From: a virus
Reading direction: 5' to 3' (one strand)
IMG/VR virus record: IMGVR_UViG_3300050821_001858
Location: 32,001-96,000 of that record
DNA: 64,000 bases
Shown here: positions 1-64,000 of the stretch, piece after piece
Layout: every line of letters begins with the position of its first letter
How positions within the stretch are numbered: position 1 is the first letter of the stretch
Notes under the pieces: model-generated
What the model was told of the DNA's origin: nothing
The model's input: only the letters and a program-made list of their open reading frames with translations
The model's database searches: none
Translations under genes and position numbers: made by a program

Positions 1-10
1 AACTAATGGG

Positions 11-2173
11 ATGCCTGATGTAGAGGTAGCTGTCGAGGAAGTAACAGCTATCACCATGGTTAAGCGTGGGCAGGTTATTACTTTCGGTTGTAAGTATTAC
101 AAACCGGAACAAGATCATATCCAGTATATTTTGTGTGATGATGAAATAGACCTTCTTAAAAAATTCGTAGCTGTCTGGACTTCCGATGAATGGAAACCTG
201 ATATTATTACGGGCTGGTCTTCGGACATGTTTGATATTCCGTATCTAGTGCGGAGAATTGAGCGTGTTTTAGGACAGAAATGGGTCAAATACCTTTCCCC
301 GTGGGGATTTGTTGAAGAGCGCGAGATTGTTCGTGCTAAAGGTTCGGCTGCGTCGTTTGGTGACCGAGTTGAAAAGGTCTATGAGATCGCTGGTATTACA
401 CAACTTGATTATCTTCAATTGTATAAGAAGTATACCTTTACGAATCATGAGTCCTATGCCCTTAATAACATTGCTCATTATGAATTGAAAGAGAAGAAGG
501 TTGATTACTCGGAATATCGAAATCTAGATGAGTTGTACGAGAAGAATTATACCAAGTTCATTGATTATAACATTCATGATGCCGTGCTGGTCGAGCGTCT
601 AGACAAAAAGATGGGCTTCATTAATCTTGTTCTAGCTTTGACGTATAAAGCTAAGGTAAACATGATTGATACTATGACGACCATTCGTTCATGGGACGTT
701 ATCATTCATAACTACCTTATGGAACGCAAGATTGTCGTCCCCCAATATAAAAAGAAGAATTTCCGTCCGTTTGTAGGTGCATATGTGAAGGATGTACATA
801 TTGGATTACATAAGTGGATTGTCTCGTTTGACGCCACGTCTCTGTATCCATCCGTGATTTCTCAGGTCAATATTTCACCTGAAACATACGTCAAGACGGT
901 ACCGATTGCTTCGGTGGAACATATCATTGAGCGTAAGCTAGTTTCTGAATATGAAGGAGACTTCTCTCTGGCAGCTAATGGTGCTCTATATCGTAAAGAC
1001 GTTCAAGGTTTTCTGGGAGTTCTAGTTGATAAGTTTATAGCTGATCGAAAGATTATCAAAAATAAACAGCTTGCTTTGGAAGTCGAGAAAGAGGAACAAA
1101 AAGTTGAAGGGTTGGATGATGATATCTTAAAGTTATACAACTATCAGTGGGCATTGAAGATTTTGACTAATGGTTTATATGGTGCGCTTGGTAATCAGTA
1201 TTTTCGTTGGTTTGAAGTTATATTTGCTGAGTCAATCACTAAAACTGGTCAGTTGGTTTTGCAATGGGCAGAAACTCATATGAATGCCTATTTGAATAAA
1301 ACGATGAAGACAGAAGGAGTGGACTATATTGTTGCGGGAGATACTGATTCGATCTACGTTAATCTTGGACCGTTGGTGGATAAGTGCGGCATGTCGGGCG
1401 AACGACACGACAAGGTTGTCGAATTCTTGGACAAAGTTTGTAAGACTAAAATTCGACCTTATCTTGACGGACGTATGTTGGAACTTAGCGAGATGCTTAA
1501 ATCGTATCATCACAAGTTTGATATGAAGCAAGAAGCTATTTGTTCGAAGGCTATCTTCCGAGGTAAGAAGATGTACATCTTGAATGTGCATTCTTCGGAA
1601 GGTGTGACTTTTGATGAACCTAAGATTAAGATGAAAGGTATTGAGGCTGTTCGATCCTCGACTCCTATGTCTTGTCGGAATGCGATTAAGGATGCGTTGA
1701 AAATCATTATGAACAAAGAAGAGCCTGCTCTTCATGATTTCATTCGAGACTTTGAAAAGAAGTTTTATGAGATGCCTTTTGTTGATATTGCATTCCCTCG
1801 CACATGTAATAATTTGATGGAGTATTATGATAAAGATAAGTTGATCAAACCAAAGTGTCCTATTGCTGTTCATGGTGCTCATGTTCATAATATGATGCTT
1901 CAGAAACTAGATTTGATAAAGAAATACCCTCTTGTTCGAAATAAGGACAAGATTAAGTTTGCCTATCTCAAAGCTGATAATCCAACTGGTCATAATGTAA
2001 TTGCAATGGGTAATGAGATGCCTGAAGAGTTCAAAATTGAAGAGTATGTTGATCGGGCTCTCCAGTTTGAGAAAGCTTTCTTGTCACCAATTAGGTCTAT
2101 TACTGATGTTATTGGATGGCATGTTAAACCACAAGCAGATGAAAACTTATTTTACGAGGATGCATGGACATGA
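11..2173 (+). CDS. 43: Family B DNA polymerase (T4 gp43-like), probably 5'-truncated by the window edge
   Basis: Exo motifs (FDIPY, YNIHD), SFDATSLYPS, KILTNGLYG, GDTDS, KKMY; no intein or intron break seen. Confidence 0.97.
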   Translation: MPDVEVAVEEVTAITMVKRGQVITFGCKYYKPEQDHIQYILCDDEIDLLKKFVAVWTSDEWKPDIITGWSSDMFDIPYLVRRIERVLGQKWVKYLSPWGFVEEREIVRAKGSAASFGDRVEKVYEIAGITQLDYLQLYKKYTFTNHESYALNNIAHYELKEKKVDYSEYRNLDELYEKNYTKFIDYNIHDAVLVERLDKKMGFINLVLALTYKAKVNMIDTMTTIRSWDVIIHNYLMERKIVVPQYKKKNFRPFVGAYVKDVHIGLHKWIVSFDATSLYPSVISQVNISPETYVKTVPIASVEHIIERKLVSEYEGDFSLAANGALYRKDVQGFLGVLVDKFIADRKIIKNKQLALEVEKEEQKVEGLDDDILKLYNYQWALKILTNGLYGALGNQYFRWFEVIFAESITKTGQLVLQWAETHMNAYLNKTMKTEGVDYIVAGDTDSIYVNLGPLVDKCGMSGERHDKVVEFLDKVCKTKIRPYLDGRMLELSEMLKSYHHKFDMKQEAICSKAIFRGKKMYILNVHSSEGVTFDEPKIKMKGIEAVRSSTPMSCRNAIKDALKIIMNKEEPALHDFIRDFEKKFYEMPFVDIAFPRTCNNLMEYYDKDKLIKPKCPIAVHGAHVHNMMLQKLDLIKKYPLVRNKDKIKFAYLKADNPTGHNVIAMGNEMPEEFKIEEYVDRALQFEKAFLSPIRSITDVIGWHVKPQADENLFYEDAWT

Positions 2174-2421
2174 ATATATTATATGGTAATACAGTAACTT
2201 TTGCAGATATGGGGATCAAATATGATGGTCCGAAACATTTTTATATATACCATTCGACTAGCTGGAATAATTCTGATTTAATGGTAGATATTAATCTTGA
2301 AGATGGAACAATTCACTTTGGAGCGAGATATACTCCTACTTTAGCTGCTGAAACATTTTGGGAAAGTATTTCTGGTGAATATAAAGATTATTTGAAATGG
2401 AAAAGGGATAGAACAAAATGA
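2164..2421 (+). CDS. Hypothetical protein
   Basis: ORF overlapping the gp43 stop. Confidence 0.6.
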   Translation: MDMNILYGNTVTFADMGIKYDGPKHFYIYHSTSWNNSDLMVDINLEDGTIHFGARYTPTLAAETFWESISGEYKDYLKWKRDRTK

Positions 2422-2645
2422 ACACAAAGATAGATGAAACAAATGATTTTGATTTTGGTATAACTTATGAAGATAGGTCTGGTAAGACACCTGATGCTGA
2501 GAAAATTCAACAGTTACTAGCTCTCATTGAGCCTTTGTTGGATAATCTTGCTAAGGACCCTCAAAAGACGACCATCACCTGGGCGAAACGAGGGGAAGTC
2601 ATCACCAAAATCAAGGCGCGAATAAATCAAATCGTGGCGAGCTAA
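2418..2645 (+). CDS. Hypothetical protein (T4-like phage conserved type, DFDFG...LLDNLAKDP)
   Basis: ATGA-coupled ORF between pol and uvsX. Confidence 0.7.
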   Translation: MNTKIDETNDFDFGITYEDRSGKTPDAEKIQQLLALIEPLLDNLAKDPQKTTITWAKRGEVITKIKARINQIVAS

Positions 2646-2649
2646 CCCC

Positions 2650-2678
2650 TTGACTCCCCTACCAAATTGTGCTATCAT
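2650..2678 (+). promoter_or_regulatory. Sigma70-type promoter
   Basis: TTGACT-N17-TATCAT upstream of uvsX. Confidence 0.7.
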
Positions 2679-2813
2679 CTGGCTTCGTAATAGACTTTAT
2701 CCGTCATATGAATGTGAGGATTGTATTGGCATGCGTGAGCATGGTTGCTACTGTGAGTATTATGGAGCTATAGCACCGGGGGTACCACCGGGGAGAATAA
2801 GAAAGGGATTAAG

Positions 2814-3899
2814 ATGGCTACTGGCGAAATGGCTGCGCTGCTAAAGAAGATACAAAGCGTTAATAAGCTTGTTGGAACTGAAATGTTAGAAGATAGTATT
2901 ATCTTCGAAAACGTTGATCCAATTGTAACACCTGTACCGTTGATCAACGTGGCTTTGTCGGGTAGGTTGGATGGGGGACTTTTTCCAGGCACACTCATGA
3001 TTGCTGCTGAATCTAAGCGGTTCAAGAGTGTGTTTGGTCTTATGCTTGCGTCGGCTTATCTTCAGCAAGTTCCAGGGAGTTATTTGGTATTTTATGATAC
3101 TGAGCGAGGCACCCCCAAGGATTATTGGCAATCTGTTGGTATTGATCCTAAGCGTGTTGTTTATAAACAGCCGGATAATATTGAAAGATTGAATGCTGAT
3201 ATGATGCATTTGATCAATAGTCTTGAACCTGAACATGATGGTAAACTCTTCATTTTGATTGATTCGCTTGGTAATCTTCCAAGTATGCATGAGACGGAAG
3301 TTGCTGCTGAGGGTAAAGGTAAAGTTGATATGGCACGTTCAAAGGTGCTTAAGTCACTTTTTCGAACAACTACGTTGCCAATTGTTCAAAAGCGTTGTTA
3401 TTGTGTAGTCATCAATCATGTCTATTCCCAAATGTCAATGTATGCTCCTGTGAAAGTATCCGGGGGTGGTGGTCCAACATATAATTCAAATGATATTTGG
3501 ATTATCGGCAAGCGTGTTGACAGCGAAGGTAAGGGTGAAGAGAAGGTTGTACACGGAAATGAATTCATTATTAATATAGAGAAGTCCCGTATTGTTCGGG
3601 AGCGTTCTCAGTTTCCAATCAATGTAAGTTATACTGAAGGTATTCAGCGTTGGTCGGGTTTGTTTGATATCGCAATGTATGGAGAATTTATTAATGCCGC
3701 GACGACAAAAGGTTGGTACACAACAGATAAAATTGCCTCCCGTGATGGCAAAAAATTTCATCGCGCTGATGTTGAATATGATGACGCTTTCTGGAAAGAA
3801 ATGGTTAACCGAGAAGATTTCAAAGCGTTCATGACAGATTTGTTTACTCTTGGAAATAAACCATTGATTTCATACGATAACGTGTTTAATGAGAACTGA
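2814..3899 (+). CDS. uvsX: UvsX/RecA-like recombinase
   Basis: NVALSGRLDGGL, AAESKRFKS Walker A variant, YDTE, IDSLGNL, VSGGGG. Confidence 0.95.
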   Translation: MATGEMAALLKKIQSVNKLVGTEMLEDSIIFENVDPIVTPVPLINVALSGRLDGGLFPGTLMIAAESKRFKSVFGLMLASAYLQQVPGSYLVFYDTERGTPKDYWQSVGIDPKRVVYKQPDNIERLNADMMHLINSLEPEHDGKLFILIDSLGNLPSMHETEVAAEGKGKVDMARSKVLKSLFRTTTLPIVQKRCYCVVINHVYSQMSMYAPVKVSGGGGPTYNSNDIWIIGKRVDSEGKGEEKVVHGNEFIINIEKSRIVRERSQFPINVSYTEGIQRWSGLFDIAMYGEFINAATTKGWYTTDKIASRDGKKFHRADVEYDDAFWKEMVNREDFKAFMTDLFTLGNKPLISYDNVFNEN

Positions 3900-5298
3900 A
3901 ACATCGATATTATCAAACCTTATTACCAACGAAGAATACATCCGAAAAGTCTTTCCTTATCTCAAAAAAGAGTACTTCATGGACGGTGCTGAAGCTACCG
4001 TTTTCCATGTGATCAAAGAATACTTTGACAAGTACAATAAACGCCCCCTTATTCAGGTAATGCAATCTGAATTGGCGGAATATAACCTGAGTACTAAGGA
4101 ATTTGATCAGGTAAAATCTGTCGTTGAAAGTATTAAGTCTCTTGATAGCGTAAAACCAGATTTGGAGTGGCTTGTTGACACCACAGAACAGTGGTGTCAA
4201 ACGCAAGCTATTCATGGTGCCATCCTTCAGTCGATGGATATCATTTCGGATGACAAAAAACCCCGGAACGCAATTCCGGGGTTGTTGCAAGATGCTTTAG
4301 CGGTTTCATTTAATAGCGACGTTGGACTTGATTTTTATGATCATGCTGATTATTGGTATGATTTAACTCATAGTCGTTTACCGCGTATACCTTTTGATAT
4401 TGATTATCTGAATAAAATCACCAAAGGTGGTTTACTCCCCAAGACGTTGAACATCATTATTGGTGGTGTTGGTTTTGGTAAATCGCTTTGGATGTGTCAT
4501 ATGGCAGGCGCTAACCTGCTACAAGGTAAAAAAGTCTTGTATATTACCATGGAGTTGTCGAAAGAACAAACCATGGAACGTATCTATGCAAATATGTTGA
4601 ATATTTCATTGGATATGATGCCTGATATCCCTAAAGAAATCTTCTTGAAAAAAGTTGAGAAGATGAAGGAAAAGACGGCTGGTCGTCTAAAAGTGGCAGA
4701 GTATCCTACTGGTTCCGCTGGTGCTGCTAACTTTCGACATCTTTTGAATGAACTGAAAGTCAAGCAGAATTTCGTTCCTGATATTGTTTATATCGATTAT
4801 TTGAATATTTGTTGTTCAAGTCGAGTAAAACTTTCGGGGAATCTAGGGATGTATAATTATGTCAAGTCAATTGCTGAAGAAATTCGTGCTCTCGCAGTTG
4901 AACAAAATATCCCTATTATCTCGGCTTCGCAGGTTAACCGTGAAGGGTTTAGATCGTCTGATCCGGGTATGGATGATATTTCGGAATCCTTTGGACTAGC
5001 AGCAACAGCCGATCTGATTATTATCATCATTCTGTCCGAAGAGTTAATAGCTCTAAACCAATATATGGTCAAGCAAGGAAAGAACCGGTACGCTGACGTT
5101 AATCGGTTCAATAAGTTCGTAGTTGGGGTAGATAAACCAAAGATGCGTCTTTATAATGTGGAAGCGCATGCTCAATCGAGAACTATAGAGGAACCAACCG
5201 TTGTTCAATTAGAAGCCCCCGTTGATTATGAGAAGTCTCTTATCGATGCTTTAGGATCGCTGGTTGAACCGGAACCTGAATGGAGTCAATATGGATAA
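3889..5298 (+). CDS. 41: Replicative DNA helicase (T4 gp41-like)
   Basis: GGVGFGKS Walker A, YITMELS, IDYLNI, ISESFGLAATAD, KNRY. Confidence 0.96.
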   Translation: MRTETSILSNLITNEEYIRKVFPYLKKEYFMDGAEATVFHVIKEYFDKYNKRPLIQVMQSELAEYNLSTKEFDQVKSVVESIKSLDSVKPDLEWLVDTTEQWCQTQAIHGAILQSMDIISDDKKPRNAIPGLLQDALAVSFNSDVGLDFYDHADYWYDLTHSRLPRIPFDIDYLNKITKGGLLPKTLNIIIGGVGFGKSLWMCHMAGANLLQGKKVLYITMELSKEQTMERIYANMLNISLDMMPDIPKEIFLKKVEKMKEKTAGRLKVAEYPTGSAGAANFRHLLNELKVKQNFVPDIVYIDYLNICCSSRVKLSGNLGMYNYVKSIAEEIRALAVEQNIPIISASQVNREGFRSSDPGMDDISESFGLAATADLIIIIILSEELIALNQYMVKQGKNRYADVNRFNKFVVGVDKPKMRLYNVEAHAQSRTIEEPTVVQLEAPVDYEKSLIDALGSLVEPEPEWSQYG

Positions 5299-5470
5299 AT
5301 CATCAACAACGTTAGAAGCGCTTTTTTGGGATATGGAACGCGCAATGGTAAAATGTATGAGTTATCATACTTTTTGGAATTATAAAGCTTTGATACCTGA
5401 GGTTAGTAATGGGAGTAATATTACTTCTTTACAATGGGACATGTTGTATAATGTTTACTTTAATGAATGA
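5291..5470 (+). CDS. Small aromatic-rich protein (dispersed family)
   Basis: 59 aa, ends LYNVYFNE. Confidence 0.55.
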   Translation: MDKSSTTLEALFWDMERAMVKCMSYHTFWNYKALIPEVSNGSNITSLQWDMLYNVYFNE

Positions 5471-6015
5471 AGACGGAAAGCAACTTGTTCATGTCCTGAT
5501 TTTGATATACAAGTGTATGTGTATAGTCCTAAATTAAGGAATTCTTGAAAAGCTTTATATTCCCCTTCCTCAAAACCAGTATATCCACAAAATTCATCGA
5601 ATAGAATAATAGTACCATCTCGTAATTGATCTTTAATTGTATTAAGAACATATGAAGTTGAAGAATATAGATCAGCATCCATATGTAAAAAGGCAACTGA
5701 ATCAGTTTGTTCTTTGAGGAAGGTTTCAAGAGTATCTTGAAATAGACCTATCACAAGATGAACGTTGGAGGGTAAGTCTTTCGGAGGATCACATTTAAAA
5801 TGCCCTTTGTCATAGCCGTTACGCCAATTTTCGGGTAATCCTTCGAATGAATCAAAACCATAAACAGTACGATTGGGTAAATGGTTGGCTATTCTTCGGA
5901 TTGAGCCTCCTGTTCCTACTCCAAATTCCATGATCATTCCATCCTCGGAGGATTGAGATAGAATTTCTTCAAGGGTTTTGCCTTCAGTTCCTTCAATTTT
6001 ATCTATGAGTGACAT
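5455..6015 (-). CDS. Class I SAM-dependent methyltransferase (TylF/MycF-like)
   Basis: MEFGVGTG, GFDSFEGLP, LHMDADLYSS, LFDEF; likely start MSLIDK at 6015. Confidence 0.85.
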   Translation of the reverse strand: MSLIDKIEGTEGKTLEEILSQSSEDGMIMEFGVGTGGSIRRIANHLPNRTVYGFDSFEGLPENWRNGYDKGHFKCDPPKDLPSNVHLVIGLFQDTLETFLKEQTDSVAFLHMDADLYSSTSYVLNTIKDQLRDGTIILFDEFCGYTGFEEGEYKAFQEFLNLGLYTYTCISKSGHEQVAFRLHSLK

Positions 6016-6020
6016 AGGAT

Positions 6021-6035
6021 TATTTAGTCTAAATA
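6021..6035. promoter_or_regulatory. Bidirectional T4-late-type promoter (CTAAATA on both strands)
   Basis: Palindrome TATTTAG-T-CTAAATA between divergent ATGs at 6015 and 6040. Confidence 0.6.
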
Positions 6036-6039
6036 ATGA

Positions 6040-8112
6040 ATGTTCCTGATAGATGAAGAAGTCATTTTTGAAGCTGAAGAGCCTAAAGAACAAGAAAAGC
6101 CCCAAAAGCTGACTAAACAGGGTTATTTTGACCATGTAGAGGACTTGATTTTTCGTCATGGAGAAAAAGGTTATAAGGACGCTCTAAAAGTATTGGATAA
6201 AACATATGGGTTTGTTAAGGGAAGAAATAAAGGAATTAACGTCTCTACTAAATTTGACGGTAGTCCGGGAATACTTTGGGGACATGCAAACGGTAAATTC
6301 TTCGTATCCACGAAATCTTTTTTTAATCAATCCCCAAAACTCAATTTTACTACAAACGATATCCAATCCAATCATGGAAAGTCTAAGGGACTTACAACGC
6401 GCCTTCAACAAGCACTGAAATATCTCCCGGAAGTTACTCCTAAGAAGGGTATATTCCGAGGGGATTTGATGTTCACTAAGGATGATATAGAGCACGCCAA
6501 TGGAAATATCAAATTCACTCCAAACACTCTATCATACAATGTACCCGATGCCTCCGAAGAAGGTCAAAAGATTCTTAAGGCTAAGATCGGCATTGTCCCT
6601 CATATGGAATATGAGGAACAGCCTAATGGGTCATTAAAGGCTCGTTTCGATCTTTCCCCTTCTCGGTTTAAGAAGTCTGATAATGTGCATATGATCGATC
6701 CTCAATTGAAGGGTCCTCAGGAAATGCATCCTGAACGAGAAAAAGACTATATTGATAATATTAATCAGGCACAGAAATTAAAATCCGAGTTGGACAGTAA
6801 TCACTCCTTTATGGCGATTGAAGGTCATCAGGATTTATTACTCGGCTATATCAATAATTGCGTCAAGGAAGGCAAGCCCAAGTCAGTTGGGGGCTATATC
6901 TCGTTCTTGACCAAGAAAGCCGGGGAACATATTGGTAGTGTCAAGCAGGACAAAACTAAGAGTAAAGTTCAAAAGGAACTTGATGATGAAATCTTCAAGG
7001 TAAATCAGAATAAAAAGGGTCTTGATACCCTATTCAAGGTACATGGGCATCTTGCGAAGGCAAAGAAAGCCCTTACTGATACCTTAGGCAAGAATTCCCC
7101 CTATAAAGAAACAGTGTTGGATAAACCGGCAAAGCCTGAGGGTTTTGTTGCATCTGTCGATGGTCAACCGGTGAAGCTGGTAGACCGGTCGAAATTCTCT
7201 GCGCAAAATTTCGAATGGAACAATAAGGTTAATCCCGAAGATAATCCTCTTGTTTTGACATTTGGACGTATGAATCCAGCAACAAAGGGTCATGGTAAGC
7301 TTCTCGATAAAGCTGATGACGTTGCTCGTCGTATTGGAGCAAAGGCGAAGACAGTCCTAACCAATACTCAGGATAAGAAGAACAATCCTCTTACTCCCGC
7401 TGAAAAGCTTAAATGGGCAAAGACCCTATTCCCCGGAAAAGATATCGCCTTGGCGTCACCTGATAAAGGGACGATCATTGCTCAGTTGCAACATGCTCAT
7501 CATTCAGGTGTGCAGGATATGACGATTGTTACTGGTTCTGATAAGGCTAAGATGTATCAGGATTTGATCAACAAGTATAATGGTCCAAGTAAAAACCATC
7601 TATTCAACTTCAAGAGAGCCCGGATCGTGGTTGCTAACCGTAATAAGGGTGGTAAACCCGGTAGTGAGGACCCGGAGGATGCATCAGCTACAAGAGCACG
7701 TGATGCAGCTATGAAGGATGATTTCAACGAATTCAAGAAAGTGATGCCTAAGGGAGTGTCGGATGACGCTACCAAGGAAGTATATCATACGGTAAGAGCA
7801 AATGCCGGTGTTGTCAAAATTGACGACAAAACAGATGCTCATGCTTTGGTTATTCTCTCAAAGCGACACGATGATATCGGTAAACAGGCTAAGAAAGAGG
7901 TAGAACGACGTAAAACTCATGGTATCTGGACAGGTCATATTCATGAAGATGGTAATAAAGTAAATGATCCTAATAAGAGATTGTTTGCTACCAAGTCAGC
8001 GTTTGATGCATATGCATCAGATACCCCTGATCAATCAACGAAAATACCTAATTATCAAGCGAACCTTGAAACAATTAGAAAAGTAATGAAAAAGAAAGCC
8101 CTTAAATCCTAA
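6040..8112 (+). CDS. T4-like phage protein with C-terminal cytidylyltransferase-like domain
   Basis: DHVEDL, STKFDGSP, PEGFV..VKLVDR..FS..NF, then TFGRMNPATKGH (HxGH-like). Confidence 0.85.
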   Translation: MFLIDEEVIFEAEEPKEQEKPQKLTKQGYFDHVEDLIFRHGEKGYKDALKVLDKTYGFVKGRNKGINVSTKFDGSPGILWGHANGKFFVSTKSFFNQSPKLNFTTNDIQSNHGKSKGLTTRLQQALKYLPEVTPKKGIFRGDLMFTKDDIEHANGNIKFTPNTLSYNVPDASEEGQKILKAKIGIVPHMEYEEQPNGSLKARFDLSPSRFKKSDNVHMIDPQLKGPQEMHPEREKDYIDNINQAQKLKSELDSNHSFMAIEGHQDLLLGYINNCVKEGKPKSVGGYISFLTKKAGEHIGSVKQDKTKSKVQKELDDEIFKVNQNKKGLDTLFKVHGHLAKAKKALTDTLGKNSPYKETVLDKPAKPEGFVASVDGQPVKLVDRSKFSAQNFEWNNKVNPEDNPLVLTFGRMNPATKGHGKLLDKADDVARRIGAKAKTVLTNTQDKKNNPLTPAEKLKWAKTLFPGKDIALASPDKGTIIAQLQHAHHSGVQDMTIVTGSDKAKMYQDLINKYNGPSKNHLFNFKRARIVVANRNKGGKPGSEDPEDASATRARDAAMKDDFNEFKKVMPKGVSDDATKEVYHTVRANAGVVKIDDKTDAHALVILSKRHDDIGKQAKKEVERRKTHGIWTGHIHEDGNKVNDPNKRLFATKSAFDAYASDTPDQSTKIPNYQANLETIRKVMKKKALKS

Positions 8113-8142
8113 ATACTTTATCTAATTTAAGGGGTGTTTCGA

Positions 8143-9612
8143 ATGAAAAGTTTTAAGAATTTAATCAAAGGATTGAAAGAAGATGAAAACACGACCAGCC
8201 CGCAACCCTATCCGTTTGCCCCTGAAGCCGCTAAGCCAGAAGCCCAAACGAGTAGTCGTAAAAAGGTTCAAGCCAACACGTCCCCATGGTCAAACCAAGA
8301 CGATCCAAACACTATAAAAATCGGCGAGGTAACACCCGTTGATACTGACCCTCAATTGGACACCAAGAATCCAAAGCCGTCAAATGTACCGGTGGGTCAG
8401 AACACTACTGTTGAATCAACAGTTAATGAGGCTGAATATAATCTTTCAACACAAAAGTCTACTCTTGAAAAGGATATGGCATTTGCGAAGTATCATCGTG
8501 ATATAGCTGAAAGGGTCATGGAAATCGTAAAGCGTCGTCAAAAGCACGCTGATCTTCATGGTATTCGTCCATTCGGTAATATGGCTCCGATGCAAACAGA
8601 ATCATCTTCAGGGACTATTGTTCGACACCCTGTAGAAGTCGTCGGACATATTATTGATGCTGCAATGAAGGGTTTAGGTACTGATGCTAGATTGAATATT
8701 CATGTTCCACGTACTGGTGAATTATCTCATGCTCAATCTCGACTAGGTGCTGAAACTAATAAGAATGCTAAGAAGGCTAAGCCAGAAGAAAAGCCTGTTG
8801 CAAAGGAACCAGAAAGGGAGAAGACCGTGAATGATAAGCTGATGGCTGCTGTTGGTAAGATGGGAGAGAATGTCAACGAAGGCTTCATGAAGCGTCGTTA
8901 TAATATCTCGGATATTCATTCGGAAGTAGACAAATTCCATCCTTCTGTCCCCCATGAGAATGTTTTGCAACATATCGATAATAAGACCGCTCATTGGGCT
9001 GATCCTGTACAAAAGTCACAGGCTGCGTCTGATGCAAGCATGTACCATGAGCGTCGTCAGAAAGATTTCCGTAAGTCTCAGTCGTCCCAGAAGCTTACTT
9101 TAGCTTCTCAGGCAACAGATGGTGGTTCGGGTATATCTGAGAACCTGGGAGCTACTAATGATAGTTCGGGTGGTGCTGATGGTGTTGGTACCATTGATAA
9201 GGCAAATGTCAAGAAGAACAAAATTCGTCAAGGTATCGGTAAAGATAGCAAGAGTTCCTTCAATAACAAGAATTGGAATTCCCCCGGTGTTGTTGAAAAC
9301 TTCGGACCTGTTAAGTGGTCAGATTTGAAGGCTTTGAATGAGATAATGGGCTTAATTGACAATCGTAAGCCCGAAGATTTCCCAAAGACTAAAGAAGATT
9401 ACCTTAAGCATGCTATTAAGGCAGACAAGAGTGCCCAAGATGCTGATAAACGAGGTAAGGGATGGCATGCGATGATGTTCCGTCGAATTAGGGATCGTCA
9501 TCTAGTTCATTATATCAATCGAGCAGAACCCGATGAACTTCACAAGCTTCATAAAGCTATGACAACTGAAGAATTTGAAGCTATGATGAAGGATAAATAT
9601 CCAACAAAATAA
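8143..9612 (+). CDS. Probable internal head/virion protein
   Basis: MKSFKNLIKGLKE N-terminus and repeated (L/V/I)xE prohead-protease-like sites; upstream CTAAATA. Confidence 0.55.
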   Translation: MKSFKNLIKGLKEDENTTSPQPYPFAPEAAKPEAQTSSRKKVQANTSPWSNQDDPNTIKIGEVTPVDTDPQLDTKNPKPSNVPVGQNTTVESTVNEAEYNLSTQKSTLEKDMAFAKYHRDIAERVMEIVKRRQKHADLHGIRPFGNMAPMQTESSSGTIVRHPVEVVGHIIDAAMKGLGTDARLNIHVPRTGELSHAQSRLGAETNKNAKKAKPEEKPVAKEPEREKTVNDKLMAAVGKMGENVNEGFMKRRYNISDIHSEVDKFHPSVPHENVLQHIDNKTAHWADPVQKSQAASDASMYHERRQKDFRKSQSSQKLTLASQATDGGSGISENLGATNDSSGGADGVGTIDKANVKKNKIRQGIGKDSKSSFNNKNWNSPGVVENFGPVKWSDLKALNEIMGLIDNRKPEDFPKTKEDYLKHAIKADKSAQDADKRGKGWHAMMFRRIRDRHLVHYINRAEPDELHKLHKAMTTEEFEAMMKDKYPTK

Positions 9613-9629
9613 TAATAAGGAGAAATATA

Positions 9630-10532
9630 ATGACACTTTGGGGAGCAAATGGAGCAGCATCTAGTAATTCAGTCAAATGGGCGGCTGAATCGATTGATGT
9701 TGCATCTGGACACGCTAATATAGTTAGCAACAACACGGCTTTGTATCAGAATACTACCCCTGGTGGATTTCCGTCTGGTCGTAATGCTGGTGCACCGACT
9801 ATTGGACAGTTTGGGGCATCAAAGACCCAGATTAATGCCAAGACAACCAATACCTCTTCGGAAGGTGGTAAAATCACTATTCCAGGCTGGCATTTACGTC
9901 GAGCCGGTGAAGGTGGTATTCAAACTGCACCGACCGGAGCAAATGGTGTATTCACAAATGGTGAATTTATTATCGTTTCGGGTGGTACTGCAAACGGTCG
10001 TTTGTCAGTAACTACAAACTCTCAGGGTAATCTAGTTTCGACTAGCCTTGTAACTCCGGGTTTGTTCGCAAACACTTCGTCCATGGTATTCACTTTTGAG
10101 CGTGATCAACACTTGGGTTCTCCGGGTGTTGCTGTTACTGCACCGGGTGGTGCTTATACCAACGGTGATGTTCTTACTGTAGCAAACGGTTTTGTTAACG
10201 CAGTATATGTTCTTACAACTAATGCTGCTGGTAACATTGCATCTTTAGCTGTTAATGCTGCTGCATCGGGTCCGGGTGGGGCTGGTCTATGGGGTAATGC
10301 GGGTTCCTTTGGTGGAACTGGTAACCTTGTATTCAGTATTGCCAACTCGACTGGTGGAGCATCGCTTGGTACGGGTGCAACATTTACTGGTAATCTTCAG
10401 ACTTCGACTGGTGGAGCGATTAATGCATCGTCTACCGTTCTAGGTGGTCGTGCTGGTCGTGTTCATTATGAAGCTTTGGCAGTTGTGAAGGGTCTAGCAA
10501 ACGGAACTTCTGCACAATTACCTAACACATAA
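9630..10532 (+). CDS. Gly/Asn/Thr-rich virion structural protein
   Basis: MTLWG start, PGW, C-terminal GRAGRVHYEALA motif; strong AGGAG RBS. Confidence 0.7.
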   Translation: MTLWGANGAASSNSVKWAAESIDVASGHANIVSNNTALYQNTTPGGFPSGRNAGAPTIGQFGASKTQINAKTTNTSSEGGKITIPGWHLRRAGEGGIQTAPTGANGVFTNGEFIIVSGGTANGRLSVTTNSQGNLVSTSLVTPGLFANTSSMVFTFERDQHLGSPGVAVTAPGGAYTNGDVLTVANGFVNAVYVLTTNAAGNIASLAVNAAASGPGGAGLWGNAGSFGGTGNLVFSIANSTGGASLGTGATFTGNLQTSTGGAINASSTVLGGRAGRVHYEALAVVKGLANGTSAQLPNT

Positions 10533-10562
10533 TTGTAAATATACAACGGAAAGTGATTGTAA

Positions 10563-10850
10563 ATGGTAGCAGAAGCCAAAGCAGTTCCAGATTTGCCTGC
10601 TAAGAGTACAGCGGCAAATACTGATAGAATAGTGTTTCTTTCTAATGCCGCTTCTAATGGGGGTAATGTATCGACCATTACCCTTTCCTTTTTGACTGGT
10701 AATTCATCATTATTCAATGTGGGTGTAACCGATCCAGCTAATTCAGCTTCTTGGTCCGGTCCTCCGGGGGTTTTGTTTTTCAGTAACACTTACGGCTATG
10801 TGTCCATTGCAAACAATTATCTTTTGAGGTTCCCCATCTCGACGTTTTAA
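10563..10850 (+). CDS. Hypothetical virion-associated protein
   Basis: ORF in late cluster. Confidence 0.6.
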   Translation: MVAEAKAVPDLPAKSTAANTDRIVFLSNAASNGGNVSTITLSFLTGNSSLFNVGVTDPANSASWSGPPGVLFFSNTYGYVSIANNYLLRFPISTF

Positions 10851-10859
10851 GGGGATTAG

Positions 10860-11246
10860 ATGGAAGTTCTTACTGAAAAAAATTTGATCCTTTATGCTGC
10901 CAAGAACTACCGAAATCCCTCGTGTCGCGATACTGAAGAATTCTACGAGGATATACGGCGAATCAAGTACATTAAGAAGCTGATTACACGTTATGTGGAG
11001 TCGGGTATTCTGAAAGAACGTCTAATACTCAATCATCTTATAGTTCTTTCAAACGTCTTCCCCCCCGAGGTATTATGTCGTATTTTATACCTCAAAATGA
11101 AACCTCAAATCAAATATTTGAAACCTTTCTTGTTATTTCTTAATGTTTTAACTGATAGGATTAAAAACATTGAAGAAGTAAATAGTACTGACACATCACT
11201 ATTTCCTATGGATGAAACGATACTAGAAAAGTTGAGGCAAATATGA
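10860..11246 (+). CDS. Conserved T4-like hypothetical protein
   Basis: YAAKNYRNP..EEFYEDIRRIKYIKKL..LKERLILNHLI motif. Confidence 0.8.
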   Translation: MEVLTEKNLILYAAKNYRNPSCRDTEEFYEDIRRIKYIKKLITRYVESGILKERLILNHLIVLSNVFPPEVLCRILYLKMKPQIKYLKPFLLFLNVLTDRIKNIEEVNSTDTSLFPMDETILEKLRQI

Positions 11247-11422
11247 GCAAAAAGGAACTTAAAGAAGACGCCCCAACGAATGCCCTTGGCGCATCATCTT
11301 CGACGCCTGGAACTGGCGCAATCGATACCTACGATCCGATTTTATTTCAACATAAGAAAATAGTGCGTAGAATTGTTGGCGTTTGGAAGGGTAAAAAAGA
11401 TGATCGAGGAATTCGAAGATAA
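11243..11422 (+). CDS. Small protein (LKEDAPTN motif)
   Basis: 59-aa ORF read manually, ATGA-coupled. Confidence 0.55.
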   Translation: MSKKELKEDAPTNALGASSSTPGTGAIDTYDPILFQHKKIVRRIVGVWKGKKDDRGIRR

Positions 11423-11762
11423 AACCTCCTTGGTCAAGGTTGAGAGCCCTTATATCTCCTTAGCCAGAATCGAGGAACGAATTAAAAATTTACAGCTTCT
11501 TGTTGAAAGGGATCGCCTTGAATCGACTAGGCACAATGCTGAGTTGAAAGATGACATCATTAAGATTGTAGAAGATTTCAAAAAGGATATGGTTTCTCGG
11601 GCAGATGATAATAAAAAGGAGATGGTTACTCGGGCTGAATTTGAACCAGTCAAAAAGATTGTTTATGGGATTGCTGGTTTTTTGATGTTAGGTATTGGTG
11701 GTTTGATAATGTCATTCGTTACAAAAGGATTATTATTGGCTCCCATAATTGGGGGGCATTAA
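11400..11762 (+). CDS. Coiled-coil protein with C-terminal TM helix (holin-like candidate)
   Basis: Hydrophobic C-terminus IVYGIAGFLMLGIGGLIMSFV. Confidence 0.5.
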   Translation: MIEEFEDKTSLVKVESPYISLARIEERIKNLQLLVERDRLESTRHNAELKDDIIKIVEDFKKDMVSRADDNKKEMVTRAEFEPVKKIVYGIAGFLMLGIGGLIMSFVTKGLLLAPIIGGH

Positions 11763-12221
11763 ATGAGAAGGTTCTTTGCGAATTTAATTCTAATACCGTT
11801 GTATATTTTTCTCGCTGTTCTCTTTTATTGGATGGCTGAATCACGATTTACATTTCCGACGCGCGTAGAATCACATAGTATTTTAACACCTGAAGTAGCG
11901 GCTGGTCAGAACCTTCATTTTGAAACAAAATTTTTTCGTTTGGCATCTTGTCGAGTTAGTCGTTCTCAGTTTTTATTGAATGGAGACAGACAAATTCGAT
12001 TGCATAACGAGGAATATTATATTGAAGCAGACGTTTCAATATTAGATGTTCAAAATCTTGTACATATACCTAAAGATGTTGAACCCGGGTTGTATGAATT
12101 TTATGTGCAAACAACATATTTCTGTAATCCAACTGATTATATTATGACGAGAACTCGTACCATTGATTATGGACGGGTTACTGTATTACCTTATAACGCA
12201 GACCACAAAAGACCTGAGTAG
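11763..12221 (+). CDS. Membrane-anchored protein, paralog A
   Basis: N-terminal TM; colinear with next ORF (QTTYFCNP). Confidence 0.7.
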   Translation: MRRFFANLILIPLYIFLAVLFYWMAESRFTFPTRVESHSILTPEVAAGQNLHFETKFFRLASCRVSRSQFLLNGDRQIRLHNEEYYIEADVSILDVQNLVHIPKDVEPGLYEFYVQTTYFCNPTDYIMTRTRTIDYGRVTVLPYNADHKRPE

Positions 12222-12230
12222 TTCTAAATA

Positions 12231-12770
12231 ATGGAACCAGATATGAATAAGAACCTGATACAGAGATTATATCCATGGTTGCTTTTAGCCCCTCTATATT
12301 TGTTTTTGGGGTTGATGTTTTATTGGTTAGTTGAATCCAAAACTACTTTTCCTTCTTCGGTTATATCCAAAAGGGTGTTAAACCCAGAACTTCATTCAGG
12401 ACAGAACCTTTTTACGGAAGGTGTGTTCAAGAGAGATACACAATGTCGAATTAATCGTATTCATACCTTAGTCAATGATTTTCGACAAATTCGAGTTGGA
12501 AATGATGATTATTATATCTATCCTGATAATCTTCCAATTGCTATACAAAATGTTATTAACATTCCTATTGACGTACAACCGGGAGAGTATCAATATATAA
12601 TTCAGACGACTTATTTCTGTAATCCAATGGATTATTTGATAGGTAGACATCGTGATGTGCCTTATGGTAAAGTTACGATCCTTCCTCCGGTGACAACAAC
12701 ACCACAACCTGTGGTACCCGCTCCGGTGAATCCACCCGTAAAGGGAACGAACACTCAACAGCGAAAATGA
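12231..12770 (+). CDS. Membrane-anchored protein, paralog B
   Basis: N-terminal TM; shares GQNL, RQIR, IPxDVxPG, QTTYFCNP with previous ORF. Confidence 0.7.
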   Translation: MEPDMNKNLIQRLYPWLLLAPLYLFLGLMFYWLVESKTTFPSSVISKRVLNPELHSGQNLFTEGVFKRDTQCRINRIHTLVNDFRQIRVGNDDYYIYPDNLPIAIQNVINIPIDVQPGEYQYIIQTTYFCNPMDYLIGRHRDVPYGKVTILPPVTTTPQPVVPAPVNPPVKGTNTQQRK

Positions 12771-12772
12771 TG

Positions 12773-12801
12773 TTGACAGGTCGAAGGTTTTAGGGCATAA
12801 T
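12773..12801 (+). promoter_or_regulatory. Sigma70-type promoter
   Basis: TTGACA-N17-CATAAT just before primase ATG. Confidence 0.7.
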
Positions 12802-12807
12802 TACCGA

Positions 12808-13839
12808 ATGGGTTGGCTTGAGACAAAATATGCCTTGATGTTGTCGTCAAGGCTTAGAAATTTCAAACAAAAATCCGGTGCTCTTCTTGAATTTTCGTGT
12901 CCTTTCTGTGGGGATTCGCAAACCAACAAGCGCCGTACCCGCGGTTATCTCTATGAAAAAGATGGAGAAATGCACTTCTACTGTCACAATGCTTGTGGTG
13001 GCATGGGTTTTACTAACTTCTTGAATCGAATGGATGTTCAACTTTGCATTGAGTACAAATTGGAACGTTTGAAAGAAGAAGGTAGACCGGCTCCTGATTA
13101 TAAGAAGTTTATTGCTAAACCTACGTTTGATGTACATCAAGCTACTAAGGATTTTGAGAAGCTTCCAACGATTTCCTCTTTGCCTTGGAATCATCCTGCT
13201 AAGGTTTACATACAGGATCGAAAGATTCCAAATTATTGGCACTCTCAAATTCGATGGGCTAAACTATTTCAGACATGGGTAAACGAGTATATGCTTCCGG
13301 GAAAGTATGAAGATGTGAGCATGGATGAAGGTCGATTGGTCATCCCTTTCATGAATGAAAAGAACAAAGTCTTTGCTTATCTTGGACGTGCTATCTCGAA
13401 TAATTCTGTACGTTATATGTTGAATGTTTTAGAGCACTCAGAACCTCTAATCTGGGGGCGAAATTATGTGAAGCTTCATAAGCGTAAGTATAAGGTACCA
13501 GTGACCGAGGGTCCAATCGATGCTATGTTTCTTTATGGTATGGCGATGAATGGAGGTAATTTCGCCCCCCTTCTTGATTTAGCTGAGCGGGACAAGTTTG
13601 TTCTTGTCTATGATAACGAACCTCGTTCCAAAGACACTCGTAAGAAAATGCTTCATGCTATAGAGAATAATTTTCCTATTTGTATTTGGCCAGATAATAT
13701 TGAATATAAAGACATTAACAAGATGGTTCTTGAAGGGTATTCGGTAGATCACATTTGGTCTATTATTGAAAAGAATACTTTCCAAGGTACGGTCGCAAAA
13801 TTAAAATTGCAACATTTCAGCAAAGTGGGATTGACATGA
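12808..13839 (+). CDS. 61: DNA primase (T4 gp61-like)
   Basis: CPFCGDS..CHNAC zinc finger, EGPIDAMFL, YDNEPR TOPRIM, KDIN. Confidence 0.96.
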   Translation: MGWLETKYALMLSSRLRNFKQKSGALLEFSCPFCGDSQTNKRRTRGYLYEKDGEMHFYCHNACGGMGFTNFLNRMDVQLCIEYKLERLKEEGRPAPDYKKFIAKPTFDVHQATKDFEKLPTISSLPWNHPAKVYIQDRKIPNYWHSQIRWAKLFQTWVNEYMLPGKYEDVSMDEGRLVIPFMNEKNKVFAYLGRAISNNSVRYMLNVLEHSEPLIWGRNYVKLHKRKYKVPVTEGPIDAMFLYGMAMNGGNFAPLLDLAERDKFVLVYDNEPRSKDTRKKMLHAIENNFPICIWPDNIEYKDINKMVLEGYSVDHIWSIIEKNTFQGTVAKLKLQHFSKVGLT

Positions 13840-14114
13840 TCGGAATTTTAGTATATTGTGCGTTCTTCGTTGTCACCGGGTTTGTTTTGACCCTGTGGTT
13901 TGAAAAGAGTTCTACGGATAAAAGAGCGTGGCTTAAAGAGGAAGGTGATACAGCTTTTTGGTTGTTCACCGTTGTCTTTATAGCATGTGTTTTTATCGAT
14001 CCTTGGGTATCACAAGCACTGGTAAGTCTTTTCGTCGGTTATATGACAAGGCTGTATTGGGTTTTGGTTCAACTAGATAATGGAGAAAATGATGACTTTG
14101 AAGCAGAAGAGTGA
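13836..14114 (+). CDS. Membrane protein
   Basis: Three hydrophobic segments. Confidence 0.6.
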   Translation: MIGILVYCAFFVVTGFVLTLWFEKSSTDKRAWLKEEGDTAFWLFTVVFIACVFIDPWVSQALVSLFVGYMTRLYWVLVQLDNGENDDFEAEE

Positions 14115-14745
14115 ATATAATATTGGTGAAAAGGTTGTTATCTTTTGTAACAACGTGGAAACCGATGGCATCGTTGCTGACGTGAAATATGATCTTGGAA
14201 GTGAGGTTCAATATATCATTCACATTGCAATAGACTGTTATGAGTGCCGTCCGGGTGAGTATGTTTGGATGGATGAGGAAAAGGAAACAAACGACAAGGA
14301 TGCCAAGATCGAAGCCCTTCTTGCTGATCTTGACGATATTTTTGATGAGTTGACCGATTTGTCAACTCCCGGTCATCCGGTTATTCCGTTCATGTTTTTG
14401 GGTATCATCAACGGTGATCGCTTGGATTTCCACACCCTCACTCCCGACGAAGGTGAATCCTTTGAAATTGGGGACGAAAACGAGGTTGATTTCTCGGCAG
14501 CGAAGGGTCTTCCGGTTTTGAGTGATATTGGACTGTATCACCCCGATGACCAGCCTGTGACTGACGAGGATGATCTTCCTCCTACGTGCGCTGATTATCC
14601 TGATTGCGTATGTGGACAGATGGATATTGCTCTTTATGGGGCACCACTCGAAGTGAAGTCTACGGAACGTGCTGACGATAAGCCTGAGGCTGAAAGTTCG
14701 ACACTCGGTGATATTCTTGACGCTGTGTTGAAGAACAAGAAGTAA
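14080..14745 (+). CDS. Acidic hypothetical protein
   Basis: D/E-rich ORF followed by terminator. Confidence 0.7.
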   Translation: MEKMMTLKQKSEYNIGEKVVIFCNNVETDGIVADVKYDLGSEVQYIIHIAIDCYECRPGEYVWMDEEKETNDKDAKIEALLADLDDIFDELTDLSTPGHPVIPFMFLGIINGDRLDFHTLTPDEGESFEIGDENEVDFSAAKGLPVLSDIGLYHPDDQPVTDEDDLPPTCADYPDCVCGQMDIALYGAPLEVKSTERADDKPEAESSTLGDILDAVLKNKK

Positions 14746-14765
14746 GGTGCGGTCCAGACACCATG

Positions 14766-14794
14766 CCCGACACCTTTCGGGGTGTCGGGTTTTT
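14766..14794 (+). terminator. Rho-independent terminator
   Basis: CCCGACACC/GGTGTCGGG hairpin plus T-run. Confidence 0.85.
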
Positions 14795-15319
14795 CCTTTG
14801 GAACGTTAGGGAATATCTCCGATAAGTTGGCGCGTCCATCATGACTTGCCTGAGGCTAACGGTAGGGCATTTAAGAACAAAGGATGAACATATGTCGCAT
14901 CATGTACAATGTCATTTAACAGACGAAAAGAAAGAAGTTCATTATCATTGTTGGCTTCCCGAAGATTATGCAATACCGGGAAAATCAATAGAAGTTAAAA
15001 TGGATGACGGGGAATGGCACCCATTTATTGTAGAGAATGCTTGGACACGTCTCCCCACTCCTGTTGTACGAGAGCGATCTCAGGATTATAAGAAAACAAG
15101 GAAAGCTAGTGACATATAATATATACATACAAACAAATGATGATGCTTTTTTCTGTGTTAAGAAGGATGGAGAGATATTAGATTATTCAGATTATCACGA
15201 GGCTGTTGAATATGCTAAGAACATATTCGAAATGTATTTTGGTACTGGTTGGCAACCTCGAAAAGTAACAATTACAATCGAAAAAAAAGATTGGAAAGAA
15301 ACTAGAAAAAGAGGGTGGA

Positions 15320-16153
15320 ATGACAATAGAAATAAAAGGAATCAAGGATAGTATAAGTCCTGATGAAGTTAGAATAACAACGTTTCAATTGAGGTATCCT
15401 CGATTTATTCACGCTGAGTTTATGACGCATCGTGTGTTTTCACGTAATGCGTCTTCTTCGCGTGCGATCCCAATCAAGAAACAGATTGAAGCCATTATTA
15501 AAGACCCGGCTATTCCTATGCATTGGGGTAAAAACCAAAAGGGAATGCAAGCTGAGTTTGAATGTAATGAAGCTGTGAGGATTGCCGGATTGGATTTTAC
15601 CAATCGTGATGCGTGGCTCTATGCCATGGAAAAAGCAATCGAAATTGCTGAAGCATTTGACAGAGCCGGTTATCACAAACAGATTGTGAACCGACTCCTT
15701 GAACCATTTTCCCATATTAATGTGCTGTGCACTTCGACTACTTATTCGAATTTTATTGCTTTGCGTAATCACAAAGATGCAATGCATGAAATGCAGGTAA
15801 TTGGAGCGACGTTCGCCGAATATCTCAAAGAACCCCCACAGCAAGTTTTGGCACAAGGGAAGTGGCATTTACCATATGTTGATACGACGGATGGGGAGTT
15901 TGTTAAACAGTCGGTAGCTAGATCGGCTCGCCTTTCATATCTTACATTTGATATGAAGGAATCGACCCTGGATGATGATTTGCTTCTTTATGACAAACTG
16001 GTAGGTTCACATCCTATTCATGCATCACCGGCTGAGCATCAAGCAACACCCGACTATAAGTTGCAAAATGGTAATTGGCTCAACCCTAGCAAGCATGGTA
16101 ACCTTACGGGTTATATCCAGTATCGTAAGTTATTGGTCGGAGAATCTTTATGA
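15320..16153 (+). CDS. thyX: Flavin-dependent thymidylate synthase (ThyX-like)
   Basis: EFMTHRVFSRNASSSRAIP, HKQIVNRLLEPF, HASPAEHQA. Confidence 0.88.
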   Translation: MTIEIKGIKDSISPDEVRITTFQLRYPRFIHAEFMTHRVFSRNASSSRAIPIKKQIEAIIKDPAIPMHWGKNQKGMQAEFECNEAVRIAGLDFTNRDAWLYAMEKAIEIAEAFDRAGYHKQIVNRLLEPFSHINVLCTSTTYSNFIALRNHKDAMHEMQVIGATFAEYLKEPPQQVLAQGKWHLPYVDTTDGEFVKQSVARSARLSYLTFDMKESTLDDDLLLYDKLVGSHPIHASPAEHQATPDYKLQNGNWLNPSKHGNLTGYIQYRKLLVGESL

Positions 16154-16447
16154 AAAAATTTGAATATCTATTACGTTATGTTGAATTGCGTCAACCTGTA
16201 ACTTCAGTCAAAACTTTGAATGGGTTGGGTCAAGAAGGATGGGAATTAATTGCGATCCTTCACGATATCGGCTATTTTAAAAGGGAACTTGTAGAAAGTT
16301 ATGAACCTCTTGCGGTTCTGAACGAAGACTACTAACGATAAATAAATTCAATAACTAGTTCTCCCAATATCCTAAGCTAACGTGTAGCGCACGGAGCAAT
16401 TTTGTGCGTGCATGGTCTATTATTGTCTAAAAAGGAAGAAGAAGAAA

Positions 16448-18481
16448 ATGCTCGTAAAAACTAAAGAGGCTTTATTAAATGATGTTTCTACCGGAACCGT
16501 GCCGCAGGCTTTTATCAATTCAGGAAGATATTTTGAAACACTTTTTCAAGAATACGTTTATGTATCCCGGTATTCGAGATTTGTACACGAGTTGGGACGA
16601 CGAGAATCGTGGAGTGAGACAGTTACAAGGTATTTTGACTTCTATACCACTCATCTTCGCGAAAGATGTGGATATGAATTATCCGCCGTTCTGAGAAATG
16701 AATTGGAACAGGCTGTTTTGAACCTTGAGGTTATGCCTTCAATGCGTTGTCTTATGAGTGCAGGACCAGCACTTGTACGTGACGAAATGGCTGGTTTTAA
16801 TTGTTCCTATGCTACTGTTGATAATCCTAAGGTATTTGCCGACATTCTATATATTTTGATGGTTGGAACTGGTGTCGGTTTTTCGGTTGAGCGTCAATAT
16901 GTAAATAAGTTACCGGAAGTTCCCGAAGAGTTGTATCCAACTGATACAACCATTGTAATTGCTGATTCCAAGATCGGATGGGCAAAGGGATTAAATGAGT
17001 TAATTTCTATTCTGTATACCGGTTGTATCCCCAAGGTGGATTATTCCAGGGTGCGCCCGGCTGGCTCGGTATTAAAGACCTTCGGAGGGCGCGCTTCTGG
17101 TCCTGAGCCTCTTAAGCGTTGTTTTGATTATATCGTTTCGACGTTTAAAGAGGCAAAGGGTCGTAAGCTTACGTCTCTTGAATGTCATGATATGGTTTGT
17201 ATGATAGGAGAATGTGTTGTATCTGGTGGTGTTAGGCGTTCTGCTACTATTTCTTTGTCTAATTTGTCTGATGATCGTATGCGTACAGCTAAGTCGGGTC
17301 AATGGTGGAATACAACGCCTTGGCGATCACTTGCAAACAATTCGGCAGTATATAATGATCGAAGACCCTCCATGGACGTGTTCATGTCGGAATGGTTTTC
17401 CCTGCATGCCTCCAAGTCAGGAGAAAGAGGCATCTTCTCAAGGTTCGCAGCTAAAAATGTCATCGAACGATCAAACGCTTTTAGAAAAGAATTCTGTGGT
17501 GATATCGAAGGTATCCGATATCGAGATGTTGACTTCGAATGGGGGTGCAATCCGTGTTCGGAAATAATTCTTAGACCAAACGAAGTCTGTAATCTAACAG
17601 AAATCGTTGTACGTGAAAATGATACTTTAGAGACGTTGCTTCGTAAGGCTCGAATTGCATCGATCCTTGGGACGTTTCAGGCAACTCTAACTCATTATCG
17701 TTTTCTTTCCAAGAAATGGCAACATAATGCTGAAGAGGAAAGATTGCTTGGTGTATCTTTGACAGGTATTATGGATAATCCAGTATTGGCGGGTGAAAAT
17801 GTCGATAAACTTAAGGATTGGCTTACTCAGATGCGAAGGGAAGTTATTAAAACTAATGTTGAGATCGCTAGCGACCTTAATATACCTTCTAGTACTGCAA
17901 GTACATGTATCAAACCTAGCGGAACCGTGTCTTCGCTTGTCGATTCTGCTGCTGGAATACACGGTCGTCATTCCCCTTATTATCTTAGGACAATTAGGTC
18001 TGATAAGAAAGACCCATGTGCACAAGTCATGATCGATGCTGGTGTTCCTTATGAGGATGATATTATGCGTCCTGATCATAATATGGTATTCACCTTCCCT
18101 ATGAAGAGCCCCCTAAGTTCTAAGAAGAGAGAGAATGCAACAGCTATTGATCAATTGAACTTCTGGCTTCTATATCAGATGTATTGGTGTGATCATAAGC
18201 CTTCTGTTACTATTTCAGTAAGGGATGATGAATGGATGGATGTAGGAGCATGGGTATACGCTCACTTTGAATATATGTCAGGTGTTTCGTTCCTTCCTTA
18301 TGCTGATCATGTTTATTCCCAGGCTCCTTATCAAGAGATAACGGAGAAGGAATATCATGAGTGGCAAGCAAAGATGCCTCAAAATATTGACTGGTCCACT
18401 CTGACTAAATATGAGAGTAACGATTTAACAATTGGGTCACAAAACTTCGCTTGTGTTTCAAAAGAAGGATGTGACCTTTAA
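16448..18481 (+). CDS. nrdJ: Class II (B12-dependent) ribonucleotide reductase
   Basis: PSMR, FNCSY, GTGVGFS, GGVRRSA, NPCSEI, TCIKPSGT, C-terminal Cys pair; no beta subunit nearby. Confidence 0.92.
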   Translation: MLVKTKEALLNDVSTGTVPQAFINSGRYFETLFQEYVYVSRYSRFVHELGRRESWSETVTRYFDFYTTHLRERCGYELSAVLRNELEQAVLNLEVMPSMRCLMSAGPALVRDEMAGFNCSYATVDNPKVFADILYILMVGTGVGFSVERQYVNKLPEVPEELYPTDTTIVIADSKIGWAKGLNELISILYTGCIPKVDYSRVRPAGSVLKTFGGRASGPEPLKRCFDYIVSTFKEAKGRKLTSLECHDMVCMIGECVVSGGVRRSATISLSNLSDDRMRTAKSGQWWNTTPWRSLANNSAVYNDRRPSMDVFMSEWFSLHASKSGERGIFSRFAAKNVIERSNAFRKEFCGDIEGIRYRDVDFEWGCNPCSEIILRPNEVCNLTEIVVRENDTLETLLRKARIASILGTFQATLTHYRFLSKKWQHNAEEERLLGVSLTGIMDNPVLAGENVDKLKDWLTQMRREVIKTNVEIASDLNIPSSTASTCIKPSGTVSSLVDSAAGIHGRHSPYYLRTIRSDKKDPCAQVMIDAGVPYEDDIMRPDHNMVFTFPMKSPLSSKKRENATAIDQLNFWLLYQMYWCDHKPSVTISVRDDEWMDVGAWVYAHFEYMSGVSFLPYADHVYSQAPYQEITEKEYHEWQAKMPQNIDWSTLTKYESNDLTIGSQNFACVSKEGCDL

Positions 18482-18497
18482 TTATAGGGGTCACATT

Positions 18498-19160
18498 ATG
18501 TCTAAAATAGCTTGGCCACACGATGATAATGAAACGTTGATCAAGTTTTATGGAACGCCAGGAATGGTCAAACTAAGAGACTTTGTTCCTCCGTTCCAAA
18601 TGATCGATGCTGACACCAAAAAGCCAGTAAAATCGTTTGAAGTGCACCCCAAGTGTTTTAATGCTTTTGCCCAAGTGTTCCAAGAAATATGGGATAAGTG
18701 TAATCATGATCAGTCAGTTATTGAAAAGTATCATCTTCATCTTTTTGGTGGTTCTTACAATAAACGTCTTGTTCGTGGTTCCACCTCTCATTGGTCTGTT
18801 CATGCTTTTGGTGCTGCCATCGATATTAATCCTGCTGGTGCTCCCATGGCAGTCGATGAGCGACCTACGCAAGAAAATATGCCTGACTTTGCGGTTGAAG
18901 CCTTCAAACGAGCGGGAGCAACCTGGGGTGGAGACTTTCAACATCGCAAGGACTGGATGCACTTCCAATTCGTCTATGAAGGGAAACAGACGTTCTTTGA
19001 ACCTGTAGTAATGCCTGTAAGTAATGTTGTAATTCAATCGAATACTTCAGTATTTTCTAATACTACCAAACATCCTGTAGTTATTAATACTACTCCTATT
19101 CCTATAGAATCCCCTAGTATCTTTGACAACCTTCTCGATAAACTTAAGCACATATTGTGA
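18498..19160 (+). CDS. M15-family peptidoglycan peptidase (endolysin candidate)
   Basis: R..RG..WSVHAFGAAIDIN..WGG..DWMHFQ. Confidence 0.88.
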   Translation: MSKIAWPHDDNETLIKFYGTPGMVKLRDFVPPFQMIDADTKKPVKSFEVHPKCFNAFAQVFQEIWDKCNHDQSVIEKYHLHLFGGSYNKRLVRGSTSHWSVHAFGAAIDINPAGAPMAVDERPTQENMPDFAVEAFKRAGATWGGDFQHRKDWMHFQFVYEGKQTFFEPVVMPVSNVVIQSNTSVFSNTTKHPVVINTTPIPIESPSIFDNLLDKLKHIL

Positions 19161-19167
19161 GGCTTGT

Positions 19168-19578
19168 ATGACCATAACCTTTACTGGAAAACACATCACT
19201 TGGTTCCTTCCGAAGCCTTATAAGTGGGTTGACAGTAAGGGCTATCAATGGTATGATCGGGGGGCGTTTAATAATGGGGAAGGTCCCAACGCTTCGGGAC
19301 TGCCTTTCGAGACACCGGGTTTTGCGTTCCATAATGAGAACCATACGCTTGGGGGTTGGTGGCAAATTGATATTCCTGATATTAAAAAAAGGATTATAAC
19401 CCGACAGACTGACATTGGTCCTCGTAAGCCTGTTATTGATTTAAATGCGATGCTTGCATTTGAATTATTTGGGACTGAAATGAAGGCTGATGCTAATGAT
19501 AACCATCAATGGACTATAACCTATCTTGGAAAGCAATTGCCTAATAATGTAAAAGAAGGAATAACTGATCTTGATTAA
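19168..19578 (+). CDS. RlpA/DPBB-like lytic transglycosylase candidate
   Basis: TDIGP...VIDLN resembles RlpA DRGP...IDLS. Confidence 0.5.
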   Translation: MTITFTGKHITWFLPKPYKWVDSKGYQWYDRGAFNNGEGPNASGLPFETPGFAFHNENHTLGGWWQIDIPDIKKRIITRQTDIGPRKPVIDLNAMLAFELFGTEMKADANDNHQWTITYLGKQLPNNVKEGITDLD

Positions 19579-19808
19579 TTATCTTCGTAATTCAAATGTG
19601 AAAATATCTATTGATCTAAATCCGTTCTATTGGAGATTTCATTTTGATAGGATACTTCCTTCTCAATATGATCCATATTTACGTGTTTGGTGGTGTCAAC
19701 TTTTGTTCTTAAACTTGTGGATGGTAATAGATAATGGCAAGATCGTTTTGGACCCCCTTGAACAGATTGAAGTCAAAGAGGAAGAGGAAGATCATCCATA
19801 AATACTGG

Positions 19809-20246
19809 ATGTGTGATTGGACATTCGAAGGTAAACCAGTAGATTTTGAATCCACAGCCGAGTATTTTGGATTTGTCTACTCGATAACAAACAGACTTAC
19901 CGGTAAGAAATACATCGGTAAGAAAAAGCTTAAATTTACAAGATCAAGAAAAGTCAAAGATTCTAAGCGTCGGGTTCGTGTTGTAAAGGAATCTGATTGG
20001 AAGGAATACTATGGCTCTTCTAAGGAACTTGCCAAAGATATTCATAAGCACGGCAAGGAATGCTTTGATCGGGAAATTCTTCGTTGGTGCAACAGCGCCG
20101 GGGAGTGTTCCTATTGGGAACTTTGGTACCAGATGACGAACCATGTCCTTCTGAATCCAGCAAATTTTTACAACAATTACGTCGGCGCTCGGATACATCG
20201 CAAGCACCTGATGAAAAAATATCTTGACGAGATTGAAGAGACGTGA
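19809..20246 (+). CDS. GIY-YIG endonuclease (T4 EndoII-like)
   Basis: GFVYSITNRLTGKKYIGKK, ESDWKEYYGSS, FYN. Confidence 0.85.
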   Translation: MCDWTFEGKPVDFESTAEYFGFVYSITNRLTGKKYIGKKKLKFTRSRKVKDSKRRVRVVKESDWKEYYGSSKELAKDIHKHGKECFDREILRWCNSAGECSYWELWYQMTNHVLLNPANFYNNYVGARIHRKHLMKKYLDEIEET

Positions 20247-20563
20247 TATAAGCTTCCTATGGTTGATGAAATTCAAATTTCTACGTGGGTTAAACGTGAA
20301 AATGAAAGGAATTCTAGATAATGCCACACCCTCATAAAAATCGCCCTCGAACGGGGCGTCGTAAGATTGGTTCAAAGAAGCGTCGAAAGAAACAGCAACA
20401 GAAGAGTATGAAGAGATGATCCCCGGATTGTTCTTTTTTGTCGTGATGGCAGTTATCTTCGGATGGTTTGTTCTTCAAGCCCTCCGAAGTAATATTGTGG
20501 TAATTCTAATTGCCTTTGTCGTTGTTTGTTATATGATCAAGGATAATCAGAATTTTGAACCTG

Positions 20564-20779
20564 TTAACTTTTATTTACGTCAGTTATATAGTCAATAATA
20601 ATCCTTTTGGTTGTCGATTTACCATGTAAAGTATTCAAAATGTTCTTTGCTGCATAGAGGTAAAGGGTTCCTAATAGATGGAGATCATTTGTATCGTCAG
20701 TCATTTGAATCTGAGACTCAATATTGGAGTACAAGTTCTTTAGTTTCTTAAGTTTTTTGGTGTCTTCCACGGCTCCCAA
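20564..20779 (-). CDS. Hypothetical protein
   Basis: Minus-strand ORF with GGAGAGGA RBS, divergent from GH25 gene. Confidence 0.5.
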   Translation of the reverse strand: MGAVEDTKKLKKLKNLYSNIESQIQMTDDTNDLHLLGTLYLYAAKNILNTLHGKSTTKRIIIDYITDVNKS

Positions 20780-20834
20780 TGTATCCTCTCCCTAAATATG
20801 AGTAACACTTCATTACTTATCTTAGGGAGAGATT

Positions 20835-21602
20835 ATGACTACATTTACCCCCAGAGTGTGCGACATTTCCCACTATGAATGGATTGATAATGACAATGGA
20901 TTTGGGAAGGCGCAAGCTGCTGGTCTATGGGGTATTATATCAAAAGCCACTCAGGGAACATCATCAAAAGATCAATATTACTTGTCACGTCGAGTAGCTG
21001 CTAAGAAAGCCGGATTGCTTTATGGTTCTTATCACTTCAATGACGGGGAAAATGTACAGAAACAGGTTGATTATTATCTAGCCTATGCTGATCCTCAACC
21101 CGATGAATTAGTATGTCTAGACTATGAGGCAAATCCTGCTTCTGATATGTCTATTAATCAAGCAGTAGAATTTCTTCATCGAATAGAAGAAAAGTTAGGT
21201 CGTAAAGCAGTTATCTATTCTGGTAACAAACTTAAGGAAACGATTAGTCGCCTTTCTGCTACTGATCAAGCTTATGTTGCTTCGCATCGTCTTTGGCTTG
21301 CTCAGTATTCGTATACAGCAACATTGCCTCATGGGTTTAAAAACTGGTGGCTTTGGCAATATACTGGCGATGGTGCTGGTCCGACCCCTCATTGGGTGAA
21401 CGGAATTACCGCTCCCGGCAACAAAGGACTTGACTTGAACATATTTTCTGGTACACTGGATGAACTGAAAGCAACATGGTCGGGACTACCCACTCAGGTA
21501 GCAAATGTACAACCAACGGTAGTGGCACCATCAATTGTTCCTTCAGTACCGGTAGCTAACGTTGTACCAACACCAACAAAGCATTGGTGGGATGTATTCT
21601 AA
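20835..21602 (+). CDS. GH25 lysozyme/muramidase
   Basis: DISHY, KATQG, GSYHF, LDYE, LWLAQY, WQYT, DLN; upstream CTAAATA. Confidence 0.92.
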   Translation: MTTFTPRVCDISHYEWIDNDNGFGKAQAAGLWGIISKATQGTSSKDQYYLSRRVAAKKAGLLYGSYHFNDGENVQKQVDYYLAYADPQPDELVCLDYEANPASDMSINQAVEFLHRIEEKLGRKAVIYSGNKLKETISRLSATDQAYVASHRLWLAQYSYTATLPHGFKNWWLWQYTGDGAGPTPHWVNGITAPGNKGLDLNIFSGTLDELKATWSGLPTQVANVQPTVVAPSIVPSVPVANVVPTPTKHWWDVF

Positions 21603-21660
21603 GAGATCGGGGCTAAGCCCGATTGGTGGAGCGCGCTTAGGCTGAGCCTACGCCCCTAGA

Positions 21661-21686
21661 CCCCTCAGAGAAATCTGGGGGGTTTT
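21661..21686 (+). terminator. Rho-independent terminator
   Basis: CCCCTCAGA-GAAA-TCTGGGGGG-TTTT. Confidence 0.75.
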
Positions 21687-21938
21687 GACGAACAGAGGGT
21701 TGACAACATGAATGTAGCAGTGTATGATGAAGCTTACGAATGCAAGATAGCGTGTATCCCCCTTGTTAAGGTGGTACCTGATCGAATTGAAGAAGCCCAA
21801 ATGTTCATTAAGGAATTTGGTCGTTTCTGGTTCAAACGTGATGGAAAGAGGATGTACCTTACCTATGTGCCAGGGTGAAAATTTTTTTCACTGAAATACG
21901 ATTTTTGAAAAAATCGACATAAATAGGCTTAAGAGGGG

Positions 21939-21967
21939 TTGACAACGCCGTGCAGGTCGTATAGTAT
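21939..21967 (+). promoter_or_regulatory. Sigma70-type promoter at head of tRNA island
   Basis: TTGACA-N17-TAGTAT. Confidence 0.75.
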
Positions 21968-22000
21968 ATGAACCCTCGAAATTAGGAGTTAACAGTTCAA

Positions 22001-22078
22001 ATGAATTCGGATCGTACATATAGTATTAAATCGTGGTGGCTGAATAGCCCCGTGAATTCATTCGAATTAGATATTTAA
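22001..22078 (+). CDS. Putative leader peptide with tandem Trp codons (MNSDRTYSIKSWWLNSPVNSFELDI)
   Basis: AGGAG at 21984, TGGTGG, followed by mutually exclusive hairpins. Confidence 0.45.
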   Translation: MNSDRTYSIKSWWLNSPVNSFELDI

Positions 22079-22197
22079 CTCGACAAGGCGCTTCGGCATC
22101 TTGTCTGGTTAAAGGGACAAGATGCCGGGACCAAAAAATCCCCAAATCTTATCCCACCAGTCTCCGAAAGTTTTTTCGGGTCGGACTAAAAAAAGTC

Positions 22198-22226
22198 TTG
22201 ACTTTCGTAAAAAAGTTCGATAGGCT
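22198..22226 (+). promoter_or_regulatory. Sigma70-type promoter
   Basis: TTGACT-N17-TAGGCT with upstream A-tract. Confidence 0.6.
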
Positions 22227-22367
22227 GTTGTGATGTTGGGGTGGTCCCGCTCTTTAGGCTTCGTTGCCGGGGGACGAATTGTCTAGTAGGTCGTCTAAAA
22301 CGCTCTGGTTTCTAGCAGTTCTTTATTATGTTTTTCCGAGAGCTATACGTAGCTTTTCGAAAAGCAT

Positions 22368-22443
22368 GCCTTCTAAAGCATTTCTGGTGATGCACTAGTT
22401 TCGTAAGCTAGGGAAAAGGGTCCGAATCCCTTTGGAGGCTCCA
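22368..22443 (+). tRNA. tRNA-Thr(CGT)
   Basis: Cloverleaf, CTAGT-TTCGTAA-GCTAG, T-loop TCCGAAT, CCA. Confidence 0.88.
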
Positions 22444-22666
22444 ATTTCCAAGGGTTATCCATTAAATCGCTCCTATGAGCCTTAGGGCACTTGACATAGG
22501 GTAGCTGTTTGTGGCAAGATAATCTCTTCGTCCCTTGGAATCTTTTAACGTGAGGTATGTATTATGATAGAGTTTAGTTTTGTTTCTTTATACATACTTG
22601 CCGTTGGTATATGTCTCATGTCTTTTGTTCTAGGTATTGCAGTTGGTATAAAAATAGGATGGAACA

Positions 22667-22975
22667 ATGCCCGTAAGAATGACTGATTTGTTTAATGAAG
22701 ATGGTAAGCCACGTCGGCTCATTGAAATTGAACGTGAACAGTTAAAATTCTTAGTGAAACGATGTAATGGAAACGTTGCTCAGATTGCTAAGATCATGGG
22801 TGTTACTCGTAAACAAGCTTATCGACGTTTGTTTAAGACTGGTTTATATACACCTGAGAAACATCGGGTGCATGATAAAGAAACTGGTCAATGGAAAGCA
22901 CCTGTTTTATCAGCTAAACAAGTTGGTAAGGTAAATAAGGTTACACCTAAGGTCAAAGAATATCATTGGACCTAA
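22667..22975 (+). CDS. Fis-like helix-turn-helix protein
   Basis: LIEIEREQL..CNGNVAQIAKIMGVTRKQAYRRL. Confidence 0.75.
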   Translation: MPVRMTDLFNEDGKPRRLIEIEREQLKFLVKRCNGNVAQIAKIMGVTRKQAYRRLFKTGLYTPEKHRVHDKETGQWKAPVLSAKQVGKVNKVTPKVKEYHWT

Positions 22976-22976
22976 T

Positions 22977-23051
22977 GGGGGATTAGTGCTAACGGGAACA
23001 CGACGCACTTGCAATGCGTAATCAAGGGTTCGACTCCCTTATCCTCCACCA
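22977..23051 (+). tRNA. tRNA-Ala(TGC)
   Basis: G3:U70, ACGCA-CTTGCAA-TGCGT, CCA. Confidence 0.93.
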
Positions 23052-23072
23052 TGATTTTAACATGAAGGTTAT

Positions 23073-23495
23073 ATGTTTGGTAAAAATAGTAAAAAACAAG
23101 GTGATAAAGGTTTAGGAGCAGCAATAGCGTATTTTACTGAATGTGAATATACAGTTTGTGTTCCTTTGACTGATAGTCAAGATTATGATTTACTTGTTGA
23201 TACTGGTGAATTCATAAAACGAGTTCAGGTAAGAACAACTTCATATAAAAAACGATCTTTTTATCGTGTTAATCTTCGTGTTATGGGTGGTAATTCAAAA
23301 AAGAATTATATTCATAAAACTGGTGATCAATTGATGTATGATTGGTTATTTGTTTTAATTGAAGATGGTACACAATATCTAATACCTAAAGATGAATTAG
23401 TTGCTAAAAGTTATCTTACTTTAGGTGCAGATAAAAGTAAATATAAAATACGGGAAGGTTTGATAAGGACAGAGGGTTCTGTCGATGCGCTGTAA
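23073..23495 (+). CDS. PD-(D/E)XK endonuclease (intron-associated/homing type)
   Basis: KKQGDKG..P..D..DYDLLVD..KRVQVRT; AT-rich; runs into tRNA-Tyr. Confidence 0.78.
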   Translation: MFGKNSKKQGDKGLGAAIAYFTECEYTVCVPLTDSQDYDLLVDTGEFIKRVQVRTTSYKKRSFYRVNLRVMGGNSKKNYIHKTGDQLMYDWLFVLIEDGTQYLIPKDELVAKSYLTLGADKSKYKIREGLIRTEGSVDAL

Positions 23496-23542
23496 ACGCA
23501 TTCCCTAAGGGCGTGGCGTTCAACTCGACCACCTTCCCACCA
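23452..23542 (+). tRNA. tRNA-Tyr(GTA), atypical D and T arms
   Basis: GGGAAGG/CCTTCCC, ATGCG-CTGTAAA-CGCAT, V-arm, CCA. Confidence 0.78.
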
Positions 23543-23563
23543 TTTTTCGCTTGACAAAAGTTT

Positions 23564-23638
23564 GCCTCTATCGTATAGTGACTATTACACCACCTTTGTA
23601 ACGTGGATACTTCAGTTTGATTCTGAATAGGGGCTCCA
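23564..23638 (+). tRNA. tRNA-Thr(TGT)
   Basis: GCCTCTA/TAGGGGC, loop TTTGTAA, T-loop TTTGATT, CCA. Confidence 0.8.
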
Positions 23639-23660
23639 CTCTAAATTAGGAGAATATATC

Positions 23661-23978
23661 ATGACATTTAGAACGAATATTGTTTTGACGAAAGATACAA
23701 AATCTGAAGATATTGAAAATCAAATGAAAAAAGACTATATTGCTCGACCTCTTAGAGAGGTCGGAGAAGAAGTTCGTCCATTAACAAATTCTAAAACTGA
23801 TGTAATTTATCAAACATTCAAATGTTCAAATTGTGGTTATATTCAAATAGTTGATGTACCAAACACATTTTTTGGTACTGGTGAATGTGAAAAATGTAAT
23901 CATGTAACAAATATGAATGTAGAGGGATGTAATTGTGTCCTTATTCGTGGACCTAAACCTCTTGTATTAACAGAATAA
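23661..23978 (+). CDS. Zinc-ribbon protein
   Basis: CSNCG...CEKC; AGGAG RBS. Confidence 0.65.
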   Translation: MTFRTNIVLTKDTKSEDIENQMKKDYIARPLREVGEEVRPLTNSKTDVIYQTFKCSNCGYIQIVDVPNTFFGTGECEKCNHVTNMNVEGCNCVLIRGPKPLVLTE

Positions 23979-24019
23979 TGACTGGACGTGGCGGTCCTAA
24001 AAACGCTACGATATATAAT

Positions 24020-24094
24020 GCCCATGTAGCTCAGTGATAGAGCGTCCGCCTGAAGAGCGGAGCGTCGGTGGTTTGATTCCATCCTAGGGCACCA
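24020..24094 (+). tRNA. tRNA-Phe(GAA)
   Basis: TCCGC-CTGAAGA-GCGGA; two acceptor mismatches; CCA. Confidence 0.9.
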
Positions 24095-24098
24095 ATAT

Positions 24099-24182
24099 GC
24101 GGGTATGATGTAATGGTAGCCTTGTCGGTTTCAAAAACCGATGTCGAAAGACGTGGGGGTTCGAGTCCCTCTACCCGTACCA
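24099..24182 (+). tRNA. tRNA-Leu(CAA)
   Basis: TCGGT-TTCAAAA-ACCGA, V-arm, CCA. Confidence 0.92.
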
Positions 24183-24580
24183 TTTATGCGGTTCTCTAAG
24201 TACGAGATTGAATTAGGGTGATCCCTTTGCCGCGCCAGTTTATGGGAAGTACTTTCTTCGTGTGGTCGATCCATCACGCAATGTATCAACCTATTTCGCA
24301 TGTCATCATATCCTTGATTGACTTTGTGACACGCTTCCCATACCTTTTAGGAGAGAGTGATGTTACCAGATGGTTTAATGAATATAGATACTTCAGAGTA
24401 TAATGGTAATATTGTCATAGAAATGATGATGAGTTTTTATTGGGGAGAAAATTTTCGAAATACACATACTAATTTAAATCGAATTGGTTGGACAGAAATT
24501 CCGCTGAATATAATGTTTCCTCAAACATATAATGTTCGGGATTATCGACATTACGTTAATCGGTTTTTTTATAAGGATGT

Positions 24581-24781
24581 GTGATGTTTAGTAATGAAGA
24601 TAGAGACTATAAAAATCCTCAGATGTTGACTTCTACTCCACATACAGTTGGAGCGAAATGTTTAGAAATTGATGTGATGAAGTCGTATAATATAAGTTTT
24701 CCTCCTATACAAAATATATGGGGAGGATTTTATCAAACTGTGTCTGTGATAAGATATCTTCGTCAGTTTTTTGATGAATAG
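24581..24781 (+). CDS. Small aromatic-rich protein (dispersed family)
   Basis: Ends YLRQFFDE; stop TAG straddles tRNA-Trp 5' end. Confidence 0.55.
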   Translation: MMFSNEDRDYKNPQMLTSTPHTVGAKCLEIDVMKSYNISFPPIQNIWGGFYQTVSVIRYLRQFFDE

Positions 24782-24853
24782 GTGTGAGCCGGTGGCGGTG
24801 CAGGAAACTCCAAATCTCCATTGCCGAGGGTTCGACTCCCTACACACCTGCCA
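24780..24853 (+). tRNA. tRNA-Trp(CCA), short D-arm
   Basis: AGGTGTG/CACACCT, loop CTCCAAA, G73, CCA. Confidence 0.85.
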
Positions 24854-24859
24854 GTTTAT

Positions 24860-24935
24860 TCCCCCGTAGCTCAGTTGGTAGAGCGAAATGCTGTTAACAT
24901 TAGGGTCGGACGTTCGAGTCGTTCCGGGGGAGCCA
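24860..24935 (+). tRNA. tRNA-Asn(GTT)
   Basis: Canonical cloverleaf, CCA. Confidence 0.94.
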
Positions 24936-24952
24936 TTTTTATAGGACATTTT

Positions 24953-25153
24953 ATGGAGTATATACCTTATGTGGTTAGAATTATGATCAAACAATTTTGG
25001 CATGATCGATGGAAATTGCTCACTAAAGAATATGATTGGGACTACGAATATCTCTTTGGAGAGGGATTAGATTTTCCGGCAATGCCATGGGATCAATTTG
25101 GTCAAGTTCATAATGTAATGATGAAAACAATTTCAGATAGTATATTTTCTTAG
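24953..25153 (+). CDS. Small aromatic-rich protein (dispersed family)
   Basis: AGGA RBS; ends ISDSIFS. Confidence 0.55.
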   Translation: MEYIPYVVRIMIKQFWHDRWKLLTKEYDWDYEYLFGEGLDFPAMPWDQFGQVHNVMMKTISDSIFS

Positions 25154-25157
25154 TTAT

Positions 25158-25232
25158 GGGACCTTCCTCTATCGGCTAGGAGAATCGCCTTTCAAGCGAT
25201 CAAGACGGGTTCGATTCCCGTAGGTCCTACCA
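25158..25232 (+). tRNA. tRNA-Glu(TTC)
   Basis: ATCGC-CTTTCAA-GCGAT, CCA. Confidence 0.93.
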
Positions 25233-25303
25233 AAACATATGCAGTTCGCGGGAACCTGCATTCATTGGCGTCGCCGTGAAAAAATAAAATCCCGCTGAGT
25301 TAA

Positions 25304-25378
25304 GCCTCTTTAGTACTAGTGATAGAACAATCCCTTGGTACGGGATAAGCCTGAGTTTGATTCTCAGAAGAGGCACCA
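25304..25378 (+). tRNA. tRNA-Thr(GGT)
   Basis: ATCCC-TTGGTAC-GGGAT, T-loop TTTGATT, CCA. Confidence 0.88.
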
Positions 25379-25385
25379 GATTTAT

Positions 25386-25463
25386 GCAGCATTGACGGGA
25401 ATTGGTATACCTACTCCGCTTAAAACGGATTGTTTCTCGGTTCGAGTCCGAGATGCTGCACCA
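25386..25463 (+). tRNA. tRNA-Leu(TAA), short variable loop
   Basis: Loop CTTAAAA, A73, CCA. Confidence 0.9.
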
Positions 25464-25469
25464 ATTAAT

Positions 25470-25554
25470 GCGAGAGTGATGGAACTGGTAGACTTGCCGG
25501 TCTAAGAAGCCGGTGCCTTCGGGCGTGGGAGTTCGAGTCTCCCTTTTCGCACCA
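25470..25554 (+). tRNA. tRNA-Leu(AAG) copy 1
   Basis: CCGGT-CTAAGAA-GCCGG, V-arm GCCTTCGGGC, CCA. Confidence 0.9.
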
Positions 25555-25584
25555 AACTTAACCTCAAACAGTGGAGTATATATT

Positions 25585-25797
25585 ATGACTACGAAGAACG
25601 TTAAAGGAATTAAGTTTCATTTGTTCGGTTGTCATGATTTTGATAGACTCGAAGGCGCGGAATATATTGGTGAATTTTCAACTTTAAATGCAGCAAAGAA
25701 ATATGCTGAAGAGGAAATGATTGGAACTGATTATATCTATTTCTTTGTTGTAGAAGTCAAAGCCCAAGGTCCATATGGTGGAGTTGCTTGGAAATAA
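25585..25797 (+). CDS. Hypothetical protein between duplicated tRNA-Leu(AAG)
   Basis: GGAG RBS, MTTKNVKG start. Confidence 0.65.
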   Translation: MTTKNVKGIKFHLFGCHDFDRLEGAEYIGEFSTLNAAKKYAEEEMIGTDYIYFFVVEVKAQGPYGGVAWK

Positions 25798-25802
25798 GTT
25801 AA

Positions 25803-25887
25803 GCGAGAGTGATGGAACTGGTAGACTTGCCGGTCTAAGAAGCCGGTGCCTTCGGGCGTGGGAGTTCGAGTCTCCCCTTTCGCACCA
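25803..25887 (+). tRNA. tRNA-Leu(AAG) copy 2
   Basis: Identical to copy 1 except one base in the acceptor 3' strand. Confidence 0.9.
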
Positions 25888-25899
25888 ATTTAGGATAAT

Positions 25900-25976
25900 G
25901 CGCTAATAGCCCAACGGCAGGAGGCAACGGTCTTAGAAGCCGTACAGTGTCAGTTCGAATCTGACTTGGCGCACCA
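25900..25976 (+). tRNA. tRNA-Leu(TAG), short variable loop
   Basis: ACGGT-CTTAGAA-GCCGT, CCA. Confidence 0.92.
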
Positions 25977-26064
25977 TTTTATGATTGGAAAAAATATTGG
26001 AAAGTATTATTTATGGAACAAATATGACTTTCAAACGTTATCTCCTATAGAAGGGAGGTAACTT

Positions 26065-26286
26065 ATGATAGCAATGGCAATTTCTATCTTATGGTTGCTG
26101 ATTGGTTTGATTGTTATATTAGGTGTAGTATGGCTTGCACTTTATGTTGTTAAGCTATTTACTCCTGTGCCAGATGCAGTTGAAAAAGCTGTTTGGGCAA
26201 TTGTTTTGATATTATGTTTGATTTCAGCCCTAGGCTTACTAGGGGGTGGATCAGTAGGAATACCACATCCACCTTGGATGCATTAA
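26065..26286 (+). CDS. Small two-TM membrane protein
   Basis: GGAGG RBS, hydrophobic, followed by terminator-like hairpin. Confidence 0.75.
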   Translation: MIAMAISILWLLIGLIVILGVVWLALYVVKLFTPVPDAVEKAVWAIVLILCLISALGLLGGGSVGIPHPPWMH

Positions 26287-26457
26287 CTAGGGGGCTTCTT
26301 TGCCCCCTTCCTTTTATTTAAATAAAACGAAGAAATGGGTTCGATTCCCATACTTTTATAGGTCGCGGAAAGCCCGTTCGAAAGGGTAGACACAGACACC
26401 GAAAGTAGAGAGTAATTAACTCGAAATCACTATTAAAGTGAGCCATATGGATACGGC

Positions 26458-26558
26458 ATTCGTTGCTATAAGAGCGGAAACGGAGATTGTTCGAATCCTC
26501 CCTGCGCCGACAGGCGTTGTAGTTTAATGGGCAAAACACCGCTCGCCTATAGCAGAAT
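26458..26558 (+). ncRNA. YrlA/Y-RNA-like circularly permuted tRNA mimic
   Basis: Terminal stem ATTC..TGCTATA/TATAGCA.GAAT, GAGCGG/CCGCTC, then T-arm (GTTCGAATC), loop-closed acceptor stem, D-arm (TAGTTTAATGGGCAAAAC). Confidence 0.7.
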
Positions 26559-26563
26559 TTTAT

Positions 26564-26639
26564 GGGTCATTCGCCAAGTGGAAAGGCACGGGTTTTACAC
26601 GCCCTGATTGCGAAGGTTCGATTCCTTCATGACCTACCA
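26564..26639 (+). tRNA. tRNA-Val(TAC)
   Basis: Loop TTTACAC, CCA. Confidence 0.9.
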
Positions 26640-26689
26640 GATGTCTCGGGAGTGAGAGGGCGACAGTCGAAAATTTTTTGAAAAAATTC

Positions 26690-26718
26690 TTGACTGTCCC
26701 TTCGACTTGCTGTAGAGT
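26690..26718 (+). promoter_or_regulatory. Sigma70-type promoter for large ncRNA
   Basis: TTGACT-N17-TAGAGT, -35 inside an inverted repeat with A/T tracts. Confidence 0.7.
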
Positions 26719-26729
26719 ACTGAAACTGA

Positions 26730-27959
26730 GAACAGAGTTGAGAGAAATCGAAACACAACATAGGAGGCAATCATGTGACCGCAAGGTCATAAACAGCCAA
26801 CAACTTTAATTGTTTTTGTGTGTAAAAGTGTGTAGAGAGTTTAAAGGTTAGGGAGAAATCACGGTTCGAGTCCGTGCGTTGTGGGGAAACCTGCTTTGTC
26901 GTCTAATGGTTAGGACGCTCCCGTTTCTATTCGTCTTTGGACGGATTAGGGCAAGCCCCCCTGAATGTGTGGGTATTAATATCAGAAAGTGTGTTATCAC
27001 AAGGTAGTGTACACTACCTACCTACCGGGAGATAGGTACGCAAGCCTATCTCCCATTTAAAATTATCAGATGTATTACAGATTGGGGGCATAGCCTCGTC
27101 AGGATAAGCCAGGGTGACTTGGTAAAAGCGGTAAGTCTTCCTACAGACCCGCACTATTAGCAATAATAGCCCATCTATGCAGGTCCGGTCTTCCCCGTGA
27201 GGGGCAATCGATGGCATCGGTTGTAAAGCAGGACGGTTAGGTAAGGTCGAAAGATAGGTTCGAGGGTAACACTGTAGAGCCAAGTCCCGAAAGGACACCT
27301 TACGTTCAAACTAACTTACTGTGTATAGATAACGGATAGTGGGATACAGAGCATGAGACTTGCAATCTAATGCGACCCGCAAAATGGAGGATAATGGCTG
27401 ACGTTAACACAGTCGGACAGCATCCAAGAATTTGGTTTAGTAGCTCGCAAGGCGAAGGACAGTTGCCGTGTTGTATTTGGTACCTCAAAAGGGTATTGAG
27501 CAACAGTCGCAGCACGTCAAGTAGGTTTCCGATAATTGAAACTAGGTGTTTCAATCTCACTGTGAATGAGATGTCGGTTGGTTCAAATCCAACTTATCAT
27601 GCAGAAAAAGCAAAGTCTGCGACTGTGTTGAATGAAAGTGGTTTAATCCTATGAGTCCTTTGGACTAACATAGGGGATTTGTTACTCGCAAGGTGACAGT
27701 CTTTGATAGCGTGATTTGTCATAGAGGGTTAGCCCCCTCGAATAGCTCGCAAGGCTAGTGGTGAAAAGCATGTCGAATAGTTCAACATGAAAGAGGTACC
27801 GCCCCCTCTATAATCAAGGCAACCATGTGACGATACTGGATAGTTGTCCAGTGGAAATCGGGGAACCTTTCTTAAATGTGCGCTCCGTCGCCGCATCCCT
27901 CGCAGGATGGAGGATAATCCCGTAAGTTGTCATGTAGAACCCGTATTCTCAGGGTTTTA
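26730..27959 (+). ncRNA. Large ornate ncRNA, GOLLD-like, with embedded tRNA-like modules
   Basis: ~1.2 kb without credible ORF, many GCAA/GAAA-capped hairpins, 3' hairpin AGAACCC-GTATTCTCA-GGGTTTT, located in a tRNA array; family assignment from memory, boundaries approximate. Confidence 0.65.
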
Positions 27960-27964
27960 TCTTT

Positions 27965-28083
27965 TTATCGCGTGGGTGTCCAATGTTCCGATGTGCAGGA
28001 CACATCTGGCTTGACCATTGCGCGGAGTAATCCCAGGTCAAGGAATAACTGATTACCAGTCGGAACAACCTTCCACGCGATAA
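27965..28083 (+). ncRNA. Unassigned structured RNA
   Basis: TTATCGCGTGG/CCACGCGATAA, TGTTCCGA/TCGGAACA, CTTGACC/GGTCAAG, possible GTAATC/GATTAC pseudoknot. Confidence 0.55.
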
Positions 28084-28095
28084 GAGGATAATGAA

Positions 28096-28272
28096 ATGTA
28101 TTTTCAAACAACATCAAAAGCTATTAAGCAATGGTTACTTGATAGTAGAATATCTCTTATCTATGAAAGATATGATAACCCATTTAATGATTTTTTTCTC
28201 CGGTTATATCAAACACAGATTAATAATAATGTACATTTTGTAATTCGACAACATTTATTTACGCGCGATTAA
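28096..28272 (+). CDS. Small aromatic-rich protein (dispersed family)
   Basis: 58 aa read manually, AGAGGA RBS, ends IRQHLFTRD; stop inside tRNA-Val. Confidence 0.5.
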   Translation: MYFQTTSKAIKQWLLDSRISLIYERYDNPFNDFFLRLYQTQINNNVHFVIRQHLFTRD

Positions 28273-28337
28273 CTCATTGGTAGAGTGCAACTTTGACATA
28301 GTTGAAGTAAAAGGTCCGATTCCTTTATCGCGCACCA
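28263..28337 (+). tRNA. tRNA-Val(GAC)
   Basis: CAACT-TTGACAT-AGTTG, T-loop TCCGATT, CCA. Confidence 0.9.
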
Positions 28338-28341
28338 TTAT

Positions 28342-28420
28342 GGTCGGGTAGCTTAAAATATAAAGTAGCTGAAGCCTTGAAACTTCGGCAATGTAGGTGA
28401 AATCCCTACCCTGATCGCCA
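28342..28420 (+). ncRNA. tRNA-like RNA with 7-bp anticodon stem and 8-nt loop
   Basis: GGTCGGG/CCTGATC-G-CCA, GCTGAAG-CCTTGAAA-CTTCGGC, T-arm GTAGG-TGAAATC-CCTAC. Confidence 0.7.
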
Positions 28421-28495
28421 ATTAAATCCTAGAGTAAGTCCCCTTTGTTTTTCGACAAGGTGAGATATAACCATTGTAGCATCTAGGATTATTAT

Positions 28496-28594
28496 GCCTC
28501 GGTAGCTTAGAAAATAGAGCGCATCCCGTTTAATATTCATATGGTGGATATTGGGAGGGGTGAGACGTAGGTGAAATACCTACCAGAGGCACCA
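28496..28594 (+). ncRNA. tRNA-like RNA with ~45-nt elongated anticodon arm
   Basis: GCCTC/GAGGC-A-CCA, same GG-less D-loop and GTAGG-TGAAATA-CCTAC T-arm as 28342. Confidence 0.7.
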
Positions 28595-28609
28595 ACGATA
28601 GAGGATATT

Positions 28610-28795
28610 ATGGCACGCAAATCTTTTTTGGATTGTAAACATGAGAATGTTCAAGAGTTTACGGAATGTTGTCTTGATTGTGGATATAATATTTGGACAA
28701 CAAAAAAAGAATATCTGAAAGACCTTCAGCGACAAGCTGGTGGGAAAAACGTTGAAGAAATTCGAAAGCTTGAAAAACAGCTTGGAATAGGTTAA
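28610..28795 (+). CDS. Small Cys/His zinc-binding protein
   Basis: CKH...CCLDCG; GAGG RBS. Confidence 0.6.
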   Translation: MARKSFLDCKHENVQEFTECCLDCGYNIWTTKKEYLKDLQRQAGGKNVEEIRKLEKQLGIG

Positions 28796-28796
28796 T

Positions 28797-28869
28797 GCGA
28801 GGTTAGTTTAGTGGCAGAATAGGCGCTTGATAGGCGTTTGGCTCGGGTTCGATTCCCGTACTCGCACCA
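28797..28869 (+). tRNA. tRNA-Ile(GAT)
   Basis: GGCGC-TTGATAG-GCGTT, CCA; irregular acceptor/T junction. Confidence 0.82.
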
Positions 28870-28875
28870 TTTCAT

Positions 28876-28950
28876 GGACCAGTGGCTTGACGGGGAAGCA
28901 GTAGACTTTTAATCTTCGATATAGGGGTTCGAATCCCCTCTGGTCTTCCA
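28876..28950 (+). tRNA. tRNA-Lys(TTT)
   Basis: Loop CTTTTAA, CCA, U73. Confidence 0.9.
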
Positions 28951-29080
28951 ATAGAATGCATTAGTATATTCTACAGATATTAATGTGAAAAGTATACGGT
29001 TCCGGTTGCATGTTTTGTAGAGAGTATATTGTAAACGTAAAGGGGGACAGTCTTCAAAACGGGAACCCAATAAATATCGA

Positions 29081-29320
29081 ATGCTAAGCGGATATGGGTT
29101 GACAACGGCTCACATTTTGTATAGAATACCGGACTACCAGAACATCCTTCAAACGTTTGTCTGGCAAGAATTTGACTTTCATCCTGAGTATCCTCATTTG
29201 AGGAAGTTTCTTGTCTTCTGGCATAAGAAGATTGAAGGACCGATCTTTAAGGTCGAAGTTGCTCATGCTGGTTATGAAAACAAGATTGAACTTGCAAAGG
29301 ATATCTGGAAATTACAATGA
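29081..29320 (+). CDS. usg: Usg-family protein (alphaproteobacterial)
   Basis: GYGLTTAHILYRIPD..LQTFVWQEFD..PEYP.L..FL.FW...IEGPI..V.VAH. Confidence 0.88.
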   Translation: MLSGYGLTTAHILYRIPDYQNILQTFVWQEFDFHPEYPHLRKFLVFWHKKIEGPIFKVEVAHAGYENKIELAKDIWKLQ

Positions 29321-29535
29321 ATATGATTAAAGATATAATTGAAGAGTTGTATGGAAATATGTTCGATGCAACTAATACATCAACAATTTATGATTGGCGT
29401 AGTGCTTTTGAATATTATAAAGTAATAGGATATGATGAAATGAGATATCTGGATATACGACGATCAGAATTTTCCCAGATGCCCTTAGGGTATATGTGGA
29501 ATAATCACGATAAGATTTTTAGATCAGTGGAATAA
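29317..29535 (+). CDS. Small aromatic-rich protein (dispersed family)
   Basis: ATGA-coupled, ends HDKIFRSVE. Confidence 0.55.
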   Translation: MNMIKDIIEELYGNMFDATNTSTIYDWRSAFEYYKVIGYDEMRYLDIRRSEFSQMPLGYMWNNHDKIFRSVE

Positions 29536-29536
29536 T

Positions 29537-29613
29537 GGACCAATGGCTCGATTGGAATGGCACGCCGCTCTTAACGGTTGTTTATAAGGGTTCGATTCCC
29601 TTTTGGTCCTCCA
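29537..29613 (+). tRNA. tRNA-Lys(CTT)
   Basis: Loop CTCTTAA, CCA. Confidence 0.88.
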
Positions 29614-29620
29614 TTTTAAT

Positions 29621-29695
29621 GCGTCTGGACGCTGCTAGTGTGGCGACTCCCCTGTCACGGGAGCGAGCGGGGAGCGTAACCCCGTAGACGCGCCA
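29621..29695 (+). tRNA. tRNA-Asp(GTC)
   Basis: CTCCC-CTGTCAC-GGGAG, G73, T-loop AGCGTAA. Confidence 0.85.
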
Positions 29696-29858
29696 ATTCC
29701 CCGTATCTCGCTAGTAGGTACAGCATTATATTGATTAGCTGGTACGTGGGATAAAACAGGTCACAAAGAGAGTTGAGAGCCTTTACATGTGACCCGTTGG
29801 ATAAAAATGCTGATAGTTTATCGCAATGAATTGTGGCTCATGGTTTTATAGGTGATCA

Positions 29859-30044
29859 ATGATCCGTGATACGGAAGCTAGAGAAATTGAAAGATTGTAT
29901 GCTGTCTATGCAAAGACTGTAGGGTATTTTGGAGAAGCTTTGAAGACTATACCTGATCATCCTTTGACTTTTTTTCCTATTAAACCGTATCAACGTAGTA
30001 TTAGAAGATACATACAAGAGACAATAAGTTATTTTTTTAGTTAA
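29859..30044 (+). CDS. Small aromatic-rich protein (dispersed family)
   Basis: AGGTGA RBS, ends ETISYFFS. Confidence 0.55.
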   Translation: MIRDTEAREIERLYAVYAKTVGYFGEALKTIPDHPLTFFPIKPYQRSIRRYIQETISYFFS

Positions 30045-30045
30045 A

Positions 30046-30122
30046 CAGGGCGTAGCTCAGTCTGGTAGAGTTCTCGTTTTGGAAACGAGCGGTCGCACGT
30101 TCGAGTCGTGCCGTCCTGACCA
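30046..30122 (+). tRNA. tRNA-Pro(TGG)
   Basis: CTCGT-TTTGGAA-ACGAG, CCA. Confidence 0.93.
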
Positions 30123-30142
30123 ATTATTCACCATAAAAATCT

Positions 30143-30216
30143 CAGGGAGTAGCTTAGTGGTAAAGTTCTCGCTTCGGAAGCGAGCGACAAAGGTTCGATT
30201 CCTTTTTCCCTGACCA
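30143..30216 (+). tRNA. tRNA-Pro(CGG)
   Basis: CTCGC-TTCGGAA-GCGAG, CCA. Confidence 0.92.
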
Positions 30217-30323
30217 TTTCATAAAAAGTTCCTCTAAATAAAAATCTTTTTTACTCGATTATTGCGATTGCTAAGAGTTTTCTCCCCTAAATACTACGTC
30301 GAACACAAAGACGCGGAGGGAAA

Positions 30324-30683
30324 ATGAATTTAGATCAATATCAGCGCCTCTTTGTGATGTTAGAACTAGTCTTACACGAACAAAGGGAGTTAAAGAAGAT
30401 GGTAGTAGATTTTACAGCACTTATAAGCCAAGTTGCTAACACTGTTGGTGCAGAACAGTCAGCAATTGTTGCAATTCAGGGTATCGCAGCAGAAATTCAG
30501 GCAGCAGTAGCTTCCGAAGATTCAGCAGCAGCAACCGAGATTGCATCTCTTGCATCTCAGCTTTCGGCTTCAGCTAATGCTCTAGCAGCAGCAGTTGCAA
30601 CCACGGTTCCGGCTAACACTGTAAGTAACACTGTTGTTGCGAACACTGTTCCGGTTACCAATACCGCTCCGGTATCTAACTAA
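30324..30683 (+). CDS. Ala-rich helical protein with ANT-rich tail
   Basis: GGAGG RBS, upstream CTAAATA, downstream terminator. Confidence 0.7.
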   Translation: MNLDQYQRLFVMLELVLHEQRELKKMVVDFTALISQVANTVGAEQSAIVAIQGIAAEIQAAVASEDSAAATEIASLASQLSASANALAAAVATTVPANTVSNTVVANTVPVTNTAPVSN

Positions 30684-30944
30684 TACGCCTTTCCAGGGCG
30701 TCGTGTTAGGGGGGCAGCAATGTCCCCCTTTCTTTTATAAGGGAGATCAAGATGCGAGATTTTCGTAGAGGAAGAGAATATGGGCGTGTTGAGATTGTGC
30801 AGGTTTCTGTTGCTAACACAGCCAATACTGCTAATACGACAAGTAACACTAGTACAACCACCAATCCTTTAGCTAACGTTGTAAATCAAGTAGCTAATGT
30901 GGGTAGTATCTTTTCAAGTTTAGGTAATCTATTCAAACGTTAAT

Positions 30945-31035
30945 GCGCTTCGGTGTTGGACATGAGATGGACTTATAAACCATTTTGCAGCGGACGGCTG
31001 TATCTAACTAGGTTCGAATCCTAGGAGGCGCACCA
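30945..31035 (+). tRNA. tRNA-Ile(TAT)-like with long variable arm
   Basis: GCGCTTC/GAGGCGC, loop CTTATAA, V-arm TGCAGC/GCTGTA, CCA. Confidence 0.75.
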
Positions 31036-31077
31036 TTTTTCCTTGACTGGTAGGACTTAATCTGCTAGGATGGTATC

Positions 31078-31479
31078 ATGAAAGCTATGATGTCAATTGA
31101 CCAATATGCTGATCCATTGCCCTTGTTGACAATGTTCGTGCATGGTTGCCCCCACAAGAGGGTTTATCGTCCGTATCTTCAAAGGATGCGAGATGATTTC
31201 ACACATTCGGCTCAGAGGCAACTTAAGTTGCCGTTCATCAAGAACGAGTATAATTCAGGTTATATGATTGATTATCCTATCGATATTAACGTGGTCTATA
31301 CTAATCCCATGAGTGAGGATATGGATCACTTGATGGAAGCATTGTATATGATCATGGATGGTCCTTCAGGTTCTTTGAAGGGTCCTTCAGTTCTAAAGGA
31401 TGATCGATTGATCAAAGGTTTTTCTTGTCGGATATATTATCCCGAAGATAAAACCAAACGTGAAACGGAGAGATGGTAA
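31078..31479 (+). CDS. RusA-like nuclease-fold protein
   Basis: DMDHLMEAL..MDG...LKDDRLI resembles RusA DxDN..K..D...DD motif; upstream TTGACT-N17-TAGGAT. Confidence 0.5.
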   Translation: MKAMMSIDQYADPLPLLTMFVHGCPHKRVYRPYLQRMRDDFTHSAQRQLKLPFIKNEYNSGYMIDYPIDINVVYTNPMSEDMDHLMEALYMIMDGPSGSLKGPSVLKDDRLIKGFSCRIYYPEDKTKRETERW

Positions 31480-31651
31480 TGGTAACATATGTTTATATTT
31501 TAGTATTCTGTGTTGCCACCAACTTTGCATCTTGTCAACCGATTAAAGTTTTTGCACATAGTTCGGGTTGTGTTGCAGAGATAAAATCTAATCCTATTTC
31601 AAGACACGGATACTATGATTGTTTTGAATTACAAGTACATGAGGATTAATT

Positions 31652-31843
31652 ATGGGTTCAACATCAGCAGCAAAAAAGCGTTCCGACGCTTATCAATTTG
31701 GAGAACAAGCACGACATTTTTTCAAGACGTTTAATGGTAACAGGTTAGCCCAAGATGGTAAGCCTGTTCCTCACCCTAATGATCTTGAACAACGTAAACG
31801 TTTTCCAGAACGTAAACCTAAGAAAGCAAAACAGGAAGGTTAA
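31652..31843 (+). CDS. Small basic protein
   Basis: GAGG RBS; stop inside tRNA-Ser(CGA). Confidence 0.6.
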   Translation: MGSTSAAKKRSDAYQFGEQARHFFKTFNGNRLAQDGKPVPHPNDLEQRKRFPERKPKKAKQEG

Positions 31844-31920
31844 GTCGCCAGGGAGCGACCACGGCTTCGAACACCGTAGGTACCTAACGGTATAGGATTC
31901 GAGTTCCTCGCCTTCCACCA
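31834..31920 (+). tRNA. tRNA-Ser(CGA), 8/4-like
   Basis: Loop TTCGAAC, V-arm, 4-bp T stem AGGA/TCCT, CCA. Confidence 0.8.
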
Positions 31921-31964
31921 TTTTTTCCTTGACAATTCAAGGAAACTCTGATACATTCCATTAT

Positions 31965-32039
31965 GCTAGCGACCAAGGATTTGGGACCTCGGCTGTGAAC
32001 CGGGCGTAAGTTGTGGCTTGACTCCACCCGCTAGTACCA
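31965..32039 (+). tRNA. tRNA-His(GTG), A73 without G-1, 4-bp T stem
   Basis: CTCGG-CTGTGAA-CCGGG; GCTAGCG/CGCTAGT-A-CCA. Confidence 0.82.
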
Positions 32040-32066
32040 TTTTTCTCAAACCATGGAGTATATATT

Positions 32067-32324
32067 ATGACTATTACTGTTGCTGATTTGGTTCCGGGAG
32101 CGTTTTTGGTTAACGTCAATAATGATATTTTGGTTATTCTTGGACCGTCATCCAAAAAAGAAAATCATCTGAAGGCTCTTCTTGTTGATAATTTGGGTGT
32201 TGAAGTTTCTCGATTTGAGATTAGTCATCTCGTTGAGGCTCTTAATACGAGTGAGATGCGTTTAGTTGATCTTGAGGAAGGGGAAAACGATATGCAGGAA
32301 GTATCAGAAACGGAAAAGGTTTAA
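32067..32324 (+). CDS. Hypothetical protein
   Basis: GGAG RBS. Confidence 0.65.
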   Translation: MTITVADLVPGAFLVNVNNDILVILGPSSKKENHLKALLVDNLGVEVSRFEISHLVEALNTSEMRLVDLEEGENDMQEVSETEKV

Positions 32325-32333
32325 TATAATAAA

Positions 32334-32421
32334 GGAAGGATGTGTGAGTGGTTTAAACAGCTACCCTGGAAAGGTAGTATACCGAGAGGTATCGTCGGTT
32401 CGAATCCGACTTCTTCCGCCA
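32334..32421 (+). tRNA. tRNA-Ser(GGA)
   Basis: Canonical class II cloverleaf, G73, CCA. Confidence 0.94.
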
Positions 32422-32432
32422 TTTAATAGAAT

Positions 32433-32520
32433 GGATAGTTGGCAGAGTGGATGATCGCACTTGTCTTGAAAACAAGCGTACCGAGAGGTACCGTGGGTTC
32501 GAATCCTACACTATCCGCCA
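32433..32520 (+). tRNA. tRNA-Ser(TGA)
   Basis: Canonical class II cloverleaf, G73, CCA. Confidence 0.94.
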
Positions 32521-32537
32521 TTTAAAAGAGACGTGAG

Positions 32538-33140
32538 ATGTTATTATATCATGGAACAAGTAAGAAATTGGTTGATGATATTTTGAAAGAAGGTTTGAAA
32601 CCTCGGGGAGAAGATAAAGGTAACTGGTACGTAAATAACATACCAAGCCATCCCGATTTAATATACCTAACTGATCAGAAATGGCTAACGTATTTTTACG
32701 CTCTTAATTGTGCGGTTAATACAATGTCAAATGGAGGGTGTCTTCTTACAATTGATACTGAATTTCTTGACGAAGATAAGTTTCGGATTGACGAAAATTA
32801 CTACACCGAAATTGAATTGGATCGAACAAATGCTACTAATAAGGCTGTTCCTTTTGAAATACGATATGATCAATTAGATAGAATAGCATCAGATAAACGT
32901 TGGAAAGAATCGTTATCTGTATGTAATGCTTGTTCTTTTAAAGGGGTCATTCCTCCGACAGCTATTATAAGTACTGATTATGTCGATAATGAATGGAATC
33001 CTCTTTTTAGAAAAGAGTTTGTGGCTTCTTCAGATGTAGAAGCTAATTTAGCAACAATTAAAGTTGTTTTGGACACTACAGGAGTTTTCATAAATACCAA
33101 CACAGGTGAATGCTGTTGGGAAGATAGAATTTCAACTTGA
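32538..33140 (+). CDS. ADP-ribosyltransferase/Tpt1(KptA)-fold protein
   Basis: LYHGTS....ILKEGLKP...IYLT...LLTID...IPP.AI. Confidence 0.6.
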   Translation: MLLYHGTSKKLVDDILKEGLKPRGEDKGNWYVNNIPSHPDLIYLTDQKWLTYFYALNCAVNTMSNGGCLLTIDTEFLDEDKFRIDENYYTEIELDRTNATNKAVPFEIRYDQLDRIASDKRWKESLSVCNACSFKGVIPPTAIISTDYVDNEWNPLFRKEFVASSDVEANLATIKVVLDTTGVFINTNTGECCWEDRIST

Positions 33141-33196
33141 CCACGGATGTACTGGCAAGTTAGTTGGGGAGTTGGAAGCCCTTACAAACCGTTTAT

Positions 33197-33273
33197 AGCG
33201 CGGACAAGCTTCGGTAGGCTGGCATGTCTCATAAGCATGTGTAAAGTGGGTTCGACCCCCACCTGCGCAACCA
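33197..33273 (+). tRNA. tRNA-Met(CAT), initiator-like 1:72 mismatch
   Basis: A1xA72 mismatch, CATGT-CTCATAA-GCATG (lacks the 3 G-C pairs), CCA. Confidence 0.82.
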
Positions 33274-33789
33274 AAATAAAGGATATATCATGTATGATGT
33301 AGGTTTCAATTGGAAATCTGAGTTTAAGAATGAGATGATATATATTCCTCCAAAAATAAAGAGACACATAACAATAAAATATCGATTACCGTTTGAAACA
33401 GGTTGTGCTTCTTGGAGATGGTATCATAAGTTTCTTCATACACACGAAGATAAAATGATATTTCCTGTTATGTGTGATACAAATGAAATCCTTATGGAAA
33501 AAGGATTGGTAATGTGTTAAAAGGAGAGTATGATGAAGTGGTTTATGCTTGAAGGAAAGTATTGCGTTTTGTTTTATATCATGATGGCAATCTGCTTCCA
33601 GATGGGTTATTTGTCTGGCATTGGTTTCCTCACAGTTTTATCATCGATCCTTTGGACTGTGGTTATCCTTTTTGGATGTGTATTGTTATCGTCCTATCTT
33701 ATGGTTTTAGATTATAAGAAATATCGAGCAGCGCAAATTCTTGCGGCTCAAGAGGAACGGGATTTAAAAGAGCAGGCGGGAGAATAATA

Positions 33790-34446
33790 ATGCGTAAGAT
33801 TTTGGAGATATCGCAGGCAGAGGGCGGGGAAGACTCCCGTTTATTTGCGCACGACCTTTTTAATGCCTATCGTAAGCTATGCGAGCGCATGGGTTGAAGA
33901 GGTACCCCCGTAGGGGAACTTATTTTACAGATTGACAACTGTGATGATCGCATATACAATGAGATCGGTGGTCATCGAATTCAACGTGTCCCCCCGACAG
34001 AAAGACGGGGACGTGTTCATACGTCTACTGTTACAGTGTCGGTGACTGATGAATTGAAAAATGACTTTAAGATCAATGAGAAGGATTTGAAAGTTGACTG
34101 GTTTTCGGGGTCCGGTAAAGGCGGCCAACATCGTAATAAACATCAAAACTCCTGTAGACTTACTCACATACCTACAGGAATTACTCAAAAAGCCGAAGCT
34201 AGAGATCGACAAACGTCTTATCGCGAAGCATTTCAGGCATTATCTTCACTTCTACAATCTAGCCGGGCGTATCAGGCGACCGTTAGCCAAAGCAACATTC
34301 GACGGGACCAGATGGGCAGTGGAATGCGCGGTGACAAAAGAAGAACCTATCGCTTCCAAGATAACATTGTAACGGATCATGAATTAGGTACAAAGAGTAC
34401 TTGTATTGATCTAATGAATGGAAAGTTTGAAAAGATATGGTCATAA
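33790..34446 (+). CDS. Class I peptide chain release factor (RF1-like) with in-frame UGA at codon 36
   Basis: ILEISQAEGGEDSRLF..AY...MG*R, then EIGGHRIQRVPPTERRGRVHTSTVTV, GKGGQHRNK, RGDKRRTYRF, all in one frame; TGA at 33895-33897. Confidence 0.88.
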
Positions 34447-34616
34447 CACATGAATATTATGAGACAGAGAATGTCAAAGAACGTGCACTTGATGTATTAT
34501 TGAATGTATTAGGAGCGAATATCTATAGGTCTATAGGACGTATCTTTCCTATTGTTCCTGACATGTATTCTTATAATCATTATGTTACTATAATAGAAGA
34601 AATAATGCGGGTATAG
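34437..34616 (+). CDS. Small protein (dispersed family candidate)
   Basis: 59 aa read manually; stop TAG inside tRNA-Gly. Confidence 0.45.
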   Translation: MVITHEYYETENVKERALDVLLNVLGANIYRSIGRIFPIVPDMYSYNHYVTIIEEIMRV

Positions 34617-34681
34617 CATAACGGTTTATGTGCCTGATTGCCAATCAAGCGTAGTGGGTCCGACTCCCTCTGCCCGCACCA
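34607..34681 (+). tRNA. tRNA-Gly(GCC)
   Basis: Loop TTGCCAA, T-loop TCCGACT, CCA. Confidence 0.85.
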
Positions 34682-35360
34682 ATTTTACCCCTTGACAACA
34701 TGAAAGTAATGAGGTAGATTGCAAAAATGTCTGAAGAAGCGAGAGATATGAATAACTACAAGCCTTACAGGACGAAGGCTCAGAAAGCTGAAGCCCGTCG
34801 TCTAGCCGTCAAGATTGACGGTCGTTGGGTGTCGTCTGCCCCTGTTTCGCGTCATGCGAGCAAGGAATTAACCATTGATGTACCGGAGGAAAAGTAATGT
34901 CGGAAATGGCATGCCCCGCTGAAAAACTCAAGTGGGGCGACGAGGTTCGGCTTAAGACCGATGAAAAGTCCAAGGGTTTGATCGTTGATGTGCAGAAAGA
35001 TGCCACAACGGGTAAGCCGGATTATTTTGAGGTTGACTGGAAAACCGGTCAAAAGACGATGATTTATCACAAGGATCAACTGCTTCTTTTGAAGCCTTCG
35101 TTTGATAGGAGCTAACATGTTCCGCATGTTAATACGATACTTCAAAGAGTACATTGGTTATTATCGTCCTAGTCGTGTCGATATGATCATCAATAGATCG
35201 ATCCAGGCAAAGATTGATCCGAATTTGTTTAAAGACTTTGTTGAGGAAATGCAAAAGCTTCAAGTGCCGCCTGTGCATATGGCAGCTACACATAAACCGC
35301 GTTTCACATCGAGTGATGGTGTGATGACCGATTTGGTCACTGGTGAAGTTTTGTAATTCT

Positions 35361-35435
35361 GGGGGTTTCTTCTATCGGCTAGGAACCTCGCTTCTCAAGC
35401 GAGTAAGACGGGTCCGACTCCCGTAACCCCTACCA
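35361..35435 (+). tRNA. tRNA-Glu(CTC)
   Basis: CTCGC-TTCTCAA-GCGAG, T-loop TCCGACT, CCA. Confidence 0.9.
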
Positions 35436-35707
35436 AGGTTAAGGAAAGATGAACGACGTGTTTGTGAAAACTTTCATTATGGGACGTATGTTGGACAAGA
35501 TAGTGGAATTTGTTCCATTGTCTGAAAGACAACTGCTATTGATTACTAATCAACCGCCCCCTAATTTTATTCAATCTAGGGCTCCTAATAAGGTTATATT
35601 TCTTTCTCAAGGAGGAAAGATAAACATCATACCGACTGGCATGATCCAACATTGGACCTGGGCTGGTTCGAGGGCTCTAAAAGCTTATACAACAAAATGG
35701 TTTGCGT

Positions 35708-36403
35708 ATGAATGATCTAACTGTAAAGAATTTTACGTATGTGGTCGGAGATATCCATGGGATGTATGGCCAGATGCATCAATTGGTCGAGGCTTGTCTG
35801 GGACATGCCAAACATTATTCAATGCATCCGAAATTTGTATTTCTTGGAGATTATATTGACCGCGGACCAAAGTCAAAAGAAGTTATCCAATACTTAATCG
35901 ATTTCCCCCATGATAAAGTTTGTCTCATGGGAAACCATGAAGATATGTGTCTTGATTGGGGTAATCAGAGTATGTGGAGAAATAACGGTGGTATGAAGAC
36001 CGAAGAATCATACCTACCGCAAGGTAGGGTATTGGATGAACATAGAGAATGGATGCGTCGCCTACCCCTTATTCATGAGGATGCACACCGCATTTATGTT
36101 CATGCTGGTTTAAATGATCAATGGTCATTAAAAGAACAGGTAAGAAAGGATATGCTTTGGATTAGAAATGCTTTCCTTTTGTCTGATCATGATTGGGGTA
36201 AACTTGTGGTTCATGGGCACATGCCCTACGATCCTAAAGATTTCCCTCAGTGGGGAATTGATAAGGTTCGTCTTAATCTTGATACTGCTTGTGTGTATGG
36301 TGGTTCTTTGACCGCTGCCTTCTTTAATGATGAACAGCGTAATCCCATCGGATACATTCAAGTTGAAGCTGATAACGTCAACAAGTATACTCAAGGAGTA
36401 TAG
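35708..36403 (+). CDS. Ser/Thr protein phosphatase-like metallophosphoesterase
   Basis: GDIHG, GDYIDRG, GNHE, VHAG, VHGH, LDTAC. Confidence 0.92.
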   Translation: MNDLTVKNFTYVVGDIHGMYGQMHQLVEACLGHAKHYSMHPKFVFLGDYIDRGPKSKEVIQYLIDFPHDKVCLMGNHEDMCLDWGNQSMWRNNGGMKTEESYLPQGRVLDEHREWMRRLPLIHEDAHRIYVHAGLNDQWSLKEQVRKDMLWIRNAFLLSDHDWGKLVVHGHMPYDPKDFPQWGIDKVRLNLDTACVYGGSLTAAFFNDEQRNPIGYIQVEADNVNKYTQGV

Positions 36404-36571
36404 AATGGACACCGCAGTTCTTAATAAAGTTGATCAAGAATTTGAATATCGTAAGAAGCGTATCATTGATGATTTGCGTCGTCGGGGTCGTTCCGAAGAA
36501 GATATTCAAGCCCATTTGAAATGGATGGAAGAAAACCGAGATTAATACGTATACTACCTCTGCGTATTAAA

Positions 36572-36932
36572 GTTATAGACGGACTATCGCTGTACACCTA
36601 TATGGGCTACCTTCGGGTACTGTACAGAGGAAAGTCGGGGCTGCACACGAAACCGTACAAGGTAACACCTTGGTATTCATAACTGCCACGCTTTTATGAA
36701 TGACGATTAGAGCAACAGAAAATATGTATGCTTTATATACATGCCTAGATAGAGTGGGATAAACTTGTATATAAAGGCGTAGTGAAATTGGCAATCTCTA
36801 CGGGCAGCAATCCCTAATAGGTCACTAGCCTTCGTGGGCGTTACGGTGACGGGTCGGGAGCTAGAGGGTAATCGCGAGGTTACTCCCAGATAAATGATAG
36901 TACTTGACAGAACCCCGCTTATAGTCTATAAT
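36572..36932 (+). ncRNA. rnpB: RNase P RNA
   Basis: P1 TTATAGAC/GTCTATAA, CR-I GAGGAAAGTCGGGGC, AGAGCAACAGAAA, GTGAAA, AGATAAATGA, CR-V ACAGAACCCCGCTTAT. Confidence 0.92.
36904..36932 (+). promoter_or_regulatory. Perfect sigma70 consensus promoter inside rnpB 3' end
   Basis: TTGACA-N17-TATAAT. Confidence 0.7.
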
Positions 36933-37014
36933 GCTACTACCTTAGAATGACCATGATATTGAACGTAACAATTTGGGGCAGTTGGTCGAGCCCCCCTTGA
37001 ATTAAAGGTGATAT

Positions 37015-37206
37015 ATGAAGATTAATCTATTTGCTGCTGCTTTTCTTGTTACCATGGCTTTATTGATTTTTAAAGCATTAGGTTATATTACCATTGGATG
37101 GTTTTGGGTATTCTTGCCCCTTATCATTGGATTTGGATTTTGGATTTTGGTTTTGTTCTTTTGGATTGGAATATTTATTTTGGCTGCTATCTTTAGTAAA
37201 GATTAA
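37015..37206 (+). CDS. Small membrane protein
   Basis: GYITIGWFWVFLP motif, hydrophobic. Confidence 0.75.
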   Translation: MKINLFAAAFLVTMALLIFKALGYITIGWFWVFLPLIIGFGFWILVLFFWIGIFILAAIFSKD

Positions 37207-37207
37207 T

Positions 37208-37288
37208 GCACGCATAACCCCCTCGTCTTCGAAACGAGAGAAAGGTAACTGGATGTAAATGGGGGTTCGAATCCCTCTGCGTGCTCCA
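37208..37288 (+). tRNA. tRNA-Arg(TCG), no conventional D-arm
   Basis: GCACGCA/TGCGTGC, 7-nt connector, CTCGT-CTTCGAA-ACGAG, 22-nt variable region, CCA. Confidence 0.75.
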
Positions 37289-37289
37289 T

Positions 37290-37367
37290 GGTTTCTTAGC
37301 TCAGTTGGAATAGAGCATCGCCCTGCGAAGGCGAAGGTCATCGGTTCGAGTCCGATAGAAACCTCCA
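37290..37367 (+). tRNA. tRNA-Arg(GCG)
   Basis: TCGCC-CTGCGAA-GGCGA, A20, CCA. Confidence 0.9.
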
Positions 37368-37386
37368 TTTTATAAAGGGAGATGAT

Positions 37387-37914
37387 ATGACAGGTGAATA
37401 TAATTATAAAGGTGATTACGGTGCTATTGCGGATCGACCAATCGATTCAGCTACTTGGACTGGTGAAGACACTAGTAAGTATCCGGTAGCGAATGCTGTT
37501 TATATCAATACCAATCCTGTTGGTACTAGTAATGTAATGCTTGAAACTACTCAAGATACAAAGTATCAACAGTTTGAAGATGAAATACGGGCACTAATCA
37601 ACAAACTATCACTTGAAGGTAATTCAAATACGCCTGATTTTATTCTCGCTGAGTTTCTGACAAACTGTCTTAAGGATTGGGATAGTGTTTCCTCTTATGA
37701 ACAGTTTATGGATAGCGATGAAGTCCTTTGGGACTATCTGTGGCTTGCTCGCAGAACATTTCGAAACACAAAGACTGTTCGTGCCAAGTGGTATATGCCG
37801 GTTATCGCTGAAAAGATAGCTTCGTCTTGGTGGAAAAAGTTGTATGTTTTCTGGGGAAGGCTTTGGGTTGCTTACCTAAATAATGGTAACTATAGTGATG
37901 CCTGGAAAAAGTAA
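37387..37914 (+). CDS. Hypothetical protein
   Basis: INKLSLEGNSNTPDFILAEFL motif, GGAG RBS. Confidence 0.7.
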   Translation: MTGEYNYKGDYGAIADRPIDSATWTGEDTSKYPVANAVYINTNPVGTSNVMLETTQDTKYQQFEDEIRALINKLSLEGNSNTPDFILAEFLTNCLKDWDSVSSYEQFMDSDEVLWDYLWLARRTFRNTKTVRAKWYMPVIAEKIASSWWKKLYVFWGRLWVAYLNNGNYSDAWKK

Positions 37915-37918
37915 TTAT

Positions 37919-37995
37919 TGGGGAGTAGGCTACGTTGGCTAAACCGCTTGGCTCTGAACCATGAGTAGAAGGTTCGACACCTTCCTCCCCATCCA
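37919..37995 (+). tRNA. tRNA-Gln(CTG)
   Basis: U1-A72, loop CTCTGAA, CCA. Confidence 0.88.
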
Positions 37996-38039
37996 TTTTT
38001 CTCTTGACATTCGAGGGAGATAAGTATACAGTAGATAAT

Positions 38040-38113
38040 GTCCTGTTGGCAGACCGACGATGCAACGGATTGCAACCCCGTTAAAGCTGGTTTAATTCCG
38101 GCACAGGACTCCA
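38040..38113 (+). tRNA. tRNA-Cys(GCA)
   Basis: Loop TTGCAAC, U73, T-loop TTTAATT, CCA. Confidence 0.85.
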
Positions 38114-38120
38114 CTTTAAT

Positions 38121-38203
38121 GGTCTAGTAACCGGTTCGGGTTTCTACCCCGCTATCCGTAATTGGAGTTGTAAATGCGGGTTCGAGCCCTGCCTAGATCG
38201 CCA
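38121..38203 (+). tRNA. tRNA-Arg(TCT), no conventional D-arm
   Basis: GGTCTAG/CTAGATC, short connector, loop TTTCTAC, long variable region with AATTGGAG, CCA. Confidence 0.72.
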
Positions 38204-38219
38204 TTTTAGGAGGTATATT

Positions 38220-38381
38220 ATGAAAGATGTTGATGCTGATCTTACCGAAGCATTATCGATTATCGCTGGTTTAATGTATTATGTTTCTGGTCATGATCTA
38301 CGAGAAAGAGAAGCAAAGATTTTGAAAGAGTATTGCAATCGTGCTAATTCTCTTAGACAAAAGTATCAAACGCTTTCTTAG
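38220..38381 (+). CDS. Hypothetical protein
   Basis: 53 aa, AGGAGG RBS; stop TAG inside tRNA-Arg(CCT). Confidence 0.6.
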   Translation: MKDVDADLTEALSIIAGLMYYVSGHDLREREAKILKEYCNRANSLRQKYQTLS

Positions 38382-38447
38382 TTCAACCGGAGAGAATAGT
38401 TGTTTCCTAAACTTCAGATTTGGGTTCGAGTCCCAAGGAAAGCACCA
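38372..38447 (+). tRNA. tRNA-Arg(CCT)
   Basis: Loop TTCCTAA, two U-U pairs in anticodon stem, CCA. Confidence 0.82.
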
Positions 38448-38776
38448 TGACTAGATTAGAGAAGATTGATGCGTTTTATGCGGTTGCTTTTATTGGTATT
38501 ATGATCTATGTTTTTTGGTTTTATGTTCCTATGCAGTCTCATAGTTATTACATTCAAGGAACATTTGACGGTAAAGTTGGTTTAATAATGAATAGTCCTT
38601 TCATAGTTAAAGAACTTTGTGAGGATGTTGCTAAAGAGGCTCAAGCCGAAGTTGATTTGAATAAACTGAGCATCTATATGATCCCTATAGAAGATCGTAC
38701 TGATGTAATGAAAGAAGCTTTGAAAACTGATATCAAGATATCTTGTGTTTCAAAGAAACCGATTATGGAAAGTTAA
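38447..38776 (+). CDS. Membrane-anchored Cys-pair protein
   Basis: ATG shares the terminal A of tRNA CCA; stop inside tRNA-Ser(GCT). Confidence 0.6.
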   Translation: MTRLEKIDAFYAVAFIGIMIYVFWFYVPMQSHSYYIQGTFDGKVGLIMNSPFIVKELCEDVAKEAQAEVDLNKLSIYMIPIEDRTDVMKEALKTDIKISCVSKKPIMES

Positions 38777-38853
38777 ATCGCCAGGGCGCGATACCCGATT
38801 GCTAATCGGAGGGAACCGAAAGGTTTGAGTTTCGAGTACTCAGCTTTCCGCCA
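38767..38853 (+). tRNA. tRNA-Ser(GCT), 8/4 fold
   Basis: 8-bp acceptor GGAAAGTT/AGCTTTCC, 4-bp T stem GAGT/ACTC, V-arm, G73, CCA. Confidence 0.87.
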
Positions 38854-38857
38854 ATAC

Positions 38858-38932
38858 GCGATGCTTGTATAGAAGGATATGCCCTAGGTTTCCACCCTAG
38901 AGAGACTGGATCGTTACCAGTGCATCGCTCCA
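38858..38932 (+). tRNA. tRNA-Gly(TCC)
   Basis: CTAGG-TTTCCAC-CCTAG, U73, T-loop ATCGTTA. Confidence 0.85.
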
Positions 38933-38959
38933 TATTAACCCTAACAGAGGATTATTATT

Positions 38960-39268
38960 ATGAGTTTAACAGGTATGATTTTAGGTTGTGTGCTTGCCGC
39001 TGGTGGCAATGCTCCGGTGGATTGTGGTTCTGATACTGATTTGGTATTGGCTCGCTCTAAGCCAGATGTTTTTGCAACATTAAATGATTGTAATGAGGAA
39101 TCTGGTCAGTATGTAGCTGAGATGGTAAGCCCCGTTGCTCGCCTTATGTATGGGGTACCTCCTGAAGTAAACGTAATCTATTATCGTTGCCTGGACGGTG
39201 ATAAGGTAGTTTATGACTCTCTTACTCAGGGGAAGAATATTCTCGACCAAGATAATGATTCGAAATAA
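38960..39268 (+). CDS. Exported Cys-rich protein, paralog A
   Basis: LTGMILGC N-terminus, F...C..ES, C.D..KVVYDSL. Confidence 0.7.
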   Translation: MSLTGMILGCVLAAGGNAPVDCGSDTDLVLARSKPDVFATLNDCNEESGQYVAEMVSPVARLMYGVPPEVNVIYYRCLDGDKVVYDSLTQGKNILDQDNDSK

Positions 39269-39283
39269 GAAAGGAAACATATC

Positions 39284-39610
39284 ATGCTTACAGGTGTTAT
39301 TCTTGCGTGTGCCGTTAGTTTAGCTAACCCTTCAATCAACGCTGTTGATCCTGAGAATTGTATGCCGATTTGGTCATATTCTTCTGATCCTTTGGCTTTT
39401 GAAGATGTGGATGAATGTCAATCAGAATCAAGGGATTTTCTTGAACAACTTGCACAGAGCGACGATATTCGAAAGCATTTGAATGCTCCTACTGTCCGTA
39501 CATTGAATAATGGTAGCATTCCAGTTTATTTCTTTGTTTGTAAAGACAAGGATGAGAAAGTAGTTTATAACTCCTTGAAGAATGCTCAAGATAATAACAA
39601 GGATCAATAA
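39284..39610 (+). CDS. Exported Cys-rich protein, paralog B
   Basis: LTGVILAC N-terminus, F...C..ES, C.D..EKVVYNSL. Confidence 0.7.
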   Translation: MLTGVILACAVSLANPSINAVDPENCMPIWSYSSDPLAFEDVDECQSESRDFLEQLAQSDDIRKHLNAPTVRTLNNGSIPVYFFVCKDKDEKVVYNSLKNAQDNNKDQ

Positions 39611-39624
39611 ATAGAGAGAGTTAT

Positions 39625-39695
39625 TGGGGTGACCAGAAGTTGGAACGGTGCCTTTGAAGCATCGGAGTAGGGGGCAGTACCTTACACCCCATCCA
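39625..39695 (+). tRNA. tRNA-Gln(TTG), reduced D-arm
   Basis: TGGGGTG/CACCCCA, GGTGC-CTTTGAA-GCATC, T-loop GGCAGTA, CCA. Confidence 0.8.
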
Positions 39696-39700
39696 GTTAT

Positions 39701-39776
39701 GGCGGTATAGCTTAATCGGCTAGAGCGGGCGTCTCATAAGCGTCAGATTCGGGTTCGATCCCCGGTTCCGCTACCA
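39701..39776 (+). tRNA. tRNA-Met(CAT), elongator type
   Basis: GGCGT-CTCATAA-GCGTC, CCA. Confidence 0.9.
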
Positions 39777-40113
39777 ATTTAAGAAAGGTAACCAGATGAC
39801 AAAGATGTTTGCGGTTTTTGCACTTATTATCATGACGATCCCGGCATTGGGTGCTACACCTTCTATTGTTGCACGCCACCCTTCCCAGCCTCGTGTACAA
39901 CCACATTTTCAGAACCATGTGCCGAGTAAACCTATGCAACAGCAGCGTTTAAATCCGCGTGGGAGTGTTGTAGTTCAGTAAAGGATATAATCCATGCTTT
40001 TGTTCTTACAAATTATAACAGCTATTGGTATCATTGCCGGTGCTTATTTTATGTATAGAACTTGGCCAAATAAAGATTTGTAATAGGGCAGCACACACAC
40101 AATTGCTACCCCA

Positions 40114-40158
40114 AGCCCCCATAGATATACGAAAATTATGTCTATGGGGGCTTTTTTT
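40114..40158 (+). terminator. Rho-independent terminator closing the tRNA island
   Basis: AGCCCCCATAGATAT/ATGTCTATGGGGGCT plus T-run. Confidence 0.8.
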
Positions 40159-40772
40159 ATGCTTTTTTAACTTGATCTACCTTTCGATTTGTGGTATAAA
40201 TATCTTGCTGCAATGCAGCATTTCATTTAAACTCTAGACGAAAGGAAATGATTATGAAGAAGATGTTTGTAATGGCGGCTCTTGCCGTTGCTTTAGTCAA
40301 TCCGGTTTTTGCTGCGGAGACTGTTTCGAAGGTTCATTATAAGAGCCCGAAGACCCCGATGAAGGTATACTCGCCTAAGTATTACTTTCCGACAACGACT
40401 GCCCCGTATGATCATGATTTCCAGCTTGGTGCTCAGATTTACGGGTAAGGTTTAAGGGGCATAAGTGCCCCTTTTCATTTGGAGATACTAATGAATCCTT
40501 TAGTTTATTGGTATAAGAAAAACCTTGATAATAAAATCGTAAGTTTCCGTGATAGTTGGAGCGGGATTTTTGTTCTTTCAATTCCCGATAATAGTTGGTC
40601 CCGGTGGCATCATTTTCTTCCTGTTTCAACTACTAGAATGTATACGTTTGCCTATCGACCCAATTCATTGTTCGATGAATAAATAAGGATATGAATATGA
40701 TTAACAAAGGAGATTACCTCATGACGATATAAGGAAGCAATTGGGCTTCCTATATTCTCATAGGAGGTAAGT

Positions 40773-40988
40773 ATGACTGGTGCCACTCAACAGGCAAAGA
40801 AGTCTAAGAAGCAGCGTAAGGTTGGTCGTAATGCGACCTACTGTAACTTTTATCGTTTGACTAATCGTCGCGAGAAGAACAAGGTGAAGAAGATTAATCG
40901 TCACCTTAAGAAGCACAGCGGAGATAAGGTTGCCAAAGACGCTGTTGTGCGTCTTAAGAACGTTATCGCTGGAATCAAGGGGGAGTGA
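40773..40988 (+). CDS. Small basic protein
   Basis: AGGAGG RBS, K/R-rich. Confidence 0.7.
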   Translation: MTGATQQAKKSKKQRKVGRNATYCNFYRLTNRREKNKVKKINRHLKKHSGDKVAKDAVVRLKNVIAGIKGE

Positions 40989-41443
40989 AATCCCCCTTTT
41001 ACATCATGAGGATCATATGAACATATTCTTCAATATACGTCCATATACATCTAGACCTTATATGTTGGATTCTGATACACATTCGCCTAATCTAGAAAGA
41101 TATATAAGTAGGTCAGCCATTAATTTTGTGAGGGAAGTTTTTCCTCATGCCATAAACACGTGTGGAACATTACAACATTTCTATACGATTATGAATGACT
41201 ATTTCACGTGTATATTAGCTGAAGGATGATCATGATACAATTAATGTATGTTGAATTGTATAAGTCTAAATTAATTCAATCAGGATCGATGTCTGGTCGT
41301 TTAGAACGTGAATTAGACATTGATACAACATCAATAAGACGTGTTTTTGACAATCATTATCGGGCTGAGATGCATTTTGTTGCTGATGTACTAGGTTTGT
41401 TTACCGATATATTCGCCCCCGACTAAGGGGGCTTTTTTTTGCC

Positions 41444-41472
41444 TTGACGAACCCCTAACTATCTGATATACT
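41444..41472 (+). promoter_or_regulatory. Sigma70-type promoter
   Basis: TTGACG-N17-TATACT after a terminator, before map. Confidence 0.7.
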
Positions 41473-41480
41473 GGTGCAAA

Positions 41481-42233
41481 ATGGAATATGAAGAAAAATT
41501 CCGGGGTATGGCTCATGCAGGTCAACACGCATCCCGGTGCCTCTCGTTATTAAAAGATTTGATTGTACCGGGCTGGTCAACGGCTCGGATTGATGCGTTC
41601 GTCCATGATTATGCTAAGGCTAATGATTTAATATGTGCGACGAAGGGATATAAGGGTTTCCCTGCCTATTGTTGTACTTCCGTCAACCACATTGTCTGTC
41701 ATGGTATACCATCCTTAAGTAAAATACTCAAAGATGGTGACTTATTAAAGGTTGATATCACATTCATTAATAAGGATGGCTGGCATGGTGATACATGTCG
41801 GACATATTTCGTCGGTGACGCTTCAGTTAAAGCCACTCGGGTTGCTCAGGTCGCTAAGGAAGCCATGGATAGAGCGATTGCTATTATTCGCCCCGGTGTG
41901 ACGTTTGGTCATCTGGGGAAGGTATGTGAAGACTATGTTAACAGTCAAAGGATGGGTGTGGTCAAGGGATATTGTGGTCATGGAATAGGGCAAGAGTTTC
42001 ATACTTTACCTCCTATTCTACATTATTATGATCCGAAGAGTTCCTATGCGCATCAACCTATTCTAGAAGGAATGACCTTTACAGTTGAACCAATGGTAAC
42101 ATTTGGTAAGTCGGATGTAAAGGAACTGTCTGATGGGTGGTCGGTAGTTACTAAAGACCGATCCCTGTCAGCACAATGGGAACACACAATAGGAGTAGTT
42201 GCAAATGGGCACCACATATTCACCGCCTACTAA
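41481..42233 (+). CDS. map: Methionine aminopeptidase type I
   Basis: CTSVNHIVCHGIP, KVDIT..GWHGDT, GHGIG..FH, TVEPM, SAQWEHT. Confidence 0.96.
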   Translation: MEYEEKFRGMAHAGQHASRCLSLLKDLIVPGWSTARIDAFVHDYAKANDLICATKGYKGFPAYCCTSVNHIVCHGIPSLSKILKDGDLLKVDITFINKDGWHGDTCRTYFVGDASVKATRVAQVAKEAMDRAIAIIRPGVTFGHLGKVCEDYVNSQRMGVVKGYCGHGIGQEFHTLPPILHYYDPKSSYAHQPILEGMTFTVEPMVTFGKSDVKELSDGWSVVTKDRSLSAQWEHTIGVVANGHHIFTAY

Positions 42234-42672
42234 AATACCCCAAAAATTGTACAAATTGGTAAGAAAAATGTCTGGTATAGTCAATCATTGTTACGATCCA
42301 AGAGATCATCTGGCAGTCCATTACTTTCATGAAGAGAGTTATATAGCAAGAAATGCTCGGATCATGGACCCGGTGGAAGTAACTTTGAGATGGGATGGAA
42401 TATTCGATAAAAAGAGGAAAGTATATGACGAATAAAGAAGTAAAACAACTTGTCAACTTGATACTATCAATTGAGCGACGTTGCAAGACTGAAAATGTAT
42501 TTCTTCAAGCTACTGTTGATCCCTACAAGGAATTTGATCCTGAGGCACAACAGGGACCGCTGGTCACTAAGCTGTTTCAAATGGCGAAGGATATGAAAAA
42601 GCAACTCGCCCGTAAATAGTTCTTGACAAAAGCCGAGAAATCCAGTAGTATCAATACTTTAAGGGAGATCAT

Positions 42673-42918
42673 ATGAAAGTCGAATTGATTACTCGCACGG
42701 GTTGTATTCACTGCAACTCGACCAAACAGATTCTAAACAATCATAATATCGAATATACTGAAAAGGTTATTGGGGAGGATATTTCAAGAGAGGAAGTTAA
42801 GGCTCTCTATCCTGATGTAACCAAGGTTCCGATCATTTTGGTGAATTCTACTCGTGTCGAAGGACCATCAGAGTTGAAGTTGCTTTTGGAGAAGGGTCAA
42901 TTGGAGCAATTGCAATGA
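42673..42918 (+). CDS. Glutaredoxin
   Basis: CIHC, KVPII; upstream TTGACA-N17-TAGTAT. Confidence 0.88.
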   Translation: MKVELITRTGCIHCNSTKQILNNHNIEYTEKVIGEDISREEVKALYPDVTKVPIILVNSTRVEGPSELKLLLEKGQLEQLQ

Positions 42919-43190
42919 GCTATCTATCAGTTAATAAGAATGAACTTCAACGAGATTTGAAACTAGCTATTGCCGAGATTGCTTATCATAACGATGAAGG
43001 TGTGCCCCGTAAAGCTATTATTACGTTGCAGCGTGAATATATTCCAGAACATGATAGATATCGTATTGATGAAATTGTTAATCAAGAAAGCAGGGGCGAT
43101 GTTATTAAAGTTTGGGATGTTAATCATTCGGCTTGGCGTCTTATTCCTCTTGCGCATGTAGTATATGTACAAATGAAAGATGGCTGGTGA
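42915..43190 (+). CDS. WYL_2/SH3-like T4-type hypothetical protein
   Basis: TL..EYIP...VWDV...AWR motif. Confidence 0.65.
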   Translation: MSYLSVNKNELQRDLKLAIAEIAYHNDEGVPRKAIITLQREYIPEHDRYRIDEIVNQESRGDVIKVWDVNHSAWRLIPLAHVVYVQMKDGW

Positions 43191-43976
43191 AAAAATTTAT
43201 ATGCATACATTTCCTCATTCGATCCAGGGACCCACACAACGTGTTTATGCTAAGTTGCGTGATCGAATAATATGTTATAGTTGGATGTATACAGAACGAT
43301 GGGATAACAACGTACTTAATTCTATTGTTGAAACTTTAGAACATCATGGGATTTTCGATGAAGAATGACCTTAGTTGTATACGAGATTATGGCAACAATT
43401 TACGTATGGATTGTGAGAATAAAACATATAATAGAATAGACTTGGTTTTATCTCATTTACTTGATGATGTTGGTCTATTTGCTCTATTTAATATGTTTTG
43501 GGATTTTAATCTGAGGGGAAATCTTGATCAGTACTTACAAAACGAAAAGATTTGGGCAAAAAGATGAAATATTATCTTATTCAAACACTTTCACAACACT
43601 CTATAAGCTATTTGATATCGACGGAGGAAGTGGTATCGAATGCGGCGATACAGGAAGCGATTGAGCAGGGTGTTATTCGAGAATATCAGCAAGAATTTTT
43701 GGGGGAAAGGATCGTCGGTCTTCAAGAGATTACCGAAGATGAGATGAAGAAACGTATACCTATTAAAGATGAAGAAAAATTTGATCAAGGCTAGAGACAT
43801 TCGAGATACAGTTTGGGATATCTATTATTCCTATGTTCATTTGATTGCCCATAAAATTCAATTTGAACATATATTTGATTTTATTCCGAATATTGCTGAT
43901 TATAATTTAGTTGAAATTCAGTGGGATATGCCTTTATGGAATCCCGTTTTGAGTGCATTGAGAGATAGTAAGTTTT

Positions 43977-44534
43977 ATGACAAATAGATTTGTGATATCA
44001 GATACACATTTTTTTCATACCAAGTGTTGGGACACATTCAAGAGGGACGATGGTAGTCCCCTTCGACATTTTACCTCGACTGAGGAAATGAATGAAACAA
44101 TGATCAACAACTGGAACGCAGTTGTGAACCACGATGATACTGTTTATCATTTGGGGGATGTTACTTGGGAGTATAAGAAACCATTTAATGAACTAATGCA
44201 TCATTTAAAGGGACGGAAAATCCTTATCCTTGGAAATCACGACAAACTTTCTAAGAAGGTACCAGTTCTTCTAGATCATTTTGAGCGTATTGAACTTTGG
44301 AAGGGTTTTCATGAATTAGGATGTACTTTTATCCATATTCCAATTAATATTAATGACTTACGTGATGGTGATATATGTGTTCACGGACATATTCATTATC
44401 GGCATTATATGAATAAGGCTGGCTTGCTTGATCCTCGTTATATCAATGTTTCGGTTGAACAAACAAACTATGCTCCTGTCCCGTTTGATATTTTGAGAGA
44501 TATGATTGAAACAAGAAGGAGAGTTATAAAATGA
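43977..44534 (+). CDS. Calcineurin-like metallophosphoesterase
   Basis: ISDTHF.H, HLGD, GNHD, HGHIH, INVSVE. Confidence 0.9.
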   Translation: MTNRFVISDTHFFHTKCWDTFKRDDGSPLRHFTSTEEMNETMINNWNAVVNHDDTVYHLGDVTWEYKKPFNELMHHLKGRKILILGNHDKLSKKVPVLLDHFERIELWKGFHELGCTFIHIPININDLRDGDICVHGHIHYRHYMNKAGLLDPRYINVSVEQTNYAPVPFDILRDMIETRRRVIK

Positions 44535-44974
44535 AAGACTTTGAAATAGGTATTACATTTGGATCGTGGGATTTACTTCATCCCGGTCATATCACTTTTC
44601 TACAAACGTGTTCGTTGGATTGTGAAACCTTGATTGTTGGTTTGCATGTTGATCCACGTCGGGAAAATAAGAACAAAGCCCCGATGGTTGAAACTGTATT
44701 TGAACGTTGGGTGCGTCTAAACGCACTTCGTCTTGAATCTGAACTTGAGATCGTTCCTTATTCACTTGAGGAAGATATTGTCAATATGTTAGCTATGATG
44801 TCTCCTGATGTCTATTTTATTGGGGGAGATTATAAAGATAAGTTGGAAACTATTACGGGTTATGATATGTGTGTAAAGAAAGATATCACAATTTCTGTGA
44901 TTGAACGTTCTCATAACTTAAGTACTACTCGTTTGAAACAGGCAGTTGTTGATTGGATGGATTGGGCAAAATGA
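44531..44974 (+). CDS. HxGH nucleotidyltransferase (HldC/RfaE-II/TagD-like)
   Basis: GSWDLLHPGH, LIVGL, ER, GGDY, STT. Confidence 0.88.
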   Translation: MKDFEIGITFGSWDLLHPGHITFLQTCSLDCETLIVGLHVDPRRENKNKAPMVETVFERWVRLNALRLESELEIVPYSLEEDIVNMLAMMSPDVYFIGGDYKDKLETITGYDMCVKKDITISVIERSHNLSTTRLKQAVVDWMDWAK

Positions 44975-45546
44975 ATCATTTACAGCACTATTTTGAATTG
45001 GTTGGGCAGCTTGCTGAAGATATGCCGCTTTTTCACATCGATGAAATGATCGATGTATTGGCGGCTTGTGACGGGCGAGTGTTTGTGATCGGGCTTGGTG
45101 GCTCGGCTGGAAACGCTTCACATATGGTCAACGATCTTCGTAAGCTTTGTCATATCGAGGCTTATTCCCCCCTGGATAATGTATCGGAATTTTCAGCCGT
45201 TGTTAATGACGATGGTATTGATGGTTTCTTTGTTGATTGGTTGATCAATTCAAACTTCAACGAGCATGATATTCTGTTTGTCCTTTCCGTTGGAGGGGGA
45301 AACCGAGAGAAAAATGTATCGGTCTGTATTTCCCAGGCTGTTCTTCATGCTTACTCTATTCATGCCAAGATACTTGGTATTGTAGGAAGAGATGATGGTA
45401 CTACGGCTCAATATGGTGATCACGTGCTTGCTATACCACAAGCCGATGAAAAGTTAGTAACTCCGTTGTCCGAAGCTTTTCAAGCTGTGGTATGGCATTC
45501 TATGGTATCTGATCCTCGATTACAGGCTCGTCCAACAAAATGGTAA
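44971..45546 (+). CDS. gmhA: Phosphoheptose isomerase (SIS domain)
   Basis: GLGGSAGNASHMVNDLRK, NDDG, LSVGGG, EAFQAVVWH. Confidence 0.88.
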   Translation: MNHLQHYFELVGQLAEDMPLFHIDEMIDVLAACDGRVFVIGLGGSAGNASHMVNDLRKLCHIEAYSPLDNVSEFSAVVNDDGIDGFFVDWLINSNFNEHDILFVLSVGGGNREKNVSVCISQAVLHAYSIHAKILGIVGRDDGTTAQYGDHVLAIPQADEKLVTPLSEAFQAVVWHSMVSDPRLQARPTKW

Positions 45547-45755
45547 GTGCGATATTCAGGATTGATATTCTTCAAGAGACATTAAATAAACTTGGTGAAC
45601 GCATTTGGCGTTTGGATCAAGATTTGCGTAAGTTTGAGTATTTTAGGGATCGATATACCAAGAACGTATATGGTCCTATAAAATTTTATGATGAGTGGAT
45701 TCTTTTCAATACCATAAGAAGTTATGAATATAGGATTTTTGCCCGTGATGAATAA
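45540..45755 (+). CDS. Small aromatic-rich protein (dispersed family)
   Basis: Overlaps both neighbours; ends EYRIFARDE. Confidence 0.55.
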   Translation: MVSAIFRIDILQETLNKLGERIWRLDQDLRKFEYFRDRYTKNVYGPIKFYDEWILFNTIRSYEYRIFARDE

Positions 45756-46269
45756 AGCAGTGTATCTTGATAGAGATGGTGTTATTAATCCTTTAATTCA
45801 TCGGGGACCCCGAGGTTGGACACCCCCTTGGAATGTTCATGAGTTTTCTATATACCCATGGGTAAAGGAAGCAATCAAATCTTTAAAGAATGATGGCTTT
45901 ATGGTATTTGTGGTATCTAATCAACCGGACGTGTATTCACACGAAATGCCCTGGACGATGACCGGAACGATCAATCAGATTTTGCTTGACAATCTGGCGA
46001 TTGATGATATAATGACCTGTCATCAGCGTGGGAATTATAACTACAAGCCTAACCCAGGCATGTTAATTTCACTCCGGGACACCTATATTATCGACATGAG
46101 CGAATCATGGATGGTAGGTGATACTTGGAAAGACGCTGTTGCTGCACATATAGCTCATGTTCGTTATATACATCTCGGGGACGAAGACCCTGTTTCGTCT
46201 AGTGTGTTTGCTAAGGTACCAACTCTTAAAGAAGCTGTTCCTATTATATTAGACCCTGAGGCATTATGA
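45748..46269 (+). CDS. gmhB: Heptose bisphosphate phosphatase (HAD)
   Basis: LDRDGVIN, VVSNQPD, KPNPGM, SWMVGD..KD. Confidence 0.9.
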   Translation: MNKAVYLDRDGVINPLIHRGPRGWTPPWNVHEFSIYPWVKEAIKSLKNDGFMVFVVSNQPDVYSHEMPWTMTGTINQILLDNLAIDDIMTCHQRGNYNYKPNPGMLISLRDTYIIDMSESWMVGDTWKDAVAAHIAHVRYIHLGDEDPVSSSVFAKVPTLKEAVPIILDPEAL

Positions 46270-46490
46270 TGGCACCTAGACCATGGGAACCTGTTGGAAG
46301 ATATTACCTACTTGAATGGTGGGAAGATAATGTTACAGATTTAATGGGTGCGTTAGCACAATTATATAGTGTGGATATCTATGGTACTAATGCTCGTTTA
46401 ATACGTTTTGCTACTCAAAGATGGAATTTCATGCAATCAATAAAAGAACGAATCTCACGTTTACAAGATCAAATATATCGAAGAGGATAA
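46266..46490 (+). CDS. Small aromatic-rich protein (dispersed family)
   Basis: ATGA-coupled; ends QDQIYRRG. Confidence 0.55.
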   Translation: MMAPRPWEPVGRYYLLEWWEDNVTDLMGALAQLYSVDIYGTNARLIRFATQRWNFMQSIKERISRLQDQIYRRG

Positions 46491-46492
46491 AA

Positions 46493-47233
46493 ATGAAAAA
46501 CATTCGTTTGTTCGCCGATACAGCGTCGATGACTGATATTAAGGAAATGGTAGCTAATGACTTGGTGGAAGGATATACTACTAATCCTACGCTCATGCGT
46601 CGAGCGGGAATTAAGGATTATAAGGGATTTGTCACCGAAGTCTTGGATTACCTAGCGGAACATCATCCCGATGGATGTATCTCTTTTGAGGTATTTTCGT
46701 CGGATGAAATGGAGATGGTTTATGAGGCTCGGGAGTTGAAAAAACTCAACTATCATAACTATAATATGTATGTCAAGGTGCCTTATCTCAATATCGATGG
46801 ACGCCCTAATGAGCAAGTTATTCGTAATCTGCTCAAAGAGGATATTTCAGTCAACGTAACAGCAGTTTTTAATCAGATACAGGCTATCCATTCTATTCAG
46901 ATGTTAGCCGACGATAATAATGATCATATTATATCGATCTTTGCTGGTAGAATTAATGATACTGGATATCCGGCTGAAAAAATTGTAGCCTATATTATAG
47001 CTATTCCAACTCAGAATGTAGAAATCCTTTGGGCATCCCCTCGTCAGGTTTTTGATTATGTTTTGGCAGATAGTGTAGGGTGTCATATTATCACCATGAC
47101 CCCCGATTTAATAAGGAAGATACCGGGAATTGGTACGCCTCTGAAACTGGCAGCATTGAATACATCGCGTCAGTTTTATGATGACGCAAAAGCTTGTGGT
47201 TATAAACTTTGGGAGAATGAAGATGGGGTTTGA
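46493..47233 (+). CDS. tal: Transaldolase
   Basis: FADTA, GYTTNPTLM, ISFEV, YVKVP, NVTAVF, SIFAGRI.DTG, LWASPR. Confidence 0.92.
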   Translation: MKNIRLFADTASMTDIKEMVANDLVEGYTTNPTLMRRAGIKDYKGFVTEVLDYLAEHHPDGCISFEVFSSDEMEMVYEARELKKLNYHNYNMYVKVPYLNIDGRPNEQVIRNLLKEDISVNVTAVFNQIQAIHSIQMLADDNNDHIISIFAGRINDTGYPAEKIVAYIIAIPTQNVEILWASPRQVFDYVLADSVGCHIITMTPDLIRKIPGIGTPLKLAALNTSRQFYDDAKACGYKLWENEDGV

Positions 47234-48233
47234 TGAAAATGAGATCAGTGCCAAGGCATATGGTGGAACTGAGATAGCGAAGAGACTGCTGGCAAATACT
47301 CTTGATAAAGAATTGCTATCTCATTTCCAAATTATTCCATCGCGCATTCGGGAATTGAAAGAGGATAAGATTCGTATCCTGTTTCTAAATGACCTTGCGG
47401 GCGATCCTGAAGTTGCTCAGTTGAAGGACCATAACTATCGAAACAAGTTTCATAAATTTGTGTTTATTTCAAATTGGCAATATCAACAGTTTCAGACAAT
47501 TCTGAATTTACCATATGATCACAAGTCTATTGTGATTGAAAGTGGTATTGCTCCTTCTAGTGCTAAGTTCGAAAATAAACCAACCGATAAGATTAATCTG
47601 GTTTATACTTCTACCCCTCAACGAGGGTTGAATATCCTGGCGGCTGTGTTCAATGAATTGTGTAAGAGGTATGATAACCTACATCTAGACGTGTTTTCGT
47701 CATTCAAGATTTATGGATGGGAAGAACAGGATAAGGCATTTGAGCCTTTATACCAGCAAATCCGTGATAATCCTAATGCGACTTATCATGGCTTTGTCCC
47801 CCATGATGAACTTTTGAAGCATGTTGCAGAACAGTCGCATATCTTTGCTTATCCGAGTGTTTGGCAGGAAACTTCTTGTCGGGCTATGTTAGAAGCCATG
47901 GCTTCGCAGTGTGTTTGTGTACATCCAAATTTCGCTGGTTTGCCTGATACGTCGGGAAGTTTGAACCTTATGTATGCAGGTGATCAAGATATGCAAGTTC
48001 ATGCTAACTTGTTTATGAGCAGCGTTGAACAGGCTATCAAGATGATCAATGATCGAGAAAATGTTGACAAGCTTCAACAGCGTTTGCAATATGTTCAAAA
48101 CTATATCAATGGACGTTTTAATATAGCCAACGTATCTCGGACCTGGGATAATCTTTTGAGAGGATTGCTTCAGACTATGCCTGATCCAAATTCTCGACGC
48201 TTCCCCGGTGATATGTTTTCGTATAAATTCTGA
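47223..48233 (+). CDS. GT-B glycosyltransferase (GT4-like)
   Basis: GGTE, YTSTPQRGL, FAYPS.WQETSCRAMLEAM (E-x7-E). Confidence 0.9.
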   Translation: MGFDENEISAKAYGGTEIAKRLLANTLDKELLSHFQIIPSRIRELKEDKIRILFLNDLAGDPEVAQLKDHNYRNKFHKFVFISNWQYQQFQTILNLPYDHKSIVIESGIAPSSAKFENKPTDKINLVYTSTPQRGLNILAAVFNELCKRYDNLHLDVFSSFKIYGWEEQDKAFEPLYQQIRDNPNATYHGFVPHDELLKHVAEQSHIFAYPSVWQETSCRAMLEAMASQCVCVHPNFAGLPDTSGSLNLMYAGDQDMQVHANLFMSSVEQAIKMINDRENVDKLQQRLQYVQNYINGRFNIANVSRTWDNLLRGLLQTMPDPNSRRFPGDMFSYKF

Positions 48234-48594
48234 TGAAACATTTGGTTAAAGAAGATATTGAGTATATTGCATATAATACACGAAGGGCAACGTATGATTG
48301 TCTTCCGTGGTTGAAACCTGCGATTGGTACTTTGAGTAAATTGGGATTTTTAGAAAACATTCAGGCTGTTCGTCTGAAAGGAATGATGTGGATATTTAAT
48401 GATGGCTCATGGATGGATAAGTAATTTGATATTAAATGCTTGTGTGTACACACTTGAAGCAGAACTATGGAGCCGTCAACATAAGTATAGTTTTTATGAG
48501 ATGTATGACATATTCAATAATAATCAACATATGGAAAATCACTTTGAGTTGGAAGATCAAATAGAGGCTTTATCAAATAAGATTTGGAGAAAAG

Positions 48595-49176
48595 ATGGGA
48601 AACCGATACGGAAGAAATCAGAAAAGAAAGCATCGTGAGATTATCCAAAGATTGCTTGAGCAAACGATTAAGCTGAGTAATGAAAATGTTCAGCTTAAGA
48701 ATGAGGTTGAATATTTTCTAAGGATGGATCGTGAAATTGCTCAGACATTAGGTACCGCAACGGCATTTCGTTTGGTGACTGATAAAATTCGAACGTCAAA
48801 TACAGAACCGGAGCAAATGCATCTGAATATGTTTAATCGTCCGATGTATGCTTATACTGATGGTACTGGACAACTGTTACAAGAGATTCAAACGACTAAG
48901 CATCATTTGAAGAAACTGTTTACTCATATTCAAGCTGATCCACAAAAGTATGGATCGTACATTAAGGTACTTGTAGGTAACGAAACCAAGGCAGCTATTT
49001 TTGTTGATAATGATTATCTGTTTCGTAGTGGTTTGACGCCTCGGGATATCGAGTATCTTTCAAAACATTTGGCTGAAGAGCTAGGTACTTTTATTAATCA
49101 ACACTACCAGACAGAACGGGATATTAATCATGTTAATCGTCAAAACTCCCCTGAGGGTGCCCTTCTTCTCCGGTAG
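48595..49176 (+). CDS. Hypothetical protein
   Basis: RYGRNQKRKHRE N-terminus, coiled coil. Confidence 0.65.
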   Translation: MGNRYGRNQKRKHREIIQRLLEQTIKLSNENVQLKNEVEYFLRMDREIAQTLGTATAFRLVTDKIRTSNTEPEQMHLNMFNRPMYAYTDGTGQLLQEIQTTKHHLKKLFTHIQADPQKYGSYIKVLVGNETKAAIFVDNDYLFRSGLTPRDIEYLSKHLAEELGTFINQHYQTERDINHVNRQNSPEGALLLR

Positions 49177-50227
49177 TTCCGACCATCCTGCCTTTGTTCA
49201 AACAGAGGGGGGAATGGCATTTTCAGCGACTATTGATAAGTATGTCTATGTGATTATTCATAGTAATGTTGAAAATCAATTTAGATTTACTCATGATACT
49301 ATACAAGTAGGTCATGATGTAACTCAGATTAAACATACAATTACCGAGAAATCATTTGAAGCAATTAATTCTCGAATTCATGATTATAATCGTATAAACA
49401 GAACTGAGTTCCAGGCATTACCAAAGAATAGTCTTACGATTGCTTCGTTGAATGATATCAATCAGGTTGGAACGGGTTTAGGGGCATCTTCGGCTTATAC
49501 CGTTGGTTTGGTAAACGCTCTATATACCTTCTGTAGTTTCCCCCCTAATGAAACTACACTCGATAAGATGGCTGAGATGGCTTGTAAGATTGAGATTGAT
49601 TATTGTAAATATCCTATTGGTGTACAGGATCAATGGGCAGCGTCGATAGGAGGAACAAACCTGTTCACATTTAATAAGGATGAAACTGTTGGTGTTGAAC
49701 AGTTCCATAATATGGAACGTATGCGTCGGTTTGCTAACTCTCTTGTTTTGATCAATAGTGGGGTTCAACGTCATTATAAGGATATTGTTGAAACAGGAAA
49801 AGAAACAAAAGGTTATCTGACGCATCCTAAGTATGATAAGCTTAAGGAAGCCCAGAAAGCAAATATGCGCGAAGGTAAGATTCTAGCGAAAACAGCCTGG
49901 GATATTTTGAATTCCCGAGAAGGAAACGGCAACCTAGATTACATAGGGGAAATGCTAAATAATTCTTGGAGAAAGAAGAAGCTTACTGATAGAAAAGTTA
50001 CTGACGAACAAATTGATGGTCTTTATGATCTTTGTATAGATAATGGCGCTATTGGTGGTAAACTGCTTGGGTCAGGTGGGGGAGGATATATGTTGTTTTA
50101 TGTCCCTCATGACAAGCGTGATGAATTCTTAACCAAACTTCCTTTTGAATATAAGTCTCGGGTGGTCAACTTCTCTTTTACGCACGAAGGCTCAAAAATT
50201 ATATATAATGATAGGAGCACTAAATAG
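49130..50227 (+). CDS. hddA: GHMP kinase, heptose-7-phosphate kinase (HddA-like)
   Basis: KTPLRVPFFSGSSD, GTGLGASSA, GVQDQWAA.IGG, GGKLLGSGGGG. Confidence 0.88.
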   Translation: MLIVKTPLRVPFFSGSSDHPAFVQTEGGMAFSATIDKYVYVIIHSNVENQFRFTHDTIQVGHDVTQIKHTITEKSFEAINSRIHDYNRINRTEFQALPKNSLTIASLNDINQVGTGLGASSAYTVGLVNALYTFCSFPPNETTLDKMAEMACKIEIDYCKYPIGVQDQWAASIGGTNLFTFNKDETVGVEQFHNMERMRRFANSLVLINSGVQRHYKDIVETGKETKGYLTHPKYDKLKEAQKANMREGKILAKTAWDILNSREGNGNLDYIGEMLNNSWRKKKLTDRKVTDEQIDGLYDLCIDNGAIGGKLLGSGGGGYMLFYVPHDKRDEFLTKLPFEYKSRVVNFSFTHEGSKIIYNDRSTK

Positions 50228-50237
50228 AGAGGGTAAA

Positions 50238-50585
50238 GTGGAAGCGAATAATGTAATTCAATTTCCAAAAATCAACCATCGCTTGCAAGAAGTTAAAACC
50301 ACTGAAGAAAACGTTAAATCTACAGTGGATGTACTGAGAAATCAGTTGATCCAAGAGGTAACAAGTTTGGTTTGCCATCCTTTGTTTGCTTCACTCGATA
50401 CAGCCGGTTTTACTTTGGACACAAGTACAATGAAAGAAGGGGCTTTGATTACAGAAGCAATTAAAGCTTTCATAATGAAGTATTATGGAGTTGAACACAG
50501 CTTTCATAAGATTGCAAAAAGTATGTTTGAAGTTGATAAACATAACAATGTAAATATAGTAGGTAACTTGAAACTAAAGGAATGA
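50238..50585 (+). CDS. Hypothetical protein (NVIQFPK motif)
   Basis: GTG start after GAGG. Confidence 0.6.
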   Translation: MEANNVIQFPKINHRLQEVKTTEENVKSTVDVLRNQLIQEVTSLVCHPLFASLDTAGFTLDTSTMKEGALITEAIKAFIMKYYGVEHSFHKIAKSMFEVDKHNNVNIVGNLKLKE

Positions 50586-51016
50586 CTATGAAACTTGGTA
50601 TATATGAAATTTTGAATGCGGTGAATACAAAAAAGACCAAAAAAGAAAGACTAGAAGAGCTACAAAAGCACACAAACAACGAGGTTCTTCAGACGCTTTT
50701 GAAGATGGCGTTTGATCCTGAGTTGAAATGGCGTTTACCTTTTGGTTCGCCTCCTTATACTCCGTCCCCTAATTTCGATCAACAGGGGATGTTGTATGGC
50801 GAAATGCGTCGTTTTTATATCTGGGCACGTATTGACGACCGGGGAGATCGTATTGCTCCTATTAAACGTGAACAGCTATGGATTGATCTTCTTGAACACC
50901 TTCACCCCGAAGATGCCAAGATTATCTGTGCTGTGAAGGATAAGAATTTACCTGATGTTTATCCTCATGTGACAAAGAAATTGGTAGCTGAAGCATGGCC
51001 AAATCTTTTACAATAA
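50582..51016 (+). CDS. Conserved T4-like hypothetical protein
   Basis: FDP..W.LP.G.PPY..KREQLWIDLLE.LHP.DA. Confidence 0.78.
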   Translation: MTMKLGIYEILNAVNTKKTKKERLEELQKHTNNEVLQTLLKMAFDPELKWRLPFGSPPYTPSPNFDQQGMLYGEMRRFYIWARIDDRGDRIAPIKREQLWIDLLEHLHPEDAKIICAVKDKNLPDVYPHVTKKLVAEAWPNLLQ

Positions 51017-51233
51017 AGAGTGTCAATTATCGAACTGATAATGATATACGAGATGGAATGGTCAATAGAATAGATAATGTCTATTCTGCTGATGAACATA
51101 CATATTGGGTTAAGATTATTGAGAAGTCTTATGAGGAATTTGTACGAGTGTGGAATTTAAGCACTGTTCTTCGCCCCCCTCGAATGTTAAATGAATTCAT
51201 TACTATATCTCATGCTATTTTTAAGGAGAAATA

Positions 51234-51470
51234 ATGCCAAACTATTGGGTTCGTAATAAGAAAACTGGTAAGTATGTTGCGGTGCTTTCAATGACCATCT
51301 CTGAGATGGAGACGTTCGAAAAGAAGGAATTGAAGGGTACTGATCTAGAGATAGCTGCTGGGGCTCCGGGAATCGGTTATTCGTTTCATCGTATGAAGCC
51401 TTCGGATGGTTTCAAGGATCGACTAAGAGATATCAAGAGATCACACCCAGGAAGTACAATAGACATTTAA
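51234..51470 (+). CDS. T4-like small protein (MPxY start, FmdB-like)
   Basis: MPNY..RNKKTG...GFKDRLRDIKRSHPGS. Confidence 0.65.
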   Translation: MPNYWVRNKKTGKYVAVLSMTISEMETFEKKELKGTDLEIAAGAPGIGYSFHRMKPSDGFKDRLRDIKRSHPGSTIDI

Positions 51471-51861
51471 TGTATAAATGGGTTTTTCTCTATTACATCG
51501 TATTTGGGTTTATTGTTTTACATAACATATATGGTAAAGAGGTTTATGTAAATTCGGGAGAGATTATGATAATAGCCCCTCCCGATGCTATTTCCCCACG
51601 TGGTACCGGTTCTAAAGTGCTTGTACATGATACTTGGTTATACATAAGAGAAATTCCAAAAGATGTCATTAGAGCGATTAAAGATGAAACGTAAAAAGAA
51701 GAAGCGTGATATATCACGTATCAGACGTAAGATTGATAATTATATCTATGGAAAGTATTTTGATACTCTTAGTAAATATCAAGATCAAGATGATATTAGA
51801 TTTCCTATGCCCTCTTGGGCTATTATGAGTTATCAAACTGAAGAATATATGAGATATATGA

Positions 51862-52542
51862 ATGGCGAAATTTATTCATCAAAACTATGAATCGGCTGAC
51901 CTCAAGAAAGAAGATACTGATCAAGGTAGGTTCTATATTACCCCTGAGGGAGATCGCTACCCTTCTGTGACTACAGTCCTATCCAAGTCTCGGGATCAAA
52001 CTGGTCTTAAAAAGTGGCGAGAGGCTATTGGTAAAGAACAAGCCAATCAGATACTCAAACAGGCTCAGAATAGAGGAAACGCTGTACATTTATTAGCCGA
52101 AGAGTACATTAAGAACAATCCTAATTGGGCACGAGGGCACATGCCGTCCAATCTGGATTCCTTCAAGCAGTTCAAACTTTTGCTTGACACCAATCTCAAC
52201 CTAGTGTATGGTCAGGAACTTAGACTCTACTCCACCTTACTTCAGGCGGCTGGAACTGCTGACTTGGTGTGTAGGTGGAATGGTGAAAATGCCATTGTTG
52301 ACTTTAAGACAGCACGTAAAGAGAAGACCGAAGAATTTGCATTAGGATATCTGTTACAAGCTACAGCTTATTCAATAATGGTAGAAGAACGTTTTGGACT
52401 AGTCTGCCCTCGTATAGTGGTATTGCTAGCCAGAGATCACGAAAATATACCGCAGGTTTTCATCAAGGAAACCGCTGATTATCGTCAGCGAGTGACCGAT
52501 ATCTTCAAGAATTACACCTTGAAGACAATAAATAAAGGATGA
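51862..52542 (+). CDS. PD-(D/E)XK exonuclease (Cas4/RecB-like)
   Basis: YPSVTTVL, RGNAVH, QE..LYS, AGTAD, IVDFKT, QATAY. Confidence 0.9.
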   Translation: MAKFIHQNYESADLKKEDTDQGRFYITPEGDRYPSVTTVLSKSRDQTGLKKWREAIGKEQANQILKQAQNRGNAVHLLAEEYIKNNPNWARGHMPSNLDSFKQFKLLLDTNLNLVYGQELRLYSTLLQAAGTADLVCRWNGENAIVDFKTARKEKTEEFALGYLLQATAYSIMVEERFGLVCPRIVVLLARDHENIPQVFIKETADYRQRVTDIFKNYTLKTINKG

Positions 52543-53123
52543 AAACATTTAAGCAACATTCGAACGTACTTTTAGAAATGGGTCTTAGTCGAATGCGAAC
52601 GCATTTCCAGAACGGTCCTGTTGGGATTGTATCTGCTTTTCAGGGCAAAGATCGAAACGAAGATGAAGATAACCATAAGAAGCTTATTGGTATGGCTCGG
52701 GAACATGGTTATGGTCCTATTCAAACTACTGGTCGTTCCCAATGGGGACCTGAAAAGTCTGTAGTTATTCCGGGTGTTTCTAAAGAACATCTAGAAAAGT
52801 TTGGAAACCATTTCAACCAACAGGCAGCTATTCATGTTACTGATGGGGGAACTAAAGCGAACCTTCATTGGTTAAAGTCATCGGATAAGCCGGGTGTTAC
52901 TGAGCATCTTGGGGGTGTCCATTATAATAAGCCCAATGACCTGGGGGTTACTATTCTAAAAGGTCACGGTTTTAATACAAAGGATAAAACTTCTATTGGT
53001 GCTGAAAAGACTGATGGGGAACGTCCCACAAGATCATTTACCTTTGGGGAAGGGTATATTTTGGAAAAGATTGAAATTCCACCTTCGGGAATGCTTAGAC
53101 AGGAAGCAATCCCTCTAGTATAA
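52539..53123 (+). CDS. Probable internal head protein
   Basis: MKTFKQH..LLE propeptide-like N-terminus. Confidence 0.5.
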   Translation: MKTFKQHSNVLLEMGLSRMRTHFQNGPVGIVSAFQGKDRNEDEDNHKKLIGMAREHGYGPIQTTGRSQWGPEKSVVIPGVSKEHLEKFGNHFNQQAAIHVTDGGTKANLHWLKSSDKPGVTEHLGGVHYNKPNDLGVTILKGHGFNTKDKTSIGAEKTDGERPTRSFTFGEGYILEKIEIPPSGMLRQEAIPLV

Positions 53124-53580
53124 GGATTGTTTTTATGAATAATACCACTCCAAATACAGTACACGCTAATACCACCTCGGTATCAACTCGACATTATTCG
53201 TTTGCTCTCCCGGTAACTCTATCGGCATTTTATACGTCGATGGCTCCCGGTTATCTTCAGCAAAAGGGTATTTGGGCTGATCTACCGGTTTCGTTTCAGT
53301 GGTTGATTTATAATGCTTCTCAAAAGGGAGAGAGTGTTACAATCACTAAGGCAGAATTAGATCAAATTTCGGATGCTCATTGGCAGCATATTCAGCCATT
53401 GCTTTCGGGTATGGTGTGATGCACGATAGTAGAATTTTTAATGATTATGATCATCGAACATTTAAGATGATTGATAAAGATGTTGATCTTGCTCCATTTT
53501 CTACAGAACTATCATTAGCAGGATCGCGTCTTCGTTGGATACTTTTAGAAGTTATTGAAAAAACATCATGGTTTAGATAA

Positions 53581-54132
53581 ATGATTATACGAGTGATATT
53601 CTTTGGGGGCTATCTAGCTTCCATCAATGATATGGCAGCATGGCAGAATTCAGCTAAACTTCAAAAGCCAGATGTTGAATTTGAAACCCACCATTGGGTA
53701 TCAGGTGCATCCGCTGGTGATCCGGTCCCCCATTATCAACAGACACTTGCTGCCGCTGAATTACAAATCAAGAATACGCCTGAGAAGACATTCTATATTG
53801 TTGGTCATTCATCAGGATGCGCAGTTGCCAATGAATTGGCAAAGCGTGTTATAAAGTTGAAACATTGGTGTGTCGTTGCTTTGGATGGTTTTCGTCCGAC
53901 GAATGATCTAAATCCCGATTGTTGGTCGGCGATGTGTGAAGGACACAAATCACTCAATTATGATGCTTTGAAGAGTGCTGTTCATTTCTCGGTTTATCAG
54001 GCGAAAGATGCTACCACTAAGTGGGCACTTCATTTCTCGCTTGTTAATACGAATTCAACTGATAAACTTGTCCATGATATTGTTCATGGTTATGCTAATT
54101 GTGAGGCAAATCTATGTTGGCTTCGGGAATGA
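53581..54132 (+). CDS. Alpha/beta-hydrolase-like protein
   Basis: IVGHSSG nucleophile elbow, ALDG. Confidence 0.6.
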   Translation: MIIRVIFFGGYLASINDMAAWQNSAKLQKPDVEFETHHWVSGASAGDPVPHYQQTLAAAELQIKNTPEKTFYIVGHSSGCAVANELAKRVIKLKHWCVVALDGFRPTNDLNPDCWSAMCEGHKSLNYDALKSAVHFSVYQAKDATTKWALHFSLVNTNSTDKLVHDIVHGYANCEANLCWLRE

Positions 54133-54285
54133 GTGCTTTTGATTATGGGTTTATTGCTGATAGAATATTCAATATGGTTATGTCCCCTATTTTTACCGAA
54201 TGTCTTAAACACGCACCAATGACTAATCATCGATTGTTTACTGAACAACTTGCTATGTTTACTCGAATGGAACGAACGATACAAA

Positions 54286-54870
54286 ATGGATTTGCCAAAT
54301 AAAAAGTTTCCTGTGATTTACTCAGACCCGGCGTGGTCTTTTATGACCTTTTCTAACAAAGGAAAGGGTCGATCCCCGGAGCAGCATTATCCTTGTTTGA
54401 ATTTACCAGATTTGAAAGCAATTCCAGTAGGGGATATTGCTGAGAAGAATAGCGTTCTTTTGATGTGGACAATCGATACTCATATTCCTCAGGCTCTTGA
54501 TTTAATGAAATGTTGGGGATTTGAATATAAGACGGTTTGTTTTTATTGGGCTAAGTTGAATAAGTCCGCCCCGGAACATGAATGGAAAGAAAAGGATTTC
54601 TTTAAAGGACTTGGTTATTATACGCGAGCTAATCCCGAGCAATGTCTTATTGGAACGCGAGGAAAAGGATTGACACGTAAAGGTAAAGATGTCCCCCGCC
54701 TGATTATATCAAAGCGTCGAGAACATTCCCGTAAACCAGATGAAGCTTATAAGCGTATCATGCGTTTGTATGATGGTCCTTATATTGAACTATTCGCTCG
54801 CCAATCTTGGCCAGAATGGGAAGTTTGGGGAAACGAAATTAATAAGTTTGAGGTAGCTGATGGCAAATGA
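54286..54870 (+). CDS. MT-A70 family adenine methyltransferase
   Basis: YSDPAW, WGFEYKT, GYYTRAN.E, REHSRKP, IELFAR, WGNE. Confidence 0.92.
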   Translation: MDLPNKKFPVIYSDPAWSFMTFSNKGKGRSPEQHYPCLNLPDLKAIPVGDIAEKNSVLLMWTIDTHIPQALDLMKCWGFEYKTVCFYWAKLNKSAPEHEWKEKDFFKGLGYYTRANPEQCLIGTRGKGLTRKGKDVPRLIISKRREHSRKPDEAYKRIMRLYDGPYIELFARQSWPEWEVWGNEINKFEVADGK

Positions 54871-55814
54871 TCTTGATGGAGTTAAGATGCATTTTGATGC
54901 TAGGACTAGAAACCTAGAAAATCGATGCAAGGAACTTGAACGTCGGGTTGCTCTTCTGGAAAGAGACAACAAGACGTTGAAAGCAGAGAACAAAAAGCTA
55001 GCAAGGAAAGGACTTAAGTCCTATGTTGATGCGGTGACAAAAACCTCAATGAAGGGTTGACAGTGTTATTTTCTTCTGCTAGAGTGTCCAAAGTGAGAAA
55101 ATATCAGGGGAATGTAAATGTTGAATTTAGGCAGTCCACCAAACAAGGGTTTTAATCCAAATAGTCAATGCAAGGGTTTGTTTGCGAGCGTTGTAGTCAT
55201 GGAAGAACGTATCACGGCGCTTATGCGAAATGCCCTGAAGGGGGTAAAAGTTAATCCGGTATTTGAACCTCGACTGATAGCTGTTGCACGCAGAGCAATT
55301 AAGATATATGGTGCTGATGATAATGCTGTCATCAACGCTATCATCATGGCAAGGGAAGCACTTATCTCAACCGAATGTAAGGAGTGAGCTATGTCTGTGA
55401 ATTACAATCCTAATTGGAAAAATGGTCTGCCCCCGGCGCCGAGTAATAAGACGCTTGTGTATCGTGATCTTTATCCTACGTCTGTGTCCCTTCCTGTAAC
55501 ATCCAACGATCCGCTTACGTGGTGGCTTTGTGGTGTTGGTGTCGCTTTGGCTGTGTTGGCTTTTGTTATGTGGGGCGCTCATGTGGTTGTTGGATAAGAG
55601 ACTGTTTCAGTTGATTGGAATTAGACTATACAAAGGCATCAAATGGATTTTGATAGCTTTTGTTATTGCCTTTGCCGTAGTTTTCTTTTCTTCTGTATTT
55701 TATGGTTTACTATCATTGATTTTACCTGTACCAATTGCTATGATCGGTACGTGTTTTATTCTTGGTTGTATATTATTGGGATTTGCTGATAGAAGTGATG
55801 AAAGGGAGTAAATT

Positions 55815-56294
55815 ATGCCGTATATTGAGAACAAAGATAATATTCGGGAACGTATTATGATTGGTAAACAAAAGCCTACTAATCCAGGGGAGTTGAATTA
55901 TTATATGACGACCCAGATACTTAGATATCTGGCTGATCAACGAGCAATGTTCGGAAGACTTTCCTATCAGACATTGAATTATGTCTATGGAAAGCTTGAT
56001 GAAATCTACGATAATGCCGACAAGATAAGTTTAGCTCTTGACAAAGAACGTTTTGTTCAAAACGTTCAATTGGTTATTCGTCGGTATATTTTAGATACTG
56101 ATAATGTTTTCTCTGAAAATGGAGAACATATCATGACTGATGTACGGGGGGCAATCCGTGCTTGTCAAGCTGAATTCTATCGTCGCTTGATTGCCCCTTA
56201 TGAGGATCAAAAAATAAAAGAGAACGGGGACGTTTATCCTGTTGACAACGGGGCTGTGTTGTGGTCTTCTTATGAGACAAAGACCGGGAGATAA
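55815..56294 (+). CDS. Conserved phage hypothetical protein
   Basis: MPYI..PGELNY..EFYRR..PYED.KI.ENGDVY. Confidence 0.75.
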   Translation: MPYIENKDNIRERIMIGKQKPTNPGELNYYMTTQILRYLADQRAMFGRLSYQTLNYVYGKLDEIYDNADKISLALDKERFVQNVQLVIRRYILDTDNVFSENGEHIMTDVRGAIRACQAEFYRRLIAPYEDQKIKENGDVYPVDNGAVLWSSYETKTGR

Positions 56295-56297
56295 ATT

Positions 56298-56702
56298 ATG
56301 ACTGTTGGTGATATTCTACATCGTGACCAAGCATTGAAAGGCTATTCGCTTGCAGCCGTTGAGCAAATGGCAATTCATTGGTTGATGATGTCGCAGATTT
56401 TTGCGGGACGTAAGATCGATGCTATCAAGCTTCGTCGCGCTGCAACTGGTGATGGGCTGAAGGAAGCCAAGGATTACGTTGAAGAGATTGAGGCTAAACT
56501 TAAGCCTTCCACTTACGCACCGGTTAATCCTCCGTTTGCTCTTACGGAGGTTCAATATAAGGAAGTGTTGCGTCGGCTTGATAAGCTTGAGCAAGATGCT
56601 TATGATCTTTTCCAGATTGTCGGTGATCATGATAAGAAAATCCGACGTGTTAATAAGAGAGCGTTTAGAGAGTTACCGGAGCATGCACGCAATGGGGATT
56701 AA
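56298..56702 (+). CDS. Protein with ribosomal L7/L12 C-terminal-like motif
   Basis: KIDAIKLRRAATGDGLKEAKDYVE. Confidence 0.75.
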   Translation: MTVGDILHRDQALKGYSLAAVEQMAIHWLMMSQIFAGRKIDAIKLRRAATGDGLKEAKDYVEEIEAKLKPSTYAPVNPPFALTEVQYKEVLRRLDKLEQDAYDLFQIVGDHDKKIRRVNKRAFRELPEHARNGD

Positions 56703-57248
56703 TACCGTAGCTGTTCTTTTTAATGATGTGGCACATCAGATGCCTGATCGTATGTATCGGGCAGTTGTGGATTATCGTTATGAAAAGAATGAGCATTTTG
56801 GTTTGGGGACGGTGATTTCTGCTGCCCATGCCGATCACTATCAGGTTGTAGTTGTGCAAGGTAACACGGGATGGACGCTTGACAAAGCCCCTGATCTTCC
56901 GTTATACTGCCAGGATCAATTGGCGGAATGCCTTCGTCGGCACGGTTGGAGGGTTACGAAAAATGTTCGCTCGGCATCCAAAAGAATTTCTGGTCTATAA
57001 TAATAAGCCCGCTTGGGGCGTCATTATAGATAATACCGATCAAGCTGTGCTCCATCTTGTGCGCTATGAAAAGGCACGCAAGGCGGATTTTCATCATGTG
57101 TATTACATCGCTCCGCAGTACCTCGAAAAAATGAGTGTTGGCGAGGCGACTTTTCTTTGGGGTGATGAACGCGGCATTTCTTCGTTTGATGTTGTTCCCC
57201 TTGCCGTGGTAAATAAGGTAAAGGAACTGTATAATAAGGAAAACTAAA

Positions 57249-58106
57249 ATGGCTAAAAAAAAGAATAAGGGAACAGAATATGAAATCAATTTTGTTGAAA
57301 TTTTAACGAAAGCAGGTTTAGCCTCGCCGGGGCATACTACGGGAGGAAATGGTACCGACGCTTATATTTGTGATTTCTTGGTTGAACTTAAGAAGAGTAA
57401 GAAAGCTCATTATCTTCAAAAGACTTTACATTGGATTAATGGTAAAGGTTGGCAATTTGCTGAACCTGAAGAGAAAACCTCTCAAGTAGAGTTTATGAAA
57501 TGCTTAGAAACGTTGCCGAGTATTCTTGAATATATCAATGAAAATTGGCCAAAGCCAACAGGGAATTATGAAATTGATGTTGAACGTATTGTGAATTTAG
57601 AGGATATTCAAAAGCACGCAAAGATTACTAATGATCAAATGATGGATATGATTAGGACATTCTATTATGATAAGAGAAATACTTATCTTCATGTGGGGAG
57701 CGGTTTTGGTCTGTACCATTTTAACGATGATCATGGACATTTTCTTACACCTAGATTTGGTGGTGGCGCTGCTAAAATGAGAGCGCGTCTTAAGAAAACA
57801 AAGACACCGAAAGAGGAAGGAAAAAAAATACAGTACCACTTTCAGTTGCAGTTGGAGTTAACTTCGCTTCCAAAATCACCTATTGACTTGAACGATCCGG
57901 TTATGCTACAATCCTTCATCGATAGACACCGGGACGGCTTTATCTCGGGAAAATGGAAGATAGAACATTGGGATCGTCTTAAGCCTCTTCTTAGACTTGG
58001 CTTTATTACATCGTTACCTCCTAAACCGATAAGGAAAGACAATGAACAAGTTTCAGGCGGCTTTCGAAGCGAAGCGGGCTCGTTTAGTCACAGCCTTGCG
58101 CTCTAA
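57249..58106 (+). CDS. Putative PD-(D/E)XK nuclease
   Basis: KGTEYE...TDAY..LVELKK. Confidence 0.5.
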   Translation: MAKKKNKGTEYEINFVEILTKAGLASPGHTTGGNGTDAYICDFLVELKKSKKAHYLQKTLHWINGKGWQFAEPEEKTSQVEFMKCLETLPSILEYINENWPKPTGNYEIDVERIVNLEDIQKHAKITNDQMMDMIRTFYYDKRNTYLHVGSGFGLYHFNDDHGHFLTPRFGGGAAKMRARLKKTKTPKEEGKKIQYHFQLQLELTSLPKSPIDLNDPVMLQSFIDRHRDGFISGKWKIEHWDRLKPLLRLGFITSLPPKPIRKDNEQVSGGFRSEAGSFSHSLAL

Positions 58107-58657
58107 GGAAACTGGCGTCATTTTGACGCTGCCGCGCCCAAAGCGTCATTATGATGTGTTTGTGTCAAACAACATCCCCCTTGAGGAAAGAACCAAGTAT
58201 GATTGTGGGTTTTTCGATCCGCAGGAAAATGATTTCCTCAAGCAGGGTCGGGGTGATGGGGAGTATCCTCTTGATTCCGTTAGGGTGTTTGTGGTATGAT
58301 TGAACAAAATTTTTTCGTCAAAAGACTTGGACGTATTCATGAGAAAACGACTAAAAAGCTTAAAATTTTTGTAGATTTTAAGCTTTATCCTTTTCATCCT
58401 TTTGATATGGCTAGAAATATTGATAATGTTAACCTTATGTATAATATTCAACTTCACGATCATGAATGGCAAATATTGTACGAACAGTGGTTTCAGAGGT
58501 AAAATGTTTAATTATGATCGATTCGATGAAGTGAAAAGGGTGTTGTATATTGCAACAAATATGCATTTAGGTAATCCTTATGTATATTATAAAGGTATTG
58601 ATCTATCGATACCTTTATATCGAGGATGGGGAACTATCCTTAGAACAGGATTGACAA

Positions 58658-59008
58658 GTGTTTTGGGAGCGTTTGACGCATAACGAACAAGATCGATACT
58701 GGTCCCTCTCGCAAAGGCTTAAGAGGTATGTGACGGCTTGTCTTCAATTTCCTGGTGTTGAAAAGGCTATGATAGAGTGGTTGAAGGCTGCTCATGAAGA
58801 GCGCGAAGCAATCTGCCGACGTGAAGAGCGTAAGAGTAACCATTTTACTCATAATGTCGCCAATCACGTTCATTATGACCAAGAAACCATCCGAATGCAC
58901 TTGGAGTTGGAATTGAATTTTTGCCGAGATCATATGGTTAATTCAGTGTGTACCGATGCTGAGTTAATTGAGATTGAATTACTGGCATGCAAGGGATGGG
59001 GAATATGA
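58658..59008 (+). CDS. Hypothetical protein
   Basis: 116-aa ORF. Confidence 0.5.
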   Translation: MFWERLTHNEQDRYWSLSQRLKRYVTACLQFPGVEKAMIEWLKAAHEEREAICRREERKSNHFTHNVANHVHYDQETIRMHLELELNFCRDHMVNSVCTDAELIEIELLACKGWGI

Positions 59009-59505
59009 ACCATACTGAAGTTGGGGAGATCAAAGGTAAGATCAACACTAAGGTTTTTAACCGTTATCTTAATATAGCTAAAAATGATGTTGTTGATAAT
59101 TGGTGGGTTATAGCAAACGAACTTTCAAGATTTAACGGTTGTTTTACTATTAGAAATCCTCTTCAAAGAGCTATAGCTGATATGCGATATCTAGATAAAC
59201 TAAATAAACCCCAGAGGTAAAAAACAAAATGATACTTCCTGAATCTTTAGTAGGTTATATTGCATCGGTCTATATTTGTCTAGCATCAGCGACCGTTTGT
59301 GATAATTCAAATGCTCTTTGGACAAATTGGGCTTATATGCGCCCTGATAATGGTATGGTCGAACTTTCGTCCCCTGAGAAATTGAAGCAGATTTGTATCG
59401 ATACAATGAAAAAAAATATTCCGAAGATCAATGCTCCTTATTTTACCATGGACGGGTCGAAAGAGGGCGAGCGATTAAAAATTCGGATTGAATGCGAAAA
59501 AGGTG

Positions 59506-59536
59506 TTGACATCTGACCCAAGATGCAGTATAAATA
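59506..59536 (+). promoter_or_regulatory. Composite sigma70 / T4-late promoter for tmRNA
   Basis: TTGACA-N17-TATAAA; the -10 is also TATAAATA. Confidence 0.7.
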
Positions 59537-59540
59537 AGAC

Positions 59541-59833
59541 ACTGGACGATTAGTTGATGGTTCAACTAAACACGAAACACTCGGGGGCAGTACCCGATAC
59601 CTCCACCAAAAGCACATACCCTACCCAAAGGGTTGTTGACAGGGTTGGAAGGATCAACGCACAGGATGTGCTTTTGATGGGGGTAAAATAGGTTCGACTT
59701 CGTGTGGAATGGAATCGGATAGTCGGTCGGTATATAACTGTCGCATCAAACGACAACTTTGCTCGGGAACTCGCCCTCGCGGCGTAATTCCCTACGGAGT
59801 TCGGTAGCTTCCTTGGCAACAGAAAAGCTACCA
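59541..59833 (+). ncRNA. ssrA: Two-piece (circularly permuted) tmRNA
   Basis: Acceptor piece TCGGG-GGCAGTA-CCCGA-TACCTCC-A-CCA ends 59608; coding piece starts GGGGGTA at 59679 (G3:U70); tag (V)ASNDNFARELALAA-stop 59740-59787. Confidence 0.93.
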
Positions 59834-59870
59834 TTTCACCATGTGTTTAACGAAAATAGGAGTGTATACA

Positions 59871-60377
59871 ATGAGTTTGAATTCGAATGTTCGTAAGTTT
59901 GACCCTGTAAAGGGTATGGCGTTTCAGGGCGACCTCGCCATCGTTCCGGTTCCGGCTTCCGTGAAGCTTAACACCGCCAACGAAATCCAGCCCAAGAACG
60001 GCTACCTTGTTCTTCTTGAGGGTGAGTTGACTGGTCATCACCATGCAATTCCGGTCCTTGAGCGTCCGACCACTCAGGTTGAGCCGAAGACCACCCCGAA
60101 GAAGACCAGCAAGACTGTTGAAAACCTTTTCGACCTTGCTACTCAGGCTCCGTCCACCGCCAAGATGTATCGTGATGCAAACGTCGCATCAGAGATGCAG
60201 CGCCTCGGCATCCTTACCCGTACCGACCTGATTGTCGGTGTGCTTGAGGTTTCCGAAGGTAACGGTGTTATCCTTCGCCATCACGAGCATGATGGTATCC
60301 ACCTTCCGAAGGGCACTTACTACATCGGTCGTCAGGTCGAAAGTGCTTTCAATGAAGAGCGCCGGGTCGCCGACTAA
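59871..60377 (+). CDS. His-rich conserved phage protein
   Basis: QGD, EGELTGHHH, HHEH..I.LP.G.Y...RQ.E. Confidence 0.75.
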   Translation: MSLNSNVRKFDPVKGMAFQGDLAIVPVPASVKLNTANEIQPKNGYLVLLEGELTGHHHAIPVLERPTTQVEPKTTPKKTSKTVENLFDLATQAPSTAKMYRDANVASEMQRLGILTRTDLIVGVLEVSEGNGVILRHHEHDGIHLPKGTYYIGRQVESAFNEERRVAD

Positions 60378-60396
60378 TAATCGGTAACCAGTATCA

Positions 60397-60419
60397 GGGG
60401 GCTTGATTGCCCCCTTTTT
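60397..60419 (+). terminator. Rho-independent terminator
   Basis: GGGGGC/GCCCCC plus T-run. Confidence 0.7.
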
Positions 60420-60452
60420 ATCTCCATGTCCTTCTAACATGAGGTTTATATT

Positions 60453-61577
60453 ATGAGCAATAAGAAATTGATTTCCCTCACCGACGAACACAAGGCACAA
60501 ATCCACCCTTGGCATGAACGGTGGGTAAAGATCGCGATGCGAACCAAGCCTCAGACTGAGGATGAGCGGGAGATCATGCGTGGGGCAGTAAAGGGTTTGT
60601 ATAAGGCTGCAAACTTGGAAATGCCTCGGTATATCATTTTTGGTGATTCTCCGGTTTCGTGCCAGATTACCGCTGGTGGTTCATACTATGCGATGAACAC
60701 CAAAACCTCCCTCAATCTCAATATCCAAACTGATAATCCGATTATCAAGTCGGCGATCAAAACTCTGGAACAAATCATTGGACCGGAGAAGTTGGTCAAG
60801 AATGAAAAGAAGCCTGTCAAGGTTGATGATACCAAGTTGAATTGGGGTCGTCAGATGGTCATCGCTATGCTGCCGCATGGCAAGACCAAGGACGTTGATG
60901 GTCTGTGCGATGAAATCAAGGTCGCACTCAATGCTTACTCCGGTGGTAACATGTGGAGCGCAGGCGTTGACTTCATTTCCTTCTTCAGACACGTCGTTGG
61001 ATTGGATATTGACTATACGGAATGGGATCATTACGAAAAGGCATCAATGTATGGCGGTTTCCGTTATATGTATGCTGACTTCTGTGTTATCTCAGACTTC
61101 CCGAAGCATATCTCCCTGGACAACGGTAACGTTGCTCATAACGATGAAGGTCCCTCGCATGCTTGGCGAGATGGCTTTGAAATCTTTAACTGGCACGGAA
61201 TTTTGATTGCTCCCGAATACCAGTGGGTTATCAAGGAGCCTCAAAAGCTTACTCCGGTTATTATTGCCAACGAGCGCAACGCCGAAATGCGTCGTATCAT
61301 GCTCGAAAAGTTCGGCTTTGAGAAGTATCTTGAAGCTGGTAAGGCAGAAACCATGGCGAAGGATATGGACGGCAATGGCTTTGAGCGATTGCTTTTGTCC
61401 CTCACTGTTGGGGCAGATCGTATCCGGGTGCTTCAGGTGCTCAACGGTTCCCTTGAAGCCGATGGTTCCCGTCGAAAGTTCCATATCGGAGCAATGCCGG
61501 GCACTAACCCCCACGAGTGTGTGGCGGCATCTTACGGTATTAGCCCTTCGAAGTACAAGGAAGAGGTTCGTACTTAA
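60453..61577 (+). CDS. DUF6745-like protein
   Basis: H..EGP..WRDG...WHG...ERNAEMRR.MLE..G, NGS.E.DGS.RKF. Confidence 0.7.
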   Translation: MSNKKLISLTDEHKAQIHPWHERWVKIAMRTKPQTEDEREIMRGAVKGLYKAANLEMPRYIIFGDSPVSCQITAGGSYYAMNTKTSLNLNIQTDNPIIKSAIKTLEQIIGPEKLVKNEKKPVKVDDTKLNWGRQMVIAMLPHGKTKDVDGLCDEIKVALNAYSGGNMWSAGVDFISFFRHVVGLDIDYTEWDHYEKASMYGGFRYMYADFCVISDFPKHISLDNGNVAHNDEGPSHAWRDGFEIFNWHGILIAPEYQWVIKEPQKLTPVIIANERNAEMRRIMLEKFGFEKYLEAGKAETMAKDMDGNGFERLLLSLTVGADRIRVLQVLNGSLEADGSRRKFHIGAMPGTNPHECVAASYGISPSKYKEEVRT

Positions 61578-62011
61578 TAAAAGCCTCGGGCTTACGAATT
61601 AAAAAGGGGGGCTTAATTGCCCCCCTTTGGTTAGGAGCAGGGATATGAACGCTATTATAACCAAAATGAACAATCTTTATCATCGTGCCTACCATATGGT
61701 ATTTCTTAGAACTAACATTGAAGAAAGAAAATATGTAACAGGCGAATTTATGCCCTTACGTGCTCCTTATGTAACTTTGTGTAATATGTGTCAAATTGAG
61801 GCTGACCGTTGTATAGCAAAGGCATTCAAATGAAGCTAATGAATAGATATTATGATTTAGATGAAACGCTACGTCATAAAACTCTTACGGCACAATGTGA
61901 ATTAAAGGATGTATCGGTTCAATCAGGTATAGTTCCATTACGGAGATGGGGAATTGTCTTAAAACAGGATATGCTTTTGGCAATTATAAAGGAAAGTGAC
62001 CGGGCATTCAT

Positions 62012-62239
62012 ATGATTGATATCAAAATAAAGTCTGAAACTTTTACCACCGACGTTGAAAAAATTGTCGCAGGCGGTAGTAAATATTTGGATGCTATTTT
62101 ACGTTGGGCTGATGAAAAGGGGGTGGAAATGGAGTATATCTCATCCCTTATTGATGAGAATCCAGCTATTAGGCTTAAGCTTCAGAGGGAAGCTGAAGAC
62201 CTACACTTCCTAAAGAAGGCTCGAAGGGTCCGAATCTAA
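62012..62239 (+). CDS. 33: Late transcription coactivator (T4 gp33-like)
   Basis: F..DVEKIV...YLDAI...E.E.I..LI...KLQ.EA..LHFLK; synteny with 59 and 32. Confidence 0.85.
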   Translation: MIDIKIKSETFTTDVEKIVAGGSKYLDAILRWADEKGVEMEYISSLIDENPAIRLKLQREAEDLHFLKKARRVRI

Positions 62240-62273
62240 ATATCCTCAGGTAAATCCAAACTTGAGGTAACCA

Positions 62274-62732
62274 GTGAGGATTGTATTTGAGGGAAAGCCA
62301 AAGAAAATCAGTTTAAAGAAATGTCGGCAAGCCCTGCACTTCTTTGCTTCGATATTATTTCCTCGTCGGATCAATACTCGGCTACCTCTGGTTGTAAAGT
62401 TTATACCCGGCTACCTTAAGAAAGAAGATTGTAAAGGAGCTACCGATTGGGTGGAAGCAGATGCCCCCTTGTTTTCTTTCGAATTAGATGATAATCTATC
62501 GTCTCGGGAAACCCTGAAGGTTATCGCTCACGAGTTAGTTCATGTTAAACAGATGCGCCTAGGGGAATTGGTCGAGACTAATCATGCATCGAAGTTCCTT
62601 TATAAGAACAAATCGTTTGATATCGCCAAGATTGATTATTGGGACTTGCCTCATGAGATAGAGGCATATGGTAGAGAAGTAGGTTTATATACTCGTTATC
62701 ATGATATCGTTGTGAAAAAGAGAAAGAAATGA
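62274..62732 (+). CDS. HExxH metallopeptidase-like protein
   Basis: IAHELVHVKQ..YWDLPHEIEAY. Confidence 0.8.
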   Translation: MRIVFEGKPKKISLKKCRQALHFFASILFPRRINTRLPLVVKFIPGYLKKEDCKGATDWVEADAPLFSFELDDNLSSRETLKVIAHELVHVKQMRLGELVETNHASKFLYKNKSFDIAKIDYWDLPHEIEAYGREVGLYTRYHDIVVKKRKK

Positions 62733-63123
62733 ACCCTCTTAGATTTTATAGACGTGATACTGGTAGATGGTACCAGATACAATTATACTTTCAAACTCAT
62801 TTCATGACAGATGGGTGGCTATCCGATGTGGTTTATAATTATGCTGCCAGGGTGTTGACTAAAAGACTTGTTGGACTTGACCCCCCTCGTCATTATACTA
62901 TAGGTATGTTAAAACTAATGAGTGAGAGTATCTACAATGAAACATCCTCTTAACCTTAGAATTTTTACTGAACGTCCTAGTATCGGTCTTGTATATAGAA
63001 GTGCTTATCTTTATCATGAATGGATGACGCAAAGTGTTTATTATGAAGTAAATAATATTCTCCGTAGAAGAGAATGGTTATTCGATATATATGACCAACT
63101 TAGAACGATAAACAGGCATCTTT

Positions 63124-63693
63124 ATGCACGCTGATGAAGCGTTGAATCTTTACATTGCCCTGAAACTTCATTTCTCATCAATGTCATATGACTATGATAG
63201 ATTTGGGGGTGAGATTAAAAATCCAGTGTCGGTTGAATGTCGTCCCGACAAGCTGAATTTTATGAAGCTGGCGAAAAAGAAAGACGTGTTCGGGCGGCTG
63301 GTATCCAACCTGATCGTAAATCCGCGTGCACATATTTCCTCGATAATCGGCAAAGAAGGAGAGGATATCTATTTCGCTTGGAAGCGCCGGCATGAAAGTT
63401 TGAAGTATCATATCAAAGAAGAAATGGAGAAACTGAAGGAAATCTTCCCCGAAGGTTTTAAGGTTGTGCAGCATCAACACCCCGAAGCCTTTAAGATGTA
63501 TATTCGAAAGGATGTGTCTATTGAAGCTTTAGCGATCCTGAACAATTTTACTAATATGTTTCGAGCATGGGATAGAGATTTGAGAGATGATCCAGTGTGG
63601 GTAAACATGCGTATTCCACTTCTGAAATATGGGAAATGGTTACATTATGATCGACAGGAAATGAGTAAGATTGTGAAGGAAGCTTTGTTATGA
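63124..63693 (+). CDS. 59: Helicase loader (T4 gp59-like)
   Basis: YIALKLHF..YDY..GG, D...F.KL, SIE, LKY; synteny. Confidence 0.88.
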   Translation: MHADEALNLYIALKLHFSSMSYDYDRFGGEIKNPVSVECRPDKLNFMKLAKKKDVFGRLVSNLIVNPRAHISSIIGKEGEDIYFAWKRRHESLKYHIKEEMEKLKEIFPEGFKVVQHQHPEAFKMYIRKDVSIEALAILNNFTNMFRAWDRDLRDDPVWVNMRIPLLKYGKWLHYDRQEMSKIVKEALL

Positions 63694-63880
63694 GGGGGAT
63701 AGACAAGAGAGAGTATGAATTTATGCAGGGATGGATGGCTCGTACTCAACGATACTATCCATATATGACCAGTTATGCTTTGTGGGAGGGACCACGGAAC
63801 GGTGATCCTCTGATCGTTTTCCACCCCCACCCGCCGTTGCGCATCCAAACCTACATGGACCAGATTTTCGAAAAAAACCC

Positions 63881-63918
63881 TTGACAGGACAAGGGGTTAG
63901 CTGTATACTCCCTAAATA
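63881..63918 (+). promoter_or_regulatory. Tandem sigma70 and late-type promoters upstream of gene 32
   Basis: TTGACA-N17-TATACT then CTAAATA. Confidence 0.65.
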
Positions 63919-63980
63919 GTGAGGGTTCGGACAAACCGATCCCACTGTATACAACGTAAAAAACGAAAAGGGAGAATACA

Positions 63981-64000
63981 ATGACTTTTGCTAATCTAAA
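63981..64000 (+). CDS. 32: Start of ssDNA-binding protein (T4 gp32-like), truncated
   Basis: GGAG RBS, MTFANLK start, position after gp59. Confidence 0.6.

What the first reader, a model, noticed from the sequence alone, without database searches (positions are those of the whole stretch)
5291..63884. Dispersed family of ~25-30 short aromatic-rich ORFs wedged between genes
Seen: 55-80 aa, AT-rich, F/Y/W/I-rich ORFs fill gene junctions and usually overlap both neighbours. Examples start at about 5291, 24357, 24581, 24953, 28096, 29317, 29859, 40479, 41017, 41226, 43180, 43358, 43769, 45540, 46266, 48233, 48399, 50995, 51663, 53417, 54129, 58296, 58504, 61627, 61830, 62729, 62938 and 63690. They share no obvious DNA repeat but end in a common pattern, hydrophobic-x3-(I/L/x)(F/Y/W)-charged: YLRQFFDE, ISDSIFS, HDKIFRS, FTDIFAPD, HHGIFDEE, NEKIWAKR, EYRIFARDE, QDQIYRRG, SNKIWRKD, SHAIFKEK, NGEIYSSK, SESIYNE, MDQIFEKN. 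They even split the heptose operon gene by gene. Inference: one highly diverged paralog family that spreads into junctions, possibly a diversified library of binders or anti-defence proteins with a common C-terminal docking helix.
Basis: partly seen in the sequence, partly recalled or inferred. Interest (0 to 1): 0.78.

Follow-up and report, generated by a model that had tools for sequence, protein, structure and literature searches.

The report
Small phage genes sharing a tail
An uncultured marine T4-like phage packs about 30 real, tiny, aromatic-rich genes of unknown function between its larger genes; many end in the same short pattern, but no test shows that they are one gene family.

Summary
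The window is part of a 113-kb contig of an uncultured marine T4-like myovirus. All 28 ORFs exist. They are 53-79 aa and about 34% GC. Their codon usage is that of genes, not of spurious frames, and they join their neighbours through short overlaps.

The C-terminal pattern (hydrophobic, then F/Y/W, then 1-5 mostly charged residues) is real. It occurs in 26 of 95 small genes against about 8-11 expected. It replicates outside the window (7/26, P=0.0025). It is not enriched in the long genes, in other phages' small ORFs, or in T4. Carriers also have more aromatic residues elsewhere in the protein than selection bias explains, so they form a coherent class.

Homology could not be shown. Pairwise, iterative, de novo motif and anchored-profile tests all stayed at control level. 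PHROGs, Pfam and two searches of billions of proteins found only the queries themselves. AlphaFold2 predicts helical proteins in which the pattern ends a C-terminal helix. Part of the charged tail is dual-coded by the next gene's ribosome-binding site or start codon.

A distant syntenic relative lacks these genes at the matching junctions.

Verdict: a lineage-specific class of small accessory proteins. The single-family and docking-helix readings remain unproven. This scan has noted similar shared tails in other phages.

The parts
5291..5470 (+). small ORF, 59 aa, tail VYFNE, after gp41 helicase
   Evidence: strict pattern yes; codon score 0.05; 8-nt overlap with the upstream gene
24357..24584 (+). 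small ORF, 75 aa, tail FFYKDV, in tRNA region
   Evidence: strict pattern yes; codon score 0.09; 4-nt overlap with the next ORF
24581..24781 (+). small ORF, 66 aa, tail QFFDE
   Evidence: AF2 with the set as alignment: C-terminal helix 45-64, pLDDT 83-86; no coupled downstream CDS
24953..25153 (+). small ORF, 66 aa, tail SIFS, between tRNA-Asn and tRNA-Glu
   Evidence: loose pattern only; FYW 21%
28096..28272 (+). small ORF, 58 aa, tail LFTRD; doubtful gene
   Evidence: codon score -0.03; stop lies 10 nt inside tRNA-Val
   Evidence: strict pattern yes; codon score 0.13
29317..29535 (+). small ORF, 72 aa, tail IFRSVE, ends 1 nt before tRNA-Lys
   Evidence: strict pattern yes; codon score 0.10
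29859..30044 (+). small ORF, 61 aa, tail YFFS, ends 1 nt before tRNA-Pro
   Evidence: loose pattern
30752..30943 (+). extra pattern-bearing ORF, 63 aa, tail LFKR; not aromatic-rich
   Evidence: strict pattern yes; FYW only 6%, so probably a chance carrier
40479..40682 (+). small ORF, 63-67 aa (ATG at 40491), tail LFDE
   Evidence: strict pattern yes; 90-nt gap downstream, so the tail is not dual-coded
   Evidence: codon score -0.11; pattern absent
41226..41426 (+). small ORF, 64-66 aa, tail IFAPD
   Evidence: its last codons form the 5' arm of a terminator-like hairpin at 41415-41432
43180..43368 (+). small ORF, 62 aa, tail IFDEE
   Evidence: codon score 0.17; the next gene's ATG lies in the D-E codons
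43358..43567 (+). small ORF, 69 aa, tail IWAKR
   Evidence: strict pattern yes
43769..43987 (+). small ORF, 72 aa, tail FYDK
   Evidence: codon score 0.16; only itself among 5.8 billion proteins; ESM Atlas model pLDDT 0.46
45540..45755 (+). small ORF, 71 aa, tail IFARDE, between the SIS and HAD genes
   Evidence: AF2 single sequence: helical hairpin H2-41/H46-70, pLDDT 74, pTM 0.42
46266..46490 (+). small ORF, 73-74 aa, tail IYRRG, between the HAD and transaldolase genes
   Evidence: the R-R-G codons carry the SD of an ATG at 46493
   Evidence: codon score 0.14; pattern absent
   Evidence: pattern not at the C-terminus
50995..51234 (+). small ORF, 79 aa, tail IFKEK
   Evidence: the K-E-K codons are the AAGGAG SD of the gene at 51234
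51663..51890 (+). small ORF, 75 aa, tail IYSSKL
   Evidence: codon score 0.15; only itself in the 5.8-billion-protein database, where it was independently called as a 68-aa gene
   Evidence: regex not met
   Evidence: regex not met
58296..58502 (+). small ORF, 68 aa, tail WFQR
   Evidence: loose pattern; the Q-R codons carry the SD of the next gene
   Evidence: regex not met
   Evidence: regex not met; FYW 10%
   Evidence: regex not met; FYW 7%
62729..62953 (+). small ORF, 74 aa, tail IYNETSS
   Evidence: strict pattern yes, but codon score -0.03; the next ATG lies in the N-E codons
62937..63134 (+). small ORF, 65 aa, tail LYAR, just upstream of gp59
   Evidence: strict pattern yes; codon score -0.01; gp59's ATG lies in the Y-A codons
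63690..63884 (+). small ORF, 64 aa, tail IFEKNP, downstream of gp59
   Evidence: strict pattern yes; no coupled downstream CDS

Best explanation
These are ordinary genes in the mechanical sense: small, expressed with their neighbours, and translationally coupled to them. They belong to a lineage-specific accessory gene set of an uncultured marine T4-like myovirus.

About 26 (strict regex) to 32 (loose regex) of roughly 95 small genes on the contig form one coherent class. Members are 56-82 aa (one of 97), about 15% F/Y/W, about 34% GC, and have no relatives anywhere that I could find. They are predicted to be alpha-helical (two models). A C-terminal amphipathic helix of about 16-25 residues ends in a hydrophobic residue plus F/Y/W, followed by 1-5 mostly charged residues.

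My reading (inferred): the hydrophobic-aromatic pair is the last core anchor of that helix. The charged tail is a helix end that often also encodes the Shine-Dalgarno sequence or start codon of the next gene.

The class most likely arose by repeated gain at gene junctions, local duplication and very fast divergence of small helical binder-type proteins, of the host-takeover or anti-defence kind seen in other T4-like early regions. It may be one family or a few families; the present data cannot say.

Shown: the genes are real, the class and the pattern are real, the pattern is at protein level, and the genes are absent at matching junctions of a distant relative.
Inferred: common origin, binder function, early expression.
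For: Gene status:
- The codon score separates these ORFs from spurious ORFs.
- Independent gene calls exist in the public protein database.
- Each fills its junction with 1-32 nt overlaps.

Pattern:
- z=5-7 against four nulls, and replicated out of sample.
- 3-4 fold above other phage loci, rejected frames, long genes and T4.
- Codons for the pattern vary synonymously.
- The rate is the same with or without a coupled downstream gene: 18/52 against 14/43.

Coherence of the class:
- FYW outside the last 10 residues is 15.2% against 10.2%. The difference of 0.050 compares with 0.013 +/- 0.012 expected from selection bias (P=0.0005).
- 1 of 29 has any PHROG hit, against about 9-10 of 40 other small genes.

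Helix:
- Hydrophobic periodicity runs back to -18 from the anchor. Pro is nearly absent from -11 to -1 (none at -10 to -7 or at -5) and enriched at -22 to -16.
- AF2 models.

Gain and duplication:
- L062 has the glycosyltransferase and the 365-aa gene's homologue adjacent, and its sugar genes contiguous.
- Pair 71042/71233 is 40% identical.
- Adjacent carriers are weakly enriched: 7 against 3.9, P=0.07.
Against: - No homology is detectable among members by phmmer, jackhmmer, Gibbs sampling or an anchored leave-one-out profile.
- pI ranges from 4.6 to 11.3, and amphipathicity does not differ from other small genes.
- Only two structures were predicted, both of modest confidence (pTM 0.27 and 0.42).
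- The regex was formalised after the data had been seen.
- With the loose regex the excess is only about 32 against 19-21 expected.
- There is no expression data and no close relative in which to measure selection.
Confidence: 0.5

Rival explanations
1. Docking-tail library. The bodies are unrelated, but the C-terminal hydrophobic-aromatic-acidic end is a short linear motif that docks all of them on one hub. The hub could be the phage sliding clamp gp45, as for the hydrophobic-acidic tails of T4 gp43, gp55 and gp33, or a host hub such as the beta clamp or RNA polymerase.
For: [quoted passage not shown]
- The T4 gp55 tail read from the T4 record fits my regex.
- This phage's gp43, gp44 and UvsX are among only 7 long proteins that carry the pattern.
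- The pattern is enriched at the very C-terminus and is independent of downstream coupling.
- Earlier scan notes report shared tails on unrelated small phage proteins elsewhere. These are leads only.
Against: - This phage's own gp33 (62012-62239; phrog_254, E=4e-12) ends in a hydrophobic stretch followed by a basic tail, and its gp55 ends in a long basic tail. The known clamp ligands here therefore do not share the small ORFs' tail.
- The pattern is degenerate, and the tail length varies from 1 to 5 residues.
- It sits at the end of a continuous predicted helix, not on a flexible linker.
- No complex prediction could be run.
Confidence: 0.17
2. No shared biology. Unrelated small accessory genes look alike for three reasons. 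Aromatic-rich AT-rich coding raises the chance of a hydrophobic-aromatic pair. Helical proteins generally end soon after the last core residue. The next gene's SD or ATG forces G, E, K, R or D codons into the tail.
For: - Many tails are visibly dual-coded, with GGAGAG, AAGGAG or AGAGG as SD, or an ATG inside GAT-GAA or AAT-GAA.
- The strict pattern is somewhat commoner in coupled genes: 16/52 against 10/43.
- De novo motif search and the leave-one-out profile find nothing.
- The loose regex gives only z of about 3.
Against: - The long genes of this genome have the same downstream signals but carry the pattern at 3-10%.
- Other tightly packed phage loci and T4 show 7-9%.
- Nulls that keep the last 1-3 residues still give z=5-6.
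- The link between tail and aromatic-rich body exceeds selection bias.
- There is no T-rich tract upstream of start codons.
Confidence: 0.28
3. The ORFs are not genes but chance open frames in AT-rich spacers.
For: - Four carriers fall at or below the 95th percentile of spurious ORFs for codon score.
- 28096 runs into a tRNA gene.
- No homologues were found.
Against: - 28 of 32 carriers score above the 95th percentile of spurious ORFs.
- By my estimate, stop-free frames of 60-80 codons at 34% GC have a chance of under 1% each, yet they fill about 30 junctions on the coding strand exactly.
- Start codons overlap upstream stops in the usual ATGA/TAATG manner.
Confidence: 0.05

Closest known systems
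Variable small ORFs of the hyperplastic regions of T4-like phages (Comeau, Arbiol and Krisch 2014, PMC4122927)
   Same: Small, lineage-specific genes lie between conserved core genes of a T4-like genome. They are absent from a syntenic relative and are surrounded by replication genes, tRNA genes and auxiliary metabolic genes.
   Different: The genes do not lie in a few discrete regions: they sit singly or in pairs at many junctions, even between sugar-pathway genes. No PeSL-type promoter/stem-loop repeat flanks them. A subset shares a composition and a C-terminal pattern.
Sliding-clamp-binding C-terminal epitope of T4 gp43, gp55 and gp33 (PMC2988020)
   Same: A hydrophobic-aromatic stretch with acidic residues at the extreme C-terminus, carried by otherwise unrelated proteins. 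The T4 gp55 tail fits the regex used here.
   Different: The T4 epitope follows a flexible linker and is nearly identical among its three carriers. Here the pattern is degenerate and ends a continuous helix, and this phage's gp33 and gp55 do not carry it.
Shared C-terminal tails on small phage proteins noted earlier in this scan (e1-2574528, e1-3441799, e1-298427; unchecked AI notes)
   Same: Many tiny, fast-diverging or unrelated early proteins fill gaps between genes and end in a common short helix or peptide. In one case the tail codons also provide the next gene's RBS and start.
   Different: Those tails are reported as well-defined peptides of 6-12 residues. Here only 2-3 positions are constrained. 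No sequence relation to this phage was found.

Membership tests
Gibbs LLR is 237-244 against 236-246 for controls. Mean leave-one-out score of the anchored profile is below 0.
   Only two AF2 models could be made. Both are helical with a long C-terminal helix, at pTM 0.27 and 0.42. BFVD search gave no hit.
   One clear pair, window 71042/71233, at 40% identity. Adjacent carriers number 7 against 3.9 expected, P=0.07.
T4-type sliding-clamp-binding C-terminal epitope | Hydrophobic plus acidic peptide at the extreme C-terminus | tested here: met
This is a loose resemblance only.
T4-type sliding-clamp-binding C-terminal epitope | Same tail on the phage's own gp43, gp55 and gp33 | tested here: not met
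   The gp43 tail fits. gp33 (62012-62239) and gp55 end in basic tails.
T4-type sliding-clamp-binding C-terminal epitope | Epitope tethered by a flexible linker | tested here: not met
   Pro is nearly absent in the 11 residues before the anchor and helical periodicity runs back to -18. AF2 helices run to the penultimate residue.
T4-type sliding-clamp-binding C-terminal epitope | Physical binding to gp45 | not testable with these tools
   The structure tool folds single chains only.
Hyperplastic-region accessory ORFs of T4-like phages | Small lineage-specific genes between core genes, variable between relatives | tested here: met
   Core genes gp43, UvsX, gp41, gp59, gp33, gp45, gp44 and gp62 were identified. 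There are no homologues in PHROGs, Pfam or the large protein databases. The genes are absent at matching junctions of L062.
Hyperplastic-region accessory ORFs of T4-like phages | Flanking PeSL promoter/stem-loop repeats | tested here: not met
   The direct repeats found in 20-64 kb are almost all tRNA arms; the one regulatory-looking family is a promoter-like motif, three of whose four copies follow tRNA-like 3' ends, and the remaining families are small and low-identity. None flanks the small ORFs.

The most novel reading that the evidence does not exclude
About 25-30 otherwise unrelated small early proteins of this phage carry a common C-terminal hydrophobic-aromatic-acidic docking end. It would recruit all of them to one hub, such as the phage or host sliding clamp, RNA polymerase or a protease adaptor. 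This would be a 'toolbelt' library of effectors, a design this scan has now noted in several unrelated phages and for which I know no description in the literature.
Probability: 0.15. Interest if true: 0.8.

Novelty: new variant of a known kind. Interest (0 to 1): 0.45.

Why it matters
Small early genes without relatives make up a large unexplained share of big phage genomes. Such genes are a known source of host-takeover and anti-defence factors.

A statistically real, lineage-specific end-pattern on about a quarter of one phage's small genes gives a handle for experiments. Tail peptides can be used as bait, and tail deletions are cheap to make.

If the same logic holds in the other phages where this scan noted shared tails, it would point to a general way in which phages organise their small effectors. 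If not, this case is a careful example of how composition and overlapping translation signals can make unrelated small proteins look like a family.

Tried and rejected
1. DNA-level cause of the pattern: rejected as the main cause.
- Codons vary synonymously.
- The rate is equal with and without a coupled downstream gene.
- Long genes with the same downstream signals lack the pattern.
- There is no T-rich tract before starts.
- It does explain part of the charged tail.

2. Generic property of small phage proteins: rejected. Rates are 6.8% in 542 small ORFs of 61 other viral loci, 3/35 in T4 and 0/16 in the nearest gp43 relative.

3. Homology: sought and not found, by phmmer, jackhmmer with decoys, Gibbs sampling and an anchored leave-one-out profile.

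4. Known families: none in PHROGs or Pfam.

5. Relatives.
- Megablast against phages found nothing.
- Viral-contig scans with three neighbouring proteins gave unrelated loci or one distant syntenic contig.
- The metagenome scan gave only hits of 27-33% identity and one 20-residue fragment.
- Two look-ups among 5.8 billion proteins returned only the queries.
- A full HMMER search of 1.84 billion representatives with the 71042/71233 pair returned only the pair and junk repeats.
- The ESM Atlas gave nothing usable.

The 183-kb contig that holds the same proteins could therefore not be fetched.

7. Charge, pI and hydrophobic moment do not separate the class.

8. Late-promoter motif TATAAATA: only 2 copies in the window, fewer than the 5.6 expected by chance.

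Full report
WHAT THE WINDOW IS

The window is bases 32001-96000 of a 113,066-bp IMG/VR viral contig estimated 63% complete. It encodes these T4-type proteins:
- gp43 DNA polymerase (44-45% identical to cyanophage polymerases), UvsX and the gp41 helicase;
- gp59 and gp33 (62012-62239);
- upstream of the window: gp45, gp44, gp62, gp55, gp46/47 and a helicase.

It also carries 30 tRNA genes and a tmRNA. Nearly all genes are on the + strand. No close relative exists in the phage, viral-contig or metagenome collections.

CHECK OF THE OBSERVATION

All 28 ORFs are present. They are 53-79 aa, AT-rich (most 27-38% GC, against 41% for long genes) and rich in F/Y/W (15.4% against 9.9%).

A codon-usage score trained only on genes of 150 aa or more gives:
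- pattern-bearing small ORFs: mean 0.075;
- held-out windows of long genes: 0.142;
- spurious ORFs inside long genes: -0.179.

28 of 32 carriers exceed the 95th percentile of the spurious set. ORFs 28096, 62729 and 62937 are weak, and 41017 scores -0.11; 28096 also runs 10 nt into tRNA-Val. Two of the ORFs appear as independently called proteins in the public protein collection.

Starts typically overlap the upstream stop by 1, 4, 8, 11 or up to 32 nt. Stops overlap or abut the next start or a tRNA gene. This is the normal layout of translationally coupled phage genes. No direct DNA repeat accompanies them; the repeats found are almost all tRNA arms.

Cytidylyltransferase-like, SIS, HAD, transaldolase and glycosyltransferase genes lie at 44531-48233, with small ORFs between several of them.

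IS THE C-TERMINAL PATTERN MORE THAN CHANCE?

- Among 95 small genes of the contig it occurs 26 times.
- Shuffles that keep each protein's composition give 7.7 +/- 2.7.
- Shuffles that also keep the last 1-3 residues fixed give 9.6-10.9 (z=5.2-5.7).
It is 20/358 in this genome's rejected frames, 7/104 in its long genes and 37/542 in small ORFs of 61 other viral loci.
- T4's first 50 kb gives 3/35, and the nearest gp43 relative 0/16.
- A regex-free profile shows F/Y/W at 13-17% at positions 2-5 from the end, against about 9% further in. Charged residues are at 32-35% in the last two positions.

With the loose regex (no charge requirement) the excess is smaller: 32 against 19-21 expected.

PROTEIN LEVEL OR DNA LEVEL?

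The codons of the pattern vary: ATT/ATA/ATC, CTA/TTA/TTG/CTT, TTT/TTC, TAT/TAC, TGG.

Many tails are nevertheless dual-coded:
- G-E, K-E-K, R-R-G and Q-R are read from Shine-Dalgarno sequences of the next gene;
- D-E, N-E and Y-A/Y-D contain its ATG;
- in 41226-41426 the last codons form a terminator stem.

This explains part of the charge. It does not explain the hydrophobic-aromatic pair:
- the loose pattern is equally common with a coupled downstream gene (18/52) and without one (14/43);
- long genes with the same downstream signals carry it at 16-17% (loose) and 3-10% (strict);
- there is no T-rich tract before start codons.

IS THERE A COHERENT CLASS?

Yes. Outside their last ten residues, carriers have 15.2% F/Y/W against 10.2% in other small genes. 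They also have less G+A and more R than K. The aromatic difference (0.050) exceeds what selecting on an aromatic-containing tail would produce (0.013 +/- 0.012, P=0.0005). Lengths are narrow (56-82 aa, with one of 97).

Only 1 of 29 has even a weak PHROG hit. About 9-10 of 40 other small genes in the window do, among them gp33 and a thioredoxin-domain protein.

Aligned on the aromatic anchor, hydrophobic residues recur at -1, -4/-5, -8, -11 and -18. Proline is nearly absent from -11 to -1 (none at -10 to -7 or at -5) and is enriched at -22 to -16. This is the signature of a terminal amphipathic helix of about 16-20 residues.

AlphaFold2 gives:
- for 24584-24778, a helix at 45-64 with pLDDT 83-86 and the rest uncertain;
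- for 45540-45752, a two-helix hairpin at pLDDT 74 and pTM 0.42.

IS IT ONE FAMILY?

I could not show it.
- Within-set phmmer scores are not above shuffles.
- jackhmmer against the proteome plus five-fold decoys recovers only four small groups (38960/39284; 71042/71233; 62012 with a 137-aa protein; 80373/79949/40248).
- A Gibbs sampler finds no motif stronger than in non-carriers or shuffles.
- A leave-one-out anchored profile has no predictive power upstream of the anchor.
- pI spans 4.6-11.3.
- Adjacency of carriers is only marginally enriched.

The pair at window 71042/71233 (40% identical, both with the pattern's variant) shows that local duplication does occur. Even this pair has no relatives among 1.84 billion representative proteins.

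ORIGIN AT JUNCTIONS

The only syntenic relative found is L062, from a 107.8-kb viral contig, with proteins 25-46% identical. It keeps the order of at least nine flanking genes.
- Its sugar genes are contiguous, and the glycosyltransferase directly abuts the homologue of the 365-aa gene. This phage has three genes there (48233, 48399, 48595).
- It has an unrelated 67-aa gene where this phage has 50995-51234.

The small genes are therefore gained, lost or replaced junction by junction. That is the behaviour described for hyperplastic regions of T4-like phages (PMC4122927), but here without PeSL-type repeats.

THE DOCKING IDEA

[quoted passage not shown] I read these tails from the T4 record, and the gp55 tail fits my regex. 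In this phage, gp43, gp44 and UvsX are among the seven long proteins that carry the pattern.

Against this reading:
- gp33 and gp55 of this phage end in basic tails;
- the pattern ends a continuous helix rather than sitting on a linker;
- no complex could be modelled.

I keep it as the most novel reading not excluded, at about 15%.

VERDICT

One family, mobility and a docking function are unproven.

This scan has noted comparable shared tails on small proteins in other phages. Those are unchecked notes on other DNA, and no sequence relation to this phage was found.

Noticed in passing
window 23615-23642, 24829-24858, 31011-31040, 31896-31925, 37264-37293, 38179-38208: tRNA T-arm/acceptor-like 3' segments appear in the repeat families but have no ARAGORN call. 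They suggest further, unusual tRNA-like genes in the tRNA region.
   Followed up: no
window 62012-62239; genome 12435-13070: gp33 (phrog_254, E=4e-12) ends in a hydrophobic stretch followed by a basic tail, and gp55 ends in a long basic tail. Neither has the T4-type hydrophobic-acidic clamp epitope.
   Followed up: partly
window 41415-41432: The last codons and stop of ORF 41226-41426 form the 5' arm of a GC-rich terminator-like hairpin followed by a T run. A sigma-70-like promoter follows at 41444-41472.
   Followed up: no
window 41481-42233, 56298-56702, 59516-59878; genome 17392-17919: The phage carries several translation-related genes: an M24 (methionine-aminopeptidase-type) peptidase, a protein with a ribosomal L7/L12 C-terminal domain hit, a tmRNA and a peptide deformylase.
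   Followed up: no
L062:6698-16635: A distant syntenic relative (IMGVR_UViG_3300044949_001956) has a contiguous sugar-nucleotide gene block: cytidylyltransferase, a 325-aa ORF I did not scan, glycosyltransferase, the homologue of the 365-aa gene, a 194-aa ORF I did not scan. No interspersed small ORFs separate them.
   Followed up: partly
window 23537-23557, 31915-31935, 37990-38010, 45972-45992: A repeated motif ends in TTGACAA. Three of the four copies directly follow the 3' end of a tRNA or tRNA-like element, which suggests promoters placed right after tRNA genes (family D9).
   Followed up: no
window 38960-39268 / 39284-39610 and 11763-12221 / 12231-12770: Two adjacent paralogue pairs are unrelated to the finding (phmmer E=4e-5 and 1e-47).
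   Followed up: no
window 5470-6040: A 570-nt stretch has no called + strand gene. A 234-aa ORF on the minus strand (5455-6159) overlaps it and was not examined.
   Followed up: no

Follow-up and report, generated by a model that had tools for sequence, protein, structure and literature searches.

Large tRNA arrays in phages raise the question of whether the translation-related genes found with them form one integrated system or have merely come to lie together. The window analyzed here (the whole 64,000-nucleotide stretch) belongs to a 113-kb T4-like phage contig that is 63% complete, carries all of its genes on the same strand and contains the phage marker genes for DNA polymerase, UvsX, helicase, primase, ribonucleotide reductase and gp59. 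A sequence-only reading had interpreted positions 22368-59833 as a near-complete translation support kit acting as an integrated counter to host defences. The explanation we favour, and consider reasonably probable, is that the locus represents the tRNA island of a T4-like phage that probably infects an alphaproteobacterium, surrounded by loose accessories that were gained independently.

Source of the locus and probable host

The phage is uncultured and T4-like, with a genome of about 180 kb; the viral status of this and the other IMG/VR records is taken from the IMG/VR and CheckV classification. Judging from sequence features, the host is probably an alphaproteobacterium: the tmRNA is of the alpha type, the phage tRNA-His lacks G-1, and the short release factor described below has its closest bacterial counterparts among alphaproteobacteria. 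The missing part of the contig could hold RnpA, SmpB, a UGA-reading tRNA or an RNA ligase.

The tRNA island

With about 40 CCA-ended tRNAs, the island comes close to a complete decoding set.

22368..39776, + strand: tRNA island, 42 tRNA-shaped genes

All 42 genes end in an encoded CCA and all keep a paired acceptor stem, in agreement with the earlier estimate of about 40 CCA-encoded tRNAs. ARAGORN at its default setting called 30 tRNAs between 22368 and 39776 plus the tmRNA, and the Rfam search gave 30 tRNA matches at gathering score; together with the RNase P RNA and tmRNA matches given below, these searches confirm the RNAs. One ARAGORN call, "His" at 27529-27602, was rejected as a tRNA gene, being a tRNA-like module without CCA within the GOLLD RNA. 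The 42 genes therefore comprise 29 from the default run, four from a relaxed threshold and nine that are non-canonical. Additions to the default set, among them Thr-TGT, Trp-CCA, Ser-CGA and Ser-GCT, came from a relaxed ARAGORN run and a custom acceptor/T-arm/CCA scanner, followed by folding. The non-canonical genes and tRNA mimics are:

23452-23542: Tyr-GTA-like gene
28342-28420, + strand: CCA-ended tRNA mimic, 8-nt anticodon loop, T loop GTGAAAT
28496-28594, + strand: CCA-ended tRNA mimic, T loop GTGAAAT, 18-bp arm replacing the anticodon arm (fold z -5.7)
29621-29695: Asp-GTC
30945-31035: Ile-TAT
31965..32039, + strand: His-GTG, with G1-U72, A73 and no G-1
37208..37288, + strand: Arg-TCG, no D hairpin, 1 nt 5' of a canonical Arg-GCG gene
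38121-38203: Arg-TCT, paralogue of Arg-TCG
39625-39695: Gln-TTG

Coverage of all 20 amino acids, as had been claimed, holds if these genes are counted and fails otherwise, since Asp, His and Tyr rest on non-canonical genes; Trp rests on the relaxed threshold. The identity set of the tRNA-His (G1-U72, A73, no G-1) is that of the alphaproteobacterial group without G-1.

Thirteen pairs of neighbouring tRNA genes lie no more than 12 nt apart, the base at position -1 is T in 32 of the 42 genes (p = 7e-10), and tRNA nucleotides 8-10 supply the stop codon of five ORFs. The T4 tRNA cluster comprises eight tRNAs and is processed wholly by host RNase P. The present island resembles it in its packed and presumably co-transcribed tRNA genes, in the small stable RNAs among them and in the homing-endonuclease-like genes nearby, and differs from it in having about 40 tRNAs and a phage-encoded catalytic RNA.

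An RNase P RNA among the tRNA genes

RNase P RNA is regarded as a housekeeping ribozyme of cells and organelles, and our literature search found no paper describing a phage-encoded RNase P ribozyme. The RNase P RNA proposed for this locus matches its family model over the full length and well above the gathering score.

36571..36937, + strand: type-A RNase P RNA (RF00010, 167.8 bits against 100, model positions 1-367)

As in bacterial type-A RNAs (E. coli M1 RNA, rnpB; RF00010), the core is intact: the P4 strands GAGGAAAGUC...ACAGAACCC and the conserved joining regions are present, and the L15 GGU loop, which pairs with the tRNA 3' RCCA, is retained (CGGGUCGGG, aligned to CGGGUagg of the model). 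Unlike them, the phage copy lacks P13 and P14 (43 model positions are missing after GUGAAA), is encoded by a virus within a tRNA array and has no rnpA seen with it. The P13/P14 helices are variable among bacteria and so do not define the family; their absence does mean that the RNA may have a reduced or changed activity. Four other phage copies (L014, L038, L006 and L012) have lost the two helices as well. A perfect TTGACA-17-TATAAT lies at 36904-36932, inside the final 34 nt of the RNA.

Matches to RF00010 were found in 18 IMG/VR contigs, 17 of them in or beside dense tRNA arrays; in the exception (L045) the RNA lies about 1.8 kb from a single tRNA. An RNase P RNA within a tRNA array is a feature of at least 17 other IMG/VR contigs, and ten other phage records with the RNA carry 12-69 tRNAs each. 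Among 14 aligned phage copies 47 columns are invariant, and P4 covaries from C-G to G-C (GTCC...CCCGG versus GTCG...CCCCG), with the difference lying one base further on the 3' strand of P4 in two of the six GTCG copies. From its sequence the phage RNA looks catalytically complete. A search for RnpA found none in this contig (63% complete) and none in the ten other records, three of which are 97-100% complete.

A short RF1 gene interrupted by UGA

33790..34446, + strand: short RF1-type release factor gene, 218 codons, PPT and GGQ motifs, terminal stop TAA

The release factor noted earlier is a real RF1, but one that has only domains 2-4 and whose gene contains an in-frame TGA (33895-33897, codon 36) at a conserved Trp position. 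It aligns only to RF1 residues 112-338 (E = 1e-37), domain 1 being absent. Three other identities were ruled out: full-length prfA (TIGR00019; 175.8 bits against a cut-off of 423, and no domain 1), ArfB (16 bits against 100) and PrfH (44 bits against 167).

Relatives of the short RF1 occur in 252 viral contigs, and the gene is also found in cultured alphaproteobacteria such as Gemmobacter caeni DSM 21823. TGA stands at codon 36 in 78 of the 79 phage genes scored. These genes fall into 53 clusters at 90% identity, with identities as low as 48%, and all 79 retain the codon-recognition tripeptide PPT and the hydrolysis motif GGQ. The TGA is fixed at its codon across genes 48-64% identical while flanking codons vary synonymously, and TGA serves as an ordinary stop both in the short RF1 loci and in the present contig. 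Because so many diverged phage relatives share it, UGA-36 would seem to be a programmed gate rather than damage. The PPT motif makes the factor RF1-type, and it should therefore not read UGA itself. tRNAs are present at 67 of 80 short RF1 loci.

The best-known parallel is the autoregulation of prfB (RF2), which combines an early in-frame UGA with a +1 frameshift (PMC5009743). Both are class I release-factor genes with an early in-frame UGA and, in the arrangement proposed here, expression tied to the efficiency of UGA termination; in contrast to prfB, the short RF1 continues in an unchanged frame, by read-through and not by frameshift, and its product is RF1-type. According to that review, no RF2 or RF1 gene is known to carry an early in-frame stop beyond which the frame continues unchanged, and we found no paper describing a UGA-interrupted short RF1 gene. 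A read-through sensor for release-factor genes was once proposed and has never been found in bacteria.

Other genes of the island and downstream region

32538..33140, + strand: ADP-ribosyltransferase-fold protein, H-Y-E type, of a large phage family
35702..36403, + strand: calcineurin-like phosphoesterase of the ApaH / lambda phosphatase / Pnkp-phosphatase group
41481..42233, + strand: type I methionine aminopeptidase (TIGR00500, full length, 251.7 bits against 171)
43977..44534, + strand: weak Metallophos_2 match (21.4 bits against 27), beside heptose genes
56298..56702, + strand: 134-aa protein, bL12-like at residues 34-71 (half of the C-terminal domain)
59502..59878, + strand: two-piece permuted tmRNA, alpha type, tag VASNDNFARELALAA (ARAGORN and Rfam)

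The tmRNA and the methionine aminopeptidase were both correctly recognized from the sequence. The former scores above gathering in two models (RF01849, 92.2 bits against 50; RF04321, 68.6 against 47) and has the permuted gene order and a tag frame ending in AA; the latter exceeds its TIGR00500 cut-off. The tmRNA lies 20 kb downstream of the island. A search of the contig (63% complete) for smpB found none.

Three further assignments stand in part. The protein described as Tpt1/ART-like does have the ART fold according to its structure model (pLDDT 93) and a Foldseek search, which matched pertussis toxin S1, Tpt1/KptA and DarT1 with E about 1e-4, though with TM-scores of only 0.35-0.43; in its family H5 and D85-E86 never vary and Y43 hardly does. 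Membership of Tpt1/KptA (PF01885) is not supported, the score being 16 bits against 26, and a weak match appears in only five of 58 family members. Of the two phosphoesterases, that at 35702-36403 is solid, whereas that at 43977-44534 falls below the Pfam cut-off and its link to translation is doubtful. The resemblance of the L7/L12-like protein to bL12 is marginal (28.6 bits against 25.9) and extends over the first half of the C-terminal domain, with no match to the rest of that domain or to the N-terminal dimerisation and L10-binding domain; the protein was rejected as a ribosomal protein bL12, with TIGR00855 reaching 26 bits against 84 and matching residues 34-71 only. This protein and the second phosphoesterase are weak matches lying far from the island.

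An island with accessories rather than one system

Most of these parts bear on tRNA supply and maturation, termination or ribosome rescue, and to that extent a translation-related set is present. To call it integrated overstates the case: the parts are not inherited together, and about 20 kb of unrelated genes lie within the span. Among the ten other phage records with an RNase P RNA, none has GOLLD and one has an RF-1-domain gene, and the short motif of the RNase P core (P4) occurs within about 6 kb of one of 80 short RF1 loci. The 40-59 kb part of the span holds mostly NDP-heptose pathway, DNA methylase and unknown genes. The "kit" is therefore a co-location in this phage and not a conserved system.

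Under the favoured explanation the island would free phage translation in large part from the tRNA pool and processing capacity of the host. The packed genes (spacers of 1-12 nt, U at -1, encoded CCA) would yield multimer transcripts that RNase P cuts at each tRNA 5' end. The phage RNase P RNA would pair with host RnpA, since no phage RnpA was seen here or in the ten other records, and activity would thereby be raised or retuned. Short RF1 would be made only if the ribosome reads UGA-36 as Trp, so that its synthesis would be gated by UGA termination (RF2 activity) or by read-through (the tRNA-Trp level). The tmRNA and methionine aminopeptidase would contribute ribosome rescue and N-terminal processing, respectively. 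Huge phages likewise encode tRNAs, tmRNA, RF1/RF2 and translation factors, which have been interpreted as a means of redirecting translation in the host (Al-Shayeb et al. 2020, PMC7162821); that paper makes no mention of RNase P. The present phage shares with them its many tRNAs, tmRNA and RF1-type factor, but it is T4-like and about 180 kb (against >200 kb), and its release factor lacks domain 1 and is apparently UGA-gated.

Alternative explanations

That the set is dedicated to countering, as an integrated whole, host defences which cut tRNAs or stall ribosomes is plausible, although we think it rather unlikely. Phage tRNAs would replace destroyed ones and be matured by RNase P, tmRNA and release factor would clear stalls, and the phosphoesterase and ART-fold enzyme would heal or mark RNA ends. 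Phage tRNAs have been argued to evade tRNA-targeting defences (PMC10264068), which makes the idea reasonable for phage tRNAs in general. That work shares with the present reading the notion that phage tRNAs replace or outlast attacked host tRNAs; it concerns anticodon-loop changes in T5-like phages, whereas the present case is known from phage tRNAs alone. The near-complete decoding set with its many non-canonical tRNA bodies, the encoded tmRNA and RF1-type factor, and the resemblance of the phosphoesterase to the phosphatase domain of Pnkp, which heals RNA ends in bacteria, would all suit such a role. The ApaH match of that phosphoesterase is equally good, however, and a search for the RNA ligases Rnl1 and Rnl2 found neither in the contig (63% complete), so that the repair set is incomplete. 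Moreover, the modules are found separately in other phages, about 20 kb of sugar-pathway and DNA-modification genes interrupt the claimed span, no defence target can be named from the sequence, no anti-defence gene was recognized among the genes identified here, and the computed results fit simpler supply or host shut-off explanations equally well.

More speculative, and in our view unlikely, is the idea that two unreported devices, an RnpA-borrowing ribozyme and a UGA-36-sensing short RF1, give the phage a self-timed tRNA economy of its own. Having lost P13/P14, the ribozyme would accept the non-cloverleaf pre-tRNAs of the phage (no D arm, odd T loops, 1-nt spacers); UGA-36 would be read through once phage tRNA-Trp has built up or host RF2 is in short supply; and where an ORF takes its stop codon from the adjoining tRNA, as five do, an RNase P cut at the junction would leave a non-stop mRNA, accounting for the presence of tmRNA. 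Alternatively, the tRNAs may be an ordinary adaptation to codon supply or host range, with the RNase P RNA, the interrupted release factor and the odd tRNAs as decaying host-derived passengers. Large tRNA arrays are indeed common in big phages (PMC7162821), P13/P14 are gone, the release factor gene has an internal stop and many tRNAs fall under default detection thresholds. This reading is nonetheless very improbable given the invariant RNase P core with P4 covariation across phage copies, the TGA fixed amid synonymously variable codons in genes 48-64% identical, the acceptor pairing and CCA of every tRNA-shaped gene, and an odd tRNA-His whose identity set fits alphaproteobacterial HisRS. We regard as very improbable that the RNase P RNA is a non-catalytic decoy or sponge for host RnpA or pre-tRNAs that slows host tRNA maturation. 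No RnpA was found in any of the 11 phage records, the present one included, and the tRNA-binding (specificity) domain is reduced, as a sponge might have it; yet nucleotides of the catalytic core, for which a mere protein sponge would have no use, do not vary among the 14 aligned copies, and the gene sits among tRNA genes that themselves need 5' processing.

Significance

If true, a viral RNase P RNA that recurs in unrelated large phages, each time among tRNA genes and without its protein partner, would constitute a new class of virus-encoded ribozyme and a natural experiment on minimal designs of RNase P and on how the enzyme selects its substrates. The short RF1, with its UGA gate, would be a widespread, conserved read-through device of a kind the review above gives as unknown. 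Both devices are open to simple biochemistry. The island, with its dozen or so non-canonical CCA-ended tRNAs, bears on how far a phage can replace host decoding machinery and on why phages carry tRNAs.

GOLLD RNA

27461..27955, + strand: GOLLD RNA, conserved 3' core (RF02032, 174.5 bits against 150, model positions 1-416)

The sequence-only reading did not list GOLLD among the parts of the kit. The gene-poor stretch 5' of the core, from about 26640, is probably the variable 5' part of the RNA, and the His-like tRNA module at 27529-27602 is embedded in the core. GOLLD is known from phage and mycobacterial tRNA arrays (PMC12286853; Morgado 2020, as cited there), where it adjoins tRNA genes and contains a tRNA within its linker region. 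The copy in the present island shares these features without notable difference and is an already-known part.

Organization of the region

The sequence-only reading took positions 22368-59833 as one integrated translation kit directed against host defences that destroy tRNA or stall ribosomes. This unity does not hold, as coherence is confined to the 17-kb island (22.4-39.8 kb) and unrelated genes intervene before the tmRNA gene, including an NDP-heptose pathway, nucleases, an MT-A70 methylase and genes of unknown function. The principal features, all on the + strand like every credible gene of the contig, are the following.

22368-39776, +, island of tRNA genes
27461-27955, +, GOLLD RNA
32538-33140, +, protein with an ADP-ribosyltransferase (ART) fold
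33790-34446, +, short RF1, an RF1-type release factor without domain 1
35702-36403, +, calcineurin-like phosphoesterase
36571-36937, +, RNase P RNA
41481-42233, +, type I methionine aminopeptidase
44531-50227, +, NDP-heptose genes: cytidylyltransferase-like enzyme, SIS isomerase (GmhA-like), HAD phosphatase (GmhB-like), transaldolase, GT-B glycosyltransferase and GHMP kinase
54250-54870, +, MT-A70 family adenine methyltransferase (78.5 bits)
56298-56702, +, L7/L12-like protein
59502-59878, +, tmRNA, permuted two-piece gene

Because the heptose and other genes intervene, and because RNase P RNA, GOLLD and short RF1 occur independently across phages, the region is read here as a tRNA array that appears to have gathered independently mobile accessories for tRNA maturation, termination and rescue. 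A counter-defence purpose for these genes is a reasonable idea. The NDP-heptose pathway looks complete and bears no relation to translation; a possible role is the modification of DNA or of the virion with sugar.

The proteins once assigned to the kit fared unequally. The methionine aminopeptidase is genuine, and the L7/L12-like protein matches no more than half of the bL12 C-terminal domain. The protein proposed to be of Tpt1/ART type is a member of an extensive, predominantly viral family (834 matches); its model (pLDDT 93) matches the ADP-ribosyltransferases pertussis S1, Tpt1/KptA and DarT1, which upholds the fold, and its sequence similarity to Tpt1 or PARP stays below threshold, which leaves the Tpt1 assignment without support. 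One of two proposed phosphoesterases was retained, with ApaH and the bacterial Pnkp phosphatase domain equally close to it, and the other (43977-44534) fell below threshold. No Rnl1 or Rnl2 match to an RNA ligase was found in the contig. The GOLLD RNA agrees with published contexts, in which GOLLD is found near phage tRNA islands and sometimes carries tRNAs in its linker (PMC12286853).

The phage, its genetic code and its host

The phage record is one linear IMG/VR virus contig of 113,066 bp, with a CheckV completeness of 63%; the window covers its positions 32001-96000. It encodes a T4-type DNA polymerase, UvsX, a replicative helicase, primase, ribonucleotide reductase, thymidylate synthase, a gp59 helicase loader and a SegE-like endonuclease. 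The closest deposited phages are T4-like cyanophages, and because this T4-type gene set is accompanied by a DNA polymerase identity to them of only about 45% at best, the contig is that of a T4-like phage that branches deeply and measures roughly 180 kb. Megablast and blastn searches for close relatives among GenBank phages gave nothing useful, and the related-locus search with the phosphoesterase gene found no loci; a 183-kb contig with an identical ART-fold protein exists.

Phage-wide recoding of TGA or TAG was ruled out, with 34 of 76 long ORFs terminating in TGA. TAG terminates only five of them, and same-frame ORF pairs are split by TGA (9) no more commonly than by TAA (20) or TAG (8). 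A lone amber-suppressor-type tRNA (anticodon CTA) lies at 25187-25262 of the whole contig, about 6.8 kb before the start of the window and far from the island; an RF1-type factor would compete with it.

Three independent pointers suggest that the host is an alphaproteobacterium. The tmRNA, correctly recognized from sequence, scores best as the alpha type and specifies the tag NDNFA...LALAA. The phage tRNA-His has G1-U72 and A73 with no G at -1, which are the identity elements reported for those alphaproteobacteria, Caulobacter among them, in which tRNA-His has no G-1 (PMC3064791). Finally, the closest copies of the short RF1 in bacterial genomes are those of Jiella, Gemmobacter, Thalassospira, Sphingomonas and Sphingobium.

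Census of tRNA genes

The initial estimate of about 40 tRNAs covering all 20 amino acids is correct, with the caveat that Asp, His and Tyr rest on non-canonical genes. ARAGORN at default settings placed 30 tRNAs at 22368-39776, and Rfam likewise gave 30 at gathering score. One ARAGORN call, a 'His' at 27529-27602, is a tRNA-like module within the GOLLD RNA and lacks CCA. Relaxed ARAGORN and a custom scanner (acceptor stem 7 bp, T stem 5 bp, CCA) added Thr-TGT, Trp-CCA (24780-24853), Ser-CGA and Ser-GCT, together with non-canonical genes whose anticodons could be read: Asp-GTC, His-GTG, Gln-TTG, Ile-TAT, Arg-TCG, Arg-TCT and a Tyr-GTA-like gene. The Asp, His, Gln and Ile-TAT genes fold unaided into cloverleaves, Ile-TAT (30945-31035) with a long variable arm on a 91-nt body; Arg-TCG and Arg-TCT lack the D hairpin. 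Two true tRNA mimics are also present, both CCA-ended, one with an 8-nt anticodon loop and the other with an 18-bp arm (fold z -5.7) replacing the anticodon arm.

The total is 42 tRNA-shaped genes, every one of which has the CCA end. Thirteen adjacent pairs are spaced by 1-12 nt, and position -1 is T in 32 of the 42, against a base frequency of 0.30 (p = 7e-10). Uncommon anticodons include two copies of Leu-AAG (25470-25887), an Arg-GCG (37290-37367) without any Arg-ACG, and the above Ile-TAT. The Tyr-like tRNA gene is overlapped by 44 nt by a PD-(D/E)XK endonuclease gene (23073-23495), which, together with the SegE-like GIY-YIG gene (19734-20246), is reminiscent of the homing endonucleases found around the tRNA genes of T4.

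A release factor gene interrupted by UGA

A standard ORF listing shows at this locus just a 136-aa ORF with an RF-1 domain. The frame from the ATG at 33790, however, runs for 218 codons to a terminal TAA with a single TGA at codon 36 (33895-33897). When this TGA, which coincides with a Trp of RF1, is read as Trp, the protein aligns with RF1 residues 112-338 (E = 1e-37), domain 1 being absent. The release factor called earlier is real, and both the PPT tripeptide and GGQ are present. A near-consensus sigma-70 site lies within the gene just 3' of the UGA (33932-33960).

Relatives of the short RF1 occur in 252 IMG/VR contigs, of which the best 80 were compared. The same MK(R) start with no space for domain 1 is found in 78 of these 80, and codon 36 is TGA in all but one scored relative, the exception having its TGA at codon 38. 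No scored member has lost PPT or GGQ, and the terminal stop is TAA in 75 of 79. The family comprises 53 clusters at 90% identity and diverges to 48% identity, with synonymous variation flanking the TGA. TGA otherwise acts as a normal terminator there, ending 183 of 516 long ORFs in these loci. The same UGA-36 gene is found in cultured alphaproteobacteria, namely Jiella sp. LLJ827, Thalassospira xianhensis and Gemmobacter caeni DSM 21823, where it lies (3001-3678 of locus L313) within a tRNA array with eight flanking tRNA genes. Because 67 of the 80 phage loci carry tRNAs (588 tRNAs in 747 kb), the short RF1 regularly accompanies phage tRNA islands.

Several accounts of this gene were weighed. 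A pseudogene or a sequencing error was ruled out by the family-wide conservation of the TGA, and assignment to ArfB or PrfH was rejected on scores. Because the TGA is kept in diverged relatives where it is otherwise an ordinary stop, comparison across the family identifies the in-frame UGA as a selected feature. No UGA-reading tRNA (anticodon UCA) is present in the contig, nor was one found by ARAGORN in the 80 related loci, and a conserved hairpin 3' of the UGA is not general, with fold z < -1.5 in only 18 of 53 representatives. The simplest mechanism for a selected UGA would be read-through by tRNA-Trp, such that synthesis of the factor would depend on poor termination at UGA. According to Atkins et al. 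(PMC5009743), neither RF2 nor RF1 genes are known to have an early in-frame stop beyond which the same frame goes on, and no paper on a UGA-interrupted RF1 gene was found in the literature searched, whose coverage excludes most subscription journals.

RNase P RNA in this phage and in others

The RNase P RNA recognized in the initial reading was borne out by an end-to-end match to RF00010 (167.8 bits against a cut-off of 100). It retains both strands of the catalytic-core pairing P4, the conserved joining regions and the L15 GGU that binds the tRNA 3' CCA; 43 model positions after GUGAAA, corresponding to helices P13 and P14, are absent. Its position between phage genes and tRNA genes excludes contamination by host DNA. 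Its 3' end contains a perfect sigma-70 consensus (TTGACA, 17 nt, TATAAT; 36904-36932) directed toward the downstream Arg tRNA genes.

Five ORFs, each 50-115 codons long (28096-28272, 31652-31843, 34437-34616, 38220-38381 and 38420-38776), have a TAA or TAG stop supplied by nucleotides 8-10 of the tRNA that follows. They have no PHROG matches and their status as genes is unproven. Cleavage of these candidates by RNase P would strip their stop codons and leave non-stop mRNAs, which could link RNase P to the tmRNA.

Scanning IMG/VR by sequence pattern for the P4 5' strand returned at least 114 loci, with the 3' strand also present in 32 of those listed. Of 16 loci tested with Rfam, 14 were confirmed to carry a full-length RNase P RNA; another four came from a second pattern, one of them incomplete at the locus end. 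All but one of these lie within or adjoin dense tRNA arrays, and their contigs reach 463 kb; the remaining one (locus L045), with a single tRNA about 1.8 kb off, may represent the edge of a host region or of a prophage. The 14-copy alignment has 47 invariant columns and one covarying P4 pair (GTCC/CCCGG versus GTCG/CCCCG; two of the six GTCG copies differ one base further along), and P13/P14 are absent from five copies, including that of this phage. Ten whole records with RNase P RNA, each carrying 12-69 tRNAs and three of them rated 97-100% complete, contain no RnpA, the protein subunit, no GOLLD and no DNA polymerase resembling that of this phage. Phage RNase P RNA is therefore a recurrent companion of large tRNA arrays across unrelated lineages, always without its protein partner in the records searched.

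A survey of huge phages does not mention RNase P (PMC7162821), and no paper on a virus-encoded RNase P RNA was found in the literature searched, most subscription journals being outside its coverage. Blastn with two consensus-like phage copies matched one bacterial record and otherwise just metagenomic records lacking annotation, and no cultured phage. Among the other loci compared, a 202-kb phage contig carries RNase P RNA as well as a tRNA array containing a group I intron (L068:3325-3528), and a beta-type permuted tmRNA (L054:8789-9083) is encoded in an 80-kb phage contig.

What the first reader, a model, noticed from the sequence alone, without database searches (positions are those of the whole stretch)
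37208..38203. Two Arg tRNAs with the D-loop apparently transposed to the variable region
Seen: Arg-TCG and Arg-TCT have only 7-8 nt (TAACCCC, TAACCGGT) between acceptor and anticodon stems. Their 22-23-nt variable regions contain GTAACTGGAT and GTAATTGGAG, resembling the Arg D-loop with G18-G19-A20, and both end in TGTAAAT. The connector can pair with bases flanking that loop. Inference: a rewired topology that rebuilds the L-shape and keeps the A20 ArgRS determinant.
Basis: partly seen in the sequence, partly recalled or inferred. Interest (0 to 1): 0.7.

Follow-up and report, generated by a model that had tools for sequence, protein, structure and literature searches.

The report
Phage arginine tRNAs with relocated D-loop
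Two genes in this phage's tRNA array are very probably working arginine tRNAs that are not cloverleaves: their D-loop and one D-stem strand lie after the anticodon arm, in a conserved phage design that gene finders miss and that I found in no paper.

Summary
Window 37208-37288 (anticodon UCG) and 38121-38203 (UCU) have a normal acceptor stem, anticodon arm, T arm and encoded CCA. Only 7-8 nt separate the acceptor and anticodon stems, and the 'variable' region is 22-23 nt with UAAYUGGA.

- The connector pairs with the bases flanking the UAAYUGGA bulge, with many compensatory changes. RNAalifold finds this helix de novo, and no permutation (0/2000) reaches the native pairing.
- The bulge behaves as a D-loop. 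Its third base covaries with the last base before the T stem (A-U 109, G-C 38, one exception), like the R15:Y48 Levitt pair.
- GG becomes GA exactly in the four sequences whose T-loop has U56 instead of C56.
- The base after GG is A in 96/96 Arg members and in 1/51 Ile/Met members (the A20 ArgRS determinant).

The two genes supply the only UCG and UCU anticodons found in this partial (63% complete) phage record. Their codons make up 48-59% of the Arg codons in the window's ORFs.

Charging, 3D shape and the benefit of the rewiring are untested. This scan has found the same class before on other DNA; I found no published description.

The parts
36904..36932 (+). Sigma-70-type promoter-like site (TTGACA-17-TATAAT, 12/12) upstream of a 63-aa ORF, candidate 1 and tRNA-Arg(GCG)
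   Evidence: This is a consensus match only; transcription was not shown.
37208..37288 (+). Rewired tRNA-Arg(UCG) gene, including the encoded CCA (37286-37288) and discriminator U (37285)
   Evidence: Sequence. Rfam tRNA 34.7 bits with the D arm deleted. Class model R1 65.4 bits.
37215..37221 (+). Candidate 1 connector UAACCCC: U8, A9, then the 5' strand of the D-like helix
   Evidence: CC can pair with GG 37244-37245, and A10 (or A10 and C11) with U (or GU) after the bulge. That gives 3-4 bp and the register is ambiguous.
37222..37238 (+). Candidate 1 anticodon arm, 5 bp plus loop CUUCGAA; anticodon UCG at 37229-37231
37244..37255 (+). Candidate 1 relocated D-loop UAACUGGA (37246-37253) with its flanking partner bases GG (37244-37245) and UG (37254-37255)
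   Evidence: Family covariation. The A after GG is the A20 equivalent.
37256..37260 (+). Candidate 1 UAAAU tail before the T stem; its last U is the Y48 equivalent, matched with A at bulge position 3
37261..37277 (+). Candidate 1 T arm with the canonical loop UUCGAAU (C56 present)
38004..38032 (+). Promoter-like site (TTGACA-17-TACAGT, 10/12) upstream of tRNA-Cys and candidate 2
   Evidence: Consensus match only.
38121..38203 (+). Rewired tRNA-Arg(UCU) gene, including discriminator G (38200) and the encoded CCA (38201-38203)
   Evidence: Sequence. Rfam tRNA 25.3 bits, below the cut-off. Class model R1 85.7 bits; the gene is in that model's seed.
38128..38135 (+). Candidate 2 connector UAACCGGU: U8, A9, and D-like helix 5' strand ACCG(G)
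   Evidence: A10:U38168, C11:G38167, C12:G38158, G13:C38157, and optionally G14:C38156.
38136..38152 (+). Candidate 2 anticodon arm, 4 bp plus a U-C mismatch, loop UUUCUAC; anticodon UCU at 38143-38145
38157..38170 (+). Candidate 2 split 3' strand of the D-like helix: CG (38157-38158) and GU (38167-38168), then UG (38169-38170), around the relocated D-loop UAAUUGGA (38159-38166)
   Evidence: (alignment columns 37-50)
38171..38175 (+). Candidate 2 UAAAU tail; its last U is the Y48 equivalent
38176..38192 (+). Candidate 2 T arm, loop UUCGAGC (C56 present)

Best explanation
Both elements are genes for functional arginine tRNAs (anticodons UCG and UCU) of a phage-borne, non-cloverleaf class.

Proposed fold. 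[quoted passage not shown] After U8-A9, the chain supplies only the 5' strand of a D-like helix and runs straight into the anticodon arm. The partner strand comes after the anticodon arm and is split in two by a 7-8 nt bulge, UAAYUGGA. The bulge reads as A14-R15-Y16-Y17-G18-G19-A20. A 5-nt tail (UAAAU) then leads into the T stem. The secondary structure is fully nested: a three-way junction, not a pseudoknot.

Inferred tertiary contacts, from covariation. The relocated loop makes the usual core contacts: R15 with Y48 (the last tail base), G19 with C56 of the T loop, and presumably U8 with A14. If so, an L-like shape is kept.

Inferred function. The genes are transcribed within the tRNA array and processed like their neighbours (CCA is encoded). 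They are charged by the host ArgRS through C35, G36 or U36, and the A20 equivalent. They read CGA/CGG and AGA/AGG.

Why the topology is rewired is unknown. My guess, at low confidence, is escape from an enzyme that recognises the normal D-arm/anticodon-stem side of tRNA-Arg, such as a tRNA-targeting nuclease of the host, of a competitor, or of the phage itself. A neutral, frozen rearrangement that then spread is equally possible.
For: SHOWN BY SEQUENCE COMPARISON
- Layout and motif are in the window.
- D-like helix: 97% of cells paired against 70.5% shuffled (0/500), and about 40-50% when the partner is slid. Double changes occur at 10:48, 11:47 and 13:37 on a gapless MAFFT alignment.
- RNAalifold predicts the same helix, with the 8-nt bulge, unaided.
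- Over 145 unique members with many connector/partner combinations (TCC/GG^A, GCCG/CG^GC, ACCG/CG^GT, TCTC/GAG^A, TCGC/GCG^A and others), no permutation reaches the native pairing (0/2000).
- Levitt-type covariation: A-U 109, G-C 38, one exception. Mutual information is 0.83 bit, second only to the 27:43 stem pair. Sequences picked only by a C-ending tail all had G at bulge position 3.
- Elbow pair: all four distinct rewired sequences picked only by a U56 T loop have GA instead of GG; 154 with C56 have GG.
- Identity: A follows GG in 96/96 Arg members and 1/51 Ile/Met members. Canonical tRNAs of the same loci behave alike: 76/81 against 71/838. In the first set of 59 members, 11 of the 12 Ile/Met members have A73.
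- 3' ends: the rewired genes encode CCA in 37/39 cases where the neighbours do, and lack it in 62/64 cases where the neighbours lack it.

SUPPORT FOR A DECODING ROLE
- No other tRNA found in the 113-kb record, which is only 63% complete, carries UCG, ACG or UCU; the canonical Arg tRNAs are GCG and CCU.
- CGA, CGG and AGA are 48% of the Arg codons in the window's ORFs, or 59% with AGG.
- Pseudomonas phage PA11 has this type of tRNA-Arg(UCU) as its only tRNA hit. AGA plus AGG are 41% of its Arg codons. From general knowledge, not tested here, its GC-rich host rarely uses AGR.
- Hosts of the cultured carriers span four phyla or classes.
Against: - No expression, processing, charging or structure data exist for any member.
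- U8-G and A9-U 'pairs' next to the acceptor stem are invariant, so they cannot be tested. They may not form if U8 pairs with the bulge A instead.
- In candidate 1 the helix has only 3-4 possible pairs and its register is ambiguous.
- Single-sequence MFE folds do not recover the fold and are not better than shuffles, z = -1.0 to -1.7.
- The four A19/U56 sequences are all Arg-ACG and may stem from one event.
- Counts are not phylogenetically independent.
- 14% of rewired genes have a canonical tRNA with the same anticodon in the same locus. Zooman has both kinds of Arg-ACG.
- Nothing here tests the proposed benefit of the rewiring.
Confidence: 0.85

Rival explanations
1. Plain D-armless tRNAs of the mitochondrial tRNA-Ser(AGY) kind. 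On this reading the connector is an unpaired spacer, the long variable region folds on itself (as a class II variable arm does) or stays loose, and the GG motif has no D-loop role.
For: In candidate 2, UCCG-UAAU-UGGA can form a local 4-bp hairpin, and the MFE fold uses it. D-armless tRNAs do work in mitochondria (PMC9427863, PMC7609411).
Against: The local hairpin is not conserved. The bases before the bulge vary (CG, GG, UG, GAG, GCG, CCG and others) while the UGG they would pair with is fixed. The best local stem averages 2.6 bp. The varying bases instead covary with the connector. The R15:Y48-type and G19:C56-type covariations and the A20 rule have no place in this model. The T loop is fully canonical, unlike in D-armless mitochondrial tRNAs.
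Confidence: 0.04
2. A tRNA-like RNA that keeps the rewired fold but is not used in translation. Examples would be a decoy or sponge for a tRNA-targeting nuclease or for ArgRS, or a regulatory or processing element of the tRNA array.
For: No charging or decoding data exist. Some phages carry a canonical tRNA with the same anticodon next to it (21/148; Zooman). Decoy tRNAs are conceivable in phage-host conflicts; this is an inference.
Against: Features needed only for charging and decoding are kept: C35 with the A20 equivalent in all Arg members, U there in Ile/Met members (whose discriminator was A73 in 11 of 12 in the first set), U33 and a purine at 37, and the CCA style of the neighbours. In this window the two genes supply anticodons found nowhere else in the partial (63% complete) record, for 48-59% of its Arg codons. 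PA11's only tRNA is of this kind, and PA11 is rich in AGR codons.
Confidence: 0.08
3. Decayed or rearranged tRNA pseudogenes, or assembly artefacts, with no function.
For: Gene finders reject them. Candidate 2 is below the Rfam cut-off.
Against: The same layout occurs in about 150 distinct sequences from about 100 contigs, and in finished genomes of cultured phages from unrelated hosts. All stems keep compensatory changes. A pseudogene would not keep them.
Confidence: 0.01

Closest known systems
Canonical class I bacterial and phage tRNA-Arg (Rfam RF00005; e.g. E. coli argU, phage T4 tRNA-Arg, and this phage's own Arg-GCG at 37290-37367 and Arg-CCU at 38372-38447)
   Same: 7-bp acceptor stem, discriminator and CCA. 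5-bp anticodon stem with a 7-nt loop (U33, A37, C35). A 5-bp T stem with a UUCGA-type (T-Psi-C) loop. U8-A9. A loop reading A-R-Y-Y-G-G-A. A 4-6 bp helix involving positions 10-13. Covariations equivalent to R15:Y48 and G19:C56. A after GG, as in Arg D-loops.
   Different: The order of the parts differs. The D-loop and the 3' strand of the D helix come after the anticodon arm, so there is no D hairpin. The 3' strand is split by the loop, which is therefore a bulge. The anticodon stem abuts the 13 end of the D-like helix, not the 10 end. ARAGORN misses most of these genes (12/148 overlapped by a call).
D-armless mitochondrial tRNA-Ser(AGY) (structure paper PMC9427863; review PMC7609411)
   Same: There is no D hairpin between the acceptor and anticodon stems. 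A short connector is said to interact with the variable region and T loop.
   Different: The mitochondrial form has a short variable region, no G18-G19 loop, eroded T-loop conservation and a co-evolved dedicated synthetase. The phage class keeps a complete D-loop, a canonical T loop and bacterial identity elements, and occurs in phages of bacteria.
Class II tRNAs (Leu, Ser, bacterial Tyr) with long variable arms
   Same: There are more than 20 nt between the anticodon and T stems.
   Different: In class II tRNAs the extra region forms its own hairpin and a normal D arm is present. Here the extra region pairs back to the 5' connector and no separate D arm exists.
8/4 and 9/3 'allo-tRNAs' and other irregular tRNAs of bacteria and phages (Mukai et al. 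2017, PMC5389517)
   Same: They are non-standard tRNAs found in phage tRNA clusters by sequence mining.
   Different: They change stem lengths but remain cloverleaves with a D hairpin in the normal place.
Permuted and split tRNA genes of archaea and algae (review PMC4033280)
   Same: The segments of a tRNA appear in a non-standard order in the gene.
   Different: Those genes are processed into a mature tRNA with the standard order. Here the 5' and 3' ends pair as a normal acceptor stem with CCA, so the mature RNA itself should carry the new order (inference).

Membership tests
tRNA, canonical cloverleaf (Rfam RF00005) | Score at or above the Rfam gathering cut-off (29 bits) | tested here: inconclusive
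   Candidate 1 scores 34.7 bits (met). Candidate 2 scores 25.3 bits (not met). Both align only with the D arm deleted and a 19-20 nt insertion.
tRNA, canonical cloverleaf (Rfam RF00005) | 7-bp acceptor stem, 5-bp/7-nt anticodon arm with U33 and a purine at 37, 5-bp T stem with a UUCRA loop | tested here: met
tRNA, canonical cloverleaf (Rfam RF00005) | D hairpin (stem 10-13/22-25 closing the D loop) between the acceptor and anticodon stems | tested here: not met
   Only 7-8 nt lie there. ARAGORN makes no call. Rfam deletes the D arm.
Rewired-D-arm phage tRNA class (as defined by this scan and by model R1 here) | A 6-9 nt connector starting UA, whose later bases pair with the bases flanking a UAR..GG bulge in a 20-25 nt post-anticodon region | tested here: met
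   R1 scores 85.7 bits (candidate 2, a seed member) and 65.4 bits (candidate 1, not in the seed), against 32 bits or less for this window's canonical tRNAs.
Rewired-D-arm phage tRNA class (as defined by this scan and by model R1 here) | Tertiary-pair equivalents: bulge base 3 with the last base before the T stem (A-U or G-C); the second bulge G with T-loop base 56 | tested here: met
   Both candidates have A...U and GG with C56.
tRNA-Arg identity (bacterial ArgRS substrates; A20, C35, U/G36 from the published identity work, recalled from memory) | C35 with G36 or U36 | tested here: met
   Anticodons UCG and UCU.
tRNA-Arg identity (bacterial ArgRS substrates; A20, C35, U/G36 from the published identity work, recalled from memory) | A at position 20 of the D loop | tested here: met
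   A follows GG in both candidates, in 96/96 rewired Arg members, and in 1/51 Ile/Met members. That this A is the structural equivalent of A20 is an inference.
tRNA-Arg identity (bacterial ArgRS substrates; A20, C35, U/G36 from the published identity work, recalled from memory) | Aminoacylation with arginine | not testable with these tools
   This needs an ArgRS charging assay or acid-gel/tRNA-seq of infected cells.
D-armless mitochondrial-type tRNA | No D-loop G18-G19 element; short variable region; relaxed T loop | tested here: not met
   A GG-containing loop is present, the post-anticodon region is 22-23 nt, and the T loop is canonical.
Class II tRNA | The long variable region forms its own conserved hairpin, alongside a normal D arm | tested here: not met
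   The local stem averages 2.6 bp and is not conserved. There is no D arm.

The most novel reading that the evidence does not exclude
A widespread, phage-specific tRNA fold. The D-loop and half of the D stem have moved to the 3' side of the anticodon arm, yet the canonical tertiary core (U8-A14, R15-Y48, G19-C56, A20 identity) is rebuilt. Host RNase P, ArgRS, EF-Tu and ribosomes from several phyla would therefore accept a non-cloverleaf tRNA. The fold started in tRNA-Arg and spread by anticodon shifts to Ile, Met and Lys. The rewiring may protect these tRNAs from nucleases or other enzymes that read the normal D-arm side.
Probability: 0.75. Interest if true: 0.9.

Novelty: new variant of a known kind. 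Interest (0 to 1): 0.85.

Why it matters
[quoted passage not shown] A common natural class that breaks the cloverleaf but appears to keep the L-shaped core would matter in several ways.
- It would show how much of tRNA topology the bacterial translation machinery really requires.
- It would give a natural test of which contacts ArgRS, RNase P, EF-Tu and modification enzymes need.
- It would expose a blind spot in tRNA annotation. These genes are unannotated in RefSeq and GenBank phage records and are sometimes overlaid by 'hypothetical protein' calls.
- It would offer new scaffolds for orthogonal tRNA engineering.
- It is directly testable in cultured systems such as Pseudomonas phage PA11, whose only tRNA is of this kind.

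Tried and rejected
- Single-sequence MFE folding gave unrelated folds with weak z-scores. It was not informative for this junction.
- MAFFT on members of mixed length misaligned the connector and anticodon arm. I replaced it with gapless same-length alignments and a covariance model.
- BLAST of the 1.6-kb region against cultured phages found no close relative of the locus, only tRNA-sized matches. One of them led to Zooman.
- The loose pattern GTAANTGG...GGTTCGA returned mostly coding-sequence chance hits; I kept only hits that passed the model or the parser.
I replaced it with a stricter tail-plus-T-arm pattern.
- A repeat of the strict subtype pattern on viral contigs failed on the server, so I have no like-for-like viral versus cellular count.
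- The local variable-arm hairpin model was rejected.
- A pairing of N10 with the A after GG is inconsistent across members, so I do not claim it.
- My relaxed parser also picks up some canonical tRNAs whose D arm mimics an anticodon arm (the 'AAA' cases and the rows). These were excluded by eye.
- I saw no aaRS or tRNA-repair gene among the 20 largest ORFs of the window.
Full report
WHAT IS THERE. The window is part of a 113-kb IMG/VR phage record that is about 63% complete. It carries a replication module: family B polymerase, RecA-like protein, DnaB, ThyX, RNR and a GH25 lysozyme. A tRNA array follows at about 22-40 kb, then a methionine aminopeptidase, a transaldolase and a tmRNA. ARAGORN finds 30 tRNAs and the tmRNA, but nothing at the two sites of the finding.

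- Candidate 1 (37208-37288) has a perfect 7-bp acceptor stem, the 7-nt connector UAACCCC, a 5-bp anticodon stem with loop CUUCGAA (anticodon UCG), 22 nt containing GGUAACUGGAUGUAAAU, a canonical T arm, U73 and CCA.
- Candidate 2 (38121-38203) has the 8-nt connector UAACCGGU, loop UUUCUAC (anticodon UCU), 23 nt containing CCGUAAUUGGAGUUGUAAAU, a canonical T arm, G73 and CCA.

The Rfam tRNA model aligns both only by deleting the D arm and inserting 19-20 nt before the T arm. It scores 34.7 and 25.3 bits against a cut-off of 29. Like their neighbours, both genes encode CCA. They lie just downstream of promoter-like sites: TTGACA-17-TATAAT at 36904-36932, and a 10/12 match at 38004-38032.

IT IS A FAMILY, NOT A ONE-OFF. 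I scanned IMG/VR contigs for the tail-plus-T-arm motif, leaving the rest free. I then used a bulge-plus-T-loop motif and a variant tail. These scans gave loci in which the same layout recurs.
- A covariance model built from eight 80-nt members scores members at 40-99 bits. Apart from four ordinary tRNAs that share the seed's tail and T-arm motif (36-47 bits), canonical tRNAs in the same loci score about 35 bits or less.
- The model finds only these two members in the whole phage record.
- A motif-light parser asked for acceptor pairing, UA at positions 8-9, an anticodon arm 6-9 nt after the acceptor stem, and a 14-34 nt following region containing UAR..GG. It collects 150 distinct sequences from 101 loci, two of which are false positives.
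- Their anticodons are UCU 43, ACG 24, UCG 20, CCU 7 and GCG 2 (Arg), UAU 27 and GAU 20 (Ile), CAU 4 (Met or Ile2) and CUU 1 (Lys).
- ARAGORN overlaps only 12 of the 148.

The class is also present, unannotated, in cultured phages.
- Pseudomonas phage PA11 (NC_007808.1 47672-47751).
- Maribacter phage Panino (PP540027.1 28066-28145, partly under a 'hypothetical protein' CDS).
- Microbacterium phage Zooman (OK040793.1 89187-89262 and 95033-95111).
- Sinorhizobium phage Phosso (PV764938.1 450936-451022).

A strict subtype pattern found only five places among 185,579 species genomes. All five are MAG contigs, and two of them carry phage-like arrays of 13-14 tRNAs.

THE CONNECTOR HELIX. A gapless MAFFT alignment of 16 same-length members, including candidate 2, PA11 and Panino, was not fitted to any model. 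On it the proposed structure gives 97% standard pairs. Shuffled partners give 70.5% (0/500), and partners slid by 1-3 columns give 39-51%.

The D-like helix pairs vary by double changes:
- 10:48 is AU 8, GC 7, CG 1.
- 11:47 is CG 11, UA 2, AU 1, UG 1.
- 13:37 is GC 12, AU 3, CG 1.
- 12:38 (C-G), 9:49 (A-U) and 8:50 (U-G) never vary, so they say nothing either way.

RNAalifold, given only the alignment, predicts the same helix with the 8-nt bulge, plus a sixth anticodon-stem pair, 15:33.

Across all subtypes there are dozens of different connector cores, each with a matching partner: TCC/GG^A, GCCG/CG^GC, ACCG/CG^GT, TCGG/CCG^A, TCTC/GAG^A, TCGC/GCG^A, CACGA/TCG^TG and others. Native pairing (positions 10 onward only) averages 4.12 pairs. 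When connectors are exchanged among members of equal connector length, it averages 3.08 +/- 0.07, and 0 of 2000 permutations reach the native value.

The position of the bulge within the partner strand differs by subtype. It is 2+2 in candidate 2's subtype and 2-4 before plus 1-2 after in the others. In candidate 1 only 3-4 pairs are possible and the register is ambiguous.

The rival local hairpin within the variable region is not conserved.

THE BULGE BEHAVES AS A D-LOOP. There are three independent lines of evidence.

(a) Levitt-pair equivalent. The third bulge base (A or G) and the last base before the T stem (U or C) go together: A-U 109, G-C 38, and one real exception. Both states occur within Arg and within Ile members. 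Mutual information is 0.83 bit, above the acceptor 7:66 pair and second only to the 27:43 pair. The sampling was fair. Sequences fetched by a U-ending tail all had A, sequences fetched by a C-ending tail all had G, and sequences fetched with A fixed all had U. This is the behaviour of R15:Y48 in ordinary tRNAs (established knowledge).

(b) Elbow pair. I fetched sequences by tail plus a T arm with U instead of C at loop position 3 (position 56), leaving the bulge free. This gave four distinct rewired tRNAs, all with UAAUUGAA, that is GA instead of GG. All 154 members with C56 have GG. All four are Arg-ACG and may descend from one event.

(c) Identity. The base after GG is A in 96/96 Arg members. 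In Ile/Met members it is U 44, G 5, C 1 and A 1. In canonical tRNAs of the same loci, A follows the D-loop GG in 76/81 Arg tRNAs and in 71/838 others. A20 is a major ArgRS determinant in E. coli (established knowledge; not re-checked in a paper here). In the first set of 59 members, 11 of the 12 Ile/Met members have A73.

ARE THEY USED AS tRNAs? This is inferred, not shown.
- The rewired genes follow the 3'-end style of their neighbours: CCA is encoded in 37/39 cases where neighbours encode it, and absent in 62/64 where they do not.
- In this phage record (63% complete) the canonical Arg tRNAs are GCG and CCU only. The one tRNA hit outside the window has anticodon CUA. The two candidates therefore supply the only UCG and UCU anticodons found.
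- CGA (19%), CGG (11.5%) and AGA (18%) make up 48% of the Arg codons in the window's ORFs, and AGG adds another 10.5%.
- In PA11 (44.8% GC) the rewired Arg-UCU is the only hit to the tRNA model in the genome. AGA plus AGG are 41% of its Arg codons. This is the classic codon-compensation pattern for a phage of a GC-rich host.
- 86% of rewired genes have no canonical tRNA with the same anticodon in the same, partial, locus.

HOW IT LIKELY WORKS. The secondary structure is a nested three-way junction. The acceptor and T helices are stacked as usual. A long arm is made of the D-like helix (4-6 bp with the 7-8 nt bulge), a small internal loop (1-2 nt by 3-5 nt) and the anticodon stem. That arm has about 12-13 stacked layers, similar to the D plus anticodon domain of a normal tRNA (my estimate).

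Compared with a cloverleaf, the D helix is entered from the other end. The anticodon stem follows position 13 instead of position 25, and the loop leaves from the middle of the 3' strand. The covariations indicate that the loop still reaches Y48 and the T loop, so the corner of the L is probably rebuilt. Whether U8 pairs with the bulge A (as U8-A14 does) or with the invariant G after the helix cannot be decided from sequences.

The anticodon spectrum consists of Arg NCG/YCU plus UAU, GAU, CAU and CUU. All but GAU are one base away from an Arg anticodon found in the class, and GAU is one further step from UAU or CAU. This fits an origin in tRNA-Arg followed by anticodon shifts with an A20-to-U20 change (inference).

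I cannot say why the topology is kept. Escape from an enzyme that reads the D-arm side of tRNA-Arg is a guess. A frozen neutral rearrangement is equally possible.

COMPARISON WITH WHAT IS KNOWN. I found no description of this layout in the papers I could search.
- The 2020 review of non-canonical tRNAs does not mention phages or such a fold.
- Mukai et al. describe 8/4 and 9/3 cloverleaves in bacteria and phages, not this layout.
- The nearest analogue, mitochondrial D-armless tRNA-Ser(AGY), lacks the D-loop altogether.

Earlier AI notes of this same scan report the same class on other DNA, with the same reading. They are leads, not evidence. I tested the shared claims here, and the R15:Y48, G19:C56 and A20-versus-U20 tests are my own.

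VERDICT. This is a new variant of a known kind: a tRNA with a new topology. Interest is high. Charging, 3D shape, and the advantage of the design remain to be shown experimentally.

Noticed in passing
window 30945-31035 (+): A 91-nt tRNA-like gene with an encoded CCA. It has a 7-bp acceptor stem, a tiny D hairpin (4 bp with a 3-nt loop), a 6-7 bp anticodon stem with a 9-nt loop ACUUAUAAA (UAU inside), an extra variable hairpin, and a normal T arm. The Rfam tRNA model gives only 23.5 bits and ARAGORN is silent. It may relate to the odd phage tRNA-Ile(UAU) noted earlier in this scan.
   Followed up: partly
window 23564-23638 (+): A tRNA scoring 45.6 bits on the Rfam model that ARAGORN misses. 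Read as a 7-nt loop with a C31-C39 mismatch, its anticodon is UGU (Thr). The MFE fold instead shows a 9-nt loop.
   Followed up: partly
own genome G000:C1:25187-25262 (outside the window; locus L174 88-163): A tRNA with anticodon CUA, an amber-codon reader that ARAGORN labels 'tRNA-Pyl'. It raises the question of whether this phage reads UAG as a sense codon.
   Followed up: no
window 59516-59878 (+): A phage-encoded tmRNA with tag peptide VASNDNFARELALAA.
   Followed up: no
window 37290-37367 (+): The canonical tRNA-Arg carries anticodon GCG rather than the ACG (read as ICG) usual in bacteria. With CCU, UCG and UCU, the phage covers all six Arg codons without an A34 tRNA.
   Followed up: no
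L025 (IMGVR_UViG_3300046009_010115) 3904-5165: One phage array holds at least five rewired tRNAs: Ile-GAU, Ile-UAU with an extra hairpin inside the variable region, Met/Ile-CAU, Arg-UCG and Arg-ACG. L220 holds a rewired Lys-CUU. The design is therefore not limited to Arg.
   Followed up: partly
window 41481-42233 and 46421-47233 (+): Methionine aminopeptidase (M24) and transaldolase genes lie downstream of the tRNA array. These are translation-related and metabolic auxiliary genes.
   Followed up: no
PP540027.1 28228-33717 (Maribacter phage Panino): A 5.5-kb CDS annotated 'tRNA methyltransferase' lies directly next to Panino's tRNA array, which holds the rewired Arg-UCU.
   Followed up: no
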